A DNA stretch of 64,000 nucleotides from Bdellovibrionales bacterium (GTDB lineage Bacteria > Bdellovibrionota > Bdellovibrionia > Bdellovibrionales > UBA1609), in contig JAHDIR010000005.1 in the NCBI GenBank assembly GCA_020630675.1, positions 7,178 to 71,177 of the forward strand, written 5' to 3'. The notes under the pieces were generated by a model that was given only the letters and a program-made list of their open reading frames with translations, was not told the origin of the DNA and ran no database searches. Shown here one piece after another: positions 1 through 64,000 of the stretch. Positions within the stretch are counted from its first letter, which is position 1; every line of letters starts with the position of its first letter. Made by a program: the position numbers and the translations under genes.

Positions 1-1993
1 TTTCTTCTAAAAATATATTATTTCCAGATAAATCTTTAAAATCGGTCAGCAAACTATAGGTATCTCGTTGAATTTCATTGAAAGGCCAGTAGCCAATTAA
101 CTCATTATTTAGACCTTCCAACTGTTCAAAGTAGTCATCTGCTCTTTCACTGTCAGGGTTGCCATCGTTATCAAAATCACCAACTAATTCTTTACCAAAA
201 GGTAAGTTTGTCGACCAAGATAGGTCAGGCCAAGTGGAAGTTGTACGTCCTAAGTCGATCACTTCTGAGTCATAGTGCCCAGCATACTTTTGCTTCTGAC
301 GGTTATATATTGTTTTAATATTTTCTGTAGTTAATGATACATTCCAAAGCGCAAAGTCATCAAATTCGTGATTAATTGTATAGGCTGTATCACAACTTTG
401 ACCTATGCAGAGACTATCACTGTTTGTTGCGAGGTTTCCGGCTCCAGCTCTTGAGCCAATAGGGGCTCCATTTATAAATAATTGCCCACCCAAAAGGGTA
501 TCATAGACAAAGCCAATATGAATCCATTGATTTAAAGAGGCGAAGTGATGTTCAGACAAAGGCCCCCACCCTCCTCCACGGTTTCCAAAAAATTGAAGTC
601 GCCCTTCGTTTTCAGGATTACTTCCCAAATTATTTCCGAAAAAATATAAATTAAAATTACTATTTGATATATTTGCCTGCTTAATAAGTAAGTGAATCGC
701 ATATAAATTAGTGAATGATGTAAACTTCACCCAACCACTAAATGATAAGTTTGTACCTAAATCTAAACTAGGATCATCAATCACTTGCACATGATCAGTT
801 GAAGTAAATGATCCTGAACTTAATCCGATTTGATGATTTTCAGTTATAAAACTTGGCGAACCAGATGGTGTGCCATGGTTTCCATTTCCAGAGGAGTCTT
901 GCCAATTACCATCCATTTTCCAATAACCGACTATGTTGTCCCACATTGGGGTCCAGTTTGGGTTCAAGCTTGTATCTTGAGAAAAAATTTGAGATTGAGA
1001 TTTATAGATAGACTGAATACTATCAGCAGATAAGAACGTATTGTATATACCAACTTCATCAATGCTTCCCGTAAGTCTTCTGTTTGAGTGACCAAAAAGA
1101 AAAGGGTTCAAATTTAATGTCGTTCCTGTCAGATTCTCAGTTGAACTCCCCTCTAAAACCCCGTCTATATAAATTTCTGAAATACCGTTTTTTACTTGCC
1201 CGACAATATGGTGCCAACGATTATCATTGAGTACAGAAGAGCTAATCGCCGATTTTGCGCTTGTTCCATTGTATCTTGCAAATAGAATTGTACCAGGTGA
1301 TGAATGATTCGAGTTTCTGACTCTAAAAACAATAGAATATGGTGCACCTGTCCCCGCATTTTCAATAATTGGATTTTGAGTGGCTGCAAGGTCTAATTGT
1401 TGGTTCGGTAGTTTTACCCACAATGACACTGCATAATTATCATCAATATCAAAGCTATAATCACTACTGTATGGAGCTTGCGCACCAGTGTTAATACCAT
1501 CAAAGTAAATCGAGGAATCAATTCTTCCAGAAGTAAAAATTAAATTATCACTGTCTTCATTAGCATGGGCACCCCGGCCCGAAAAGTCTTCGTAGTCGGT
1601 ACCACCTGGAGCTATATTATTGGTTTTTTCATCAAATTTCCAATAAGCTACAAGATTAGAATTCATATTTGGTAATATATATTTTAAATCTGCTGTATCA
1701 ATATCACTTGTTAGTAATACCGAATTATGAAAATAGTGAGTACCAATATGATTTCCAGAGTTAAAGTCCTCACCTTCATGAGTTAAATCAAGAGGCTTAA
1801 GTTGAATTTGCCCACTTTTAATCTCAACAAAGTTCTCATCAAAACTAACTTCAGCTTTTTTTGAAAAATCCCATGTTGGCTCAAATAAAGAACCAAAATC
1901 AAAAGAGGTTTTTTCATAACTACATGATACTGTTAAGGCAAGCATAACAGAATAAGTGATTAAAATTTTAAAAGTTAAGACAATTACTTTCAT
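1..1993 (-). CDS. Multi-LamG-domain lipoprotein, paralog 1 (3' end runs off the window)
   Basis: Absent from the ORF track because it has no stop in the window. Hand translation from ATG 1993 gives MKVIVLTFKILITYSVMLALTVSCSYEKTSFDFGSLFEPTWDFSKK. The same frame gives WTPMWDNIVGYWKMDGNWQ (~955) and RQKQKYAGHYDSEVIDLGRTTSTWPDLSWSTNLPFGKELVGDFDNDG (~301), matching 9096..12380. Frame was checked at these three points only. Confidence 0.9.
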   Translation of the reverse strand, partial: MKVIVLTFKILITYSVMLALTVSCSYEKTSFDFGSLFEPTWDFSKKAEVSFDENFVEIKSGQIQLKPLDLTHEGEDFNSGNHIGTHYFHNSVLLTSDIDTADLKYILPNMNSNLVAYWKFDEKTNNIAPGGTDYEDFSGRGAHANEDSDNLIFTSGRIDSSIYFDGINTGAQAPYSSDYSFDIDDNYAVSLWVKLPNQQLDLAATQNPIIENAGTGAPYSIVFRVRNSNHSSPGTILFARYNGTSAKSAISSSVLNDNRWHHIVGQVKNGISEIYIDGVLEGSSTENLTGTTLNLNPFLFGHSNRRLTGSIDEVGIYNTFLSADSIQSIYKSQSQIFSQDTSLNPNWTPMWDNIVGYWKMDGNWQDSSGNGNHGTPSGSPSFITENHQIGLSSGSFTSTDHVQVIDDPSLDLGTNLSFSGWVKFTSFTNLYAIHLLIKQANISNSNFNLYFFGNNLGSNPENEGRLQFFGNRGGGWGPLSEHHFASLNQWIHIGFVYDTLLGGQLFINGAPIGSRAGAGNLATNSDSLCIGQSCDTAYTINHEFDDFALWNVSLTTENIKTIYNRQKQKYAGHYDSEVIDLGRTTSTWPDLSWSTNLPFGKELVGDFDNDGNPDSERADDYFEQLEGLNNELIGYWPFNEIQRDTYSLLTDFKDLSGNNIFLEE

Positions 1994-2002
1994 TGTAATT
2001 AT

Positions 2003-2030
2003 TTATCGTCATTTTAACTGCCAGCCTTTA
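2003..2030 (-). promoter_or_regulatory. sigma28/FliA-like promoter of LamG paralog 1
   Basis: Minus strand TAAAG-N15-GACGATAA versus the FliA consensus TAAA-N15-GCCGATAA; 9 nt from -10 box to ATG, no SD. Confidence 0.7.
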
Positions 2031-2256
2031 AGCTTATTCATAAGAAAAGTTAGGCATTTATAGCTACGTAAATGTAAAAATACCTTTCAATACCTAGGTA
2101 TGGGAATGGTGGTATCAGTTAACTTGGTTTCACACACATAGCGATATATTCTTGTAATTTCGACAATCAATAACTAGACCCTAGTCAGAGGGTAACTAAT
2201 GAATTAAGCATAAAAAGATCTAATTTCTATTTTTGATTTAAAAATTGGGAGCTTTC

Positions 2257-3183
2257 ATGAAATTTTTTATTTTATACATGATCACTTTTATGGCTTTAGA
2301 GGTATTTTCTAGTTCTTCGATTGAGAAAGATAAAGAAAAAATTGAAAGTTCATATCACCCGCAAATAAAATACAAAACAATAGAAACGGGTTTTAGCTTT
2401 TCTTACTGTCAATTTCAAAAAATTGAAATAACAGGAAAAGACCCCATAAGTTTCAAAGAACGTAAAATAAATATAAACATGTATCACTCAATTCGAAATG
2501 TAAACAAAAAGGCAGTTATTGTTTTACCTCCGACCGGAGGAGTAAATGTCCTTGATCGAGGTTACGCTAATGAATTATGTAAAAATGATATTACAGCAGC
2601 CGTTATCTCTGACTGGGATTATCAAAATGAAATGAGTTTAAATTTTGATATGCATAACAAAGGCGCTTTAAGAGCCTTGGCTGCCACACGCCATGCGGTG
2701 GAGCTTCTTAACTCGTTAAATTACCATAGTATTGGATTACTTGGCACAAGCATTGGTGCAGTAACCGGCACTTTAGCTATAGGGTTTGAAACAAGGATTT
2801 CTGCAGTAGCTCTCATTGTCGGAGGTGCCAGTTTTGCCGATATAGTAGCAAATAGTGATGAAAAAGGAGCTTTAAAATTAAGAAAAGAGCGTATGAACTT
2901 ATATAAGTTAAAAAATTTATCAGAATACGCCACAGCTGCCAGAGCAAATATATGGGTTAACCCAGCTGCGTACTTAAACCATCTTAGTGCCGACATAGAA
3001 GCCTTAATCATAACTGCCGACAGCGATACAACCGTATTGACTAAATATCAATTAGACCTGTTAAAAATTTTTACGTCCCCAAAACAAATACCTCTTTCCG
3101 GCGGGCACAGAAAAGCCATCTTAGATAGTTTTATCTATAAAAGAAAAGAAATTGTTCAATTTTTTAGAGATTCATTAAAATAA
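2257..3183 (+). CDS. Secreted alpha/beta-hydrolase
   Basis: Signal-like N-terminus from ATG 2257; GTSIG nucleophile elbow, candidate Asp (ADSDTTV) and His (GGH). Confidence 0.75.
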   Translation: MKFFILYMITFMALEVFSSSSIEKDKEKIESSYHPQIKYKTIETGFSFSYCQFQKIEITGKDPISFKERKININMYHSIRNVNKKAVIVLPPTGGVNVLDRGYANELCKNDITAAVISDWDYQNEMSLNFDMHNKGALRALAATRHAVELLNSLNYHSIGLLGTSIGAVTGTLAIGFETRISAVALIVGGASFADIVANSDEKGALKLRKERMNLYKLKNLSEYATAARANIWVNPAAYLNHLSADIEALIITADSDTTVLTKYQLDLLKIFTSPKQIPLSGGHRKAILDSFIYKRKEIVQFFRDSLK

Positions 3184-3237
3184 AAATACTTATCTTGATA
3201 ATTGAACCTGTACTTAAAAGCTCATTTAAAACCCTAC

Positions 3238-4044
3238 TTACTGCCACCCTATATTTATATGGTGGTCATAGGGGATAGATTCTTTATTAACTCCTATAGT
3301 AACTTTATCATTTGCAAGAGTCGGGCTTTCATTGACAATTTTTTGATTCAGCAAGTTTTTGTTTTTAAAATTATAAAAGGGCTTCTTGTTTTTCAACAAA
3401 CCTGGAACAGCTTGAATTATTTGAATGGCTGAATTTGTTTTATAAGAATAAGACCGCCCAACAGTGATTTCTTTAGCTTGTGTGGTAGTATTCTTCATTG
3501 GCGAAGACTCTATTAATACTACAACTCGGTAATCTTGATTAAGAGGGTCTGGGATATTAGAAACCCTAGGTACAGTTCCACCACCATATAAGCGAGCAGA
3601 TCCGTTGGCAAAAAAGTGACCATCACCATGTTTTCTAGAGTTTGAAACATCACCAATGGTTTTACCAATGGAGTTTATTTGATTTGATAATGATTTAATT
3701 TTGTTGGGGTTATTTAATAAATTATTGAACTTAAACTCAGAGGAGTTCAAAACTGCTTTCAGTTTGCTTTGAGGTACATGCCAAACTTTCAAATGCATTT
3801 TAGCCTTCGGAAATGAGCCAAAATTGATTATGCGAGAAGCAGAAAGGGAGTGTCGGCGAAAAACCTGAATGCTAGTAAAGCTGTATGTTTTAGGGCTTAT
3901 AGAATGAAATAACATATCTTTTTCGATCACCCAATCTCTTTCTAAAGACTGTACGTTAACATCAGGGCTTAAAGTTTTCTCAGCACACCCTACTAAACTC
4001 AACACATAAACAATGGCTAAAATTAAACTATTTTTTAAATTCAT
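3238..4044 (-). CDS. Hypothetical lipoprotein
   Basis: 268-aa ORF, lipobox LVGC, GGAG upstream. Confidence 0.7.
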   Translation of the reverse strand: MNLKNSLILAIVYVLSLVGCAEKTLSPDVNVQSLERDWVIEKDMLFHSISPKTYSFTSIQVFRRHSLSASRIINFGSFPKAKMHLKVWHVPQSKLKAVLNSSEFKFNNLLNNPNKIKSLSNQINSIGKTIGDVSNSRKHGDGHFFANGSARLYGGGTVPRVSNIPDPLNQDYRVVVLIESSPMKNTTTQAKEITVGRSYSYKTNSAIQIIQAVPGLLKNKKPFYNFKNKNLLNQKIVNESPTLANDKVTIGVNKESIPYDHHINIGWQ

Positions 4045-4228
4045 AAAAAAACTCCAATCGATTTTAAAACGTTCTTTTATAAAAATAACACATACAAAAC
4101 TAATTACTACCGACTATGAAAAAAAGAGAAATCTGTATAATAATTTTACTACTTATAACGCATAAGCCGGCATGACTTGTTAAGAATGCTAAGTTTTTTA
4201 ACTTTATCCGTATTTGACTTAAAAATAG

Positions 4229-4561
4229 TTATTTCTTTCTCGTTGCCGTAAGTAACTCAGCCAAGGTGTTTGCTAAATCACAGATTTTGCCCTCTTCAAG
4301 ACTTGCAGTTACACTATCAATAATGTTCTGAGATGAATAAGTAACGCTCTTTTTATTTAAAGTAAAATTTGTTTCCAAGCACTGTAAAAAACCGACCCCA
4401 TTTGATGTTCCGAAATGACTTGTGCAATTCACAGGATTAGCCATGCGATTAATCATTGATAAGGCTCCTTCGTGTCTTTCTTCGCACCCTAGATTTCTAT
4501 GCCCATAAGAAGAAAGTGGTACAAATAATAATATTGATATTGCTAAAATTGTTTTTTTCAT
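4229..4561 (-). CDS. Small secreted hypothetical protein
   Basis: MKKTILAISILLF signal peptide, 4 Cys, AAGGAG SD. Confidence 0.7.
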   Translation of the reverse strand: MKKTILAISILLFVPLSSYGHRNLGCEERHEGALSMINRMANPVNCTSHFGTSNGVGFLQCLETNFTLNKKSVTYSSQNIIDSVTASLEEGKICDLANTLAELLTATRKK

Positions 4562-4883
4562 AAAAAACTCCTTTTTTAATTTTTGTTAAAACATAATTAT
4601 TAATAAACTAAATTGATAAATATTATCGTTCTCTATTAAAATAAATTAAATTCACTACATAGGTCGACTTTTCGGGCTCGATCCAATCTAAAGCTCAATG
4701 TCATTAATTTGTATTATAATTTATATTTTTTGTTTCTCTGGTAACTAGTACCATTTGAGGAGAACGTCGTGAACTGACGTTCAAGCATATAAAACCATGA
4801 TTTAAATTTTAAGTAAATAGTGGGTTTTCATCTTTGTAAGATATTCAAGCTATGTCTAGATTTTATACATTTAGATAAAGCAT

Positions 4884-4912
4884 AAATCAGCTTGTGTACT
4901 ATAAGCTGATTT
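4884..4912. terminator. Hairpin downstream of 4926..6428
   Basis: AAATCAGCTT / AAGCTGATTT 10-bp inverted repeat 13 nt past the stop. Confidence 0.5.
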
Positions 4913-4925
4913 CTAATGTGTGATT

Positions 4926-6428
4926 TTAACGGTCTATAACTATAAAAGTGTCTGATTTTTTTATTTTTAGGTTTTTGAAGGCCCCTCTTCTATTTGTCAT
5001 ATCAAATGCATCAACGAATCTGTTTAACGAAGCAGGTGGCCATCCTACACGCTGACCTACTTTACTTGCATTGAATACAGCTTGAGTAGATGGGTCAATA
5101 TTGAGCTCATAACTTTTAAATTGATCGTCATTGTCATATTGTTTAAACCATATGAGTTGAAAACCTTTACCTTGTCCTTGTTTAGGCTTAAAGCTAACGA
5201 TATATAGCCCAGTTTGGCCATCAAAATTAGAGGTAACAACTAAGGGAGACTCTGGGTAATTCCGCTCTTGCCTTTCAAATAACTGTGATAGTAACCAGTA
5301 AGCATATGCTGACCTCTTGGGCCCGTCCTTAACCAACCCATTTTCATAAAGTTTGTCTGGATTGTAAAATAAGCCATTCAGTGCAAAATGATGATCTCCC
5401 CAAAGTGGGTTTCCAAAATGAGGTCGATCTATAGGGTAACCAAAGGTGGTGTACTGAGCGCCTTTAGAAAGAGCAAGAGCCACTGTTCTCAAACCATAAG
5501 ATGCTTGCATCTCTTCCGTTTGAAAATGTAAAGACTTTATAATGTTGCCCTCACTATCGCGACGTATTGCTTGACCTGAATGTGTATTATTTTCCGTTAA
5601 AATAAAATTAGGTTTATATGTTTGAAACCTATTTAATAGTCGTTTAATTGGAACAACTATATTTTCAGCATCTTTAAAATCATGGTGGTAATGTATGTCT
5701 AAGCTCAAAGTGTCGCCGCTATATTTTCTTGTAAGAGCTTTTCTAAACGCTTCAAACTTTTCCAAACGATCAGGTTTTTCATTATCAAATACTTTTGATG
5801 TCAGGGATAAAGTTAACTTTGCCTTTGGATTATTCTCAATTAAAAAACTTTCAAGATGATTTAGTCTTTCAACAAAGTCTTCTACTTCCCCTACTCCAAC
5901 GGGGAAGTTTGTACTATTGTCATGGTCATATTCATTACCAAGTTGCCAATATCGAATTTTATCTCCAAACTTATTATTGAAGTAATGAAGAACTTCTTCA
6001 AAGTCTTCTAGGTTGTCATTTTTATATATCTTCGTAAACTGTAATAGAAAAATTCGATTTTCTGAATCTAGCTCTTCCATACACTTATAAGCTCTGCGTA
6101 TAGCTATAGGCCTATGCCAGTCATTCACAAAAACTCTAATAAAGCCTGGGTTCAAATCAATCATGTTTTGCTTTGAGGCATCGTAGTGAGTACCGCAATT
6201 TACAAAAAGAGCCATCGGATTTCCGTAAAGTAAGACCTGATCATTTGGGGCAGCTGTGATGTCATCTTCATCTTTAATTGGATTTGTTTTTATATTTTTT
6301 TGTTGAGTTTGGTTAATAGATGTTTGAATTTCATTATTTTGAAAACTAAATTCAGTACAATTCTGAAAAGAAAACATAACGCCTATTAATGTAATGACAT
6401 AGAAAGAAATTTTTATTTGTTTTTCCAC
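4926..6428 (-). CDS. FQNC-type lipoprotein, putative clan GH-A glycoside hydrolase (TIM barrel)
   Basis: MFSFQNC lipobox, Q/N-rich linker, YWQLGNEYD acid/base-like and ILTEN nucleophile-like motifs. Confidence 0.6.
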   Translation of the reverse strand: MEKQIKISFYVITLIGVMFSFQNCTEFSFQNNEIQTSINQTQQKNIKTNPIKDEDDITAAPNDQVLLYGNPMALFVNCGTHYDASKQNMIDLNPGFIRVFVNDWHRPIAIRRAYKCMEELDSENRIFLLQFTKIYKNDNLEDFEEVLHYFNNKFGDKIRYWQLGNEYDHDNSTNFPVGVGEVEDFVERLNHLESFLIENNPKAKLTLSLTSKVFDNEKPDRLEKFEAFRKALTRKYSGDTLSLDIHYHHDFKDAENIVVPIKRLLNRFQTYKPNFILTENNTHSGQAIRRDSEGNIIKSLHFQTEEMQASYGLRTVALALSKGAQYTTFGYPIDRPHFGNPLWGDHHFALNGLFYNPDKLYENGLVKDGPKRSAYAYWLLSQLFERQERNYPESPLVVTSNFDGQTGLYIVSFKPKQGQGKGFQLIWFKQYDNDDQFKSYELNIDPSTQAVFNASKVGQRVGWPPASLNRFVDAFDMTNRRGAFKNLKIKKSDTFIVIDR

Positions 6429-6669
6429 TTAAAATCCCCTTTTTTATACTAAATAGTATCATATACATAAGACATGATGGGCCACTAACGTTAATAATGT
6501 ACTTTATTGATACAGCTCCACTCTCCCTTAGTCTCTTCATTTACAAAACTTATACTCTATTTGTAGTTAGTACGGTTGTTGTCGGTAAATCTAACTTTAA
6601 ATAGCTAGCCTTTAGTCTTTTGAAAAAAGTAATGACATAGGGCTTTAGGCCAAATAAAAAATGAATATA

Positions 6670-7431
6670 TCATGCATTAAAATTGAACTCTTCAAATAGT
6701 TTTTTTAATTTTTCAAGCAAGTATTCGCTGGTTAGACCATTGTCTACGGCACATTTTTTAACGTACTCAGGCTCTGTGGCTATTGTAATCAAACCGGCGT
6801 GATGAACTAATGTTTTAAACACATCCCTATTTTCAGGGGCTACTGAATTAAAACTATTAAAATAATCTAAATCAATATCTAAAATATAAGGAGAAGAAAT
6901 CAAAGGATACTCCTTGGTTTGTTTTGTAATATCATCAAATGCAGCTAGGGCTTGCTTCAAAAAAACGGACTCTAAAACACTATCGTAATCTGGCGTTTTT
7001 CTACCCTGCTCATTAATAATTTCATTAACCGCAAAACAGGCAATTTTATGATTTTCATAAATGTCTAGCTTTGTGGTTCTTGCATTATGTGCAATGACAA
7101 AAGCTGATGAAATTATATTGGCATGAATGGCTGTCACAATATGCTCATCATTATTTAGTTTAGAAATAGCATCAACAACGGTGTTTGCCCTAGCAAAGTT
7201 AATATTTTCTAAGTATGAGTTTTGGATAACTTTAAAACGTTTTTCTGAAAGGTCTTTGCCGTAATGGTTGGCTATCCAACGACGAAATGGTTGAGAGGTG
7301 TCTGTATGATGATCTAAGGTAATTAGCCTCGGCGCCTGCTGCAAGGTGCTTCTGTAATTTGCCCAAGCAGACAGAACTTTATGATGACTATCTACAGTAC
7401 TAATAAAAATTTTGTTTGGATAAGTATTCAT
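6670..7431 (-). CDS. UPF0489-family protein
   Basis: Motifs VDSHH, LDHHTD, LDIDLDYF, ITIATEP. Confidence 0.75.
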   Translation of the reverse strand: MNTYPNKIFISTVDSHHKVLSAWANYRSTLQQAPRLITLDHHTDTSQPFRRWIANHYGKDLSEKRFKVIQNSYLENINFARANTVVDAISKLNNDEHIVTAIHANIISSAFVIAHNARTTKLDIYENHKIACFAVNEIINEQGRKTPDYDSVLESVFLKQALAAFDDITKQTKEYPLISSPYILDIDLDYFNSFNSVAPENRDVFKTLVHHAGLITIATEPEYVKKCAVDNGLTSEYLLEKLKKLFEEFNFNA

Positions 7432-7450
7432 AAAAATTTATTTGAATAAT

Positions 7451-7762
7451 CTATTTTTTATAAACCCCAAGATCTATGATTTCTACAGAAATAGTGCCTT
7501 TTTGAATAAGCTGACTGGCTTTATCAAATAGATTAGACGCTATCTGTTCTTTTAAATTTTGGCTTCGACCAGGCAAAAGCTTTAAAGTAATAGCCGTGTG
7601 GTCCTGACTAGATTCGTCCCCACAAAAAGATAATAACGGAGAATACAGCCTGGTTTTTACAGAAGAAAGAGAAACAGTCTCTTGCTTTCCAACTAAGTCA
7701 TGTAAATCTTTAACTATGCTGGACGCTAAAGAGGCTGTACTTTCAATAATTAAGTGTGGCAT
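7451..7762 (-). CDS. Tautomerase/MIF superfamily, 5-carboxymethyl-2-hydroxymuconate isomerase-like
   Basis: N-terminal MPHLIIE (catalytic Pro1), VKTR, LLPGRS, ISVEIID. Confidence 0.8.
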   Translation of the reverse strand: MPHLIIESTASLASSIVKDLHDLVGKQETVSLSSVKTRLYSPLLSFCGDESSQDHTAITLKLLPGRSQNLKEQIASNLFDKASQLIQKGTISVEIIDLGVYKK

Positions 7763-7804
7763 TAATTGACTCCCTTTTTTTCACCCATCTTTTTATCAGC
7801 TTAT

Positions 7805-8842
7805 TTACCTAAATTTAAAAAGGAAGCGTATTCCGAGCGTTAGTTCTTGATCTTGATAAAGTTCTTCTTCTCCACCAAAGCGTCTAAAAGGTTTATTTTT
7901 ATCTTGCAGTACAACACTAGCGTTTTTAAGCTTAAAATAATTAGATCTAAATACACGGTTCAGTCCTCGATTAATACCTTCAACTGGATTTATCAAAGTA
8001 TGAACTAAACGCCCTAATTTATGACTACCTGCCAAGCGGTAATCTTGCTCTTTAAGATGAAGGCTCCATTGATGAAACATTTCCCCAAAAACGGCTCCAG
8101 CCACAGGAGTGATAATTAAATCTTGGATAGAGGGGATTTCAGCTATGGCTTCAATACCATACTCCCACAAAACCGTTGATACAAAAAAAGCAAAACCAAA
8201 AGAATCCATTTTAGAGAAACCTTGCTTACGTAAAATTAAATATAAATAAGCTCCGTTTAATGGATGAATAAAATAATTAAAAATCCAACTATCTTTATCC
8301 ACAACCGGGCCGGCTTTTATATTATCATCATACTCATCTAAAAGCTCAGTAAAGCTTTGATTATGAGACCAGTTTGTTACATCTTCAGGCAAAGCAAACA
8401 AGACGGCAAAAGCAGCTATACCACTCACCGATACATTACGAATGGCTTCAGCTATAATTCTTTGCTTTTCAGGTAAGTGATCATAATTGAGGGGAAGAGC
8501 TATTCGATCTTCAGAATAATAAAGTGAAGAAGATTTATTTGATGAATAAGCAGCAATAACTTCTTCTGACCTTTCAGCTGAAGCATAACCAAAAAAATCA
8601 TGAATATAATTATGTTTAGGGATATTTAAATTTACTCTTACTTTTGAGTCTGATGAGCTTTCAACTTCAATGGTCTGAGCACCTTGATTTGGTTTAAAAA
8701 GATTTTCATACTTTATTTTCTCTACAGCTGCCGGGTTTTTGGGGCCAAGGACCAATCCGTTAGCTTGTGAGAAATTAAAAGGTAAAAGAGAAAAAACAAT
8801 CGTGATACAAAGTATAAATCTATTTTTTTTTAGTGAAAACAT
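7805..8842 (-). CDS. DUF3943-like protein
   Basis: DKDSWIFNYFIHP..GA, WEYGIEAIAEIPSIQDLIITPVAGAVFGE; signal peptide. Confidence 0.75.
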   Translation of the reverse strand: MFSLKKNRFILCITIVFSLLPFNFSQANGLVLGPKNPAAVEKIKYENLFKPNQGAQTIEVESSSDSKVRVNLNIPKHNYIHDFFGYASAERSEEVIAAYSSNKSSSLYYSEDRIALPLNYDHLPEKQRIIAEAIRNVSVSGIAAFAVLFALPEDVTNWSHNQSFTELLDEYDDNIKAGPVVDKDSWIFNYFIHPLNGAYLYLILRKQGFSKMDSFGFAFFVSTVLWEYGIEAIAEIPSIQDLIITPVAGAVFGEMFHQWSLHLKEQDYRLAGSHKLGRLVHTLINPVEGINRGLNRVFRSNYFKLKNASVVLQDKNKPFRRFGGEEELYQDQELTLGIRFLFKFR

Positions 8843-9095
8843 TCTACCCCCAATGACTTAAAACCTTATAAACAAAATGATACAAAGCATCTATAATAAA
8901 ACCCTAAGATTGCAGTTTTTATCTAGCTAAATGAAAGGATTTCATAGTCTCTCAACTTATTTACCCTTAATGTACTAAAGCTCAAACTGAACTTGTTTAC
9001 AAATATTTGAAAAAAGTGAGCGGAGCAAAAAGCAATTGAAGCTAAGGCATTGAATGCCCGATTTCATTTTTTTAAAAAAATATTTCATATATGAA

Positions 9096-12000
9096 TTAGT
9101 TTGTTGATGAAACGTCTATATTTCGAAGACTACATTTTAATGTTTGATTCGCATTGGTTTGCAAAAAAGCTTTTATGTATAAAAGTCCCGGGCCGTGATC
9201 ATTTGAAAAGCTAATAATATGGTTTTCAAGATTTAGCTTTGTTGTCAGGTCACTGGCGGCAAGCACTGGAGACCAAGCCCCATTGTTAAAATAAAAATAA
9301 TTCGTTCCATCTGGGCTTAACTGATAAGTCACACAATCGTCTGCGTTTACTTTTATAGACTGAATACTTTTGTAGGCATAGGCTTTAAACGGAGTAACTT
9401 CTTGTAAACTTGAAGGGTATCTATCTTGACCACTTGTGTTTAAATTCACAGATGTGAGCTCGGGCAAGCAAGGGCTACCACTACAGGCATTGTTATCATC
9501 AGCTTCCATATAAACTCTATATCGAAAATAAGGATTAGCATTGAGCCTTGCTGCCAAAGGTAAACCATCAAAATTAATGACTGGGTTTGTTGGCCTAGGG
9601 CTAGCGGCTAATATAATTTCATCACCCACACAAATGTTACCATCACTGTCAGAAGTATTGTTTCCGCAATTAAAATTTAAGTCAGTGGTTTTACGATTAA
9701 AAAGTTCTGAGTAGTAGGTGGAATCATCACCACCAGGTCCTATAAATTTTGCTTTATGAGGGTCATCAAAATCCAAGGCATTTGCAATTGTATCACCATC
9801 GCAGTCATTGGCATTTCCTTCTGGAGATGTACTAAAAGTTTTACATTCACATGAAGAGTCTATACAGCTTTTCACTTGTATTTTAATACGATTTGCACCT
9901 CGGCGGTAAAGCTGCCTGATTTCTAAAGCTGAAAGAGCTCTTGACCAAATTGCATACTCGTCAATAGAACCAAGAAAACGTTGGGTACCTAATCCTGTTT
10001 GACCTATCACATGATTTAAACTTCCAATGATTGAATCATTGTTTACTAAGGCTTGAGATGCTTTTTCCTCACCATCAACATATATTTTAACACCTACATC
10101 ACGATCAAAAGTCCAACTAAGATGATGCCAGCTATTATCTCTATAGTCTTCGGCAACAGTGAGGCTGTTGACAATTTGACTAGATCCATCTGAAATCCAT
10201 AGCTGAATAAACCCACTTGCACCATTTATAGACAACCAGTGCCCTTCAGTTACAGATGTTGTTGAACCGCTAAGACTAATAATCCCCCATGAATTTTGGG
10301 GATCAAGGGCTTTAATCCATACAGACATTGTATAATCATCACTACCCATACTTAACGAAGGGTCTGTCCCTAAATCAATATAGCCAGTTGATAAATCAAA
10401 GGAGGCGCTTTTACTAAACAAAGGGGTTAAGTAAGAGGAATTAACGGTTCCAACGACAGTTCCTCCAAGACCAAGTGAAGAACTATCTTTGACTTCACCA
10501 GCTAGGCCACTCCAAGAATTTTCATTGAAATTAAAGTACCTTGCCAACTGTAAGTTTAAGTCACTCGTTATACCTGAGTATCCAATGTTATTTTCGTTAT
10601 CTAGGTTTCCATCTCTATCAAAATCACCAACTAACTCTTTACCAAAAGGTAAACTCGTTGACCAACTGAGATTGGGCCATTCAGAGGTTGTACTTCCTAA
10701 AAACATGACTTCGGAGTCATAATATCCAGCGTATTTTTGTTTTTGACGATTATATATTTTTAAAAAATCACCTGCCGTTAAATCAACATTCCATATAGCT
10801 AAATCATCTAATTCGCCATCAAAAGAATATGCAGAACTTGTTACGGCAGTGATCATTCCGATTCTACGTACACCACCAAATGTCGAAACAGTTGATACCA
10901 ACAATGAGTGACTGATATCCATCTCCCCATTGATAAATATTTTTAAAACTCCATCTTTAAAGGATATACTGACCATACTCCATACGTTCTCTTCTAATTT
11001 ATTATTAGAAAGGCTCCAAGACCCAACCGACTGAATAAAAACAGCAATTTTTCCAGATTGAGAGGGAACACCATTATCCCATAGTGATATCCCCATACCA
11101 GGAAAAGGAGAGGCGCCGTACCCACCCCATATAAATTCGGATGAGCCATCTGAATCATACGGACTTGGTTTTACCCAAAAATTAAAACTAAAATTCGAAC
11201 CAAAATCAAAATCTGCATGATAGGGAACTTCAGCCCAACTCAAGAGGTCATCAAATACCCCAGAACCAGAGCCAATTTTTCCATTTGTAGTGTGGCCTAC
11301 CGTTCCGTTGGCAACAGCATGGTGCCCTTTGCCAGAATAATCTTGCCAATTCCCATCCATTTTCCAATAACCAACAATATCGCTCCACCTTGGTGTCCAA
11401 TTTGGAGAAAGATTCGTTTGGTCTGAAAAAATTTGCTTTTGTACATTCCATAATTGAAAAACTTGTTCTTCAGTCACCGCTTCGGAAAAAAATGACACTT
11501 CATCAAGTTCTCCATGAAAGGACTGACCTCCTGAAACTTGATCTCTTGTAAAAGTTAAATCTGATGTGTAGTTGGGTATAAAAGCACTACTCTCAGACGC
11601 CATTGTATCTAAAGAACCATTTATATATATCTTTGCTCTTTGCGCGATCGGCAACGAGCCATCATAAACAACTGCTATATGGTTCCAAACTCCTGGCAAA
11701 ACTTCACCAACAGACTCAAAACGATCGTCCACACCGATGATATCGACACTAATTTTATTATTCAGATACCAAATGGTAAATGCTTGATTATCATTTGTGT
11801 TTACTCTTTTTGAAAGAATCGCATCATAGCCAGTAGAGCTTGATAAAGGCTTAACCCATGCCACTATAGACAATTGATCACGACCATCTATAATATCTGA
11901 ATCTGGAACAATAAATCGATCACCATCTCCATCAAAGTTGACGGCTTCACCTATTCTTCCAGGTACAAAATGATTGTCACCAGTAGGCGTTCCCACAAAA

Positions 12001-12380
12001 CCACTAGAAGATATATCGGAGTAGTCCCCATCTAAGCGCCAATAACCAATTAAACTTGTTGAAAGCTCAGGGCGTATGGCAGTCACACTTAAAGAGTTTG
12101 AGTTAGGTTCTGCTAAAAGTATTTTATTGTCTTTAAAGAAAGCTCCTACAAAATTACCTTCAATAAAATCTTCACCTTCTTGTTGTAAATCAAGAGGCTT
12201 TAATTGAACTCCCCCGTCTTTTACTTCAACATAATTTTCATCATAGTTAAGGTTGGTATCTTTAGAAAAATCCCATGTGGGATCTAGAAAAGAATCGAAA
12301 TCAAAAGTTGTCTTTTCATAGCTACATGATGTTGCCAAAAATATAATTACTAAATGTAACAACAAATATTTCATAATCAA
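9096..12380 (-). CDS. Multi-LamG-domain lipoprotein, paralog 2
   Basis: 1094 aa; lipobox ATSC; three LamG-like units (GYW..D, FDG, W.H/M...v....IY/FING, G.LDE...W); Cys-rich C-terminal scaffold. Confidence 0.9.
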   Translation of the reverse strand: MIMKYLLLHLVIIFLATSCSYEKTTFDFDSFLDPTWDFSKDTNLNYDENYVEVKDGGVQLKPLDLQQEGEDFIEGNFVGAFFKDNKILLAEPNSNSLSVTAIRPELSTSLIGYWRLDGDYSDISSSGFVGTPTGDNHFVPGRIGEAVNFDGDGDRFIVPDSDIIDGRDQLSIVAWVKPLSSSTGYDAILSKRVNTNDNQAFTIWYLNNKISVDIIGVDDRFESVGEVLPGVWNHIAVVYDGSLPIAQRAKIYINGSLDTMASESSAFIPNYTSDLTFTRDQVSGGQSFHGELDEVSFFSEAVTEEQVFQLWNVQKQIFSDQTNLSPNWTPRWSDIVGYWKMDGNWQDYSGKGHHAVANGTVGHTTNGKIGSGSGVFDDLLSWAEVPYHADFDFGSNFSFNFWVKPSPYDSDGSSEFIWGGYGASPFPGMGISLWDNGVPSQSGKIAVFIQSVGSWSLSNNKLEENVWSMVSISFKDGVLKIFINGEMDISHSLLVSTVSTFGGVRRIGMITAVTSSAYSFDGELDDLAIWNVDLTAGDFLKIYNRQKQKYAGYYDSEVMFLGSTTSEWPNLSWSTSLPFGKELVGDFDRDGNLDNENNIGYSGITSDLNLQLARYFNFNENSWSGLAGEVKDSSSLGLGGTVVGTVNSSYLTPLFSKSASFDLSTGYIDLGTDPSLSMGSDDYTMSVWIKALDPQNSWGIISLSGSTTSVTEGHWLSINGASGFIQLWISDGSSQIVNSLTVAEDYRDNSWHHLSWTFDRDVGVKIYVDGEEKASQALVNNDSIIGSLNHVIGQTGLGTQRFLGSIDEYAIWSRALSALEIRQLYRRGANRIKIQVKSCIDSSCECKTFSTSPEGNANDCDGDTIANALDFDDPHKAKFIGPGGDDSTYYSELFNRKTTDLNFNCGNNTSDSDGNICVGDEIILAASPRPTNPVINFDGLPLAARLNANPYFRYRVYMEADDNNACSGSPCLPELTSVNLNTSGQDRYPSSLQEVTPFKAYAYKSIQSIKVNADDCVTYQLSPDGTNYFYFNNGAWSPVLAASDLTTKLNLENHIISFSNDHGPGLLYIKAFLQTNANQTLKCSLRNIDVSSTN

Positions 12381-12403
12381 AAAAACCGCTCCTTATCAAT
12401 AAC

Positions 12404-12431
12404 TTATCGACAAAAGGAGTTTGTAGCTTAA
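12404..12431 (-). promoter_or_regulatory. sigma28/FliA-like promoter of LamG paralog 2
   Basis: Minus strand TTAAG-N15-GTCGATAA, followed by AAGGAG SD at 12389-12394. Confidence 0.75.
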
Positions 12432-12436
12432 ATTCT

Positions 12437-13621
12437 TTACTGTCGGCTTCTTGTCAGCCAAGATTCCCAGGAGCCTAATGATTTTCTTGGCACTTGAGAG
12501 CCATCCTTAAGGCCTGTATCTCTCCATATTAGTGACAAGTTATCACCTAAAGAAGATGCCCATAAATCATCAAAATCATAGGCGCTAAACCAAACAAGTC
12601 CTTGAGCATTTATGGCATTGGCTTCTTCTAATAAAGTGATTAAAAAATTGTTTTGTTTGTCTTGATCAGTGGTGACATTGAGACTAAAGGCCGGAATAGA
12701 TAAAGACTCACCAATAAAACCAGACTCTGCAATAAAGTAATTACTTCCAGGGGCTATGGATATAATTTGAGACAACCAATTGCTCGGCAAATTGGCAGGG
12801 TCTCCCTTGTCATTATGAGAATAAAAAGCATAAGGGTAAACACTGATTCCGGTCATATCTTGGTAGTTTTGTAAATGAGTATAGAGATTGGCTGTTTCTT
12901 GCATTTTGATAGACCCAGGAGATGACATCGCAAAAGAAGTCATAAATATAACATTTGGGTACTTAGCTTTTAAATTTCCATATACGCTCATGTAGAAAGT
13001 TTGAAGCTTTAACCGATCGGCTGCTACATTGTGATAAAATTCATTGATCTCAATTGCAAAATTAACATATTTAGGATTTATCTTTTTTATAAGTTCATCA
13101 ATAAAATTTGAATAAGAACTAATAACTAAACTATTATCGATATCGTAAGTGTCCCAAGGAGACGGAAGAGATTCACCGGTGGAGGTATTCCAATACAGAG
13201 CTTTATCATTTCTTAATCCATTAAAGGGGCTAACGGCTAAATAAACCTCATGATGGCTTAGGCTAGAGAGCCTACCAGAAATACTATTAATTTCATTTTT
13301 AACATCCGAACCATAATTATCAAAGTTGTCAGCAATATTCGACTCTGGCCAAGGCACTCCCCCATCAATATGAAGAGCAATAAGGTCAGCACTACTGCCA
13401 ATAAAACTGTAAATATCATCAACAGCAGAGATTGATGCAGCATAAGGCCAAGGAGTAAAGCCCATGGAAAAACTTCTCGTCGGGACTGGCGGGGTCTCAA
13501 TCTTATCATCTTCTGATTTACAACTCACAATTACGAAAATACAGATGATAAAAGAAATTAAGTTTTTAATTTTTAAGTCAGTAATAGCTTTAAAAACCAT
13601 TGAAAAAAAAGGGGTTTGCAT
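12437..13621 (-). CDS. Lipoprotein, putative clan GH-A glycoside hydrolase (GH53-like TIM barrel)
   Basis: Lipobox IVSC; FAIEINE, GISVYPY, IAESGF, WRDTGL motifs. Confidence 0.6.
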   Translation of the reverse strand: MQTPFFSMVFKAITDLKIKNLISFIICIFVIVSCKSEDDKIETPPVPTRSFSMGFTPWPYAASISAVDDIYSFIGSSADLIALHIDGGVPWPESNIADNFDNYGSDVKNEINSISGRLSSLSHHEVYLAVSPFNGLRNDKALYWNTSTGESLPSPWDTYDIDNSLVISSYSNFIDELIKKINPKYVNFAIEINEFYHNVAADRLKLQTFYMSVYGNLKAKYPNVIFMTSFAMSSPGSIKMQETANLYTHLQNYQDMTGISVYPYAFYSHNDKGDPANLPSNWLSQIISIAPGSNYFIAESGFIGESLSIPAFSLNVTTDQDKQNNFLITLLEEANAINAQGLVWFSAYDFDDLWASSLGDNLSLIWRDTGLKDGSQVPRKSLGSWESWLTRSRQ

Positions 13622-13628
13622 AAATATC

Positions 13629-13655
13629 TTTTCGGTAAAAGCCTTTTAAACTTGA
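13629..13655 (-). promoter_or_regulatory. sigma28/FliA-like promoter of 12437..13621
   Basis: Minus strand TCAAG-N14-ACCGAAAA, 7 nt before ATG 13621. Confidence 0.6.
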
Positions 13656-13717
13656 AATATCTAAAAATATACTTGTAAATCAATAAAATGCACAGAATTA
13701 TATCTCATTTTGAGCCT

Positions 13718-13762
13718 AAGGTACGGACACACTTACTACTCAAAAAGTACGGACACACTTTT
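13718..13762 (+). repeat. Dispersed GTACGGACACAC repeat, direct pair
   Basis: Cores start at 13721 and 13747 (26 bp apart). Confidence 0.95.
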
Positions 13763-13792
13763 ATGTTATGACTTGAAAAAAAGGACGACTTT

Positions 13793-14338
13793 ATGATTCA
13801 TGAAATATCACTTCATAGCCCATCCACTCTACTAGAGGGGGCTTATATTAATAGCTTTAATAAACTCTCTCTAAAATCCGATCAGTTAAATTGGATATAC
13901 CTTGGTAATGATGCTGAGATTAATACCCCAATAAATAATTTTAACTCCTACGTACAGGTTTTATTAAAGCGAGAAACAGAGCCTGCTCCAGGGTTTGTTT
14001 GTGATACTATATGGTGGGCTATTTATAAAAACCAAATGGTTGGGCGAATTGCCTTTCGACACGAACTTAATGATTTTTTAAAAAAAATTGGTGGACATAT
14101 CGGATATATCGTACACCCTGAGTGGAGAAATAAAGGAATTGCCACTTGGATGCTAAAAGAAGTATTAAAGACTAATAAAGTTAAGAACGTAAAAAAAATT
14201 TTGCTAACTTGTGATGTTTGCAACATAGCTTCAGAAAAAACTATTATTAGAAATGGTGGAGTTTTTGAAAAAATAATTGATTTAGGGCCTAGCCGCCCAG
14301 CGAAGAAACATTTTTGGATTTCAACTGAATTAAAGTGA
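13793..14338 (+). CDS. GNAT N-acetyltransferase
   Basis: VGRIAFRHELN, GGHIGYIVHPEWRNKGIAT, N.ASEKTI..NGG. Confidence 0.9.
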   Translation: MIHEISLHSPSTLLEGAYINSFNKLSLKSDQLNWIYLGNDAEINTPINNFNSYVQVLLKRETEPAPGFVCDTIWWAIYKNQMVGRIAFRHELNDFLKKIGGHIGYIVHPEWRNKGIATWMLKEVLKTNKVKNVKKILLTCDVCNIASEKTIIRNGGVFEKIIDLGPSRPAKKHFWISTELK

Positions 14339-14410
14339 TAAATAAAGTTTTTATTTATTATAGGAATATAGGGTTATTTAAATATAATTAATAAATTTTA
14401 GGTAAAAAAA

Positions 14411-15220
14411 ATGCATATTCAATCTTTAGGTTATAAAACTAATTTAATTTTTAATAACTATGATGGGAGCGTTACTGAAAATAAACGCTATATAACAATC
14501 AAAACTAGAAATAACCCAAATTTTTTCTGGGGAAACCTGCTTTTATATAAACAACCTCCTAAACATGGTGACTTACAACTGTGGAAGTCTGATTTTAAAA
14601 AGGAATTCACTAACCCCAAAATATTTCATATGACTTTTGCTTGGGATTGTCCGGATGGGAACCTCGGAGATCATTCCGAATTTATTGCCGATGGCTTTGA
14701 ACTTGATAAATCCGTTGTTCTTACCAGCCAAAGTGTGAGCAAACCACCCAAATTTAACTCCCAAGTTTCGATACAGCCATTAAAGTCAGACGATGATTTC
14801 GAAAAAATTATTAGTACACAAACTAGTTGTGGAAACAAAGAAATTTTATCTGAAAAGTCTTGGGAGAGCTTTTATAGGGCTCAAATGTTGCAGTATAAAA
14901 AAATGATAAACGATGGGCTCGGTCATTGGTTTGGTGCTTATTTAAATAATGAACTCGTAGGAGGCTTAGGTTTATTTTTTGAAAATAACATTGGTCGTTT
15001 TCAACAAGTTTGCACAGCCCCTAGTTACCAAGGGCAAGGCGCTTGCCGTTCACTGGTGTACTTGGCATCTCAATACGCTTTTCAAAATATGAATGTGGAT
15101 ACACTTGTTATGGTCGCCGACCAAGAGTACCATGCCGCAAAAATATATGAGTCTGTTGGCTTTATTCCCACTCAAAAGCAAGCTGGAGTTTGTTGGTGGG
15201 ACAAAAGTAAAACGAATTAA
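14411..15220 (+). CDS. GNAT N-acetyltransferase
   Basis: NPNFFWGN; RFQQVCTAPSYQGQG; A.KIYESVGF. Confidence 0.85.
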   Translation: MHIQSLGYKTNLIFNNYDGSVTENKRYITIKTRNNPNFFWGNLLLYKQPPKHGDLQLWKSDFKKEFTNPKIFHMTFAWDCPDGNLGDHSEFIADGFELDKSVVLTSQSVSKPPKFNSQVSIQPLKSDDDFEKIISTQTSCGNKEILSEKSWESFYRAQMLQYKKMINDGLGHWFGAYLNNELVGGLGLFFENNIGRFQQVCTAPSYQGQGACRSLVYLASQYAFQNMNVDTLVMVADQEYHAAKIYESVGFIPTQKQAGVCWWDKSKTN

Positions 15221-15250
15221 TTTTTTATAGGCAATAAACGTAAAAAAAAA

Positions 15251-15311
15251 GGACACAGCTGAGGTGTGTCCGTACTTTTTCTTTTTAGGGTGGAAGTGTG
15301 TCCGTACCTTT
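15251..15311 (-). repeat. Dispersed repeat, two reverse copies plus hairpin between convergent genes
   Basis: GTGTGTCCGTAC at 15264-15275 and 15296-15307. GGACACA (15251-15257) pairs with TGTGTCC, flanked by A and T runs, so it could act as a bidirectional terminator. Confidence 0.9.
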
Positions 15312-16333
15312 TAGTTTATTTCGGCGGGTAAGAAAGATACTTTTAGTTCTGCGCCAGGCTCTTCCTTAAGTTCCAACTCTTTGGATAACTTAATTCCCAC
15401 TCTTCCTGGATCATAAGACCAACCCTTCTCTGCATCGGCAGGAACAACTTGAGATCCATAAGTAACCACAATAGTATTTAAAACCGGAAATTGTCCCAAA
15501 GGGATGAAATAACCAACCTTGTTGGTAAGGTCTTCACCAATAACCGCCAACTTTGGACCGTAATCAGCATCACACAAATTAAAAATATTATCCCCTTCTT
15601 TTTGCCCCTGTGCTTGAACTACTTTTTTCAAAAAAGCTTCTAGTCGGTAAGGCTCACCCTCTGAATCTCTTCGGCAAGTCGGGTCACTAATATTTGATGG
15701 AATTAAGGCTCCATAAGCTAAAACTTTTAATGGATCTCCTAATTTAATATCTACTAAGGCTTGATAAAACTCATCCGTGGTTTGTTGGCTTTCTTCATCT
15801 TCAGTATCTGTGATCATAATAATCGCCAGAAAAGCATCGTCTCTTATAAAATTACCATTAGGTCCATTAGGACCCATATTAGGAGGGGTAATCGTCGAAA
15901 TAATATTATCAAAAAACATTTCATCTCCGGAACCACTCGTTCCAGCAACAACTCGTCTAGAAATCTCTTGTAAACCACCAGGAGTAGATTTAGTGATAAA
16001 CGAAGGGCTGCCTGTAAGGAAACCACCTCTTCTGCGACGTGGATTCCAGTCAGTTGTTGTTACACCTATTTGATAATCTATTAATTTGTTTCGGCTAATT
16101 TCGTTAACAAAAGCCATCATGTTTCTTGAAAGGTTATTTTGATAGGACATCATACTACCCGAATCATCAACCACTAATAAAATATCTACTTTTGGATTAA
16201 ACCTTACATTTAAATTAAAACCTTCTGTTTTTCTTAACCCCTCAATTTTGGGGTCTCTTGAAGGATGAGAGGGCGAACAACTTAAGCCAAGATAACTTAG
16301 CAACACTAAAATTAAAGAGATATTTTTTGACAT
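15311..16333 (-). CDS. vWA-domain lipoprotein (CglB-like adhesin candidate)
   Basis: Lipobox GLSC; VDILLVVDDSGSM MIDAS motif; IIMITDTEDE; last gene of the Agl/Glt-like operon. Confidence 0.8.
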   Translation of the reverse strand: MSKNISLILVLLSYLGLSCSPSHPSRDPKIEGLRKTEGFNLNVRFNPKVDILLVVDDSGSMMSYQNNLSRNMMAFVNEISRNKLIDYQIGVTTTDWNPRRRRGGFLTGSPSFITKSTPGGLQEISRRVVAGTSGSGDEMFFDNIISTITPPNMGPNGPNGNFIRDDAFLAIIMITDTEDEESQQTTDEFYQALVDIKLGDPLKVLAYGALIPSNISDPTCRRDSEGEPYRLEAFLKKVVQAQGQKEGDNIFNLCDADYGPKLAVIGEDLTNKVGYFIPLGQFPVLNTIVVTYGSQVVPADAEKGWSYDPGRVGIKLSKELELKEEPGAELKVSFLPAEIN

Positions 16334-17944
16334 TTAAAGCTCCATTTTTCCCTGACATCCTTTTTTGACATCAACATTATAGTTATCTAACTCATCAAAC
16401 CAAACTTCTCCTTCATAAGGAAACTTCAAGGCATACTTGTCTTTGATCGCTGTAGACCCTTTTTTAATATTTACTTTATCTATTTTACTACTAACAACTC
16501 GATTCACTTGAGAAATTTGCTGGACAAGCTCCGCTTCAACGATATGCATTTTTTGTAAAATTTGATTAATATTTTCTAGTTCTTCTTGAGCTAAGTTTTT
16601 TATTCGGCCCAATGATGCTGTTTGTGCACGAAAGGCTCTAGCTTCAATCTGTTTCTTGAAGTTTTCTAATTGTGCCTGAAAACCAATTTGTGCTGAACCT
16701 CCAGCTAAAGACTTAACGTATAACTTATCAGCCACTGAACTTTCTTGTTTCAAGTATTTTTCTGTTTGAACTAAACCAAATAAAACTTCATCTCGACTCA
16801 CATAAGTAGGTAATGATTTAGCTGACGATCCTAAACTTAATAACTTAACTCGATCTTTTTCTAAAGCGCTAAATAACTTAGTTGTTGCTTCATTTTTAGG
16901 CTTATCTATTAACGACATCATTTGTTGGGCCCGCGGTTTAAAGCGAGATTTGAATTTTTTAACAGTTTTAATAACCCCAGGATAATCGCAAACTTTAAGC
17001 TCGCCCAAAGCACGAAGGAAAACAACTTCTGGGCCAACATGAGCTGAAAAGTCTGGAACCATTAAGGTTTGAGTGACAGCCAATGAGTTTTGAGGCTCCC
17101 CTTTTCTCATATAAGCCCAAGCTTTTTCTTCCTGTGCTACAAACCAGTATTCAGAAGACTTTGAAACTTTATTATAGTATTTAACCGCTGGCTGTAAGTA
17201 ACCTTGCTGATAAAGCAATCGAGCAGCAGTTATAGCCACAAGATCTTTACTTATTTTATTCGTTTTATCTTTCATGAGATGCGAAAGCACCTTTGCCGAC
17301 TTAGACACATCGCCTTTTAATGCTAAGCCCAAGGCCATCTGCCACTCCATCCAGGCTCTTTCTGGAGTGTTTAATTTTGTTTTTTTCAAAATAGAAAAAA
17401 TCAAATCTGTATTTTTAGGGTCATAAGTAGCTCTACTTCTAACGACTATTTCTGTGTTTAAACCAAAAACAGGAGTCCATTGCGGGTTCCATTCCTTTCG
17501 GATGTACTTCCAAGATTCAAGCTCTTTTGGCGCTAACTGAACAAATAAGTTCTTCAGCTCGGGCATAACCTGATCCACTTTTTTAATAGACATTAACTTT
17601 TCTAGAGCATTAATTTTTAAGCCATTTTTAAATAATAAAAAGGAAAATAAAGCTTGTCCGTTTGGAGATGATTGAAACTGAGTATCTGAAAAAGCTTCCC
17701 ACCACTGAAAAAGAGCTTTATCATTTTCATTTTTGTCTAAAAAGTTAAGAAATATATTTTGCTCGCCGGTGACTTTTTTTAATTGTTTTCTAATAGCTAC
17801 AGTTAGTGCTTGTTTTTCTTGAAACAAAGCTTCCGTTGGCTTGTCATCCCCCAAAATCTCCAAAAGCTCATCAGCCGTAGATAAAGAAATCGATGATAAG
17901 CATAGTAGAAAAATGAGCAATTGAGATTTAAACTTTTTGATCAT
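16334..17944 (-). CDS. gltC: GltC-like TPR protein
   Basis: TPR segments (A..YY.KV...SEYWF.AQEEKAWAY) and C-terminal FPYEGEVWFDELDNY...C motif; operon context. Confidence 0.7.
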   Translation of the reverse strand: MIKKFKSQLLIFLLCLSSISLSTADELLEILGDDKPTEALFQEKQALTVAIRKQLKKVTGEQNIFLNFLDKNENDKALFQWWEAFSDTQFQSSPNGQALFSFLLFKNGLKINALEKLMSIKKVDQVMPELKNLFVQLAPKELESWKYIRKEWNPQWTPVFGLNTEIVVRSRATYDPKNTDLIFSILKKTKLNTPERAWMEWQMALGLALKGDVSKSAKVLSHLMKDKTNKISKDLVAITAARLLYQQGYLQPAVKYYNKVSKSSEYWFVAQEEKAWAYMRKGEPQNSLAVTQTLMVPDFSAHVGPEVVFLRALGELKVCDYPGVIKTVKKFKSRFKPRAQQMMSLIDKPKNEATTKLFSALEKDRVKLLSLGSSAKSLPTYVSRDEVLFGLVQTEKYLKQESSVADKLYVKSLAGGSAQIGFQAQLENFKKQIEARAFRAQTASLGRIKNLAQEELENINQILQKMHIVEAELVQQISQVNRVVSSKIDKVNIKKGSTAIKDKYALKFPYEGEVWFDELDNYNVDVKKGCQGKMEL

Positions 17945-18624
17945 AGCAAATACCCCAATGAAAGGCTGGCTGTTGTTAAATCAATGTTTTGTGTTCCTGT
18001 ATACCATTTGGCTTCATAGGCTTGATAACGAAACTCGGCTCTGGCTGTAATATGTTGTGATATCCACATGCCCATTCCGAAACCTCCAGTATATGTCGGT
18101 GAGCTTCCATTTCTTAAGCTAACTTGTCCGGCACCAAGAATGAGGTAACCATCAAAGTGAACAATTCCTTTATCAAAGAAATTAAATTTTCCGTAAATAG
18201 GGTACCAGTTGATTTGTGCTACATATGACTGCTTTAACCAGTCAAGCTCGGGAACTTCTGCTTGCCGCTCCCCTCTTTCTCTTAGTAATTCTTTACCTTC
18301 ATCAGTGAGTTCATTAAAAAAGTAACTATACTTTAAGCCCACTGACCACTTGGGATTAATATGAAATTGGTAATTCAAACCAGCAAATTGAGTGTCTAAA
18401 TAAGCATCTCCGCCAAAAACTGTTCCATACTCTGGGTAAAATTCACTTTTATAATTTCGATCTACAATTCTTTTTTGAACAATTTTAATTTTGAGTTCTG
18501 GATTCACAGAGGCAGCTTTTTCCAAAAGTGCATCATTGCCTCCCAAAGAATCAAAACCGTCCATAATATCGGCCTGAGCCTGGTTCATAAAAAGTAATAA
18601 AGTTATAAGTGTTATATATTTCAT
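17941..18624 (-). CDS. Outer-membrane beta-barrel (GltA/B/H-like)
   Basis: IVQKR, WYPIYGKF, HFD motifs; C-terminal SLSLGYLL. Confidence 0.8.
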   Translation of the reverse strand: MKYITLITLLLFMNQAQADIMDGFDSLGGNDALLEKAASVNPELKIKIVQKRIVDRNYKSEFYPEYGTVFGGDAYLDTQFAGLNYQFHINPKWSVGLKYSYFFNELTDEGKELLRERGERQAEVPELDWLKQSYVAQINWYPIYGKFNFFDKGIVHFDGYLILGAGQVSLRNGSSPTYTGGFGMGMWISQHITARAEFRYQAYEAKWYTGTQNIDLTTASLSLGYLL

Positions 18625-18657
18625 TTTTTACCTTTTTGTTGATTTAGATATTTAATT

Positions 18658-19989
<1,332 letters not shown>

Positions 19990-20003
19990 TTTTTACTCTC
20001 CTT

Positions 20004-21155
20004 TTATAAACTTGCCTTACCAAGCCTTCTTAACATAAACGGATAAGAGACCTTCACATCAAGCCCCCCCTCTGGGAGAGGAAACTTCCAAGACCTTAAA
20101 CGCATTAAAATACAATCTTCAACTAACTTTGAATTTAACGATGTGTTAGCAACACTGGCCGTAGAAATTCGACCAGAGCCTTTAATGGTAAAATCAACAG
20201 CTACCCGTCCAGCTAAACTTGGGTTTGACTGTAAACCTTGCTCATAGCAAAAGCGCACTTCTCCCATTCGCTTAGCAATCACAGAGGCGATTAAGTCTTT
20301 ATCTAAACCACCTTCAATTATGGCCTCTTTACCAAGGGGAATGGAACTGGCCCCAGAAGAACCAATTAAACTTCTTTTACCATAACCGGCTTTTCCGCCA
20401 CCTTTTCCTTTAGTTCCATATCCACCAGCACCGGTAATTTTACCACCCACGCCAACGGGAGCAGCAACAAGTCCTTTACCGTAAAGAGTTGTTTGTACTC
20501 CGCCACTACCTTGTGTTCCACCTAAACCTGGACCAGCTGTAGTTTTAATAGCTCCTAAATTTAAACCACCTTTTTGTTTACTTTTATTTAAGCCACCAAG
20601 AACTGCTAGAGCTCCCACTCTCTTGATAGACTTTTTAACTTTCACTTGAGTTTTCGTTGTTTTTTGCGTTTTTTTAAAAAGAGAGCTTTTATTACTCACA
20701 GCTACAGTCTTTCTGATGGGCTTAAGTTTAATAATTTTAACTACATGTTTTTTTAGCTCTTCTTCAATGGCTGGTGGCTCTTCTGTACCTAAAAAAGAAA
20801 GAGACAATGAGCCAACACCTAATATAACAACCAAAGAAAGTGTCAGCCACCATGAGCGACTACTTGCTTTTTCTATGTATTCGTCATCTATTGTTTTTTC
20901 AACGGATTCAACCAGTCGCAATTGACCAAAATTGGGAATGACAATTGGACCTTTCTCAATGTCTTTACGGGTAAAATGAGTCAAAGTTTCAAATTCAATA
21001 TTTTCATCTTCTAGAAAATCTATTGAAGAATAAACTCCTAATCGCTTTGTATCTAAGCGCTTAACAACTAGGGCTTTATCCCCTCTCCAGTCTAAAGTTC
21101 TTACAACTTCATCGATGCTGTTTTCTAAAACTAATTTTTTATCCTGTGCACTCAT
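20004..21155 (-). CDS. GltG/AgmX/PglI-like protein with TonB-like C-terminal domain
   Basis: Single TM helix, Gly-rich linker, GGLDKD.I..VI...VRFCYE..L..NPSLAGRV.V.F.I...G...WKFP.P.GG..V.VSYPF. Confidence 0.85.
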   Translation of the reverse strand: MSAQDKKLVLENSIDEVVRTLDWRGDKALVVKRLDTKRLGVYSSIDFLEDENIEFETLTHFTRKDIEKGPIVIPNFGQLRLVESVEKTIDDEYIEKASSRSWWLTLSLVVILGVGSLSLSFLGTEEPPAIEEELKKHVVKIIKLKPIRKTVAVSNKSSLFKKTQKTTKTQVKVKKSIKRVGALAVLGGLNKSKQKGGLNLGAIKTTAGPGLGGTQGSGGVQTTLYGKGLVAAPVGVGGKITGAGGYGTKGKGGGKAGYGKRSLIGSSGASSIPLGKEAIIEGGLDKDLIASVIAKRMGEVRFCYEQGLQSNPSLAGRVAVDFTIKGSGRISTASVANTSLNSKLVEDCILMRLRSWKFPLPEGGLDVKVSYPFMLRRLGKASL

Positions 21156-21164
21156 ATATATTCC

Positions 21165-21434
21165 TTAGTGATGACTTGCACTTTTCGTAATGCGATCATT
21201 AAAATCTTTGCGAATACCTAATAAAGCATCTAATACCTTATCGCTTTCTACTGTGGCTGTGGCTTCATCAGAAAAGTGATACTTACCGTGAACCAGTAAA
21301 TCCTCAAAACTTAAGTCTGTAGACTTTTTTGAGGTTTTTTTTATGTTTTTCTTAGGGTTTGTTTCAGCTCCATAACTTATTGAGGCCGAGACAAACAGGA
21401 GTGCGCTAATAAACCAAGTTAATTTTCTAAACAT
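21165..21434 (-). CDS. Small secreted GltF-like protein
   Basis: Signal peptide; DLSFEDLLVHGK and RKDFNDRI; position before the gltG-like gene. Confidence 0.65.
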   Translation of the reverse strand: MFRKLTWFISALLFVSASISYGAETNPKKNIKKTSKKSTDLSFEDLLVHGKYHFSDEATATVESDKVLDALLGIRKDFNDRITKSASHH

Positions 21435-21436
21435 CT

Positions 21437-24415
21437 TTAAAAGACCTCCTTAGAGTTTTTAATTTTATCAATTCTTTCTTTAAGGTAAGAAACCATGCTT
21501 TGGTTTCCAGCCTGTTTTTCTACCGATAACAATTGATTTAAATAAGATACATTCATAGGGTCTTTTCTTACACTTTCGCGCGCGGCCTCTAAAGTTTGAA
21601 GGCTTGGCACTGACACCTTAGGCTGGTTTTTGTAGCCAGCAATAATCATTTCAATTTTACTTTTGATTACGATGGGAGCAATCTCAGTAATATAATTCAA
21701 TTCCTTCTCATAACGCTTACAAACTAAGACTGAGCAGTTTTTAAATTGCCCCTCAAAAGCTTGAACTAAATTAGGGTCGACCCAGAACTTTTCATAAGTG
21801 GAGTTTAGTTCTTTAGCCTTTATGCTATATGGTGAGGCCTGTTGAGATAATAACTGCAAATACTGTTGTTGTTCTTGAGATGAGAGCCCTTCTGGTATTG
21901 GTAACGAAATCAGTTCTTTATAAAAGCGGTCTGACTGATCAGCTAATAACCGAACACTAACCACTTGAGACAGCCAATCTTCTTTTTGAGCTGCACGACC
22001 AACTGCTTTTTCTAGTTGATTTAAATAACTAATTCTTTTCTTTAACGATTTATTTAAAGTTTTTTGGTTGGCGGTCGTTATTTGATGAGAAGTTAATTGT
22101 TCTTTAAGACTATCAAACTTTGTTAAAAAACCAATTCTCCAAATAGACTTACCACCAGCGGTATTGGCAAATGACTTATTTTTTAGTAAGTGAGTGCCCA
22201 CTTTAGGGTTTTCACTTTCAATGGCTAAGTTATAATACAAGCTCGTGTAGAGCTCTGGTTGTTGAGATAGAATTTTTTTATATTTCTTAAGGGCTTGTAG
22301 TTTGTTACTCGAGCTTTCCACCTTCATCAAAGCAACGGCTCTTGCTTTTTCTTTATTTTTTGTTTTCTTTAAAAATTGATCTAAATAAATATTTTTCTTA
22401 GCCCCTGAAAGCTCTGTTAACATAGCCAACTTTAGTGCTTTTTGAGATGGGGTTAAACTGGATAGTTTTAACTTTTGATTGGCCTCAAGGGCTGATTTAA
22501 AATCAAGGCGAAGCTCTGCCAACCAAGCTTTTTTGCCCAAAGCAAGTTGCCTGTCAGTTTCTGTTGAAGCCTTAAAACCCAAGAGCTCATTGGCAGCCAA
22601 ACCCATATCATCGTATCGCTTAAGTTTTTCAGCCAATAACATTTTGTTTTTATAATAATTAAGCTTTACTGATTCACTAGCTCCCGCAAGACTTATCCTA
22701 GAAAGAGCTGCCCAAGCCTTGTCGGTGGCTTCAGGGTCATCGAGGTTTTGAGAAATTTTAGCTGACTGATTCAAAATGGACTTTTTACTAATCTCTAAGT
22801 ATTCAGAGCTTTTGTCTTTAAACCGACTTGCAAACTCAGATGACCAAACTTCAATGTCTTTGTCTTTCTTTAAAATGACTAGGGCATCTAAAGCCAAGTC
22901 GGCCGCTTGTTGCTTAACTTTTATTGAAGAGCTACCTGGCAACAAAGCCACAGCTTTTAAAGCGACAGAAGCTTGTTCATACTTTTTATTTTCATATAAT
23001 CTATGAGCCTGTTGATATTTTACATCAACAATTTTAGATTTTTCTGTGCTCTTTGAGAGGTAATAGTTATAGGCTCTGACCTTCATTGCTTCATCAGAAG
23101 ACATTTCAGACAGCTCTACATAAAGTAGTAGAATTTTTTCTTTTACGGGAATGTCTTTGCCCGAAGGTGGAACCGTTTGAGCTTCATGAGCAGCAATATA
23201 AAATTGTTCCGTTTGTGGCCAATCCTTAACTTTTTGTGCAGCCTGAGCCCCCCACAATAGCATATCTACTTCTTTTGGAAATACCGATATATATTCTTTA
23301 TAAGCCCCAACCAATTGAGCACTAGATTTTTTTTCATCTCTATTCCAATCAAGAATATACTTTCTTAACCTAACTTTAAGTTCTTTACAGCTATCATCAC
23401 CGGCACAACCTTCAACTTGAGACCAAAGCGCCAAAGAACGACTAAAGTGGCCCAAAGACTCCTTCATTTGTCCTTGCTCGCGTTCAAGTTGGGCCAGGCG
23501 AATATGGTGCTCAAGACGCTTTTTAGGGTTAGTTTCTGAATTCATTACTAATTGCCAAACTTGAGAGGCTAATTTCTTCTTACCAATACGCTCAAGCTCA
23601 GATGCAAAGTAATCAATATTACTTTGTCGAGTCGATGGAGGGCTTAACTTATAGATTTGCTGAGCATCTTCGATAGTTGCTGCTGACTTTGTATAAAATG
23701 TGGCTAAATCTCTGGAAACTTCTTCTTTAAACTCATTATCGACGGAAATCACATCTGCCCCACCGTTTCTAGTGAGAAGCTCGGGGGTTATTAAAATTTT
23801 TGATAAACCCGCGATACCTAATTTAACTTGACCGTTATTAAATTGGCACCAGGAATGCTTGTAGTAAGCTAAACCTTTTCTTTTTTTAAACTTACTGTTT
23901 TTTACTTTTTCATAAAGAGGAGCAGCTTTTGCAAAGTTTCTATCTTTAAAAAACATTTCAGCTAGCGAAAATGTGGCCTCATAAGCCAATTCTGTATCCG
24001 GGAATTTTTTCATTGTGTCTAAGTATAATTTTTTCGCCTTATCATCCTGACTATTCAGTTGATAAAGGTGTCCCATCTGCACCAAGATTTTGCCTTTTTT
24101 AGAGGACGGCAGCTTTTCAATTGCTTCTTGATAATAGCCAAGAGCTTCTTTTCTTTCTTTAGAACCCGCAAAACAATTGCTAACACAACCTTGGTTAACC
24201 TCTGTCATGGTTAATTTTCTAGCTTTATCTGACAACAAGTCAGCCAAACGCAATGTAATCAAAGGCATTGATGGATCATTGGGAGCTAACTGCATTTTAA
24301 CTTTTTTGAATTTTTTAATTAGCAATTCGCTCTGGTCGGCATGGGAACTTACAACAAAAAGTTGACTCGACACCAATATACAAAATGACACTAAAACACT
24401 TGTTCTCATCAACAC
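21437..24415 (-). CDS. Large TPR protein (GltD/AgmU-like)
   Basis: 992 aa helical; LRLADL, LAEMFF...F.KA...Y, YK.SWC.FN TPR motifs; operon context. Confidence 0.75.
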   Translation of the reverse strand: MLMRTSVLVSFCILVSSQLFVVSSHADQSELLIKKFKKVKMQLAPNDPSMPLITLRLADLLSDKARKLTMTEVNQGCVSNCFAGSKERKEALGYYQEAIEKLPSSKKGKILVQMGHLYQLNSQDDKAKKLYLDTMKKFPDTELAYEATFSLAEMFFKDRNFAKAAPLYEKVKNSKFKKRKGLAYYKHSWCQFNNGQVKLGIAGLSKILITPELLTRNGGADVISVDNEFKEEVSRDLATFYTKSAATIEDAQQIYKLSPPSTRQSNIDYFASELERIGKKKLASQVWQLVMNSETNPKKRLEHHIRLAQLEREQGQMKESLGHFSRSLALWSQVEGCAGDDSCKELKVRLRKYILDWNRDEKKSSAQLVGAYKEYISVFPKEVDMLLWGAQAAQKVKDWPQTEQFYIAAHEAQTVPPSGKDIPVKEKILLLYVELSEMSSDEAMKVRAYNYYLSKSTEKSKIVDVKYQQAHRLYENKKYEQASVALKAVALLPGSSSIKVKQQAADLALDALVILKKDKDIEVWSSEFASRFKDKSSEYLEISKKSILNQSAKISQNLDDPEATDKAWAALSRISLAGASESVKLNYYKNKMLLAEKLKRYDDMGLAANELLGFKASTETDRQLALGKKAWLAELRLDFKSALEANQKLKLSSLTPSQKALKLAMLTELSGAKKNIYLDQFLKKTKNKEKARAVALMKVESSSNKLQALKKYKKILSQQPELYTSLYYNLAIESENPKVGTHLLKNKSFANTAGGKSIWRIGFLTKFDSLKEQLTSHQITTANQKTLNKSLKKRISYLNQLEKAVGRAAQKEDWLSQVVSVRLLADQSDRFYKELISLPIPEGLSSQEQQQYLQLLSQQASPYSIKAKELNSTYEKFWVDPNLVQAFEGQFKNCSVLVCKRYEKELNYITEIAPIVIKSKIEMIIAGYKNQPKVSVPSLQTLEAARESVRKDPMNVSYLNQLLSVEKQAGNQSMVSYLKERIDKIKNSKEVF

Positions 24416-24434
24416 TCTCCCTTCCGGTGGGATA

Positions 24435-24932
24435 CTATTTTGCTAACACAGCAAATTTTATTTCACTAAAACCTGTCTGGCTTCCAGCCAAAACAATTTG
24501 GTTTATGGCTTCATATTTTGTTTTTTTATCCGCTTGTAAAATAAGGCTTGGCTCCTGCTCATCACCAATTCTTCTTTCACTTAACTGTTTTTTGATTTCA
24601 ATAAACTTAGAAACTAGATCTTTTTGAGCAATCTCTTCGTTTTCAATGAATATTTTATCCACTTCTAATCTAACAATAGTGCTTCTTTCTAACTCCTGAG
24701 CTTTTGCAGCTTCAGGCAATTTCATATCTTTACTAATGGTTATGATTTCTCCTGAGCTCGAGAAACTCACAAGCAAATAAATAACTAAAATAGAAAAGGC
24801 ATCAACCAAGGGTGTTAGCATGACTGTTGTTTCCAACATCTTCTTTTTTTCGCCACCTTTCGGACTTAACTGAGAAGCCTGATCCAAAGGGCTTAGGGTA
24901 GGGTTTTGATTTAAAATATTATTATTCACCAC
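24435..24932 (-). CDS. ExbD/TolR-family motor subunit (AglS/Q-like)
   Basis: LTPLVDAFSILVIYLL with the conserved TM Asp; LQADK. Confidence 0.9.
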   Translation of the reverse strand: MVNNNILNQNPTLSPLDQASQLSPKGGEKKKMLETTVMLTPLVDAFSILVIYLLVSFSSSGEIITISKDMKLPEAAKAQELERSTIVRLEVDKIFIENEEIAQKDLVSKFIEIKKQLSERRIGDEQEPSLILQADKKTKYEAINQIVLAGSQTGFSEIKFAVLAK

Positions 24933-24941
24933 AAAGCTCCT

Positions 24942-25397
24942 CTATAAAGGGTTTAAACCAAGGTCATTAATTCCAGCTTTTTTAAACTGATCCATAAGAC
25001 CGATCACTTCTTCATAATCTGATTTGGCTTGCGGTCGAATCAGAGCCATCTTTAATTTAGGAAGAGCTTTTTGAATTTGAACAATCTTTTCCCCAAGGGC
25101 ATCAAAGTCAATTTTTCCATCTAAGCCTTGCACAGAAATTCTTTTAAGAACCTTAGGGGCCCTAGGAGCGTCTTGCAGTTTTAGCTGAAGCCCGCCCTTT
25201 TTAAGCATATCTACCCAAACCACCGGAACTTTCTCTTTATCCTTAGAGGATTGCCCCCCAACAGCTTGCTTAATATTCAAAGACCCTATTTGCACCCATA
25301 TTACTGATAACAAAAGTGAACATATTAAAACTGACAAAAGAGATATAAAAGCAATCAGGTTAACTTCTGTGTCTAAGTTTTTCTTTCCTTTCATCAC
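24942..25397 (-). CDS. ExbD/TolR-family motor subunit
   Basis: EVNLIAFISLLSVLICSLL (Ser where Asp is usual); YEEVIGLMD. Confidence 0.85.
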   Translation of the reverse strand: MMKGKKNLDTEVNLIAFISLLSVLICSLLLSVIWVQIGSLNIKQAVGGQSSKDKEKVPVVWVDMLKKGGLQLKLQDAPRAPKVLKRISVQGLDGKIDFDALGEKIVQIQKALPKLKMALIRPQAKSDYEEVIGLMDQFKKAGINDLGLNPL

Positions 25398-25405
25398 TTC
25401 AACCT

Positions 25406-26119
25406 CTAAGCGTCAGTCGTTGGCTCTAAACTTCCTCTTTCTTTTCGCTCTTTTCTAGCGCCTCTAATTTGGGTAGGCTCATAAGCATAACTTAACCAGT
25501 TAAATACTTTCAAAGCGCCTTGATTTAGGTCTTCAGCTAGGTCATTAGTTCTATTTGATAAAACGGAGTACATGATGATTGCCGGAATTGCCATGATAAG
25601 GCCGTAAGCCGTTGTGTTCATGGCAACAGATATACCCGAAGAAAGCAAAGCTGCTTTTTCCGTTGGGTTGGCGTAAGACACAGCTGCAAAAGATTGAATC
25701 ATACCAACGATGGTTCCCAGTAGCCCTGTCAAGGTTCCGACATTGGCTAGCATAGAAAGAAAGCCTGTCCTTTTTTCCAGCTTAGCATTTTCGCTAATAA
25801 GAACTTCATCCATCTTTCCCTTGATTTCTTCTTTACCACCAAGGTTCATAGCTGACTTTGTTCCTGCTTTAACTGCACCAGCCAAAGGGTGAACTTGCTG
25901 CTCACGCTCCATATTGTCATATATATCTTTTAAGTTTCCTCTTTTGATATCTTTTTCCAAAGATTCAGCAAAGTTTAACTCACCTATTTTTTTCTTCATA
26001 TAAAGAGAAAAAACTCTTTCTATCATGATTGCAAAAGAAACCAATTGAAGCGTGAGAATTACCCACATCCAAACTCCACCCTGCAAGAAAGCCGATGAAA
26101 TTGTAGAAAAGACACCCAT
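25406..26119 (-). CDS. MotA/TolQ/ExbB proton-channel subunit (AglR-like)
   Basis: ANVGTLTGLLGTIVGMI..F and GISVAMNTTAYGL motifs. Confidence 0.95.
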   Translation of the reverse strand: MGVFSTISSAFLQGGVWMWVILTLQLVSFAIMIERVFSLYMKKKIGELNFAESLEKDIKRGNLKDIYDNMEREQQVHPLAGAVKAGTKSAMNLGGKEEIKGKMDEVLISENAKLEKRTGFLSMLANVGTLTGLLGTIVGMIQSFAAVSYANPTEKAALLSSGISVAMNTTAYGLIMAIPAIIMYSVLSNRTNDLAEDLNQGALKVFNWLSYAYEPTQIRGARKERKERGSLEPTTDA

Positions 26120-26121
26120 AA

Positions 26122-26160
26122 ATCCTCCGTAATCTATTTTTGCTTCATCCCTTGAAGCAA
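26122..26160 (-). promoter_or_regulatory. CsrA-type GGA hairpin plus SD-overlapping GGA in the operon leader
   Basis: mRNA TTGCTTCA-AGGGA-TGAAGCAA perfect 8-bp stem (26140-26160), then ACGGAGGA before the ATG. Confidence 0.55.
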
Positions 26161-26423
26161 TTTTTAAATTTTAAAAAACAAGTAGCCTCTTGCTAATTAT
26201 TTTTTAAGCTGTGTGTTATTCAACAAAATATATTTCTATTCTGTCAAACGAAATCCTAATCAAAACCAACTGGCCCGCGTTACGAGAGCCCCTCTTATTT
26301 TTATGAAAAAACCCGCAAAGCAAAGACCATAGCCAACTCCATCGCTTTACTCAGAGTTTATTGATCAATAAAATACTTACATCAAAATCTATGACTAAAT
26401 CTTATCTATTTAACCATTGCCAC

Positions 26424-26468
26424 AAAAGGTACGGACACACTTTCTGTGCAAAAAGTACGGACACACTT
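26424..26468 (+). repeat. Dispersed GTACGGACACAC repeat, direct pair
   Basis: Cores start at 26429 and 26455 (26 bp apart). Confidence 0.95.
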
Positions 26469-26628
26469 GTTGAAGGCAACAGAGAGCTAATGCTCTAAAC
26501 CCCAACAATAAAACAAAAGTGTCTCATAATAATATATTTAAGCGGCTTATCCGGGCACTTGGTTTTATTTCCAAAATAGCTTTGATAGGCTGATAAACTT
26601 TATTATAGAATAGAGCTAAGGGGATTTT

Positions 26629-28296
26629 ATGGGAAACTTTGGAAAATCAGCACTTTCTATCATGCTTTGTGCCTTACCACTTTTATATGTTAATTGTGGT
26701 GAGTTTCAAAATTCTGCTGGCTTTGGCTCTCTAGAACAAGCTTCTACAGGTTCAAACTCCACTGATCAAAACACTAACAACAGTGAAATAAATAGCCCTG
26801 AAAAGGGCCCGCAGACAACTCCTTCTTCGCCAAACCCAGAGGCCACCCCAGAAACAACACCCGGACCAGAAACTGAGCAGCCAACCCAAGAGTCGCCCCC
26901 AAGTTCAACCTCTTACATTCCAGATAACACTCCCCTTAAAGTTTTTCCAGGAGCCCAAGGCTTCGGAACTGAATCCCCCGGGGGGCGCGGTGGTGAAATT
27001 TGTATCGTTGAAAATTTAAATGACTCAGGCCCTGGAAGCCTTAGACATTGTGCTCAAGAACTTAAAAATCGTCGTATTGTTGTTTTTAGAACCGGCGGTA
27101 CCATTTTACTAAAAAAACCTTTAATTATTTCTAATCCATACATTTCCATCTACGGACAAACGGCTCCCGGTAGTGGTATACTGGTTCGCTCCTCTCCCTC
27201 TGATGCTGGAGGAACCCTATATATTAAAACTCATCACGTCCTTATACAGCACTTAAGGTTTAGAGCGGGAACTAGCAATGTCAACGCCAGCGCCTGCTGT
27301 CGTGATGCTGCCAGCATCTCCTCATCTAAAAAGGGAGAGGTTCACCATATCATTCTTGACCACAATTCATTTTCTTGGGGTGCCGATGAGGTTCTTGATA
27401 CTTGGTACGATGTTCAAAATATTACATTTAGTCATAATATTATTTCTGAAGGTTTATACGATAATGGTTCCAACTCTGAAGGACCTGCCGGTAGAGGTTT
27501 TTTAATTGGCTCAGAAGGCTCAGGAAATATTACATTACACCACAACCTAATGATCCATAACTACACAAGAAACCCGCAAATTAAAACCAGCGGAATCGTT
27601 GATATCGTCAATAACCTCACTTACCACTGGACAGGAAGAGCCGCCATTCAACAAACCTCTTTTGGTCCACAAAAAGTAAACTGGGTTAAGAACCTTTGGA
27701 TAGCAGAAAGAAACCATGCTGATGGACAAAATAGTCCTATTGTTTTTGGGGATATTTCTTTTTCTGGCGGAGCCAATGACTCCAAAAAAAATATGTACTT
27801 AAAAGGAAACATTGGCTACCACCGATCTTCCAACAGCATGCCAGAATGGGCTGGAGTTTTTACTGGAATTAATAAAAAATATAATCCAAGCTTAGGCTAC
27901 CACAACGCCACTCGCTTTAAAGCCCCACCAGTGAATGAAGTTGAAGCTTCTGAGTTAGAAAAATACTTTGAAACCAATGGAGTGGGAGCTACGGCTCCCG
28001 TGCAAGACAGCGTTGATACTCGCTTAATGAAAGAACTTAAAACAAGAACAGGAAAAGTTCCTAATTGCGTTTCTAGGACCGACCGAAACTCTGAAGACCG
28101 CTGCAAAATAAACGCAGGGGGTTGGCCCACTATGGATAAAGGCCAGTCCATTACTGATAAAGACAAAGATGGGATACCAGACTCTTGGGAAGTGGCCAAT
28201 GGCCTTAACCCCAACGACCCTAAAGATTCTCAGCAAGATGCCAACAATGACGGCTACACAAACTTTGAAGATTGGATTTATTCTTTAGGGTTTTAA
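26629..28296 (+). CDS. Lipoprotein pectate lyase (PL1-like beta-helix)
   Basis: YVNC lipobox, S/P/T linker, FPGAQGFG...GGRGG, NLNDSGPGSLR, DHNSFSWGADE, RNP; C-terminal DKDKDGIPDSWE..GLNPND..DGYTNFE. Confidence 0.85.
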   Translation: MGNFGKSALSIMLCALPLLYVNCGEFQNSAGFGSLEQASTGSNSTDQNTNNSEINSPEKGPQTTPSSPNPEATPETTPGPETEQPTQESPPSSTSYIPDNTPLKVFPGAQGFGTESPGGRGGEICIVENLNDSGPGSLRHCAQELKNRRIVVFRTGGTILLKKPLIISNPYISIYGQTAPGSGILVRSSPSDAGGTLYIKTHHVLIQHLRFRAGTSNVNASACCRDAASISSSKKGEVHHIILDHNSFSWGADEVLDTWYDVQNITFSHNIISEGLYDNGSNSEGPAGRGFLIGSEGSGNITLHHNLMIHNYTRNPQIKTSGIVDIVNNLTYHWTGRAAIQQTSFGPQKVNWVKNLWIAERNHADGQNSPIVFGDISFSGGANDSKKNMYLKGNIGYHRSSNSMPEWAGVFTGINKKYNPSLGYHNATRFKAPPVNEVEASELEKYFETNGVGATAPVQDSVDTRLMKELKTRTGKVPNCVSRTDRNSEDRCKINAGGWPTMDKGQSITDKDKDGIPDSWEVANGLNPNDPKDSQQDANNDGYTNFEDWIYSLGF

Positions 28297-28302
28297 TAAA
28301 AT

Positions 28303-28641
28303 TTAAATTTTATTTTTTATTATATTTAAAGCGTAGCGCTCCCCCCACTTTCTAAGTGAAATTAAAATGGGCTTTAGAGTTTCTCCAGTAGCTGTTAAGC
28401 TATACTCTACGCGCGGAGGAACTTCTGGATAAGCTTCTCTATGTACTAGCCCATCCCTTTCTAAATCACGCAGCTGCTTGGTAAGCATTCTTTGCGTAAT
28501 GCCACTGACCCTTCTCTGAAGCTCGTTAAAACGAATAGGCCCCTCTAAAAGATAAAAAAGAATTATACTTTTCCACTTTCCACCAAAAATATCTATGGAT
28601 GCACCCACCGCGCATTTAGTTATAAGTATCTGTTTTTTCAC
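28303..28641 (-). CDS. HxlR-family transcriptional regulator
   Basis: GGKWK.IIL..L, RFNEL, ITQRMLTKQLRDLE.DG, YPEVPPRVEYSLT. Confidence 0.95.
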   Translation of the reverse strand: MKKQILITKCAVGASIDIFGGKWKSIILFYLLEGPIRFNELQRRVSGITQRMLTKQLRDLERDGLVHREAYPEVPPRVEYSLTATGETLKPILISLRKWGERYALNIIKNKI

Positions 28642-28655
28642 AATAGTATCCTTTA

Positions 28656-28683
28656 TGTGCGTACCTGTTTTATTTGTGCGTAC
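28656..28683. promoter_or_regulatory. Candidate HxlR operator
   Basis: TGTGCGTAC at 28656 and 28675, between the divergent regulator and oxidoreductase genes. Confidence 0.5.
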
Positions 28684-28742
28684 TTGCTATTTATACACTA
28701 AAAGCTACAATTCAACAAACCTTTCACTCACTGGAGGCAAAT

Positions 28743-29744
28743 ATGAAAACAGTCGCTATGGTTTTATCTGAATACGGAGAAAGCGCACAGTTCAAAAAAG
28801 CAGAAATTGAATTACCAAATCTAAAGCCCAAACAAGTCCTCATAGAAGTTCACGCCACTAGCATTAATCCGGTGGATAACAAAATAATGAGGGGTGCCCC
28901 TATTGGACCAGAACTTCCTAATGCCTTGCATGGAGATGTTGTTGGTAAAGTGATCAAGCCCGGCTTAGATGTTACTGACTTTAAAGAAGGAGATATTGTT
29001 TTTGGTATTGCCGGAGGACTCACCGGCTATTGCGGAGCTTCAGCGAATCATATGGTTGTTAACGAAGACCTGATTTACCATAAACCTAAGAACCTCAGCA
29101 CCGACCAAGCTGCGGCCATCCCCTTGGTTTTTGTGACCGCCTATGAAGCCTTGGTAGAAAAAACAAAAGTAAAAACCGGAGACCAACTTTTAATTATTGG
29201 TGGCACCGGGGGCGTTGGCCATCAGGCCGTGCAGTTAGGTAAAATTTTAGGGGCAAAGGTGACAGCTGTTGTTTCGTCCAATGAACAAGGAGAAATTGCC
29301 AAATCACTTGGTGCCGACCAAGTGATTCAACGCCATGAAACCCCTTTGGAGAAGTATTGTGAGGTTGCTGGGGTTAAAAACGGGTTTGATGTAATTTTTG
29401 ATACAGTGGGCGGCCCCAACCTTGAGAACGACTGGGATCTTGTCAGGCCAAACGGGCAAGTTGTTACAACCACCAGCATGGAGTCTCATGATTTAACACC
29501 TGTGCATATGAAGGGCATTAGTTTACATGTGGTTTTCATGTTACTTCCAATGTTAACCAACCAAGATCAAAAACGACACCAGAAAATCCTAAAGTTTTTA
29601 ACTGATCAAGTGAATGAAGGGAAAATAAGACCCTTGATGGATAAAAAGAAGTTTGATTTGTCTGAAATAAATGAAGCACATGCTTATTTTGAAAGTGGGC
29701 AGCATATGGGAAAAATTATTATCGACAATACTCAACAAATTTAA
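28743..29744 (+). CDS. MDR-family (quinone oxidoreductase-like) dehydrogenase
   Basis: SINPVD, GGTGGVGH.AVQL, HMGKII; GGAGG SD favours ATG 28743. Confidence 0.9.
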   Translation: MKTVAMVLSEYGESAQFKKAEIELPNLKPKQVLIEVHATSINPVDNKIMRGAPIGPELPNALHGDVVGKVIKPGLDVTDFKEGDIVFGIAGGLTGYCGASANHMVVNEDLIYHKPKNLSTDQAAAIPLVFVTAYEALVEKTKVKTGDQLLIIGGTGGVGHQAVQLGKILGAKVTAVVSSNEQGEIAKSLGADQVIQRHETPLEKYCEVAGVKNGFDVIFDTVGGPNLENDWDLVRPNGQVVTTTSMESHDLTPVHMKGISLHVVFMLLPMLTNQDQKRHQKILKFLTDQVNEGKIRPLMDKKKFDLSEINEAHAYFESGQHMGKIIIDNTQQI

Positions 29745-29753
29745 AGGAATAAA

Positions 29754-30536
29754 ATGAAAAAAATCTTAATCACAGGAGCCACTGACGGTATTGGTCTTGA
29801 AACGGCAAGAAAATTAAAGTCTTTAGGCCATGAACTTCTTATTCACGGTCGAAACCCTGAAAAACTTGATCGCATTGGGGCTGAGCTGTCTAGCCCTACC
29901 TTTCAAGCAGATTTATCGGAACTTTCTCAAGTAAAAAAACTGGCCAAAGAAGTTTTAGAACACACTAAATCTTTAGACATACTAATTAATAATGCCGGTG
30001 TTTATAAAACCAAAAACCCCAAAGCAAAGAATGGTATGGATATTCGCTTTGTTGTTAACACCCTGTCGCCATATTTTTTAACAAAAACTCTACTTCCCAA
30101 TATTAGCTCAGACGGCAGAGTTATCAATTTGTCCTCGGCAGCGCAATCATCTGTTAATTTTCAAGCGTTGAAAGGTAACACCCAGCTTGATGATTTTAGC
30201 GCCTACGCTCAAAGTAAACTTGCCTTAACAATGTGGTCACAACATTTGGCTCATCAACAAAACACAAATGGGCCAATTGTCATATCTGTAAATCCAGGTT
30301 CACTTTTAGGCACAAAAATGGTAAGAGAAGGCTTTGGTACCTCTGGTAATGATATTAATATTGGCGTGAATATTTTAACCGAATTAGCCCTTGACGAAAA
30401 ACACCTTGAATCTAATGGCAAGTACTTTGATAATGACTCTGGACAATTTGCCAACCCTCAAGCTGATGGTTTGAATCTTGAAAAAACTAAAGAGCTAATA
30501 TCTATACTTGAAGAGCAAATAGGATCCTTTAGTTAG
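29754..30536 (+). CDS. Short-chain dehydrogenase/reductase
   Basis: TGATDGIG, NNAG, YAQSK. Confidence 0.95.
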   Translation: MKKILITGATDGIGLETARKLKSLGHELLIHGRNPEKLDRIGAELSSPTFQADLSELSQVKKLAKEVLEHTKSLDILINNAGVYKTKNPKAKNGMDIRFVVNTLSPYFLTKTLLPNISSDGRVINLSSAAQSSVNFQALKGNTQLDDFSAYAQSKLALTMWSQHLAHQQNTNGPIVISVNPGSLLGTKMVREGFGTSGNDINIGVNILTELALDEKHLESNGKYFDNDSGQFANPQADGLNLEKTKELISILEEQIGSFS

Positions 30537-30562
30537 TTATTGACTCAACTTCGCGAGGTTTT

Positions 30563-31312
30563 ATGAAATTCATCTTTACTCTTTTCTTGAGCTGCCTTGT
30601 TATTAGTTGTGCTCAAAAAAGTAAAAGCCACATAAAGGCCGTTCCCATAGAAAGCGTGAAATGGGAAAAGCTTAATCCTGCACGAGGCGATAAAAGCCCT
30701 CAAGCAGCAACCTTATGGGGCAGCAGAAAGAAAGAGGTGCCGACAGGTTTTCTGGCAAAATTTGTTGATGGGTTTTCTTCTCCAGAACACATTCATAATG
30801 TTTCTTACAAGGCTATAGTTATTGAAGGCTTAATTCACAATGATCAGGCCAAAGCCCCAAAAAATTGGATGCCTGCTGGCTCTTACTGGACACAACCAGC
30901 AGGTCAACCTCATATTACCTCAGCTCAAGGCCCAGTAAATATTGCATTTGTTGAAATTGACAAGGGCCCTTATTTAGTTAAACCCATAAACCAAGAGTTT
31001 AAAAATGGAGAAAAACCATTTAATATTCCTGCTTCAAAAATTAAATGGCAAAAACATACTGGTTATAACGTTGCCTCTTTATGGAAAAATAATAAGCAAG
31101 CTATTTCTGGTTATTTATTTCAATTTCACAACAAACTTCAACTCAATATTGAAACGGCCAATATAGTTATTATTTCTGGAGTCATTAAAAGCCAAAACAA
31201 AAACCTTAAGCCAGGAAGTGTGCTTTTTGTAAAAGGTACAACCTCACTAAATTTGCTTTGCCCTTCTAAGAATTGCCTTATTTATTTAAAATCTGATTTT
31301 TTTCAAATGTAA
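30563..31312 (+). CDS. DUF4437-like cupin lipoprotein
   Basis: LNPARGDKSPQA..LWG, GFSSP.HIHN..Y...VI.G..HND, SYWTQPAG.PHIT. Confidence 0.8.
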   Translation: MKFIFTLFLSCLVISCAQKSKSHIKAVPIESVKWEKLNPARGDKSPQAATLWGSRKKEVPTGFLAKFVDGFSSPEHIHNVSYKAIVIEGLIHNDQAKAPKNWMPAGSYWTQPAGQPHITSAQGPVNIAFVEIDKGPYLVKPINQEFKNGEKPFNIPASKIKWQKHTGYNVASLWKNNKQAISGYLFQFHNKLQLNIETANIVIISGVIKSQNKNLKPGSVLFVKGTTSLNLLCPSKNCLIYLKSDFFQM

Positions 31313-31453
31313 GGTCAAGAGCTTAAGCAAACACTCCACTTATTCTAAAAAAATACCACTTGGCTTGATTTAGTCATCACGGTAGGCTATTGGCATATAA
31401 ACCTTAACTCATTAAAAAAAATTAAGTTTTTAGAAACTTAAAAAGAGATAATT

Positions 31454-32620
31454 ATGATTGATTCGGACATGAAAAAAGACACAACTGACTTATCTGTAGG
31501 AACTTTTAAGTCGCCCATCTTTCACGGCCAAGGGATGGAGTTTTTTAAAATTTGGGTTGTAAATATTCTTCTTACGATACTAACTCTAGGAATTTATTCT
31601 GCTTGGGCAAAAGTTCGAAACCTCAAATATTTATATGGAGCCACTGAACTTGAAAATGCTCGATTTGGTTTTCATGGAGACCCCGTTGCTATTTTAAAAG
31701 GACGAATCATATCGGGAGTTATTTTAATTTTATATTTATTTGGTGCTAAATTAAGTGTTTATGTCACCCTTCTCGGCCTATTGCTTATTTATTTTTCCTT
31801 TCCATTTCTCTTTGTAAAATCTATGAAGTTTAGGCTTTCGAATACAAGCTACCGTAATATCCGCTTTCGCTTTCGAGGCACCATTAAAGAGGCCTACGAT
31901 ATTTGGTTTAAATATACAGTGCCCTTTTTAATTTATTTTATACTCAGTACTTTGATGGCTCCTGCCATTAACAGCATGGATAATAACTCTCCAGCCTCCC
32001 CTACCTTATACGCATTTTTTATTCTTTTAATCCTGTTTGTTATATTCTTTTTTGTTCTAGCCCCTAAATTTTACAACGCCGTTATTAACTATTTTTACAA
32101 TCACGCCTACTATGGAGGCAATCAATTTAAAATAGTGAGCACTGTTCAAACTTTTAAAAAAGAAGTTTTTATGCCCATTGTTTTGAGGTATGTCGGCATA
32201 TTTGTATTCTTTTTTGCATCTATCTTATTATTCACTTTCATTTTAAAAGCAGCTTCAGCTATTGTTTTTCCAACTCTACTTTTTTACATTGGCTTGTTTG
32301 CTTGCTTTATCTACTTTTTATATTCCATCAAACATTATGTGTGGAGTCGACTATTTCTTAACCCTGAACATAAGTTGAACTCACGCCTTGAGTTTAAGCC
32401 CTACTTTAAAATCAGCTTGGTTAACGGTGCTTTGATACTTTGCTCGCTAGGACTGCTCTACCCTTGGGCTAAAATGCGTAGCTTAAAGTACCTTATTGAA
32501 AATAGAGAAATACAAATTGATGATTTTGATGCTTTTACAGCCAAAGCCGAAGATAGCATTAGCGCCTTGGGTGAAGAAGTTGTTGATACTTTTGATTTTG
32601 ATATCGAAATAGGTTTATAA
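31454..32620 (+). CDS. YjgN/DUF898 inner-membrane protein
   Basis: IWVVNILLTILTLGIYSAWAKVR, TSYRNIRF.F.G, SLGLLYPWA. Confidence 0.9.
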   Translation: MIDSDMKKDTTDLSVGTFKSPIFHGQGMEFFKIWVVNILLTILTLGIYSAWAKVRNLKYLYGATELENARFGFHGDPVAILKGRIISGVILILYLFGAKLSVYVTLLGLLLIYFSFPFLFVKSMKFRLSNTSYRNIRFRFRGTIKEAYDIWFKYTVPFLIYFILSTLMAPAINSMDNNSPASPTLYAFFILLILFVIFFFVLAPKFYNAVINYFYNHAYYGGNQFKIVSTVQTFKKEVFMPIVLRYVGIFVFFFASILLFTFILKAASAIVFPTLLFYIGLFACFIYFLYSIKHYVWSRLFLNPEHKLNSRLEFKPYFKISLVNGALILCSLGLLYPWAKMRSLKYLIENREIQIDDFDAFTAKAEDSISALGEEVVDTFDFDIEIGL

Positions 32621-32624
32621 TCCT

Positions 32625-33803
32625 TTGAGCTTTCGTGGTAATTATTTTATTGCTGGAAGCTCAAAAGCTCATCATGTAATAATCAAACTCACCTCTTTAA
32701 ATTTAACTATTATTGAAAATAACAACATTATTGCTGAGTACGACATAAAAGATTGTCAATTCTCAATGGTTTTATCAGGAATTCCTGTAGAGGTAATTTT
32801 ACCTGATAAAAACTCTTTGCATTTAGATAACACTCCTGAGCTTTTATCTAAAATTTCAGATTTAAATATTATAAAAAAATACTCCCCTTACTTTTTAGAA
32901 AATAAGTGGAAGATATTTATTTTTGCCTTCATAGGCACTGCTTGCATTCTTTTTTTATGCCTTAAGTACTTTATTCCCTCTATGAGTCAAAAAATAGCCA
33001 AAATTATGCCAGAGAATATCACTTTAATTTTAGATAATAAATTTAAAGATCAAATGGATAAATTTTTATTTAAAGAAAGTGAACTTTCTGTTGAGAAAAG
33101 AAATGAGATAACTACCTATTTAAGTCAAAATGGCCTTGATAAAATAGATTTAAATTTTAGAAGAAGTGTTTTACCGCAGGCCAATGCCTTTGCCTTAGCA
33201 AATAAAAATATATTTTTCACCGACAAGCTTATTGAGGCTTTAAATAAAAAGGAATACTTGTTAGCCGTCGCCTATCATGAAGCTGGTCACCTAAAACACA
33301 ATCATATAGTTTCAAAACTAATTAAAGATTCTTTTTTGCTTATGTTTACTTTCGTTTTTATTGGAGATTTACCAGGAGCTTCAGATAGTTTATTACAAGC
33401 TGGTCTTGTTATCTACTCCCATGACTTTTCAAGACAGTTTGAAAAAGAAGCCGATAACTTTGCTATAGAAAAATTAATTGAAAACAATATGTCTCCAAAG
33501 TGCTTTACTGAAGCTATGAGTGCTATCTATGCTTATAATGAAAAGAAAGTCACTGACAAATTACAAATATCTTCTTTAATGAAAATAGAAAGGGAAGACC
33601 TCAATAAAAATAAAGAAAAAAATGACAGCCCTAAAAATATCAAAGAAACATCTAAAACAGAAAGCCTTACTGAACAGTGGACACCTTTTGTGAAAAAAAT
33701 ATTACAAAAGTACTTAGACACTCACCCTTCATTAAATGATCGAACGGTAAAAATTCTAGAGCGATACCCAGAAGCTAAAAATTGCAAGGTCAGCCGTTTA
33801 TAA
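32625..33803 (+). CDS. M48-family metallopeptidase
   Basis: ANAFAL, HEAGH, FSRQFEKEAD, YLDTHP; usual neighbour of YjgN-type genes. Confidence 0.9.
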   Translation: MSFRGNYFIAGSSKAHHVIIKLTSLNLTIIENNNIIAEYDIKDCQFSMVLSGIPVEVILPDKNSLHLDNTPELLSKISDLNIIKKYSPYFLENKWKIFIFAFIGTACILFLCLKYFIPSMSQKIAKIMPENITLILDNKFKDQMDKFLFKESELSVEKRNEITTYLSQNGLDKIDLNFRRSVLPQANAFALANKNIFFTDKLIEALNKKEYLLAVAYHEAGHLKHNHIVSKLIKDSFLLMFTFVFIGDLPGASDSLLQAGLVIYSHDFSRQFEKEADNFAIEKLIENNMSPKCFTEAMSAIYAYNEKKVTDKLQISSLMKIEREDLNKNKEKNDSPKNIKETSKTESLTEQWTPFVKKILQKYLDTHPSLNDRTVKILERYPEAKNCKVSRL

Positions 33804-33867
33804 ATTTTTGTTTTTTTTATAAAATATTCTTGTGAACTCATTTAAAACCATCAACTGAATGGTCAAT

Positions 33868-36800
33868 TTACCTATCTGAAGAATTAACATCAATGGAGTG
33901 AATAGAGCAATTGGAGCTCTGATCAGAATTTGTCGTTAAAAATGCTTTGACGTACAATAGCCCTGGGCCATGTTCATTGGAAAAACTGACAATATTATTT
34001 TCAAGATCATTTTTCGTAGAGCTGTGACTGACTGTTGTCACAGGCACCCAAGATTCACCACTTAAATAAAAGTAATTCGTTCCGTCAGGACTGAGTTGGT
34101 ATGTGGCACAGTCATCAGCTTTGATTTCAATAGACTCAATGGCTTTATAAGCAAAAGGTTTTGTCGGCATGACTTCTTGAACAAGTCCAAAGTATTTAGC
34201 TTCATTGGCTGAGCTGAAGTTCACAGATGATAACTCTGGCAAACAAGGGCTACCACTACAGGCTGTATTTTCATCGGCCTCAAAATATGTGCGATACTGA
34301 AAATAACGATTAGCTTGTGGCCTTGCAGCTAAAGGGAAGTTACTAAAATCAAGCACTGGATTGGTAGGTCTTGGCCCTGCTTCAAATGTTATTTCATCAT
34401 CCACACAAATATTACCGTCACTATCTGAAGTGTTATTAGAACAATTGAAAAGTGTGTCCGTACCTTTTCGGTTAAATATTTCTGAGTAGTAGGTGGTGCC
34501 GTCACCACCGGGGCCTATGAACTTAGCCTTATGAGGGTCATCAAAGTCTAATGCATTTACAATAGTGTCACCATCACAATCGGTGGCACTGCCTTGAGGG
34601 GATGTGCTAAAGCTTTTACAAGCACATGTTGAGTCTATACAGCTTTTCACTTGAAACTTAACTCGGTTAGCTCCCCTGCGGTAAAGTTGTAAAACCTCAT
34701 CATCAGTTAATGGCCTTGTCCAAAAAGCAACTTCATCTAACTTTCCTTTAAACTCTTCATACCAAGCCGTCCCTGGTTGTCGGTCACCAAAAATTAAATC
34801 GTTGCTTGTTCCAAAAGACCAAGGGCCTACAGAAGTAATATCATTTCTAACACCATTTAAATAAATTCTCTGGTTAGTTCCAGACAATTTATTATAAATC
34901 ACAGTAATATGATTCCATTGATTGGGAATAATGTAGTTGGCTGACCTAAATTGCACTTCATTACACGGAGACCCACAAACGGGATCATTCCCCTGCACTT
35001 GAACCTGCCCTTCTACAAGAGTTATAATAAAACCAGGGTGAGCATTTACGTCAGCAATCGTAATTAGAGAAGCTGCTCCTTGAGTGGTTGGACCAAAAGA
35101 GCCACCTTCAATTCCCCAGTCTAGGCCGGTGTAAACCCATAAACTAAATGAACCCTCATCTGACTCAAAATCACTATGATGAGCAACTGTGACAAACTCC
35201 CCATCTCCTCCTGAGAAAGAAATAGAATGACCCAACACACCCGATTGAGATAAATTTATTGGGCCAGATAAAGTTCCGTGACGGCCAAGCCCTGATAAAT
35301 CTTTAATGTCACTTATGCCAGGAGCTGAGCCCAAAGTTTTTTCATTAAAATTCCAATATCCTGCTAATCCATTTTGTAGCTGACCACTCATTGCCGAGTA
35401 ATTACGAGAGCTTTCTGCATCAGCCACACCATCATTGTCATAGTCTCCCACTAGCTCTTTACCAAAAGGCAAGCTGGTTGACCAGGACAAGTCTGGCCAA
35501 CTGGTGATAGCAGCGCCAAAGTCTATCACTTGGGAATCAAAGTGAGCGGAGTATTTTTGTTTTTGGCGATTGAAAATAGAATGAATATCTTCATGAGATA
35601 AACTTGTATTGAAAATAGCCACTTCATCTATTTGCCCAGTAAACTCTTGGTTTCCACCCCCCGAAACCCCGGCACCAATTGTAAAACCAGATGTAGAGTT
35701 CGGTACTGCATTGCTTGGCCCCGAGGCTAAATGCTGGCCATTTACATATAAATCTGTGGATAAATCTGGGTTTCTAACAGCCGCTATATGACTCCATACA
35801 CCTGATAGGATGGGCTGTGTTGAAGTGTACAAGGCCTGTAAGGCTCCAGCACCTGAGTCATAAGACTGAAAAGATAATTCGCCATTAGAGATGTACATTC
35901 CATATTCCATATCGCTATATTGTCCTTGCCGAGTAATCAACTGAAACCCTGTTACGAGACTTGGTTTAACCCAAGCCATTTGAGTGACGGCGCCAGTTGT
36001 CTTTAATAAAGCCGAACTACCCATATCAATATAATCATCGTCTCCATCAAAAACCGCACTTTGACTTCCCACTTGATTGTCAGTGTCATAAGCAACATCA
36101 CCAACAATGCCCCCTTGATGTCCGTTGTTTGATGAATCTTGCAAGTGACCATCCATAGTCCAATAGCCAACGAGATGATCCCACTTTGGTGTCCACGTCG
36201 GTGCTAAATTATTTTCTGAAGAAAATAATTTAGACTGCCTTTCATAAATAGATTTAACCTCACTTGAGGTAAGAGTTGTTTCCCAAATAATGAGCTCATC
36301 AACAAACCCATTCATAGGCTCTAAGCCTGAGTTACCCACTTCAAAACTACTGCCTGGTGTCGACAAAACCCCGCCAGGCTCTTGTTCAAATATCAAGTCA
36401 CCATTAAAGTAAAGTTTTTGAGAGCTGCCATCCCAGGTTGCAACTATGTGCTGCCATTCGTTTAAAGACAGGACATCATCAACTTGTATATGCTTAAGGG
36501 TTCCGTCTGTTTTAATAAAAAAATGAATTCGTCCTAAGTTGACATTACTCACACTTCTTAACACAAACAATTCTGGCTTAAGACTAAAAAATCTTTGAAC
36601 GCCTCCATTAAATTCGTTTAATTTAATCCACAAAGATACAGACACAGAGGTTGTGACTCCTAAAGCTGAATTTCTTAAAATAGCGGCACCAGTATCACCA
36701 TCGAAATATACCCCTTGTTTCCACTTAGAATTCACCCGATAAGTAGAGTTTGTTAAGTTCGAAGAAGTCATGTCACCACCAATTTCTGAAGGTATGATGG

Positions 36801-37179
36801 AGTTATTAGCAAGCTCACCAATGTTTCCATTGAAGGGTTGGTAGTGAATAATACTTGAATATTGTGGAGCCCAAGAACTGTCAACAGCAGCGTGGTCAGA
36901 TGTTCTTACCGACAAAATATTCTCATCTAAATAGGTCGAAAAAAAATTTCCAGAATTAAACTCTATGGCTGATTGATTTAAGTCGAGTGCCTTTAACTGC
37001 ACTTTGCCATCTTTAACTTCAACAAAGTTTTCATCAAAACTTAGGTTTTCATTTTTAGAAAAATCCCAAGTGGGCTGAAACAATGAGCTGGTCGTGATAA
37101 TGGTCTGACTGGAGTGACAAGATATTAAAGATACCAAAAAGAAATAAAAATAGATTAACTGGTGCAGAACTTTCATCAC
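33868..37179 (-). CDS. Multi-LamG-domain lipoprotein, paralog 3
   Basis: 1103 aa; lipobox LISC; same scaffold blocks as paralog 2; start GTG 37179 or ATG 37176. Confidence 0.9.
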   Translation of the reverse strand: MMKVLHQLIYFYFFLVSLISCHSSQTIITTSSLFQPTWDFSKNENLSFDENFVEVKDGKVQLKALDLNQSAIEFNSGNFFSTYLDENILSVRTSDHAAVDSSWAPQYSSIIHYQPFNGNIGELANNSIIPSEIGGDMTSSNLTNSTYRVNSKWKQGVYFDGDTGAAILRNSALGVTTSVSVSLWIKLNEFNGGVQRFFSLKPELFVLRSVSNVNLGRIHFFIKTDGTLKHIQVDDVLSLNEWQHIVATWDGSSQKLYFNGDLIFEQEPGGVLSTPGSSFEVGNSGLEPMNGFVDELIIWETTLTSSEVKSIYERQSKLFSSENNLAPTWTPKWDHLVGYWTMDGHLQDSSNNGHQGGIVGDVAYDTDNQVGSQSAVFDGDDDYIDMGSSALLKTTGAVTQMAWVKPSLVTGFQLITRQGQYSDMEYGMYISNGELSFQSYDSGAGALQALYTSTQPILSGVWSHIAAVRNPDLSTDLYVNGQHLASGPSNAVPNSTSGFTIGAGVSGGGNQEFTGQIDEVAIFNTSLSHEDIHSIFNRQKQKYSAHFDSQVIDFGAAITSWPDLSWSTSLPFGKELVGDYDNDGVADAESSRNYSAMSGQLQNGLAGYWNFNEKTLGSAPGISDIKDLSGLGRHGTLSGPINLSQSGVLGHSISFSGGDGEFVTVAHHSDFESDEGSFSLWVYTGLDWGIEGGSFGPTTQGAASLITIADVNAHPGFIITLVEGQVQVQGNDPVCGSPCNEVQFRSANYIIPNQWNHITVIYNKLSGTNQRIYLNGVRNDITSVGPWSFGTSNDLIFGDRQPGTAWYEEFKGKLDEVAFWTRPLTDDEVLQLYRRGANRVKFQVKSCIDSTCACKSFSTSPQGSATDCDGDTIVNALDFDDPHKAKFIGPGGDGTTYYSEIFNRKGTDTLFNCSNNTSDSDGNICVDDEITFEAGPRPTNPVLDFSNFPLAARPQANRYFQYRTYFEADENTACSGSPCLPELSSVNFSSANEAKYFGLVQEVMPTKPFAYKAIESIEIKADDCATYQLSPDGTNYFYLSGESWVPVTTVSHSSTKNDLENNIVSFSNEHGPGLLYVKAFLTTNSDQSSNCSIHSIDVNSSDR
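34448..34468 (-). repeat. Dispersed repeat embedded in-frame in LamG paralog 3
   Basis: AAAAGGTACGGACACACTTTT on the coding strand, encoding (R)KGTDTL(F). Confidence 0.9.
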
Positions 37180-37185
37180 TATAAC

Positions 37186-37214
37186 TTATCGGAAATATAT
37201 ATGTAAAAGCTGAA
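37186..37214 (-). promoter_or_regulatory. sigma28/FliA-like promoter of LamG paralog 3
   Basis: TCCGATAA -10 box 9 nt before ATG 37176; weak -35 (TTCAG at N16). Confidence 0.55.
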
Positions 37215-37384
37215 TATAATTGGTTTTATTAAATGCAATTACTATCAAAGCCTTAAGACTATTGGCTAGAATAACTGGTAATATCGCTCATAACATCATC
37301 CCCTGATGAGCGATTGGTTACTGTGTAGTCAGTGGTCGCCGAAGGCTTTGGTTCCTGTCGTAGTAATTTATACCATCAGTCTTT
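37205..37384 (+). other. Long imperfect inverted repeat, candidate structured ncRNA
   Basis: Nested stems AATTACTAT/GTAGTAATT, CAAAGCCTT/AAGGCTTTG, GACTATTGGCTA/TAGTCAGTGGTC, ATCGCTCAT/ATGAGCGAT; non-Watson-Crick pairs in these stems are G-U on the + strand. Confidence 0.55.
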
Positions 37385-37396
37385 AGTTAAAACATA

Positions 37397-39664
37397 CTAT
37401 TGAATTAAGGTTTCTTTTAACTTTTGCCCTGGCAGACATTGGTTATTAACAATTTTGTATAAATTATCTCTGTCTTTCCACATATATTCGTCTTCTGGCT
37501 CTAAAACTTTTAAAAACTCTATGAGGCTTTGGATATCGTTATCATCTAAATTTTTCCAAGACTCAAAGTAATGGCCTCTGTTGTTGTTGCCATAACCAGT
37601 GATATAGTCTTTTCTAGGCAGTTGACCTTTACCATTTTCATATTTTTCATATAATTTGTAAAAAGTTTCAGCATAGATACTATCCTCTGCATTAAAACAG
37701 TGAATAGGTGTTTTGTTACAGTATGCTTGTATCTCTTTTGAACTTGGCTGCTTTAGCCCTAAGGTTTGCGTATCAAACTCTAAATGATTAATTTTAAAAT
37801 CCTTGTACCTTCGGTGTGGTGGTGTCATCAGTTGCTTTATACTCGCCACAGAGCCGTTATGTAAAAACGGAGCTGTTGCCCATATTCCAGCCAAGTGCCT
37901 GGCCACATAACCATATCCTTTGCTGTTACCCTTGGCATCTGTGGGTAATGTCATATAATCATTTTTAAGTTCACCAACATTTCCTAAGTAGGTGTCACGA
38001 AACTCATCGGGGCCTCGCAAAGCTAAATCTTTAGCCCGTTCTTTTAATACCCCATAAGAGTTCACCTGGTCTGGGTGATCTTTTTTGTAAAGCTCTAATG
38101 TGTCTTGCACCAACTTCATGAGTGTTTCTTTTAAATACTTTCCTTGATAAGGTGTTGATTGCAGAACAGCATAGTTAGGGTCTGTTTTTAGCCCCGGCTC
38201 GTTAATTTTAAAAACTTTGTATTGCAAAAGCTTTTTTTGAGGGCCAACTTTTTCACTGGCGGTGTGGCAATCCATACATTGCTTCACATAAGTGTTACAA
38301 CCAGCAATAATTTTATTTTTGTCTAACGAATTTTCACCAATAATTTTTGTCCACTGAGGTACTTCAATTTTATGCATGATGTTTTCTAGATCTATTAAAT
38401 TTTCAATATTTGCCGATGACCTTAATGTTCCCTCTTCTTTTATAACAGCACCTAAGCCATAGGATTGACCGATATCTCTTAATAAAAGTGAATTCATATT
38501 GCCATTATAGTGAAACGCAGCTTTATATTCAGTGGCCCAAACAAATGGGTGAGAGACTGGAGCGTAATAGTCTAAAGGGTCTTTATCTCTTAAAATAGAA
38601 TTGGCAATTCGTCCGAAGGCATCATTCCGGCCAATTCCAGAACCGCCTTTTTGCACCTCAGCTTTGGGGTAAGAAGAAATTAATTTACCCACTCGGTCCA
38701 TAGCCATTTTTTGTTCATAACTTAAAGTGTAGTTTGTTCCTTTGTAAACAGTCATTCTAAGCAGTTCTTCTAAATACTTATTTAAAACACTTCTATTTTT
38801 TTCACGCATTTTCCCAATAGTATCAACAGTTAAGTACTGAGAAACCATAGATTCAAACGAATTGAGTTTGTCAAATGTTGGAGGGTTAGTTAAAACTATA
38901 CTATTAATACATTCGTCTTTTGTAGGCCTTGGGTTAACAAATGGTATTCTTTTCATCTCAATTTCATCAGTGAAATTTAACATAAAATCACAGGCCAAGC
39001 CTTTAACTTCACTGTCTTTGTAACCAAATGTTAATAAAAATTTAGCTAATTCATCAGCTTTAAACATAAGTGCTGCTACCGAACCGGCCATATCTTGAAA
39101 AAAACCAAAAACATTGAACAAGCCTGGAGCACCATCAATGATAAATTTTTCATCTCCTACTTTTAATTGCCCAGTATGGCATAAAGCACAGTTGGTTTCT
39201 AACATAGCCACTTGTGGATTTCCGAAATTATCTAGTTTAAAATTTTTAGCCTCTTCTTTTTCTGCTTTTAAAATATCACTACTTCTATCGTTTTCATTGG
39301 TCCATGTTGCAGATAACCCAACCCAATCTAATAGGTAAGGAGATTTTTCATCTTTAATTAAATTATTTTTTTCATCTAATTTTTCTAACAAAGGGCTATA
39401 AGACCCATCTTTATTGGGAGTTTTAAGATTTAGCATTCTAACAGCCCAAGGGTAAGGTATTAACGGGCTCCCCTGACTTTTATGCCAATATTTTTGCTGA
39501 TAATCAGCTCCTAGAGTATAATATTGGTTTGCTACGCTTGTTGTTTGTCGATTCACTTTTTTGTTGGCAGCAGTTTTATGTTTTGAGAACTGGCAAGCAC
39601 TCATAACAAAGACAGATGTTAAAAAAATACAAACAGATTTAATTATAACTTTATAAGATTCCAT
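37397..39664 (-). CDS. Di-heme cytochrome c lipoprotein (RoxA/peroxidase-like)
   Basis: Two CxxCH (CALCH, CMDCH), GRNDAFG, LAGIWATAPFLHNGSV, GNNNRGH; lipobox MSAC. Confidence 0.8.
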   Translation of the reverse strand: MESYKVIIKSVCIFLTSVFVMSACQFSKHKTAANKKVNRQTTSVANQYYTLGADYQQKYWHKSQGSPLIPYPWAVRMLNLKTPNKDGSYSPLLEKLDEKNNLIKDEKSPYLLDWVGLSATWTNENDRSSDILKAEKEEAKNFKLDNFGNPQVAMLETNCALCHTGQLKVGDEKFIIDGAPGLFNVFGFFQDMAGSVAALMFKADELAKFLLTFGYKDSEVKGLACDFMLNFTDEIEMKRIPFVNPRPTKDECINSIVLTNPPTFDKLNSFESMVSQYLTVDTIGKMREKNRSVLNKYLEELLRMTVYKGTNYTLSYEQKMAMDRVGKLISSYPKAEVQKGGSGIGRNDAFGRIANSILRDKDPLDYYAPVSHPFVWATEYKAAFHYNGNMNSLLLRDIGQSYGLGAVIKEEGTLRSSANIENLIDLENIMHKIEVPQWTKIIGENSLDKNKIIAGCNTYVKQCMDCHTASEKVGPQKKLLQYKVFKINEPGLKTDPNYAVLQSTPYQGKYLKETLMKLVQDTLELYKKDHPDQVNSYGVLKERAKDLALRGPDEFRDTYLGNVGELKNDYMTLPTDAKGNSKGYGYVARHLAGIWATAPFLHNGSVASIKQLMTPPHRRYKDFKINHLEFDTQTLGLKQPSSKEIQAYCNKTPIHCFNAEDSIYAETFYKLYEKYENGKGQLPRKDYITGYGNNNRGHYFESWKNLDDNDIQSLIEFLKVLEPEDEYMWKDRDNLYKIVNNQCLPGQKLKETLIQ

Positions 39665-39849
39665 AATCTTATTTTATAAACATTTGTAAGAGGCGCAACT
39701 CTATACTAATGTCCCCTACTTTTTTCTAGTTTATATTTTAAAATTTAATTATTTTTACTTTCTTTTTGACGAAAACGCCCCCCCATACAGAAAGGCTTTA
39801 GTCTAGTGGTTACTTTGCTCTACTGTAGGAAAAGTTCTTGTTAAAAAAA

Positions 39850-41259
39850 TTACTGCCCTTGCAAAAATTCACTAACATAGGCTCCTACTTTGTCTTTCTC
39901 ATACCAATTAGAGTTAAAAATAGCTTTTGTTCCTGATGGGCTTACACTTAATTTGGCTTGAGCATCATAAGAAGAGCCTCCTGAGCGATGAAAACCCATG
40001 GGCTCGACAAGGTTTAGCCCAACTATGCCTTTTTGACCGGGAGGAGATCCAGACACACTTTTTGTTGAACTGTTTGATGATAGCTTTGCAGCTCCTAAAG
40101 CGCCTCCAAAAGATGAATAGTAACACCAACCAGGTCTTAAAATATTTCGGCAGCTTAAGTGGCCATGCCCGACTCCTTTTGCTGTAAATACTAGCTGGTT
40201 ATCAGACAATCTAAAATAATGAATATAATCCCAAGAAATGGCGGCATAGACTTCTTCACCTTTATCGTTATATCCAAAATCACCATGATAAAGTTTGTCT
40301 GTAACTTTACGAATTAAATTTAAAGACTTATCATACAAAAAAGCACGATTGCTAATTTCAAATCCTTGAATAATAATATATTTTCCACTTTGTGAAAATG
40401 AGCCCCAATTATAAGCCTTATCTAACTCAATCGTACCTAAAATACGTTTTTCTTTTAGGTCTATAGATAAACCATATTTTTTTCCATTTTTATTACAATC
40501 AATAAAAGCGTATCTATCATCTGTAGAAATATTGCCTTCACCAGACCCTAGAGAACATTTACTGTAACCTGTAAATGAGATTAACTCTTCGTTAGAGTTT
40601 GTATTCAAGTTGTACATGACGAAAGATTTTTGATCGGAACTCAAACCATAAATAATATGTGGGCTAAGGTTTGACCAGTTTCTTTCTATGTTTTGAATTG
40701 CACTTTGGTGTGAACTAACTAATGAATAGTTCTGTGCAGAGTATATTTGACCTCTTAGATTTATAAGAGTTTCATCTGAATTGAAGGCCTGCCTTTTTGA
40801 GTAATGATGACGATTTTCACGACTGATTCTTGTGGTTTTAGTGTTAAAATCAGAGTTATAGACTGACTGGTACACACTTAAAGGGCTTTTACTTTTAGAA
40901 GGGTCATTTATATTTTGATAAGCCCTACCATTACCGTACTTATATTTACTTGATTCATTTTGTTGTTCGTTGACCATCTCGTCTGGCTTGTCATTTTCAG
41001 ACGATGATCCAGAACTATTTTCTGATTCATCAACAATTGGGTTTGAACCTGAAGGCGTATTTTCATTTGTCTCATTTTCAGAAAGACCTGGAGATGGACT
41101 TGAGTTTTCCTTTGAATTGTCTCTTTCATTTAAAGGTTCTGTAGAGCTTACATCACTTTGTGATGAAAAATTAATACTGTTTTCAGCATCAAAACTACCA
41201 CAGTTTTGAAAACTAAATACAAGTAAAGTCATTAATAAGATAATACTTAATTTGTTCAT
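39850..41259 (-). CDS. FQNC-type lipoprotein with probable beta-propeller
   Basis: FSFQNC, long S/E/N linker, HYSKRQAFNSD, VSPSGTKAIFNSNW; likely ATG 41259 (ORF track start 41289). Confidence 0.65.
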   Translation of the reverse strand: MNKLSIILLMTLLVFSFQNCGSFDAENSINFSSQSDVSSTEPLNERDNSKENSSPSPGLSENETNENTPSGSNPIVDESENSSGSSSENDKPDEMVNEQQNESSKYKYGNGRAYQNINDPSKSKSPLSVYQSVYNSDFNTKTTRISRENRHHYSKRQAFNSDETLINLRGQIYSAQNYSLVSSHQSAIQNIERNWSNLSPHIIYGLSSDQKSFVMYNLNTNSNEELISFTGYSKCSLGSGEGNISTDDRYAFIDCNKNGKKYGLSIDLKEKRILGTIELDKAYNWGSFSQSGKYIIIQGFEISNRAFLYDKSLNLIRKVTDKLYHGDFGYNDKGEEVYAAISWDYIHYFRLSDNQLVFTAKGVGHGHLSCRNILRPGWCYYSSFGGALGAAKLSSNSSTKSVSGSPPGQKGIVGLNLVEPMGFHRSGGSSYDAQAKLSVSPSGTKAIFNSNWYEKDKVGAYVSEFLQGQ

Positions 41260-41272
41260 TACTTTAAAATAC

Positions 41273-42955
41273 TTAATATGGTGATTCATATCTCACCCCC
41301 ACTTGACTCGAAGGAGCAAAGTCCCAAGGTGGAGCCCCTTTAAACATTCCAGGCATTGACTTCACTCCAGATTGTCCTGAAGCCCCAACTCTAAAATCGT
41401 TTAAAATTCCATAATTTCGATTGCCAAGGTATTCATTGGTCCAAACATTCTCAAAAGAGTACTTATCAGCCCCTAAAGAAAAAATTAAAGCAGCCCCTCT
41501 GTCATATCTGTCATCTGTGGCATAACGCTTATCATATGAATGATAGTAATTTCTCATTTTTAAATTTGTTAAATTGAGGCCATTGTACCTTTGTATAGAA
41601 ATTCCATTACCACTCATAAGGTAAACAATATTTTCTAGAGTGACAGTTCCGATATTTTCGTTTCCTTGAACCTGTAAAAAGTCACCATGTATTCCATCAC
41701 CAATTCCTCTATGGTCATTATCAAGACTTTCTACTCCCACACATCGCGTGTTTACCGCCTTAAAATGCCTCTGCTTAACAAACTTATTCAAAGTTGAACG
41801 CGAGGGACGTATTTGCCCATTACTGTCTCGGTATAGACCTTTCTTATCTTCAGCATTTAAACTATTACGAACAACAAAGCAATCTGCTTCCATTCCGTTT
41901 ATATCAATGTCTACCCCTTCAATAAATGAAGTTTGTTCCTGCTCTAAACGTATAGCAATCCCCCCAGGTAATCGCGGATGAATGTTTTTAAAATTTCGAC
42001 CATCAACAGTTTTTTTGGCGGGGTCAGGTTTATTTGGGTAATTATTTGCCTCACCAACATCACAGCCCGATTGAATCACTAGTTTTAAATCTAAACCAAC
42101 AACATGAACATTTCTTCCTCCGGTGATCCAAACTGGATATTTTAATGGGCCTGAGTCTTTAGACATAGTAATTTTAGCATCGCGGCCAGCTGGAACTTTT
42201 ATATAGTAACGTTTACCTTCGCACCCTAGCTGGTTAAAGTCGCTCACATGATTAGTTTCAGATTTATCTGATAAAACCACAGTCATAGGGTTTACTAACA
42301 CAGGTGGCTTAACTGTCATATCCCAGTTACCTTTGTTTGAACTTGGTGGGTTTTTAACAGAAGCTTTTGTTGAAAATGAAATTTTATAAGCGGCTCCTTT
42401 TATGCCTTTTCTTTCTTTTTCTGTAAAAGCGTAAGCTTCAATTTCGTAATTGCGGCTTTGGTCAAATTTAAAGTTTTCGGCAGAAGTAAAAGGCGCTTCA
42501 CTATCAATATCCGAAAATCCATTGGTTTGAATTCTTGTACTTTCAACATTTTCATTGGTTATCATTTCAATGACAACAGGGCCTTCATCAAAAAAATCAG
42601 GATCAATCACTGCATTTTCTTTTAATATAATAAATTTTTCCGGCTGCTCCCATTGAAAAAGCTTGAGGCTAGTTATAACAGGCTGATTAGATACTTCTGG
42701 AACTGGTTCTACTGTGGGATCCAACTCTGTTGGTGAAGACATCGAAGGTGCAGGAGTGCTCTCGGAAACCTGAGGAGCTTCTGTGTTGCTAGTAGATTCT
42801 TCACTTCGGTTTTGATCGATCAAAGGGTCTGTTGGCTTCAGCTCTGAATTAAATGAATTGAGACTTTCGGCATTAAAGTTGCCACAGTTTTGAAAGCTCA
42901 AGATCAATAATAGCAGTGGGAATATTAGTAAATATTTATTTAATAATCGGCTCAT
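41273..42955 (-). CDS. FQNC-type lipoprotein with probable beta-helix (pectin-lyase-like) domain
   Basis: LSFQNC, S/P/E linker, ITGGRNVHVVG, IHGDFLQ; ATG 42955 follows AAGGGG SD. Confidence 0.6.
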   Translation of the reverse strand: MSRLLNKYLLIFPLLLLILSFQNCGNFNAESLNSFNSELKPTDPLIDQNRSEESTSNTEAPQVSESTPAPSMSSPTELDPTVEPVPEVSNQPVITSLKLFQWEQPEKFIILKENAVIDPDFFDEGPVVIEMITNENVESTRIQTNGFSDIDSEAPFTSAENFKFDQSRNYEIEAYAFTEKERKGIKGAAYKISFSTKASVKNPPSSNKGNWDMTVKPPVLVNPMTVVLSDKSETNHVSDFNQLGCEGKRYYIKVPAGRDAKITMSKDSGPLKYPVWITGGRNVHVVGLDLKLVIQSGCDVGEANNYPNKPDPAKKTVDGRNFKNIHPRLPGGIAIRLEQEQTSFIEGVDIDINGMEADCFVVRNSLNAEDKKGLYRDSNGQIRPSRSTLNKFVKQRHFKAVNTRCVGVESLDNDHRGIGDGIHGDFLQVQGNENIGTVTLENIVYLMSGNGISIQRYNGLNLTNLKMRNYYHSYDKRYATDDRYDRGAALIFSLGADKYSFENVWTNEYLGNRNYGILNDFRVGASGQSGVKSMPGMFKGAPPWDFAPSSQVGVRYESPY

Positions 42956-42984
42956 TAAAATCCCCTTCAACTAAAATAAAAAAC

Positions 42985-43000
42985 TGCAAGTTATAGGCCA
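42985..43000 (-). promoter_or_regulatory. sigma54-like promoter
   Basis: Minus strand TGGCCTATAACTTGCA, GG-N10-GC. Confidence 0.7.
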
Positions 43001-43168
43001 TAAAGAATGCCTAAATGAGGATATAGATACTGTAAGTATCTGATTTAAAAATTTAATGTGTTTAAGGATGAGACATATTCTATTCACACTGCCTGATATT
43101 TTGACTGTGTACAAAACTACTTCACTTCATTACTCTTCTTAATTTTTAGAGACTTTGTGTACCCCTTA

Positions 43169-46100
43169 TTATTTTTTGACATAATTCACATCAATATTAC
43201 GAATGCTACAGTTGGAAGTTTGCTGAGAATTGGTTTTTAAAAAAGATTTAATATGTAAGGCTCCAGGAGCAAATTGTTCTGAATACTTCAATATATTATT
43301 TTCTAAATCCCCTTTGGTTGAACGATGTTCAGGCTGAGTTGCCGGCACCCAGGCACCTTCACTGTAGTAGAAATAATTACTTCCATCTGGGCTTAGCTGA
43401 AAACTCACGCAGTCGTCAGCTGCGGCAGCAATAGAAATTAGGCGAGAATAGTTGATCACTTCAGTCGGTTTAACCTCCTGTATGCCTCCAAAATATTTTT
43501 CTTGTTCACTGGTATTTAAGTTTACAGATGTGAGCTCAGGAAAGCATGGGCTACCACTACAAGCTAAATTTTCATCGGCTTCTAAATAAACACGGTACTT
43601 GAAAAAAGGGTTGGCATTAGGCCTTGCACTCAACGGTAAATTGTCAAAATTAATCACAGGTACAGTTGGTTTTGGTCCTGCGCTTAAAGTAATTTCATCA
43701 TTTACGCATATATTTCCATTGCTGTCAGAAGTATTGTTTCCACAATTAAAAAGTGTGTCCGTACCTTTTCGGTGAAAAGCTTCTGAGTAGTAGGTGGTGC
43801 CATCACCTCCAGGACCAATAAATATTGCCTTATGAGAGTCCTCAAAATCTACAGCGTTTACAATTGTGTCGCCATCACAGTCATTGGCATTTCCTTCAGG
43901 AGAGGAACTATAGCTTTTACATTGGCAATTAGAGTCAATGCAGCTTTTCACTTGCAGCTTAACTCTGTTAGCCCCACGACGATAAAGCTGTTGAACTTCG
44001 TTCACTGATAAAGCTCTTGACCAAAAACTAAACTCATCGATTTTACCCGGAAAAAAGTTATCTGAGCCACCAACCCATAAATTATTTTGGCTGACTGGAG
44101 TAAAGGAGCTACACGAAGATGACGAAGCCACCTCAACACCATCTATATATATTTTGAATAAGGTTCCATCAAAGGAAGTCACTATATAGGTCCAGCGTCC
44201 TGAACTTATTGCGTTTGTTTTTACAACCCCACATTGGCCTGTACCATGACCAAAGTAAGCTGAAATGGTGTTTTCATTGTTTATGTAAATGGTTGGCGGA
44301 CGCTGGCTTATACCATCAAGATTATAACCCAAGATTGAGTGGTAGTTGATATCATTGACTTCAGAAAACACCCACAAGGCCTGCGTAAACTGCCCCGAGC
44401 CACTAATATCTAAAGCAGAGTCATTAAAAGCTATATGTGATGAAATACCATCAAAACGGGCTGAATTTAAAAAGTGTCCATCCTGTCCAAAAACAACCGA
44501 GCCAACAGGCGTACCATGCGCATTATTTCCTGATGTATCAATGACAGAGCTTGCCCCCGTTGTTCCAATATTTTCATTGAGCGACCAATAGCCGATTAAA
44601 CCTGCGGCCAAGCTTTCGTTAATATTTGAATAATCCAAAGAACTTTCACTGTCTGCAATCCCATCAGTATCAAAATCACCCACTAAACCTTTACCAAAAG
44701 GTAAAGTCGTAGACCAACTTAAATCTGGCCATTGAGAGCTGGTACTTCCTAAAGAAATGACTTCTGAGTCTATATGGCTGACATACTTTTGCTTTTGACG
44801 ATGAAAAATTAAACTGACTTCAGAAGGGCTTAGAGCTTCTTCCCATATAACAAAATCATCTAACTCTCCCTCAAAGCTAGCAATGGCACCACTGGTAAAA
44901 TTAAGAGCTGTGACCCCTCCAGGAATGGATGATACATCTGTTCCTGTCCCCGTTAGTTTTCCATCTATGTACATAAAAAGTTGGCCTGACTTGGCCACAG
45001 CAACTATGTGATGAAAGCTTCCGTCGTTAATGGGCGTAGTCCCAACTACAGAGGCGCTTGTAGTTCCGTTATATCTTGCAAACCAAAGCGTTCCTGGGCT
45101 TGCCGCTGTTTGATTAAAATAAAAAAATCGAGCAAGATAAGCTGGGCTAGCTGCAGTCACAGTACCAAGAATGTTATGGTCAAGGCCTATTTCACTTTGA
45201 ATGAGTGCCGGCTTTAGCCATAAAGAAACTGTCATATCAGAATTTAAATCTAATGCACTTAAACTTCCAGAAATAGAGGTATCTAAAACAGTATCTCCAA
45301 TACCATCAAAAGTTCCTGATAGCCCCCCTACTTTTGCTTCGTTTACAAATGTTGAATCTCCAGAAATTGTAAGGTGATTTTCATTTCCAGATGAGTCATG
45401 CCAATGCCCATCCATCGTCCAGTGGCCGACGATGCTGTTGTATCTGGGCGACCATTCAGGCCTATGATCATTCATTTTTAATGATTGTTGATTATACAAA
45501 AGCTTTACTTCTTGGGCTGTAAGAGGAACATCAAAAATGGCTAACTCATCAATAAAGCCATTAAAAGAAAAAACTCCATTGGCTCCGACTGCACCAATGA
45601 CAAAAGGTGCCGTCGTAATTGCCGGCAGTTCTGTATAAGAATCTTGCGCAACTAATGTGCCGTTAATATAAAGTTTAAGTTCATTATCGCTATCGATTAC
45701 ACAAGCTAAATGATACCAAACATCGTTTTGTAGAGAAAGTTTAGTAACCGTTAACTCCCCCGGAACACTTGGCTGTGCCATACTACAACGAACTCCTGCA
45801 GGCTCACCATTTTCAACTCTAATGTAAATTGAGTCATTGTTATAACTAAAGCCTTTTCGTGTGATATAGCCATAAGTTCCAGAACTATCCCCCATTTTTT
45901 TAACCCAAGCACTGATTGTCTTAACTTTATCAGATGCTAAATCACTAACTGAGGTGGTACTAATATTATCTAACGTTCCATCGAGAGCTAAAGAGTGACT
46001 GCCTAGGTGACTAACTAACGAGTTTGCTGCATCTGCAAATGTATCCATTGGACGACTTAAATTTTGACTATCTATAACACCACTATCAAAACGCCAATAA

Positions 46101-46456
46101 GCTAATAGTTGGCCAGCCTGTTGAGGTAAAATTTGTCTGACATCATGTTCTGACGAATTTTTATCATATTGAATTGAAACAAAATTTTGATTTAAACTCA
46201 TTCCAGGTTGAGAAAGACTATTTAATTCAGACGAATCAAAGTTTAAATCTATAGGCTTTAGTTGGGCTTGACCATTTTTTATTTCCACATAATTTTCATT
46301 AAAAGTTAGTTTTGATGAGCTTGAATAGTCCCAGGTTGGATTAAATAAAGAACTTTCTTCAATAACTGTATGTTCGTAACTACAGGAGCTCATCAAAGAT
46401 AAAATGAACAGTTTGAAAATTATAATTGGAGCGTAAAAGTAAAAACCTTTATTCAT
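43169..46456 (-). CDS. Multi-LamG-domain lipoprotein, paralog 4
   Basis: 1095 aa; lipobox MSSC; same scaffold blocks. Confidence 0.9.
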   Translation of the reverse strand: MNKGFYFYAPIIIFKLFILSLMSSCSYEHTVIEESSLFNPTWDYSSSSKLTFNENYVEIKNGQAQLKPIDLNFDSSELNSLSQPGMSLNQNFVSIQYDKNSSEHDVRQILPQQAGQLLAYWRFDSGVIDSQNLSRPMDTFADAANSLVSHLGSHSLALDGTLDNISTTSVSDLASDKVKTISAWVKKMGDSSGTYGYITRKGFSYNNDSIYIRVENGEPAGVRCSMAQPSVPGELTVTKLSLQNDVWYHLACVIDSDNELKLYINGTLVAQDSYTELPAITTAPFVIGAVGANGVFSFNGFIDELAIFDVPLTAQEVKLLYNQQSLKMNDHRPEWSPRYNSIVGHWTMDGHWHDSSGNENHLTISGDSTFVNEAKVGGLSGTFDGIGDTVLDTSISGSLSALDLNSDMTVSLWLKPALIQSEIGLDHNILGTVTAASPAYLARFFYFNQTAASPGTLWFARYNGTTSASVVGTTPINDGSFHHIVAVAKSGQLFMYIDGKLTGTGTDVSSIPGGVTALNFTSGAIASFEGELDDFVIWEEALSPSEVSLIFHRQKQKYVSHIDSEVISLGSTSSQWPDLSWSTTLPFGKGLVGDFDTDGIADSESSLDYSNINESLAAGLIGYWSLNENIGTTGASSVIDTSGNNAHGTPVGSVVFGQDGHFLNSARFDGISSHIAFNDSALDISGSGQFTQALWVFSEVNDINYHSILGYNLDGISQRPPTIYINNENTISAYFGHGTGQCGVVKTNAISSGRWTYIVTSFDGTLFKIYIDGVEVASSSSCSSFTPVSQNNLWVGGSDNFFPGKIDEFSFWSRALSVNEVQQLYRRGANRVKLQVKSCIDSNCQCKSYSSSPEGNANDCDGDTIVNAVDFEDSHKAIFIGPGGDGTTYYSEAFHRKGTDTLFNCGNNTSDSNGNICVNDEITLSAGPKPTVPVINFDNLPLSARPNANPFFKYRVYLEADENLACSGSPCFPELTSVNLNTSEQEKYFGGIQEVKPTEVINYSRLISIAAAADDCVSFQLSPDGSNYFYYSEGAWVPATQPEHRSTKGDLENNILKYSEQFAPGALHIKSFLKTNSQQTSNCSIRNIDVNYVKK
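43749..43769 (-). repeat. Dispersed repeat embedded in-frame in LamG paralog 4
   Basis: Same 21-mer at the homologous position as in paralog 3. Confidence 0.9.
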
Positions 46457-46463
46457 ATGCTTC

Positions 46464-46491
46464 TTATCGACATAAGTAATGAAAACTATTA
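46464..46491 (-). promoter_or_regulatory. sigma28/FliA-like promoter of LamG paralog 4
   Basis: TAATAG-N14-GTCGATAA, 7 nt before ATG 46456, no SD. Confidence 0.6.
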
Positions 46492-46640
46492 GAAGTTATT
46501 AAAAATAATTTTACATTTTTTTGTATCAATAACGAACATTGATTAGCTGATCATAAGTCTTGGAAAAGGCACTGGAAATAAATATTATTACTTCAGTATT
46601 AAAGGCTTAAGCCTTAGCTTGTCATTTCAAGACAATAAAA

Positions 46641-47567
46641 CTAGCGCCTGGGTACTAAAGTAGAACATACAGGACTTAGCTGCAAACTTGAGTTTTTATC
46701 TACTGGGTTTCTGGCCCTTAGTTCTTTCATAGCCTCTTCGATCCAACTTTTATAACTTATTACTTTGATAAAATAAGAGCTGTTTATGAGTTCGCAATAA
46801 TGGCAGTTATCAGGGGGACCATCCACAAAATATTGAACTCCCAGAAGTTCATACTTTTGGCTTTCCGAATTCCATATAAAAGCGCCACTGCCACTATCTC
46901 CCCAAGAGTTACCAGATGTATTATGTTCTAAAGCAAATGTTGTATCAGATGTAAAAGGCATGGTCTTCAATTTAGTCTTTCTCAACTGATGGAGACTAGT
47001 CACTTTTTCATCTTGAGAGCCATAGCCAGCTATAGCCGCGGTAGTTCCTTCTTTGATTTCTGAGACTTCACTAAAAGTCACTGGCTGATAAACTTCGGAA
47101 ATTTCATATTGCGGATGAAGTCGATCTCTTTCTAAATTAAAATTTATTAAGGCTAAATCAGGTACGCTTAACCAGGTTGAATCAGACTCTAGCTGGCTGG
47201 AGTATCCAGGGTGGACTAATATTTGTTGCCGCTTTACTCTAAGGCCCTCATTTCTCGGAGAGGTCGATTCACTAAATCGTGTATCAAATATAATTTGTTC
47301 AATGGGATAGTCTTCATCCACACAGTGGGCGGCAGTAAGAATGGTATCTTTTGCTAAGATTAACCCACCACATACATCAAATGAATAACCGTTCTCTGAC
47401 GGCATTAGTAATAACACCGTATGACCAGCCAGAGGGTGCTCATGACTCAAAGGCGTACCATTGTAAATGGCTTTAGCTCGTGTAAAAGGTATCAAAAGAG
47501 CCAGTAAAAAAAACAACCTGTATACAAGCAAGTTTACCTTTAAATTTAAATATAGCCCTGTATTCAT
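46641..47567 (-). CDS. Secreted trypsin-like (S1) serine protease
   Basis: Mature start IYNG, CGG, LTAAHC, DLALI, GDSGS. Confidence 0.9.
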   Translation of the reverse strand: MNTGLYLNLKVNLLVYRLFFLLALLIPFTRAKAIYNGTPLSHEHPLAGHTVLLLMPSENGYSFDVCGGLILAKDTILTAAHCVDEDYPIEQIIFDTRFSESTSPRNEGLRVKRQQILVHPGYSSQLESDSTWLSVPDLALINFNLERDRLHPQYEISEVYQPVTFSEVSEIKEGTTAAIAGYGSQDEKVTSLHQLRKTKLKTMPFTSDTTFALEHNTSGNSWGDSGSGAFIWNSESQKYELLGVQYFVDGPPDNCHYCELINSSYFIKVISYKSWIEEAMKELRARNPVDKNSSLQLSPVCSTLVPRR

Positions 47568-47888
47568 TGGTTCATATTATCATAAAATTTTTTGATCAAA
47601 TATCGTCGGTTTTTTTATTGTAAATAAATCTAAGGCTGTGAATAATTTAGACAATCTATCACAGGTAAGAAGAGTGAGGCTTCAGCTTGTAATATTGCCC
47701 TCCTTATTCTTAATGTAAAATTTAGCTAGTTTTAGCTATAAACTTTACATTCAAAGGCTCTCCATATTGTTAGTTGAGCGGTCAGAATATAGTTATAACC
47801 TTTAATTGACTACAGCTCTTTTCCTCACACCTTCGTACTTAATTTGTTCGTACTTAAACGGGCTTGTTACCCTTAAAAAAGAGCTACA

Positions 47889-50237
47889 ATGATAACCCTT
47901 CTGTTGAACAACAGTTCAATAGACCTCAGCTCTAAAAAAAGGCTTTTTATGTCTGTAACTTCTCTCCCTTATCAATCAATTTTTTTAAAACTTCTTTTTA
48001 TTTTACTCCTTAGTTTTTTTACTTCTCAGAATTTGTTTGCTTACACCCAATGCATAGATGTTGATGGCAATGGCCTAGGTACTTTTGAATCTAATGGTGA
48101 ACTCTGCCGAATCAATCCTCGCTTTGATATTCAAGTGCGTCTAAATTTACTGAACGACTTAAACGCTTTTGATCAAATTGCCTACCAAGTCATTCAGCCT
48201 GAGTGCCTTACAGTAGGTGATTATACATTTGATACTGGATGCTTTCATAGAGCTTATTCAGACAATGCTGAATATAATGAATTTGCCATTAAAAATAATA
48301 TTTCTACAACGGCCTTGCTTACAAAGTTTTACCCAGCTGGCAATAATGATAACCCTTGGGATAAGCTTGTTGTTATTGTTGGCCCTTTTAATTCTACTGG
48401 TTTTATGACTGTTGACCAAGAGGTGCAGTGGTTACTTTCTCAGTCTCAAGGCACTCACCTACACACCTTACTAAGTTACTTTCACGTAGAAGGCTTTTCA
48501 GTTTTATATGTTGCAAGCAACCACCCCTCAACCAACTTATTACCAGCTAGAGATAAAAGTAGAGCTTTAGCTCATATATTACAAAAAGTTAGAATAATAC
48601 GTAGTACAGAAAAAACAAGCGCTCAAGAACCTGTTAAAATTATGGGGTTAAGCTTAGGGGGAGTGTTATCTCGCCTTGCTCTTGTTAGTATGGAGAATTC
48701 CCAGCGAATACATGATGTTGATTTATACTTTTCTGTTGATGCTCCCCATAAGGGCGCGCACATCCCGGCGTCTATACAATACTTGGCCACTTTTTTAGAA
48801 AACTCTTTTAGATATGCCTCAAATAAAACAGAAGTGTCTGGGCTATTTAATTTTGCATTTCCATTTTCTAGTTTATTTAATTTGATCTTCAAAGGTCTTG
48901 TCACCGATGGTGCTCAAGCTTTTAGTCAAGCTTACAACGCCGCTTCCTTAGCTCGTTTTCAATCTTTAGGCAGTGTTCCCACCAAAGAGCTCTTGGCTTT
49001 TCATATAGATCATGCTGACACTAGTTTTTTTAGCCCTGAATACTTAAGGTTTCTTAACTTAGGTTTTAGTCTTCCTGCCAGAACCAAAGCTAATATAGCC
49101 GTAACAAACGCTTCTATTACAGGGCAAACCAACAATGCCCCCAAGCAATATATGTCTATTATAACGACAGAAAAAAAATCAACTCGACTGTCTTTTACCA
49201 CTCGAGCCGATACACCCGGCGCTACCATTTTTGAAGGAAAGCTCTCTTTTCCTAATCGTAATACCCTTTTCTTGAGTGATCGAGAGTACTTTGAAAAAAT
49301 AACTCTTGGTAACAACCATAGAAGTCATGACTCTGTTCCTTGTTCAACAACAGATAATGTGGTTGATACCATTAGTGATGAGTTAGATGGTGTGATTCAA
49401 AATTTTTGGCCCAGCTCTGTGGAGATTCATCATAATGAGACTTGCTTTGTTCCTTTAGGAAGTTCAATTTTTTCTTCCGTCAACTTTGCTAACTCTAACC
49501 CAGAAATGTCTGACCTGAGCCGTTCACCCTTTGATGAAATTATTGGAACCTCAAGGAACACTCCACATTTATCCTTTGAATTACAAATTGTGAATGGAAT
49601 CATTGATCAATTTAAGAGGCATCGCCCTCAAAGCCAAGAAGTGATCACTCATGTTCCTGTTGGGCTTTTAGTTGAAAATACCGTTTACAAAATTGGCGGA
49701 AGGCATATGACTTATCGCTTTGAAAATAGCTGTATACACCCCAATAGTGAAGTGCCCGTTGAAAGCAATAATAATTTAGACAGGATAGGAGAGCTGGCTT
49801 CTCCTGTGCGCTTTCAAGCTTTGAAAGAAGAGTTAAACTTAGCTTATAAATTCAAACGAGAAGGTGACTGTTTAACTACGACACCGGTTACAGATTCATC
49901 CAATAACACAAACTTTGACCCATTGGCTGGTCGGCGCCCAGCTCCTACTGATATTCAGTTGAATGCAAAAGAATTTGGGCTTATACTTCGCGGAGAAACC
50001 TACTACTTAAAAGGTGTAAACGTAGTGGTTGGAGAGCCTGTAACAGATTCTGAATTTATCTCTTTTGATGATCCTCTAAGAATAAGTTGTCTTTTAAATA
50101 ACAATGACCAACCTGTCACTGCTATTAATGATTTAGACCTTCAAGGCCCCGAAGACTCTCGCTATAAAGGGGTTAAAAATATCCTTGATCAAATATATAG
50201 CCGAAATTTCGGACGCTACTGTTCTAATCAAAGATAA
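47889..50237 (+). CDS. Secreted alpha/beta-hydrolase (lipase/esterase-like) with unassigned C-terminal region
   Basis: GLSLGG elbow, SVDAPHKGA.IP; the real start may be ATG 47949. Confidence 0.7.
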   Translation: MITLLLNNSSIDLSSKKRLFMSVTSLPYQSIFLKLLFILLLSFFTSQNLFAYTQCIDVDGNGLGTFESNGELCRINPRFDIQVRLNLLNDLNAFDQIAYQVIQPECLTVGDYTFDTGCFHRAYSDNAEYNEFAIKNNISTTALLTKFYPAGNNDNPWDKLVVIVGPFNSTGFMTVDQEVQWLLSQSQGTHLHTLLSYFHVEGFSVLYVASNHPSTNLLPARDKSRALAHILQKVRIIRSTEKTSAQEPVKIMGLSLGGVLSRLALVSMENSQRIHDVDLYFSVDAPHKGAHIPASIQYLATFLENSFRYASNKTEVSGLFNFAFPFSSLFNLIFKGLVTDGAQAFSQAYNAASLARFQSLGSVPTKELLAFHIDHADTSFFSPEYLRFLNLGFSLPARTKANIAVTNASITGQTNNAPKQYMSIITTEKKSTRLSFTTRADTPGATIFEGKLSFPNRNTLFLSDREYFEKITLGNNHRSHDSVPCSTTDNVVDTISDELDGVIQNFWPSSVEIHHNETCFVPLGSSIFSSVNFANSNPEMSDLSRSPFDEIIGTSRNTPHLSFELQIVNGIIDQFKRHRPQSQEVITHVPVGLLVENTVYKIGGRHMTYRFENSCIHPNSEVPVESNNNLDRIGELASPVRFQALKEELNLAYKFKREGDCLTTTPVTDSSNNTNFDPLAGRRPAPTDIQLNAKEFGLILRGETYYLKGVNVVVGEPVTDSEFISFDDPLRISCLLNNNDQPVTAINDLDLQGPEDSRYKGVKNILDQIYSRNFGRYCSNQR

Positions 50238-50252
50238 ATAACAAATATTAAT

Positions 50253-50287
50253 GGCAGACAGCTCTTAAAAAATAAGAGCTGTTCGCC
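50253..50287. terminator. Hairpin between convergent genes
   Basis: ACAGCTCTTA / TAAGAGCTGT 10-bp stem with outer GGC/GCC. Confidence 0.6.
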
Positions 50288-50293
50288 TAACCA

Positions 50294-52321
50294 CTAACGA
50301 CTAAAGTCTAAAGAGTACTGACTCCAAAGCCCTTCACCTACATAGGCCCCTTGTCCCGAAATTTTTTGAGATTGATCGTTAGTCAATTGACATAAATTTC
50401 CTTTTAAAACTTGAAAGCGAGTAAACCCAGTGGATTCATTAATTTGCTTGCGATTAGCCCACACCCCATCAAATAAGTTATCACAATAAACCTGAGTTAA
50501 GCCATTAAATCGTACACGCGCCTCTTCAAATTTCTCCCCCGGAATTCCAAAAATGGATTGGTCTAAACTGCCGACAAACTGATTACCAGAAGCAAACCAA
50601 TACTTTAAATGCTTTAAACCAGTTAAATCAAAACTGGTTATATAGGCACCCGTATAATCAATATTAAATTCATTCATTTTTGTAGGCAGTAAATCTTGGG
50701 GCTTATGAGGTTGACCGCCAAAATCAACGCCAGGAGCTAAGAATTTTTGCAAAGAAACTAATGCCGTCCAATCGGGAAACTTATAAGGACCTGTTGTATT
50801 GCTGAATGGATTATTGCTTATATTAAAATATCGCAAATGTAAATTCTTAGAAGGGTCTGGAAAATTATCTATATCTAATAAATTATTCCTGACATTAAAA
50901 CTTGTTAATGCCAATAAAGACCTAATTTGAGGAATGTATCCCTGCACCAAACTGTCTGTTAACCGAAAATGAATTAAGGTTTGAGGCGCATTTTCTAACC
51001 AATTACTGTTAAGAACTCCAGTAATTGGCCCACTCAATGAAATAGAGGTTAATGACAGAGGCCAAGACTTATTCCAGTCATGTGATATATCTAAATAACA
51101 AGAATTATGAGTTATATCAAAGTACTTGAGCATGGGCGAAGAACCAATTTGGGGTACAGAATTGCCTCGGCAATTTTCTAGTTTCATGGCAGATCTCGAA
51201 ACTTGAAATTGCGTTAGAGTTTGACTTTTTATTTCTTCTGGAAAATTTACCTTCAGATTAACACCAAGTAATCGATAGTAAGTGATATCAGAAGTAAACT
51301 TAGCTATATCCATAGCTTCACCAGAAATATTCTTACAAAACAAACCACTACAATACAGATCATAGTAAATGATTGAACGATAACAAGAGGGCCCCATCAC
51401 AGGATGTTTTAATGGATTGGTAAATTCGCTAGATGTATAAAATCGATAATTTTTTAATTTTTCACCATGACATTTAATATCCTTAGGTAATGAAAGTAAT
51501 TGGGAATTATAAAAAAGTTGATAGCTCTCTAGGGCAGGAAATTGGTCTGGGTCAGGAGCATCACCCGACAAACCATATGGATTAACTTTTGAACTCTTAT
51601 TATTCACATATAAATAACTTAAATTTTTATAGCCTCCTGTCACTGGAAATAAGTTTTGCACGGGAGCTATAACTAAGTTTTCTTCATGCCCTAACTTCTT
51701 GCTTGCAGCCCAAAAAACTCTTTCAATTTCTTCTGGGCAATGTTTTACGGTCACTTTATAAGGATAATTTTTGTTTAAATAATAATAAGAAACATTTTTT
51801 GATAGTTTAACGTCAGGAGAACCATCCCCAAAGTTCCAAATGGGAATTTGTTGAGCGCTGGGTGTACTTTCAAAACTAAAACGTGAAAAATTAGAATAAG
51901 CATCAAATTGAGCAACAGCGCGGCAGTTTTGTACTTTTCGAACCACCTTAACTTTTTTAAATCTCAACTTGGGTGAGTGCGTAATTTTTATTTCCGAAAT
52001 ACTCATATCTGTTTCGGGACCATTAGAGAAGTCTAAACTGACCTTCCAAGTTTGGTTTTTTAAACAATCAACCTTAACAGTCGTTCCAACAAACTTCCCT
52101 TCAATTAAAATATTTTTAAAACCAGGGTGAGAGCAATAACCTGAAACTTTAAAGTTGGATTGGTTGTCAAAAACAATTTTTTCATTAGAACTGACCGTGA
52201 CATGAGCTGAACCATTGCCCTTTAAAAAGGGGCGATTTAAACCTTCTAAGCTGGCAAATGCCGATAAACTTAGTCCTAATAATGAAACTAAAATTAAAAA
52301 ATAATGAATTAAATAAAACAT
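50294..52321 (-). CDS. Secreted protein with PKD-like motif and C-terminal leucine-rich repeats
   Basis: WNFGDGSP...Y.VTV; LTSISLSG, LTSFNVRNN, LRYFNISNN, LKYWFASGNQFVG. Confidence 0.7.
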   Translation of the reverse strand: MFYLIHYFLILVSLLGLSLSAFASLEGLNRPFLKGNGSAHVTVSSNEKIVFDNQSNFKVSGYCSHPGFKNILIEGKFVGTTVKVDCLKNQTWKVSLDFSNGPETDMSISEIKITHSPKLRFKKVKVVRKVQNCRAVAQFDAYSNFSRFSFESTPSAQQIPIWNFGDGSPDVKLSKNVSYYYLNKNYPYKVTVKHCPEEIERVFWAASKKLGHEENLVIAPVQNLFPVTGGYKNLSYLYVNNKSSKVNPYGLSGDAPDPDQFPALESYQLFYNSQLLSLPKDIKCHGEKLKNYRFYTSSEFTNPLKHPVMGPSCYRSIIYYDLYCSGLFCKNISGEAMDIAKFTSDITYYRLLGVNLKVNFPEEIKSQTLTQFQVSRSAMKLENCRGNSVPQIGSSPMLKYFDITHNSCYLDISHDWNKSWPLSLTSISLSGPITGVLNSNWLENAPQTLIHFRLTDSLVQGYIPQIRSLLALTSFNVRNNLLDIDNFPDPSKNLHLRYFNISNNPFSNTTGPYKFPDWTALVSLQKFLAPGVDFGGQPHKPQDLLPTKMNEFNIDYTGAYITSFDLTGLKHLKYWFASGNQFVGSLDQSIFGIPGEKFEEARVRFNGLTQVYCDNLFDGVWANRKQINESTGFTRFQVLKGNLCQLTNDQSQKISGQGAYVGEGLWSQYSLDFSR

Positions 52322-52354
52322 AACGTCTCCATAAACTGAATAATTTGAAAAAAT

Positions 52355-52606
52355 TTATTTGGTTAGGTAATTAACAAAATTCTGTTGTGAAATTTTATTT
52401 TCTCCATCTATTACTGACAAAGCTTTCTCTATAAAGAGCAAGCTTGAGTCAATTTGTTTTTTACTGTGTTCCTCATCGCTTAATTCATTTCTAATTTTCA
52501 TGATTAAGTCAGATAAATCCTGTTTATCTAACTTTTGTTTTGAAGCATATACAGAACAACAAAATAAATAAATTAAGAGAATTAATAATTTACATTTAAT
52601 CACCAC
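52355..52606 (-). CDS. Small secreted helical protein
   Basis: AAGGAGG SD, signal peptide, lies within an operon. Confidence 0.65.
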   Translation of the reverse strand: MVIKCKLLILLIYLFCCSVYASKQKLDKQDLSDLIMKIRNELSDEEHSKKQIDSSLLFIEKALSVIDGENKISQQNFVNYLTK

Positions 52607-52650
52607 AGCTACCTCCTTGTAACTTTGTTTAAAACTTCATAAATCGTAAT

Positions 52651-54588
52651 CTAATTTTTAACTAATTTAACACTTTTAAATTTATAGTGAGCCACATATG
52701 TACAAGCACTTTCTACATCATTTCTAGATGTTGTTTTTACATAGTAATAATTGTCACCTTCAGATGACATTGGCAAAACTACAGAATGAGCATTTCCAAA
52801 AATAACACTCTGATGAAGAGAATGCTGACATAATGCATCGGCAAAAACTTCTAAAGAAACCCCAGGAGTTGATAAAATTCCTGTAGCAACAAGCTCTACA
52901 GGATTAACTGAAGACGTTTCTCCATTTTTTATTCCAACTAAATGCCACCGCCAATTGTTTGGATTTGGCTCTTCATGAGAGGGCAACATTCTTCCCACTC
53001 CCAGTAAGTCTACCGAGCTCACCTGAAGAGATAAACCATCTTCATAAAAAACTTGTAGAGTGTCAGAAAAAACCCCTTCGTTTTCAGGCCTAAATTCAAC
53101 ACCAAACACACAGGTTTTGCCCTGTTGCAGATGAGGGCCGCACTCCTGATCTTTAAGCTCATGGTTTTCTAACTTATAAAATGGGCCCATTTTATCATTA
53201 AAGTTTAAATTTGTGGCCTCACTTTCTCCAACATTTGTAACTGTTAAAAGCTTTGAGGTGGATGTATTCACTTTGTTAGAACCAAAATTAAACAGAGGTG
53301 ACTCATTAAATACTAAAAATGCTGGAAGCACGGATACGCCTAGTAAATTTTTAGTAAAAAATTTGGTTTTAGCACCATCAAAATAACTTAACTTTAACTG
53401 ACCATTATTAATTCCTCTGGCCGTTGGTGAAAAACTCACAACAATGTTGCACATTGTTCCTGGGGCAATTTCATTATTACAAATATATTCTTTTTCTAAT
53501 GATTTATTTTTTAAAACGGAAAAGGGACGTCCCGAAGCTTTCAACTTTATTTCAGAAATAGAGCTTAAGCCTATATTTTTGATTTCGAAAATTTGGTTAA
53601 CTTTATCACCCAAGGTGAGCTCTTTAAATCTAAAAGGGTCTGATTGACTCATTAATAATTGTCCAGGAGGTTGTCCTCTCCCTATTAAAGACAGATTTAT
53701 GTGCTGGGTACTTACACCATTATTATATTCTAATAACAAAGTAGCATTGTTTTTCAAGTCGTCTTGGGGTTGAAATTCAATCAAAAATTCACACTCTTGG
53801 CCTTTAACTAACTGATTTTGACAATGGTATTTTTGATTTAGATCAGGGTTATTCTTAATTACAAAAGCTTTTGATAATCCGTTTTTCCATTTGAAGTTTA
53901 TACTTTGAGCAATGTATCCTCCCCTATGAAAAACTTGAAAACGATAGTGAGATTTGGCTCCAATTGTTGTTTTAAAAAAATTATAACTATGTCGGCTAAG
54001 CACTAACAAAGCTGGTTCTACAATTTTATAATTTACTTTAAATTGGTTTTGAACAGAATTTACTGAATTAAAATAATTTAACTTTAGAGAGACTGTTCTT
54101 GAGGACAACTGGTCAGCTGACAATTGTAAAAAAAGACTACATTTTTTACCTGGCTCTAAATCATCAGAACATGTTCCTTTTAAACCCGGAAATTCACCAC
54201 CTACAAAACCAAGCGGGTAACTCAAGCCAGTAACTTCTAAACCTGTAGCCTTTTGTTCTCCAATATTTTCTAAAAGAATTTCAAAAAATTTAAGCTTTCC
54301 AATTGGGATTTCACCCATATCTAATTGATGTTTAAAATTAAATTTAATTTTAGCTGGCTGATAAACAGACGATATATTTTTAAGAGCTTGGTATGATTTG
54401 AGTAAAAGTTTGTAGGTCTTATCAATTTGCTTCTGATGAGGCTGCGAAAAATATAGCTTTTTATCAATAGCATCTAATGATTCATATAGCTTCCATTTTT
54501 CTGACACATGTATATCAACTTCAGCCATAACAACACTTGAAAGAGCAGACGATATAATTATCAAAAAAATAAAAATTAGTTTCATCAA
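52651..54588 (-). CDS. Secreted protein with four Ig-like (ASH/choice-of-anchor D-like) repeats
   Basis: Four units with N/H.G...A and C...L/I..G..C...(L/V).F.P ending L.Y.(N/D)G. Confidence 0.8.
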   Translation of the reverse strand: MMKLIFIFLIIISSALSSVVMAEVDIHVSEKWKLYESLDAIDKKLYFSQPHQKQIDKTYKLLLKSYQALKNISSVYQPAKIKFNFKHQLDMGEIPIGKLKFFEILLENIGEQKATGLEVTGLSYPLGFVGGEFPGLKGTCSDDLEPGKKCSLFLQLSADQLSSRTVSLKLNYFNSVNSVQNQFKVNYKIVEPALLVLSRHSYNFFKTTIGAKSHYRFQVFHRGGYIAQSINFKWKNGLSKAFVIKNNPDLNQKYHCQNQLVKGQECEFLIEFQPQDDLKNNATLLLEYNNGVSTQHINLSLIGRGQPPGQLLMSQSDPFRFKELTLGDKVNQIFEIKNIGLSSISEIKLKASGRPFSVLKNKSLEKEYICNNEIAPGTMCNIVVSFSPTARGINNGQLKLSYFDGAKTKFFTKNLLGVSVLPAFLVFNESPLFNFGSNKVNTSTSKLLTVTNVGESEATNLNFNDKMGPFYKLENHELKDQECGPHLQQGKTCVFGVEFRPENEGVFSDTLQVFYEDGLSLQVSSVDLLGVGRMLPSHEEPNPNNWRWHLVGIKNGETSSVNPVELVATGILSTPGVSLEVFADALCQHSLHQSVIFGNAHSVVLPMSSEGDNYYYVKTTSRNDVESACTYVAHYKFKSVKLVKN

Positions 54589-54799
54589 AAAAAACCCTCC
54601 TTGGTTTTTTGAATCAAAAAGATTGTGTCAGAATTAAACTCACTTGGTCAAATTAAAAAAAGAGCTCTTATTCCTTAAAGCTCTTTAATTTAGGGCTGTT
54701 GGCAGTAATGCCAAGGGTAATTTCAGCTATAGGCAAAAAAAACTTTACCTTTGCCAACAGTGTCTTATAATTAATTATTATTTAACGCCTAGGGATAAC

Positions 54800-55642
54800 A
54801 TGTCGACAAAAATCCAGATAAACCTATTGCAATATCAAGGCTACCTTTGTTTTCTAAATGATTTTGTAAAATTAAAAAAACAAAATTGCCCTGAGTGGAG
54901 CTTGGGAGTTTGGGCAAAAGCACTAGGTTTAAAATCCACCTCATCTATTTCTAAAATTCTTAAAAACGAAAGGGCTCCTGGGGAAAAAATTACGAATTCA
55001 TTGGTTGATTATTTTAATTTCAATGAAAAGGAAAGATTATATTTTAATGATTTAATCAGTCTAGAGAAAACAAAAGACAACTCCCCTATTAAGTCTATAT
55101 TAAAATCTCGCATTGCTCAAAACGGTCACAACAAAGAAATTCAAATTTTAGAAATGAAAACATTCGAAGTCATCAGTAGCTGGTTTCACTTGGCACTTAG
55201 GCAAATGACTCGACTCAAAAAGTTTAAACTCGATACCACTTGGATTAGTAATCAATTTATATTTAAAGTGAATGATAAAGAAATTCAGACGGCACTCAAC
55301 ACCCTTGAAAGAGTCGGCTTAGTTTCTATTCAAAAAAATAAAGTCTCTTTAAAGTCTAAAAGTGTCTCGACCAGTGAAGACATCAAAGATCTAGCTATTC
55401 AAAATTATCATAAAAGCATGCTGAGCAAAGCTAAATCTTCAATTGATTTAGTCCCTGTTAAAAACAGAGAAATTTTGTCAGGAACTTTGTGTTTTAATAA
55501 AAATGATATGCCAAAAGCCAAAGAGTTACTCAGAAACTTTTTAAATGAATTTGGTGAAACAATGGATAGTCAGCAAGCCAACGAGATCTATCAAGTTCAA
55601 TTACAGTTTTTCCCTCTCACACAAATTGAAAAGGAGCAATAA
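54800..55642 (+). CDS. TIGR02147/DUF4423-like HTH protein
   Basis: WS...WAK.LGLKS.S.IS.IL..ER HTH; SWFH.ALR; AIQNYHK; EIYQVQLQFFPL. Confidence 0.85.
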   Translation: MSTKIQINLLQYQGYLCFLNDFVKLKKQNCPEWSLGVWAKALGLKSTSSISKILKNERAPGEKITNSLVDYFNFNEKERLYFNDLISLEKTKDNSPIKSILKSRIAQNGHNKEIQILEMKTFEVISSWFHLALRQMTRLKKFKLDTTWISNQFIFKVNDKEIQTALNTLERVGLVSIQKNKVSLKSKSVSTSEDIKDLAIQNYHKSMLSKAKSSIDLVPVKNREILSGTLCFNKNDMPKAKELLRNFLNEFGETMDSQQANEIYQVQLQFFPLTQIEKEQ

Positions 55643-56925
55643 TGATTCACCTCTTTTTTATTCTAGCTACAGTCTTTTCCTTTCAGGCCTTATCATGGGA
55701 CAAGGTGGGAAACGCAGGGTTTGTCATTGATTGCCAGGGTCAGGTTGAGGTTTTTGATTTTTTTGAAGCTAAAAATAAAAATCAGCTTCTGAGCTTTAGT
55801 TCACTTCCAGGAGAATCTGTTCATGAAAAAGTGGAAGGATTATTAATTAAATTAGAACAACTTGACCCAAACCGTGCCAAAAATTATAGATTTCAATATA
55901 AAAATTTTTGGAATAAAAATAAAATTATCGAAACTGAAAGATCGACTTTTACTCTAAATCATATTGAAGTAAAAGATAAAACCAATCAAAAAGATTACGG
56001 TCTTGGTGATGTATCTATTCCTGAAAACTGTTCTTTAAAACTTGCCTTACAGCAGTTTGCACCAAGCTATAAGGGCGGCTATCGCCAAGGACGTATTCAA
56101 GTAGAAATCTATAGTCAGCTTTGGAACACCTTATCCAATGATATTAAAGCAGGCCTTATTTTACATGAGCTATTTTACCGAGAAAATATTTTACTCGACT
56201 TTAATTTTAACTCCATGGGTGTACGTCAACTTAATGCTCTTCTTGTATCTGATCAGTTTTCAAATATGAAAAAAATTGACTGGGAAGCGTCTTTAAAAAA
56301 GAACCATCTTAACCCAATGTTTCCACTTTTTCATCCTCTTTTCAATCAATCAACAATAGATTTAGAAACGGCACGCGGTCGTTGGAAAGGTTTTAAAACG
56401 TATAATTATGCAGGGCCAATTCTTAAAGGTTTTGTTGATATTTCATTTTTAGCAAGTAAAGAGGTCATTTCACAATCCCCTTATTATATTCTAGGTCATT
56501 ACCCTGAATATTTATCTTTAAAAAATAAATCTGAAGTTCATTTTACAAATCTAGGGCCTATTGATTTAAAAGTAATTGTTCCTGAAACCTGTTTGATTAA
56601 ATTTACTGGAGTTAGATTGAATAACTTAGACCAACCTAAGTTTTTAAGTCTTGGATATAATAAAAAGGGAAAAGTTGATCAAAACTGTCAAGCGCGTTTT
56701 GACCAAAAAAGTAGCTACCGAAACCCACGTATTACTCAAATGAGTTGGGTCAAAGTGAACATAAAAATTGATAAATTCAGTGATATAGAAAAAGTCTTAA
56801 TTTTAGAAAGAGACACGGCTATCTCTAAGTTAACTATTTCAAAAAATGGACAAAATATGAATGCACGGCTTATTAAAATTAACTTAGATACTGGCGAAAT
56901 TTTTCATATTGAGAGTAGAAATTAA
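55642..56925 (+). CDS. Secreted hypothetical protein with HExxY motif
   Basis: TAATG overlap with the upstream gene; signal peptide, DKVGNAG, KAGLILHELFY. Confidence 0.75.
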   Translation: MIHLFFILATVFSFQALSWDKVGNAGFVIDCQGQVEVFDFFEAKNKNQLLSFSSLPGESVHEKVEGLLIKLEQLDPNRAKNYRFQYKNFWNKNKIIETERSTFTLNHIEVKDKTNQKDYGLGDVSIPENCSLKLALQQFAPSYKGGYRQGRIQVEIYSQLWNTLSNDIKAGLILHELFYRENILLDFNFNSMGVRQLNALLVSDQFSNMKKIDWEASLKKNHLNPMFPLFHPLFNQSTIDLETARGRWKGFKTYNYAGPILKGFVDISFLASKEVISQSPYYILGHYPEYLSLKNKSEVHFTNLGPIDLKVIVPETCLIKFTGVRLNNLDQPKFLSLGYNKKGKVDQNCQARFDQKSSYRNPRITQMSWVKVNIKIDKFSDIEKVLILERDTAISKLTISKNGQNMNARLIKINLDTGEIFHIESRN

Positions 56926-56949
56926 ATTCTTTTTTTATTTGGCTAGCAA

Positions 56950-57252
56950 CTAAGAGGCCCTTACTTCCACTTTGTAAGCAAGGCCTGATCGAAGCAAATC
57001 GTCTTGTATCGCTAGTTTAATCAGCTGCTCGGGTGAATACCCTAAAATTTTAGCGTATTCAGCGGCTTTTTGTGGACTTACTTTTTTACGTCCTTTCTCA
57101 ATATCACATAAGTGAGATTTTGATATCCCCAATAGTTCAGCAAAACTTACTTGAGAGTATTCATCGCCCATCCTAATACTATAAATCAGCTCACCAAAAG
57201 TTAAAGGCCCTTTATTTAATTTTTCTAATATTTTTTTTGCTTTAGTACTCAT
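56950..57252 (-). CDS. higA: HigA-like XRE-HTH antitoxin
   Basis: SQ..FAELLGISKSHLCDIEKGRK HTH; overlaps and follows the toxin gene. Confidence 0.8.
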   Translation of the reverse strand: MSTKAKKILEKLNKGPLTFGELIYSIRMGDEYSQVSFAELLGISKSHLCDIEKGRKKVSPQKAAEYAKILGYSPEQLIKLAIQDDLLRSGLAYKVEVRAS

Positions 57253-57523
57253 GTTTGTTTACCTCAGTAATTTCTATAAATTCAATTTCATTATTTTTTG
57301 TAATAACATATATAGCGCGCCAAGATTTTGAAAGCCTAATGCTTCTTTGCCCTTTTCTTTTTCCTTTCAATGGCTCATCATGCCAACCTGGAGTTTTTCT
57401 TGTTAACCTTAAACCATGATCTTCAACTTGACTCACCCAAAAAAGTAGTTTTTTTACTATATATGGTGGAGCTTTTTTTAGTATTTTCTGAGCTTTAGCT
57501 GAGATATCAATGGAGGTTATCAT
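57242..57523 (-). CDS. higB: RelE/HigB-family toxin
   Basis: HDEPLKG.RKGQRSIRLS..WRAIY...EVNKHEY; toxin-first gene order. Confidence 0.85.
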   Translation of the reverse strand: MITSIDISAKAQKILKKAPPYIVKKLLFWVSQVEDHGLRLTRKTPGWHDEPLKGKRKGQRSIRLSKSWRAIYVITKNNEIEFIEITEVNKHEY

Positions 57524-57531
57524 ACAAAAAC

Positions 57532-57560
57532 ACAGTACACCATATTTGTGAACTGGTCAA
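57532..57560 (-). promoter_or_regulatory. sigma70 promoter with overlapping operator palindrome
   Basis: TTGACC-N17-TACTGT, 8 nt before the ATG; CAGTACAC-N7-GTGAACTG inverted repeat over the spacer. Confidence 0.75.
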
Positions 57561-57583
57561 TAGTTAATTTATCTGCTAAATAA

Positions 57584-57696
57584 TAAGAGGCCCTTACTTC
57601 CACTTTGTAAGCAAGGCCTGATCGAAGCAAATCGTCTTGTATCGCTAGTTTAATCAGCTGCTCGGGTGAATACCCTAAAATTTTAGCGTATTCAGC
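57584..57696 (-). pseudogene. Exact 113-bp duplicate of the antitoxin 3' end
   Basis: Identical to 56951-57063. Confidence 0.9.
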
Positions 57697-57813
57697 TATC
57701 CAAATAGACTTTTAAAACATTGAAAAACCCATTTACAGTGAATGAGATGTGCACAGCTTTGTCCCAATATAATACGATAGGATTTATTTTAAATTGAATA
57801 CAGGTTTTTCCAT

Positions 57814-57829
57814 TGGCATATATTATGCA
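57814..57829 (+). promoter_or_regulatory. sigma54-like promoter
   Basis: TGGCATATATTATGCA, GG-N10-GC, 13 nt before ATG 57843. Confidence 0.6.
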
Positions 57830-57842
57830 GTTTTTATGTTAT

Positions 57843-59153
57843 ATGAAAATTTTAAAAAAAATTACTCCACTCCTTTGTATAATTCCTTTACTTTTTTTGT
57901 ATCAAAACTGTGGCAGTGGCTTTAATTCTCAAGTTTCACAATTAGAAAATATCGATGGAAGCTTAACAAGCTCTTCATTAATAAATAATTACTCTTCCAA
58001 TAATCAGGAACCCAATACTGAAGGAGATCAACCTAAGGACAATGTCTCTGTCACAGACAATACAGCAAAAAACAACCCCTCTGACAAATCTCCACCTCCC
58101 TCTCAAGAAACCTTACCAGCAACACCTGTAGATGAACAACAACCCACTGAAAACACTTCTGCTCCTGACAAAATTACATGTGATCACACAGCTTATCCAT
58201 CAAACCTCCAAAGTAAAATAAACAGCCTAGACAGTGGAACTATCTGCTTAAAACCAGGTAACTATGGCCAGGTAATAATTGAAAACAAACTAAAAACATC
58301 ATCAGCCAAACCTTTTCGCTTAATGCCTGACAAAGACGCTGAAGGCCTGGTTAAGTTTGTGGGTGATTCTTTTGCTAAATCTACAATGATTCGTGTTTAC
58401 AACTCAAAGCATATTGAAGTTTATGGCTTATATTTTACAAATGCACAAAAAGCCATTGTTTATGCCAGCGTACAGGGTGGTTTAATCACTCAAAACACCA
58501 TCAGTAATATAGGTATGGAAGCTATACATGTTGGTCGTTTTTACGGAGGAAAACCACGAGGCGATCTACCTTCTTCGTATATAGAGGTGTCTCATAATAT
58601 CATTGAAAACACTGGGTTACTTAAAGACTCCTCAGGGGCTCCAAACCCTTATGGGGAAGGAATCTATATTGGTAACGGCTCTGACCCTAAGACAGATAAA
58701 ACTCATGACATTTTAATTTACAAAAACACTATATCAAACACCAGTGCAGAAGCTATTGAATTAAAACCTTTTACAAGTAATATCCAAGTGATTGAAAATA
58801 TTATTTCAGAAGTTAGTTTGATTCATTCGGGAGCTATCACAGTTGGTGTCGGTTCTGAAACCATTGAAAAAGATAGTAATCACCTCGTACAAGGAAATAA
58901 AATCTTCAATGTTACAAGTAGAAAATATTCTGTTGGTGGTATTGTTGTTGCTGTTGGTAAGACAACTTTGATTGACAATGAGGTTTATAATATTGAAGGC
59001 GGAAGAGATATTAGAATTTACAAATCAATGACTACTGCCAATAAAGAATTTCATAAAGTCATGCTAAGAGGAAATAAAGCCAACAATATTGAGATCAATC
59101 AGTCCAATGGCTCGTACAATGGAGCTAATGCTCAGGTGATTCATTTAGATTAA
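57843..59153 (+). CDS. YQNC-type lipoprotein with right-handed parallel beta-helix
   Basis: FLYQNCG, S/N/P linker, ICLKPGNY, repeated N.I.N...EAI, GEGIYIG. Confidence 0.75.
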   Translation: MKILKKITPLLCIIPLLFLYQNCGSGFNSQVSQLENIDGSLTSSSLINNYSSNNQEPNTEGDQPKDNVSVTDNTAKNNPSDKSPPPSQETLPATPVDEQQPTENTSAPDKITCDHTAYPSNLQSKINSLDSGTICLKPGNYGQVIIENKLKTSSAKPFRLMPDKDAEGLVKFVGDSFAKSTMIRVYNSKHIEVYGLYFTNAQKAIVYASVQGGLITQNTISNIGMEAIHVGRFYGGKPRGDLPSSYIEVSHNIIENTGLLKDSSGAPNPYGEGIYIGNGSDPKTDKTHDILIYKNTISNTSAEAIELKPFTSNIQVIENIISEVSLIHSGAITVGVGSETIEKDSNHLVQGNKIFNVTSRKYSVGGIVVAVGKTTLIDNEVYNIEGGRDIRIYKSMTTANKEFHKVMLRGNKANNIEINQSNGSYNGANAQVIHLD

Positions 59154-59269
59154 AATAAACAATATGACGGTACGGCAGATGCCCCCCACCGAAATTCATT
59201 AATTTAACAAAATCATGATTCAAACTATAAGCAATGCTATGGACAGAGGTAAGTCCGCACTTTTAAACT

Positions 59270-59341
59270 AAAAGGTACGGACACACTTTTAGCCCAAAAG
59301 GTACGGACACACTTCTTGTCCAAAAGTGTGTCCGTACCTTT
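59270..59341. repeat. Dispersed repeat cluster: direct pair plus inverted copy
   Basis: Forward cores at 59275 and 59301 (26 bp apart); reverse core at 59326-59337; the last two form a hairpin between convergent genes. Confidence 0.95.
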
Positions 59342-59344
59342 GAA

Positions 59345-60745
59345 TTAATTTCTGTCTTGTGGGTTGAGTTTTGTGATTCCAGCGTCGGGGTCAATTCCTG
59401 AGTAGCCATTCACAACTTGTGACCAACAAACATCTCCTAATTTCATATAAGTAATACCATCAGGCGACCAATCATGACCATGACCTCCGTACATACCCAT
59501 ATAAAACAAAGAGTCAATCATGGGTTTGTTACCGGCTAGCTGCCAGCCAATATTTGATTTGTTCAAACGTAGCTCTCCATTAATCCAACCTCTAAGGCTA
59601 CCATCAGACTTACCAATCGATGAGTTGGTTGTTATTTCTATCGTTATTTCTATCCACTCTCCAATCGGTGCAGTTTGTGGTCCAATTTCAATATCTTCAC
59701 CGTACTCTGTACTGCGATCTGCCGCATAAGAATAGACAATAATATTTGCCGTGCCATCACGGTTGCCTCGCCAACCCAGTCTTGCAGTAAACCCTTTTGG
59801 GTCATCTTTTCCACCTGTAGGATAAGTACCACTGCCAAAACCAAAGCCAAGTTTACCACCTTGGTAACGCTCACCACCCCAGTCCCAGCCTTTTTCAAAG
59901 TAAATAGACTGCACAAGCCTATAAGTTTGACTACCAGAAATATTAGCCCCCATAGCCACCCACTCAGTGCCTTTGAAGTTAGGAACAAATTTATGCCTAA
60001 GAACTTTACCGTAGCGATCATTATCTTCGACAGATAAAAACTCTCTACCAATAAAAAACCTAGGCGCTTTTTTTAGCCATGTTGTCCAATGACTTAATTG
60101 AGCCGATCCAAAAGAAACATTATTGCGGCCTAAATTTAAACATTGAGCATCGCCAGGGTTACTGCCAACTTTTATGTAACGCCCTAATAAGGGTGGCACC
60201 TCCGGCTCGCTAGGAGCGATATTCACTTCAGTTGAAAAATCTAAGTACTGCCCGTTGGCTACTAATTGAGATCCTCCATTAGCAAAATTATCTGAGCTAT
60301 AATAAACGCGGCCGTAAACTTTATAATCCCCTTCCGGTAAATTAGGGAACGTATAAAAAAGTTGACTGCCTACTCCAGAGGAATCTCCTAGGTCGTTTGA
60401 TCTGGAGTTATCATTATCTTTTTGAGGCTGGCTTCCTAAGTGGTAATCAAAAACTAGTCCTTCATCACTTACACCTTTTTTCAACCTTACAGTTAAAGAC
60501 CTTTCTTGTGCATTCACCTGAATATCTAAAATTTCAGGAGCTCCAGTCGGAGAAAGAGGGACGTTATTGGTATCAGGGGAAGATTGGTTATTCTCTTTGT
60601 TTGACTGGTTATCAGGAGAGCTGCCCGGTGAGCCTTGAAGTGAAAGGGACTCACTTTGAGACAGCCCCGCTTCAAAGGAGCTTCCGCAGTTTTGATAGAA
60701 AAATAAAAGAGGAAGTAAAAAAAGTATTCGTAATAAAGATTTCAT
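59345..60745 (-). CDS. YQNC-type lipoprotein with polysaccharide-lyase-like (PL14-like jelly-roll) domain
   Basis: FFYQNCG, S/P/N linker, YFEKGWDWG...GGKL, FTARLGWR, DGSLRGWING, YGG..DWSP. Confidence 0.65.
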   Translation of the reverse strand: MKSLLRILFLLPLLFFYQNCGSSFEAGLSQSESLSLQGSPGSSPDNQSNKENNQSSPDTNNVPLSPTGAPEILDIQVNAQERSLTVRLKKGVSDEGLVFDYHLGSQPQKDNDNSRSNDLGDSSGVGSQLFYTFPNLPEGDYKVYGRVYYSSDNFANGGSQLVANGQYLDFSTEVNIAPSEPEVPPLLGRYIKVGSNPGDAQCLNLGRNNVSFGSAQLSHWTTWLKKAPRFFIGREFLSVEDNDRYGKVLRHKFVPNFKGTEWVAMGANISGSQTYRLVQSIYFEKGWDWGGERYQGGKLGFGFGSGTYPTGGKDDPKGFTARLGWRGNRDGTANIIVYSYAADRSTEYGEDIEIGPQTAPIGEWIEITIEITTNSSIGKSDGSLRGWINGELRLNKSNIGWQLAGNKPMIDSLFYMGMYGGHGHDWSPDGITYMKLGDVCWSQVVNGYSGIDPDAGITKLNPQDRN

Positions 60746-60756
60746 ACCTTAAAGAA

Positions 60757-60772
60757 TACAATTAGCGTTCCA
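60757..60772 (-). promoter_or_regulatory. sigma54-like promoter
   Basis: Minus strand TGGAACGCTAATTGTA (GG-N10-GT), 11 nt before the ATG. Confidence 0.5.
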
Positions 60773-60923
60773 AATTTATTTCTCATTCAGCTCATAAGAG
60801 CAACGACAATTGAGCTGAACAATTTTATTTTCAACGTCATGTTCAAACATTTTATACTGTCAGTTTTATATTCATTTTTCTTGGGTCTGTTGTTTTTGTC
60901 GTTTCTTAATGTGAGACGCTTTT

Positions 60924-61340
60924 TTATTGCCTAGGCTTTTTAGTGAAGGCTTTAGACTCTAGCTGTTCTAAAGTGGCTACGGTTAAAGAACTCATATGGC
61001 TCGACTCCAAGACCACCTGAGGGGCTTTTCCTTCATCAAAAGCTTCTTTCCAGCGGCTAGCGCAAAGGCACCAATGATCCCCTTCTTTTAAACCAACAAA
61101 TCCAAATTCAGGGCGCGGTGTACTAAGGTCATTGCCTTCTTTTTTAGAAAAATCTAAAAACTCATCGGTCATAACACAACAAACAACATGGTGGCCATGG
61201 TCTGACTCATCTGTTTTGCAAAAACCGTCTCTAAACCAACCCGTCATAGGTTCACAACTACATTCGCTTAAAGGTTGCCCAAAAACATTCAATGATGAGC
61301 TACGATCTTTTGTTTCTCTTAGGTTTATCACTTTACTCAT
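60924..61340 (-). CDS. DUF2237-family protein
   Basis: NVFGQPL..CS.EPMTGWFRDG.C, GNDLSTPRPEF.F.GL..GD.WCLCA.RW. Confidence 0.95.
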   Translation of the reverse strand: MSKVINLRETKDRSSSLNVFGQPLSECSCEPMTGWFRDGFCKTDESDHGHHVVCCVMTDEFLDFSKKEGNDLSTPRPEFGFVGLKEGDHWCLCASRWKEAFDEGKAPQVVLESSHMSSLTVATLEQLESKAFTKKPRQ

Positions 61341-61512
61341 GACTTCTCCTGGTCAAAATGAATAACTTCTATTCCATACACGGAATTTTTACAGGAAGCA
61401 ATTTTTACCTCTTAGAGACTTTACTCGGTCTTTAGAATCTTTTAGAGTCACACTTTTAAAGTGCAAAAAATATTTATAAGATAACCTTTTTCCCATAAAA
61501 CAAAGCCCTCTT

Positions 61513-62571
61513 ATGATTTCTGAAATTTTAAATAAAATTAACATCTTAGAGAGTTCATGGGATCTTACCACTTTTCCGCAAAAAGCCTTAGATGTTCTCA
61601 AAAAATTAAAGCCATCTGGTTCCTTTTTTGAATTTGAGACCGAGGTGGCCCAATGGCTTTTACAAACGCAAACACTCCCCGAACAGGTCAATTTATACAA
61701 TAGCTTTGGGGAGCCCCCCATCACTCTTTTTAATAACAAAAAATTTGCCGTTGATATTTATTTTTGGCGCAAAAACGACACTCTTATTCACTCCCATGCT
61801 TTTCGCGGAGCCTTTCAAGTTTTATTTGGTCAATCCTTGCACGAAAAATTTGAAGTTCAGCAATCTGAACATATCCACAGTGATATCCAGTTCACCGACT
61901 TAAAAAGCACTGAGCGAAAAATTTTAACAGCGGGGCATTGTCAAATGATCCCACCAAGTCAGGTTCTTATTCATAAGGTTTGTCATTTAAATAATCCGAC
62001 CGTGACCTTATGTATACGCTCGGTTAACGACACTGAACTAAGCCAGTGGCATTATTTACCGACCGGCTTAAGCTTTAAAAAACATAACCTTACAGAAGAA
62101 ACTATTAAACGAATTCTATACTTTGAGTTTTTATATAAAAGCCACCCCGACTCATCTATCGTATTTCTTGACAACGCCCTGAAACGCTTACCTGACTCCG
62201 GTTTAATCGATTTATACGAAGGGCTTTTCATTAATGAAATGGGTTTAGGACAAGAGGCTTTGTCTGTGGCTTTGGATGAAGTGGAACAAAAGATACTTTT
62301 AAAAAAATGGTCTTCCCGATACTTTCAAGCTCTAAGAGAGAGTTCAGTTTTACTCAATGAACAGACCGTCACAAAGCCAGAACTAAAGCTTTTAGCTCAT
62401 TCTATTAATAGTCGTTACTCGGCAAAGGAAACCCAGGCTCTCGTGTCTGAAATTAGCTCAAAACCTCTAAATACCCTATTGCACGATTTAACCATGGGCT
62501 GTCCTGTTTTTTCAGAAGAACATTATGAGCAACAAGCCTTACGAGTAGATCAATTTAGACAAAGTTTGTAG
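61513..62571 (+). CDS. Hypothetical protein with cupin-like N-terminal domain
   Basis: IHSHAFRGAFQVL.G.SLH and IHKVCH His pattern. Confidence 0.65.
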   Translation: MISEILNKINILESSWDLTTFPQKALDVLKKLKPSGSFFEFETEVAQWLLQTQTLPEQVNLYNSFGEPPITLFNNKKFAVDIYFWRKNDTLIHSHAFRGAFQVLFGQSLHEKFEVQQSEHIHSDIQFTDLKSTERKILTAGHCQMIPPSQVLIHKVCHLNNPTVTLCIRSVNDTELSQWHYLPTGLSFKKHNLTEETIKRILYFEFLYKSHPDSSIVFLDNALKRLPDSGLIDLYEGLFINEMGLGQEALSVALDEVEQKILLKKWSSRYFQALRESSVLLNEQTVTKPELKLLAHSINSRYSAKETQALVSEISSKPLNTLLHDLTMGCPVFSEEHYEQQALRVDQFRQSL

Positions 62572-62658
62572 TGAAAAAGCTTTAGACAAAGAAGACAAAA
62601 TATTCAAAAACAAGCTTTTTATCTGCCTATTTTATCGAATTTGCGGTAGCACAAGGCT

Positions 62659-63579
62659 ATGTCTTACCAGCCCTCAGTGCGTTTAAATAAATTTATTGCC
62701 CAAAGTGGAATTTGCTCAAGAAGAGATGCCGACCGTTTTATTGAAAATGGTCAGGTTAAAATTAATCGTAAAAAAGCGACCCTATCTCATCGAGTCCATC
62801 CTGGTGACGAGGTTATGGTGAATGGGCAAATCATTAAGTCTGAAGAAGTTGAGCCCTTTACTTTTATTGCCTTTAATAAACCAGCCGGTATTGTTTCAAC
62901 CACGGAAGGGAGTGAAAAAGATAATATTGTTCGTTTTCTGAATTATCCTTATCGTATATTTCCTGTTGGTCGACTAGATAAAGAATCGACTGGGCTAATC
63001 TTTCTTACCAATGAAGGTGATTTGGTTAACAAAGTTTTACGAGCTGGCAACAACCATGAAAAAGAATACTTAGTGACTGTAAACAAGCCGATCACTGAGC
63101 AATTTGTTGAAGATATGTCTAAAGGTGTTCCTATTCTTGGGGTTTATACTAAAAAGTGTAAAGTTGAGAAAGTTTCTAACTTTGTTTTTAGAATTACTTT
63201 AATTCAAGGGTTAAACCGACAAATTCGTAGAATGTGCGAGCATTTTAAATATGAAGTAAAAGAACTTCAGCGCGTTCGAATTATGCATGTTTGTTTGGAT
63301 GGTCTTCCAGAAGGAGACTTTAGGGCCCTAAATGAAGGTGAACTTAAGCAGCTTTTTCAACTGGTGAAAAACTCCTCCTCAGAGGCAACGCCAAAATCTA
63401 AATCTAAATCTAAATCTAAATCTAAGTCTAAGTCTAAGTCTAAGTCTAAGTCAGCTCATGGCTCAACCTCATTTAAAACCAAAAGAAAAAATAATTCTTC
63501 TAGTAAAAAATTTTCTGGCTCAAAAAAAACAGGACGTCCGTCAAATAAAAAAAATAGAGGTCGAAGAAAATCTAGATAA
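62659..63579 (+). CDS. rluF: 23S rRNA pseudouridine synthase RluF
   Basis: S4 domain [49 protein letters not shown]. Confidence 0.9.
63394..63453 (+). repeat. Coding hexamer repeat (KS)10
   Basis: (AAATCT)5(AAGTCT)4AAGTCA. Confidence 0.95.
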
Positions 63580-63630
63580 CACCTAACCGAAAAATAATTA
63601 GTTTTACTTTTTTATGTTTCGGTTTTTATT

Positions 63631-64000
63631 TCAACATTTAAGGCTTTGTACGAACTGTTGGAAAATTTCTTTGTGCTTTTTCACATTTAACTCAGGAGAC
63701 ATAGATACACGCACTATATAATCTTTATCTCCTTCTTTTGTAGTACCTTGTGTTGATGTGGCAGGAATTGTCCAGTAACAGCCTTTTAACTGACCATAGC
63801 TTACGCAATGTTTACTTTCATTGGGGATATTTTTAATCATTAAATGAATAAGTTGGTGATTTAAAGTTCTTTTGTACTCTTCTTTGTCTAACTCACTATC
63901 GCCTTTTGTCGGTAGGTCCAGAGAAAAAACAGAAGGAGTAAAGCCTTGCTGAGCTAATTCTTCAGAGACAAAATTTATTTTTGCTTGCGGAAGCACCTCA
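63631..64000 (-). CDS. Hypothetical protein, probably 5'-truncated by the window edge
   Basis: The frame is open to the end of the window. Confidence 0.5.
   Translation of the reverse strand, partial: EVLPQAKINFVSEELAQQGFTPSVFSLDLPTKGDSELDKEEYKRTLNHQLIHLMIKNIPNESKHCVSYGQLKGCYWTIPATSTQGTTKEGDKDYIVRVSMSPELNVKKHKEIFQQFVQSLKC

Follow-up and report, generated by a model that had tools for sequence, protein, structure and literature searches.

Four minus-strand open reading frames (ORFs) in the window, by which we mean the whole 64,000-nt stretch of DNA analysed, encode paralogous lipoproteins in which three Laminin_G_3 (LamG) domains lie between conserved blocks. They are members of a larger family, specific to one genus, of about 30 predicted lipoproteins of outer-membrane type, which, with moderate confidence, we take to be an attack-phase surface-recognition repertoire of an uncultured Bdellovibrionota lineage.

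The genes and their parts are listed in Table 1. Alignments with the first of the four proteins extend over the whole length at 36-41% identity. All the motifs that the first-pass annotation had reported as shared by the paralogs were found, namely PTWD[FY]S, [DN]EN[FY]VE.K.G..QLK..DL, W[TS]P....VG.W.MDG, RQKQKY...DS.V, WP.LSWST.LPFGK.LVGD.D.DG and QLYRRGANR. Its view of a four-gene lipoprotein family was correct as to paralogy and architecture but not as to number, since matches to the family were found in 38 ORF pieces of the 3.1 Mb genome.

Table 1. Family genes with their parts, putative promoter elements and a further gene in the window
Feature	Positions	Strand	Remarks
Fourth family gene, 5' two thirds	1..1993	-	ORF 2-1993; cut by window edge; contig has all, 1118 aa, L011:315-3671
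N block	1694-1882	-
LamG1	977-1681	-
Junction	857-976	-
LamG2	305-856	-
Central block	101-304	-
FliA-type bipartite promoter	2003..2030	-	TAAAG-N16-ACGATAA; -10 end 9 nt upstream of ATG at 1993
Family gene, complete	9096..12374	-	ORF 9096-12380; 1092 aa
N block	12093-12284	-
LamG1	11421-12080	-
Junction	11301-11420	-
LamG2	10752-11300	-
Central block	10548-10751	-
LamG3	9894-10547	-
C-terminal region	9099-9893	-
FliA-type bipartite promoter	12404..12431	-	TTAAG-N16-TCGATAA; 29 nt upstream of ATG of 9096-12374 copy
Family gene, complete	33868..37176	-	ORF 33868-37179; 1102 aa from ATG; GTG one codon upstream also possible
Signal and lipobox	37117-37176	-
N block	36892-37077	-
LamG1	36217-36879	-
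Junction/first strand of LamG2	36097-36216	-
Remaining LamG2	35572-36096	-
Central block	35368-35571	-
LamG3	34669-35367	-
Cys-rich C-terminal region	33871-34668	-
Sigma-28 -10-like element	37186..37192	-	CCGATAA; 9 nt upstream of ATG, 33868-37176 copy; -35 degenerate (TCAGC)
Family gene, complete	43169..46456	-	ORF 43169-46456; 1095 aa
N block	46148-46342	-
LamG1	45476-46135	-
Junction	45356-45475	-
LamG2	44804-45355	-
Central block	44600-44803	-
LamG3	43970-44599	-
C-terminal region	43172-43969	-
-10-like element	46464..46470	-	TCGATAA; 7 nt upstream of ATG, 43169-46456 copy
PL14-type polysaccharide lyase	59345-60745

The Pfam family Laminin_G_3 (PF13385) matched three stretches of each complete copy (E 1e-58 to 4e-64) and two of the cut copy, with scores of 129-216 bits against a gathering score of 27.6 bits; at E<=0.01, the four proteins matched LamG-type Pfam families only. 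The LamG fold is also predicted by an AF2 model (pLDDT 75.1), which matches laminin LG and neurexin LNS domains with Foldseek E values of 3e-17 to 1e-14, the best being 5xau_A (3.1e-17) and 3qcw_A (4.4e-17) at 8-13% sequence identity. A single LamG-type domain, 5hon_A (AbnA domain 4), fits the model with a target-normalised TM of 0.75 and an rmsd of 3.0. Two other assignments were rejected. The clostridial neurotoxin receptor-binding N-domain (PF07953) reached 23-38.5 bits on the LamG stretches, no other neurotoxin domain being found, and structural matches to BoNT/TeNT Hc reflect likeness of the LamG fold only; the fimbrial protein TafC (NCBIfam NF052521) reached 72-80 of the 410 bits needed, in a match confined to the LamG-like profile positions ~191-364.

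A hydrophobic leader ending in [SGA]-C, lipobox-like by eye and by regular expression, was found in 31 of the 31 listed copies with an intact N-terminus, and C20 is invariant in an alignment of 32 sequences. By leader and invariant cysteine, the proteins are predicted bacterial lipoproteins and putative substrates of signal peptidase II.

Conservation along the protein was followed as mean pairwise identity per 20-aa window in 27 full-length copies from two species. It is uneven, as the contrast drawn earlier between conserved blocks and very divergent LamG interiors implies: LamG interiors are at 0.10-0.34, against ~0.5 for the N block, ~0.54 for the junction, 0.58-0.73 for the central block and 0.36-0.75 for the C-terminus. 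Within the LamG domains, strands (0.25-0.28) and loops (0.22-0.28) are equally divergent and thus give no sign of focused hypervariable binding loops. LamG identity is the same within a genome as between genomes (0.20-0.24). Over the distances that separate the copies, synonymous sites have reached saturation.

The junction block had been counted as a piece of the scaffold. It is, in fact, a linker followed by the canonical first strand of LamG2: the motif [YF][WF]-x-[FLM]-[DN]...SG, with which every LamG slot starts, is carried by the junction block too, and residues 335-340 form a strand in the model. The block was left out of the complex prediction, in which three chains (N block, central block and C-terminus) were modelled from custom alignments. 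The three are predicted to pack together with ipSAE values of 0.80/0.80/0.77, against 0.00 in 3 controls; partner pLDDT was 52-53 and at least 75% of contacts were common to the runs. In calibration, 116 of 157 solved complexes attained the ipSAE mark, as did 2 of 215 mismatched pairs; these figures are a rough guide here, as custom alignments and three chains lie outside that calibration. Since neither the PDB sequence search nor Foldseek with the C-terminal model returned a like solved structure, the score is unlikely to reflect structures on which the predictor was trained. Residues 539-569 of the central block are predicted to contact residues 839-851, 939-998 and 1084-1087 of the C-terminus and 64-92 of the N block, with strand 545-554 pairing with 957-965; the full-length model has a pTM of 0.64 over 1102 aa. 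Of the discontinuous scaffold suggested from the first four genes, the models thus retain a central block packed against both the C-terminal sandwich and the N block, whereas the junction goes to LamG2. Independent support comes from other proteins: in 9 of 9 examined (17 modules), the central block and the C-terminal subdomain occur 1:1, in the order central block, 1-3 LamG, C-subdomain, and this co-occurrence with LamG nested between argues for a scaffold that is likewise discontinuous.

Known families did not account for the conserved blocks. At E<=10, Pfam held no family for the N block (aa 1-100), the central block (aa 530-620) or the C-terminal 281 aa, and NCBIfam gave only the sub-threshold TafC match. 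A PDB sequence search with the C-terminal profile returned a single chain at E 0.25; a Foldseek search with the C-terminal model (pLDDT 82.7) returned nothing at E<=0.001 (best 0.12), and the ESM Atlas no usable match for this part. Among 48,161 chains compared by VIA-align, the best (9h4p_BD; Z 5.5, rmsd 3.0, 91 residues aligned) is below the level that the tool regards as meaningful, and all rows cover only model residues 136/172-281 and are generic sandwiches (GOLD, CBM, protease C-domains), so that the comparison gives no grounds for calling the fold new. The profile of the C-terminal domain nevertheless retrieved 1301 cluster representatives, and of the 301 genomes sampled from the phylum, 43 contain the domain. 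Together with the LamG domains between them, the central block and the Cys-rich C-terminal domain make up a previously undescribed conserved module, for which these searches gave no Pfam, NCBIfam or PDB counterpart.

The N block is present in 30 of the 38 ORF pieces, and 19 copies are complete in one ORF; there are at least 29 and about 30 copies in this Bdellovibrionota genome, of which they take up ~3% as intact ORFs. Only three internal orphan pieces were seen among the genome matches. The expansion is limited to one genus. ORFs flanking the copies yielded 3 similar pairs among 140, which argues against a partner gene or operon. The host lineage is known from metagenome bins only and would be predatory, as its phylum suggests. 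Two labels occur among the public sequencing runs that contain the stretch: algae metagenome (one study) and, with a share of 0.05, aquatic viral metagenome; no RNA runs were found among them. Given the algae-labelled runs, algal or polysaccharide ligands are possible. In Logan contigs from three DNA runs of one sample, the contigs were short and the few short-sided joints uninformative; summed Logan depth was highest at 34386-34516 and 36351-36612, probably from k-mers common to paralogs.

As judged by comparison of the copies, the evolution of the family is mosaic. The best match lies in the same genome for 26 of 27 C-termini and 25 of 27 N blocks, but for only 12 of 27 LamG1 domains, and the C-terminus groups by genome. 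A pair joined by LamG1 (support 100) was rejected on the C-terminus tree (AU p 8.6e-65), as was a pair joined by LamG3 (AU p 9.6e-5). In two tandem copies, a stretch of 867 nt that coincides exactly with the C-terminus is 99.65% identical, against 22/22/17% for their LamGs. The 9096-12374 copy and a copy in another species of the genus are 59-65% identical in LamG1 and the junction (59% in LamG1 itself) and 20-25% in LamG2 and LamG3; similarity falls abruptly at ~aa 350-365, directly past the junction block. In another pair LamG3 alone stands out (40%), and no LamG slot is consistently the slow one. On LamG1, LamG2 and LamG3, common ancestry of the test pairs was not rejected (AU p 0.18-0.72), LamG2 and LamG3 being without resolving power, so exchange between slots rests on identity contrasts and not on resolved trees. 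The separate trees proposed for each part conflict between the C-terminus and the pairs defined by LamG1 or LamG3, but give no resolved conflict among the LamG slots. A role of the blocks as crossover points agrees with the differing histories along the gene and the breakpoints at conserved blocks; formal incongruence, though, does not extend to comparisons of LamG slots with one another. The cassettes keep to their slot: the best match in another protein is the same slot in 71 of 81 cases.

The copies were also searched for promoter motifs, with the N16-spaced B. bacteriovorus consensus as given in the available part of PMC3627812, where TTAAG-N16-CCGATA marks 92 of 140 attack-phase promoters. 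CGATA occurs in 21 of 25 copies, at most 140 nt ahead of the lipobox codon (0.08 expected in a span of this size; 3633 sites in the genome), T[TA]AA[GA]-N16-NCGATA in 14 of 25 (82 genome sites) and the exact TTAAG-N16-CCGATA in 4 of 25 (8 genome sites). The -35 half is degenerate in 11 of 25 copies, and a stricter expression ([GC]CGATA[AT], 11-16 nt spacer) matched 5 of 23. CGATA[AT] was also found in 8 of 11 three-LamG copies of a second species. The promoter at 12404..12431 is followed by an AAGGAG ribosome-binding site, and the genome has a FliA gene (TIGR02479, 266.7 bits vs a cut-off of 189.6). Most copies carry a putative, motif-based FliA (sigma-28)-type promoter of their own near the start codon, which makes attack-phase expression probable. 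Antigenic variation from a single expression site was considered and rejected, in view of these -10 elements in 21 of 25 copies, the 19 complete ORFs and the presence of only three internal orphan pieces.

We propose that an N-terminal lipid-modified cysteine would anchor each protein and that one Cys-rich conserved core would be built from three parts that lie apart in the chain: N block, central block and C-terminal ~270 aa. The chain would leave this core twice, with LamG1 and LamG2 first and LamG3 second, thus placing three lectin-like jelly-rolls on one core. Gene conversion would keep the core alike within a genome; the LamG domains would be old, very divergent cassettes, occasionally exchanged at the conserved borders with their slot kept. 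The copies would probably be made in the motile, prey-seeking attack phase and would jointly act as a repertoire of receptors or adhesins for many prey envelopes or other surfaces.

The same architecture could serve other ends. The heads may act like carbohydrate-binding modules that capture or attach to environmental or algal polysaccharides, for nutrition or life on algae. LamG_3 is a common accessory module of glycoside hydrolases, as in AbnA domain 4, a PL14-type lyase is encoded in the same window, and the main DNA runs with the stretch carry the algal label. We nevertheless find this doubtful, since no copy is fused or adjacent to a catalytic domain, the flanks are unrelated, the FliA-type promoter points to a motile phase, and the habitat label, from a single study, is weak. 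A variable surface coat, whose diversity evades phages, grazers or competitors' receptors and does not recognise targets, appears quite improbable. Other variable lipoprotein families do act as such coats, and the many paralogs with a constant anchor and variable exposed parts, as well as the homogenisation of conserved parts by gene conversion, would fit. However, 21 of 25 copies have a promoter element of their own, neither a lone expression site with silent cassettes nor invertible promoters or homopolymer switches were apparent in the upstream regions inspected, and ligand binding is typical of LamG folds. Very improbable, in our view, are envelope-structural lipoproteins that face the periplasm from the outer membrane and owe their number to neutral duplication. 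Surface exposure of lipoproteins is unreadable from sequence, and Ser at +2 after the cysteine, which by the E. coli rule directs outer-membrane sorting, argues for that sorting only; against this stand the intact ORFs (19 complete) that make up ~3% of a 3.1 Mb genome, the strongly conserved, Cys-rich scaffold and a promoter motif kept in two species.

A different objection concerns the LamG cassettes, which might never have been exchanged: point mutation, under weak constraint or diversifying selection, would have driven them apart while conversion homogenised only the scaffold. Pairs defined by LamG1 or LamG3 were not rejected on the other LamG slots (AU p 0.39-0.72), slot fidelity is high (71/81), and equal LamG identity within and between genomes (0.20-0.24) is what saturation predicts. 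This we hold to be unlikely, because in the cross-species pair LamG1 is at 59% with LamG2 and LamG3 at the family background of 20-25%, because the slow slot is not constant (the other pair is high, at 40%, only in LamG3) and because similarity drops abruptly at ~aa 350-365, past the junction block. At the opposite end, the blocks may be kept partly as recombination sites, with LamG heads continually re-assorted among ~30 attack-phase-expressed loci, and we entertain such a combinatorial prey-receptor system only tentatively. If it were true, a predator population would possess an evolving library of receptors, each with three heads, that follows the diversity of prey surfaces. Such a system would be the lipoprotein equivalent of mosaic phage tail fibres and, next to the MAT (mosaic adhesive trimer) fibres, a second solution reached independently; across Bdellovibrionota, its structural basis would be the module in which LamG sits within a split sandwich. 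The surface-recognition repertoire, with occasional exchange, is the reading that we carry into the comparison with known systems.

The LG/LNS tandems of laminin alpha chains and neurexins likewise repeat a jelly-roll in one chain for ligand recognition; they differ in being eukaryotic beads on a string with EGF spacers, without a split core or a lipid anchor. Lipid-anchored paralogs with conserved ends, variable middles and gene conversion are known as Vsp/Vlp/VlsE in Borrelia and Vlp/Vsa in Mycoplasma, and these families either express a single site fed by silent cassettes or use phase-variable promoters. In the present family, by contrast, 21 of 25 copies are each preceded by a promoter element, and what varies is an entire folded domain.

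Closer relatives of the module occur within the phylum. Giant multi-module proteins (P0114, 6034 aa; P0139, 4272 aa; the 6036-aa frame of G237) contain 2-4 repeats of the unit [LamG - central block - 1-3 LamG - C-subdomain], which marks this unit as an evolutionary module; these proteins have FN3/Big stalks and are not dispersed single-module lipoproteins. WP_088564126.1 of B. bacteriovorus and WP_243535436.1 of B. reynosensis, annotated as LamG-like jellyroll fold domain-containing proteins, carry the module at residues 698-1398 in the order shared with the family: LamG - central block - LamG - Cys/Ca start - C-subdomain. Proteins of this type have 1405-1425 aa, and a search of 18 genomes of that genus gave a single match in each of 6; an Invasin_D3/FN3 stalk replaces the N block and LamG1, and only the C-subdomain is shared with the family (E about 1e-25). 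Literature searches returned no paper on this protein, nothing relevant on Bdellovibrio and LamG, and no paper with the LamG term when Bdellovibrionota, Halobacteriovorax or Bacteriovorax was combined with laminin G or concanavalin A-like. In the available main text of a comparative-genomics study of lineage-specific families (PMC11656739), the words LamG, laminin, concanavalin, lectin, lipoprotein and paralog do not occur.

The means by which predatory bacteria recognise a broad range of prey are largely an open question, for which the MAT fibres (2024) are the first candidate repertoire, in B. bacteriovorus only. The family would be a second, structurally unrelated one, in a sister lineage. 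Its design, a conserved core with three exchangeable lectin-like heads and an attack-phase-type promoter, is testable, and heads with an assigned binding specificity could become modular recognition domains that aim engineered predators or proteins at chosen bacteria. As described in the accessible portion of PMC10769870, MAT fibres form a mosaic multi-copy prey-recognition family of 21 members, with glycan binding shown for one. Membership of the MAT superfamily was considered and rejected, as Pfam finds LamG-type domains only and the model consists of jelly-rolls and a compact core. Going by that portion, both families are multi-copy in a Bdellovibrionota genome (21 there vs ~30 here), and both join a conserved presenting part to a diversified part, with ends swapped between paralogs. 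MAT proteins, on the same source, form trimeric fibres of beta-helix/beta-prism type that have a single variable tip and in some cases an S74 chaperone-protease, whereas ours, known from sequence and a model, are predicted lipoproteins whose compact core has three LamG jelly-rolls nested in it. By analogy with MAT fibres in prey recognition, the family is a candidate toolkit for different prey or surfaces.

The first-pass annotation had described four minus-strand paralogs in which shared blocks alternate with LamG domains. This description was confirmed: their products are 36-41% identical when aligned end to end, and all quoted motifs were found in them, including QLYRRGANR, which opens the Cys-rich C-terminal region of about 270 aa. 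Pfam detected Laminin_G_3 three times in every complete protein (E 1e-58 to 4e-64) and twice in the truncated protein; beyond Laminin_G_3, only weaker overlapping LamG-type families were matched in the four proteins. The sole NCBIfam match was TafC, in its LamG-like part, at 72-80 bits, below the cut-off of 410. All copies carry a hydrophobic leader with a terminal [SGA]-Cys, by pattern a putative lipoprotein signal.

Family genes and other annotated features of the window (nucleotide positions)
Positions	Strand	Feature	Remarks
2-1993	minus	family ORF	open at window edge
9096-12380	minus	family ORF	complete
15311-21155	minus	five same-strand ORFs (340, 536, 227, 443, 383 aa)	no Pfam family; low-complexity acidic tail in one
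21437-24415	minus	992-aa TPR protein	same run as ExbB/ExbD
24435-24932	minus	ExbD	
24942-25397	minus	ExbD	
25406-26119	minus	ExbB	
33868-37179	minus	family ORF	complete
37397-39664	minus	755-aa protein with RoxA-like cytochrome c motif	directly upstream of the 33868-37176 copy
43169-46456	minus	family ORF	complete
46641-47567	minus	trypsin-family protease	directly upstream of the 43169-46456 copy
52651-54588	minus	HYDIN/ASH Ig-like repeat protein	
54800-55642	plus	DUF4423 protein	
59345-60745	minus	PL14-type polysaccharide lyase	

Mean pairwise identity was calculated in 20-aa windows over 27 full-length copies, 16 from this genome and 11 from a second species. It was 0.10-0.34 in LamG interiors vs. 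0.58-0.73 in the central block, about 0.5 in the N block, about 0.54 in the junction and 0.36-0.75 in the C-terminal region, which bears out the claim that the LamG interiors are very divergent compared to the blocks. Within the LamG domains, strands (identity 0.25-0.28) are not better kept than loops (0.22-0.28); the difference extends over whole domains rather than just a few hypervariable loops. In three DNA runs of one sample, the summed depth of contigs rises to peaks of 35-90 at 34386-34516 and 36351-36612 of the window, vs. about 5 elsewhere, likely due to k-mers common to the paralogs in conserved blocks.

No Pfam match to the N block, the central block or the C-terminal region was found even at E<=10, and a sequence search for solved structures with the C-terminal profile retrieved none (best E 0.25). 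In the full-length AF2 model of the 33868-37176 copy (1102 aa; pLDDT 75.1, pTM 0.64), three jelly-rolls, each closed by a helix (residues 304-320, 528-539 and 825-836), are followed by a C-terminal sandwich (958-1100). Foldseek matched this model to laminin LG, neurexin LNS and other LamG-type domains. Since the junction holds a strand (335-340) and its [YF][WF]-x-[FLM]-[DN]...SG motif also opens LamG1 and LamG3, the junction is a linker plus the first strand of LamG2. When the C-terminal 281 aa were modelled on their own (pLDDT 82.7), Foldseek gave no match at E<=0.001, and VIA-align aligned the last 110-145 residues of this model with generic sandwiches only (best Z 5.5).

Packing of the conserved parts was analyzed by complex prediction with three chains: the C-terminus (822-1102), the N block (21-98) and the central block (536-606), the last being the scored partner. 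The central-block complex scored ipSAE values of 0.80, 0.80 and 0.77 vs. 0.00 in three controls. Of solved complexes, 116 of 157 attain the ipSAE mark, and of mismatched pairs, 2 of 215; these counts apply only approximately here (own alignment, three chains). The partner had a pLDDT of 52-53, and at least 75% of contacts recurred between runs. Central residues 539-569 are predicted to contact the C-terminus at 839-851, 939-998 and 1084-1087 and the N block at 64-92, with strand 545-554 pairing with strand 957-965. Since no similar structure has been solved, this outcome is unlikely to be a known structure reproduced by the predictor. Segment HMMs run on nine other proteins with the C-terminal domain placed one central block ahead of each C-subdomain, separated from it by one to three LamG domains; all nine proteins follow this order, with 17 such modules in total, and the nine include the B. 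bacteriovorus homologue as well as giants that have 2-4 modules. Together, the complex prediction and the co-occurrence in 17 modules argue for a split core into which LamG3 is nested, so that the chain would exit the core twice. Of the single discontinuous scaffold proposed at first pass, the N block, the central block and the C-terminus are retained as predicted parts, while the junction goes to LamG2.

The giants, encoded elsewhere in the phylum, are P0114 (6034 aa), P0139 (4272 aa), P0141 (4068 aa), P0172 (2993 aa) and a 6036-aa frame in contig C11 of genome G237. Each repeats LamG - central block - 1-3 LamG - C-subdomain 2-4 times, and FN3/Big stalks precede the repeated modules.

The segments differ in their histories. 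The best hit lies in the same genome for 26/27 C-termini and 25/27 N blocks, but only for 12/27 LamG1, 17/27 LamG2 and 18/27 LamG3 domains. C-terminus identity is 0.58 and 0.69 within genomes vs. 0.47 between them; that of LamG domains is 0.20-0.24 in both comparisons. The C-terminus tree splits by genome with one exception, and pairs that join the two species with strong support occur in the trees of LamG1 and LamG3. In AU tests, in which pairs from the tree of one partition were tested on the data of another, C-terminus data rejected the LamG1 and LamG3 cross-species pairs (p 8.6e-65 and 9.6e-5, respectively). These pairs were not rejected by the other LamG slots (p 0.39-0.72), nor was a C-terminus pair by the LamG slots (p 0.18-0.67), the LamG trees being star-like and without power. 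The C-terminus tree is thus incongruent with the LamG1 and LamG3 pairs.

Two pairs of copies show where identity changes. The 9096-12374 copy and a second-species copy are 59% identical in LamG1 and 65% in the junction, vs. 20% in LamG2, 25% in LamG3, 46% in the C-terminus and 38% in the N block, with an abrupt fall at about aa 350-365. A tandem pair on contig C27 shares 867 nt at 99.65%, exactly the C-terminus, and its 3′ flanks show no difference over the 120 nt compared; its central blocks are 100% and its junctions and N blocks 77-90% identical, vs. only 22, 22 and 17% for the three LamGs. The C27 array (locus L015) has at least three copies, the third beginning at the contig end. Cassettes keep to one slot: for 71 of 81, the best hit in another protein occupies the corresponding slot. 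We conclude that gene conversion has homogenised the scaffold and that LamG cassettes were probably exchanged, or independently retained, as whole units with borders at conserved blocks. The idea that the blocks are crossover points agrees with these borders and with the C-terminus rejections; formally, point mutation alone could still account for LamG divergence.

Only three similar pairs were found among 140 flanking ORFs of family copies; the flanks being unrelated, the family genes are stand-alone units. Between two copies of the window, the genes at 21437-26119 run in one direction and form a TonB/Tol-like energising cluster. The PL14-type lyase bears on the rival explanation that the family binds polysaccharide.

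The upstream regions of the copies are unrelated except for (N)CGATAA, 6-30 nt before the start codon in nearly all of them, with TTAAG/TAAAG 16 nt further up. Among 25 copies with enough upstream sequence, CGATA occurs within 140 nt of the lipobox codon in 21 (0.08 expected per such window), T[TA]AA[GA]-N16-NCGATA in 14 (82 sites genome-wide) and the exact TTAAG-N16-CCGATA in four (8 sites genome-wide). In B. bacteriovorus, the last sequence is the FliA-type motif found at 92 of the 140 attack-phase promoters that have been mapped (PMC3627812). In the second species, CGATA[AT] is at the same place in 8 of 11 three-LamG copies, with one-base variants in the other three; it is absent upstream of two two-LamG copies. 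The start codon follows the -10 element by 7-9 nt in three of the four window copies, a distance that suggests leaderless or near-leaderless mRNAs. The genome has a FliA gene, over the NCBIfam cut-off, and four flagellin-domain genes. Two of the latter (C92:1099 and C101:54462) have TTAAG/CTAAAG-N15-(C/T)CGA(A/T)A about 100 nt upstream, as read by eye, which would fit a FliA regulon that also takes in the LamG family.

Genome-wide (3.1 Mb, 110 contigs), an HMM of the four proteins matched 38 stop-to-stop ORF pieces, of which 30 have the N block, 26 the C-terminal end and 19 are complete in a single ORF. Fifteen of the 19 incomplete pieces abut a contig end, in many cases close to the LamG3/C-terminus border; therefore, the assembly breaks in the conserved part. 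Since one N-block piece is a 104-aa internal fragment, there are at least 29 family genes, about 3% of genome DNA, so that the set of four seen at first pass belongs to a larger family. Contig C73, which houses the window, has seven copies, three in tandem. The 104-aa ORF (C89:14092-14404) matches the N block only (model 9-78) and is a stand-alone 5′ fragment without the CGATA element. An orphan 198-aa ORF on C66 (locus L017), which follows a complete family gene (L017:329-3553) downstream at a distance of about 220 nt, matches the C-terminal domain only (model 908-1105) and looks like debris of unequal recombination. The copy at C64:23837-27093 is split in two overlapping frames near model 905, at the LamG3/C-terminus border; it is a pseudogene with a frameshift, unless the assembly is wrong here.

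In a set of 40 relatives, the full architecture is present in three other same-genus species (16, 5 and 2 matches) and, as a single match, in another family of the order, the remaining matches being at the LamG level only. A shorter two-LamG form, lacking exactly the LamG1 slot, is represented by one copy in this genome and is also seen in two relatives. The C-terminal profile matched 1301 representatives at E<=0.001 (745 at 1e-10) among 1.84 billion; among 150 matches listed, lengths are mostly 800-1150 aa, and Laminin_G_3 is present in 15 of 15 scanned proteins. Judged by titles of 56 related loci in GTDB representative genomes, the C-terminal domain lies almost only in Bdellovibrionota bins (Bdellovibrionales, Bacteriovoracaceae, Halobacteriovorax, Bdellovibrio, Oligoflexia). 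The C-terminal domain was found in 43 of 301 sampled phylum genomes, usually with 1-8 matches each, vs. 44 first-look candidates in this genome. Bdellovibrio species have a single distant relative with an Invasin/FN3 stalk, named LamG-like jellyroll fold domain-containing protein.

No literature linking LamG proteins to Bdellovibrio-like organisms was found. We rate the LamG family as a putative mosaic surface-recognition gene family, whose closest functional analogue would be the mosaic adhesive trimer (MAT) fibres of B. bacteriovorus. MAT fibres form a mosaic family of several copies with one conserved and one diversified end, and one of its members has been shown to bind prey glycans (PMC10769870). 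The two families differ, however, in fold and architecture. The LamG family combines a previously undescribed nested module with an attack-phase-type promoter.
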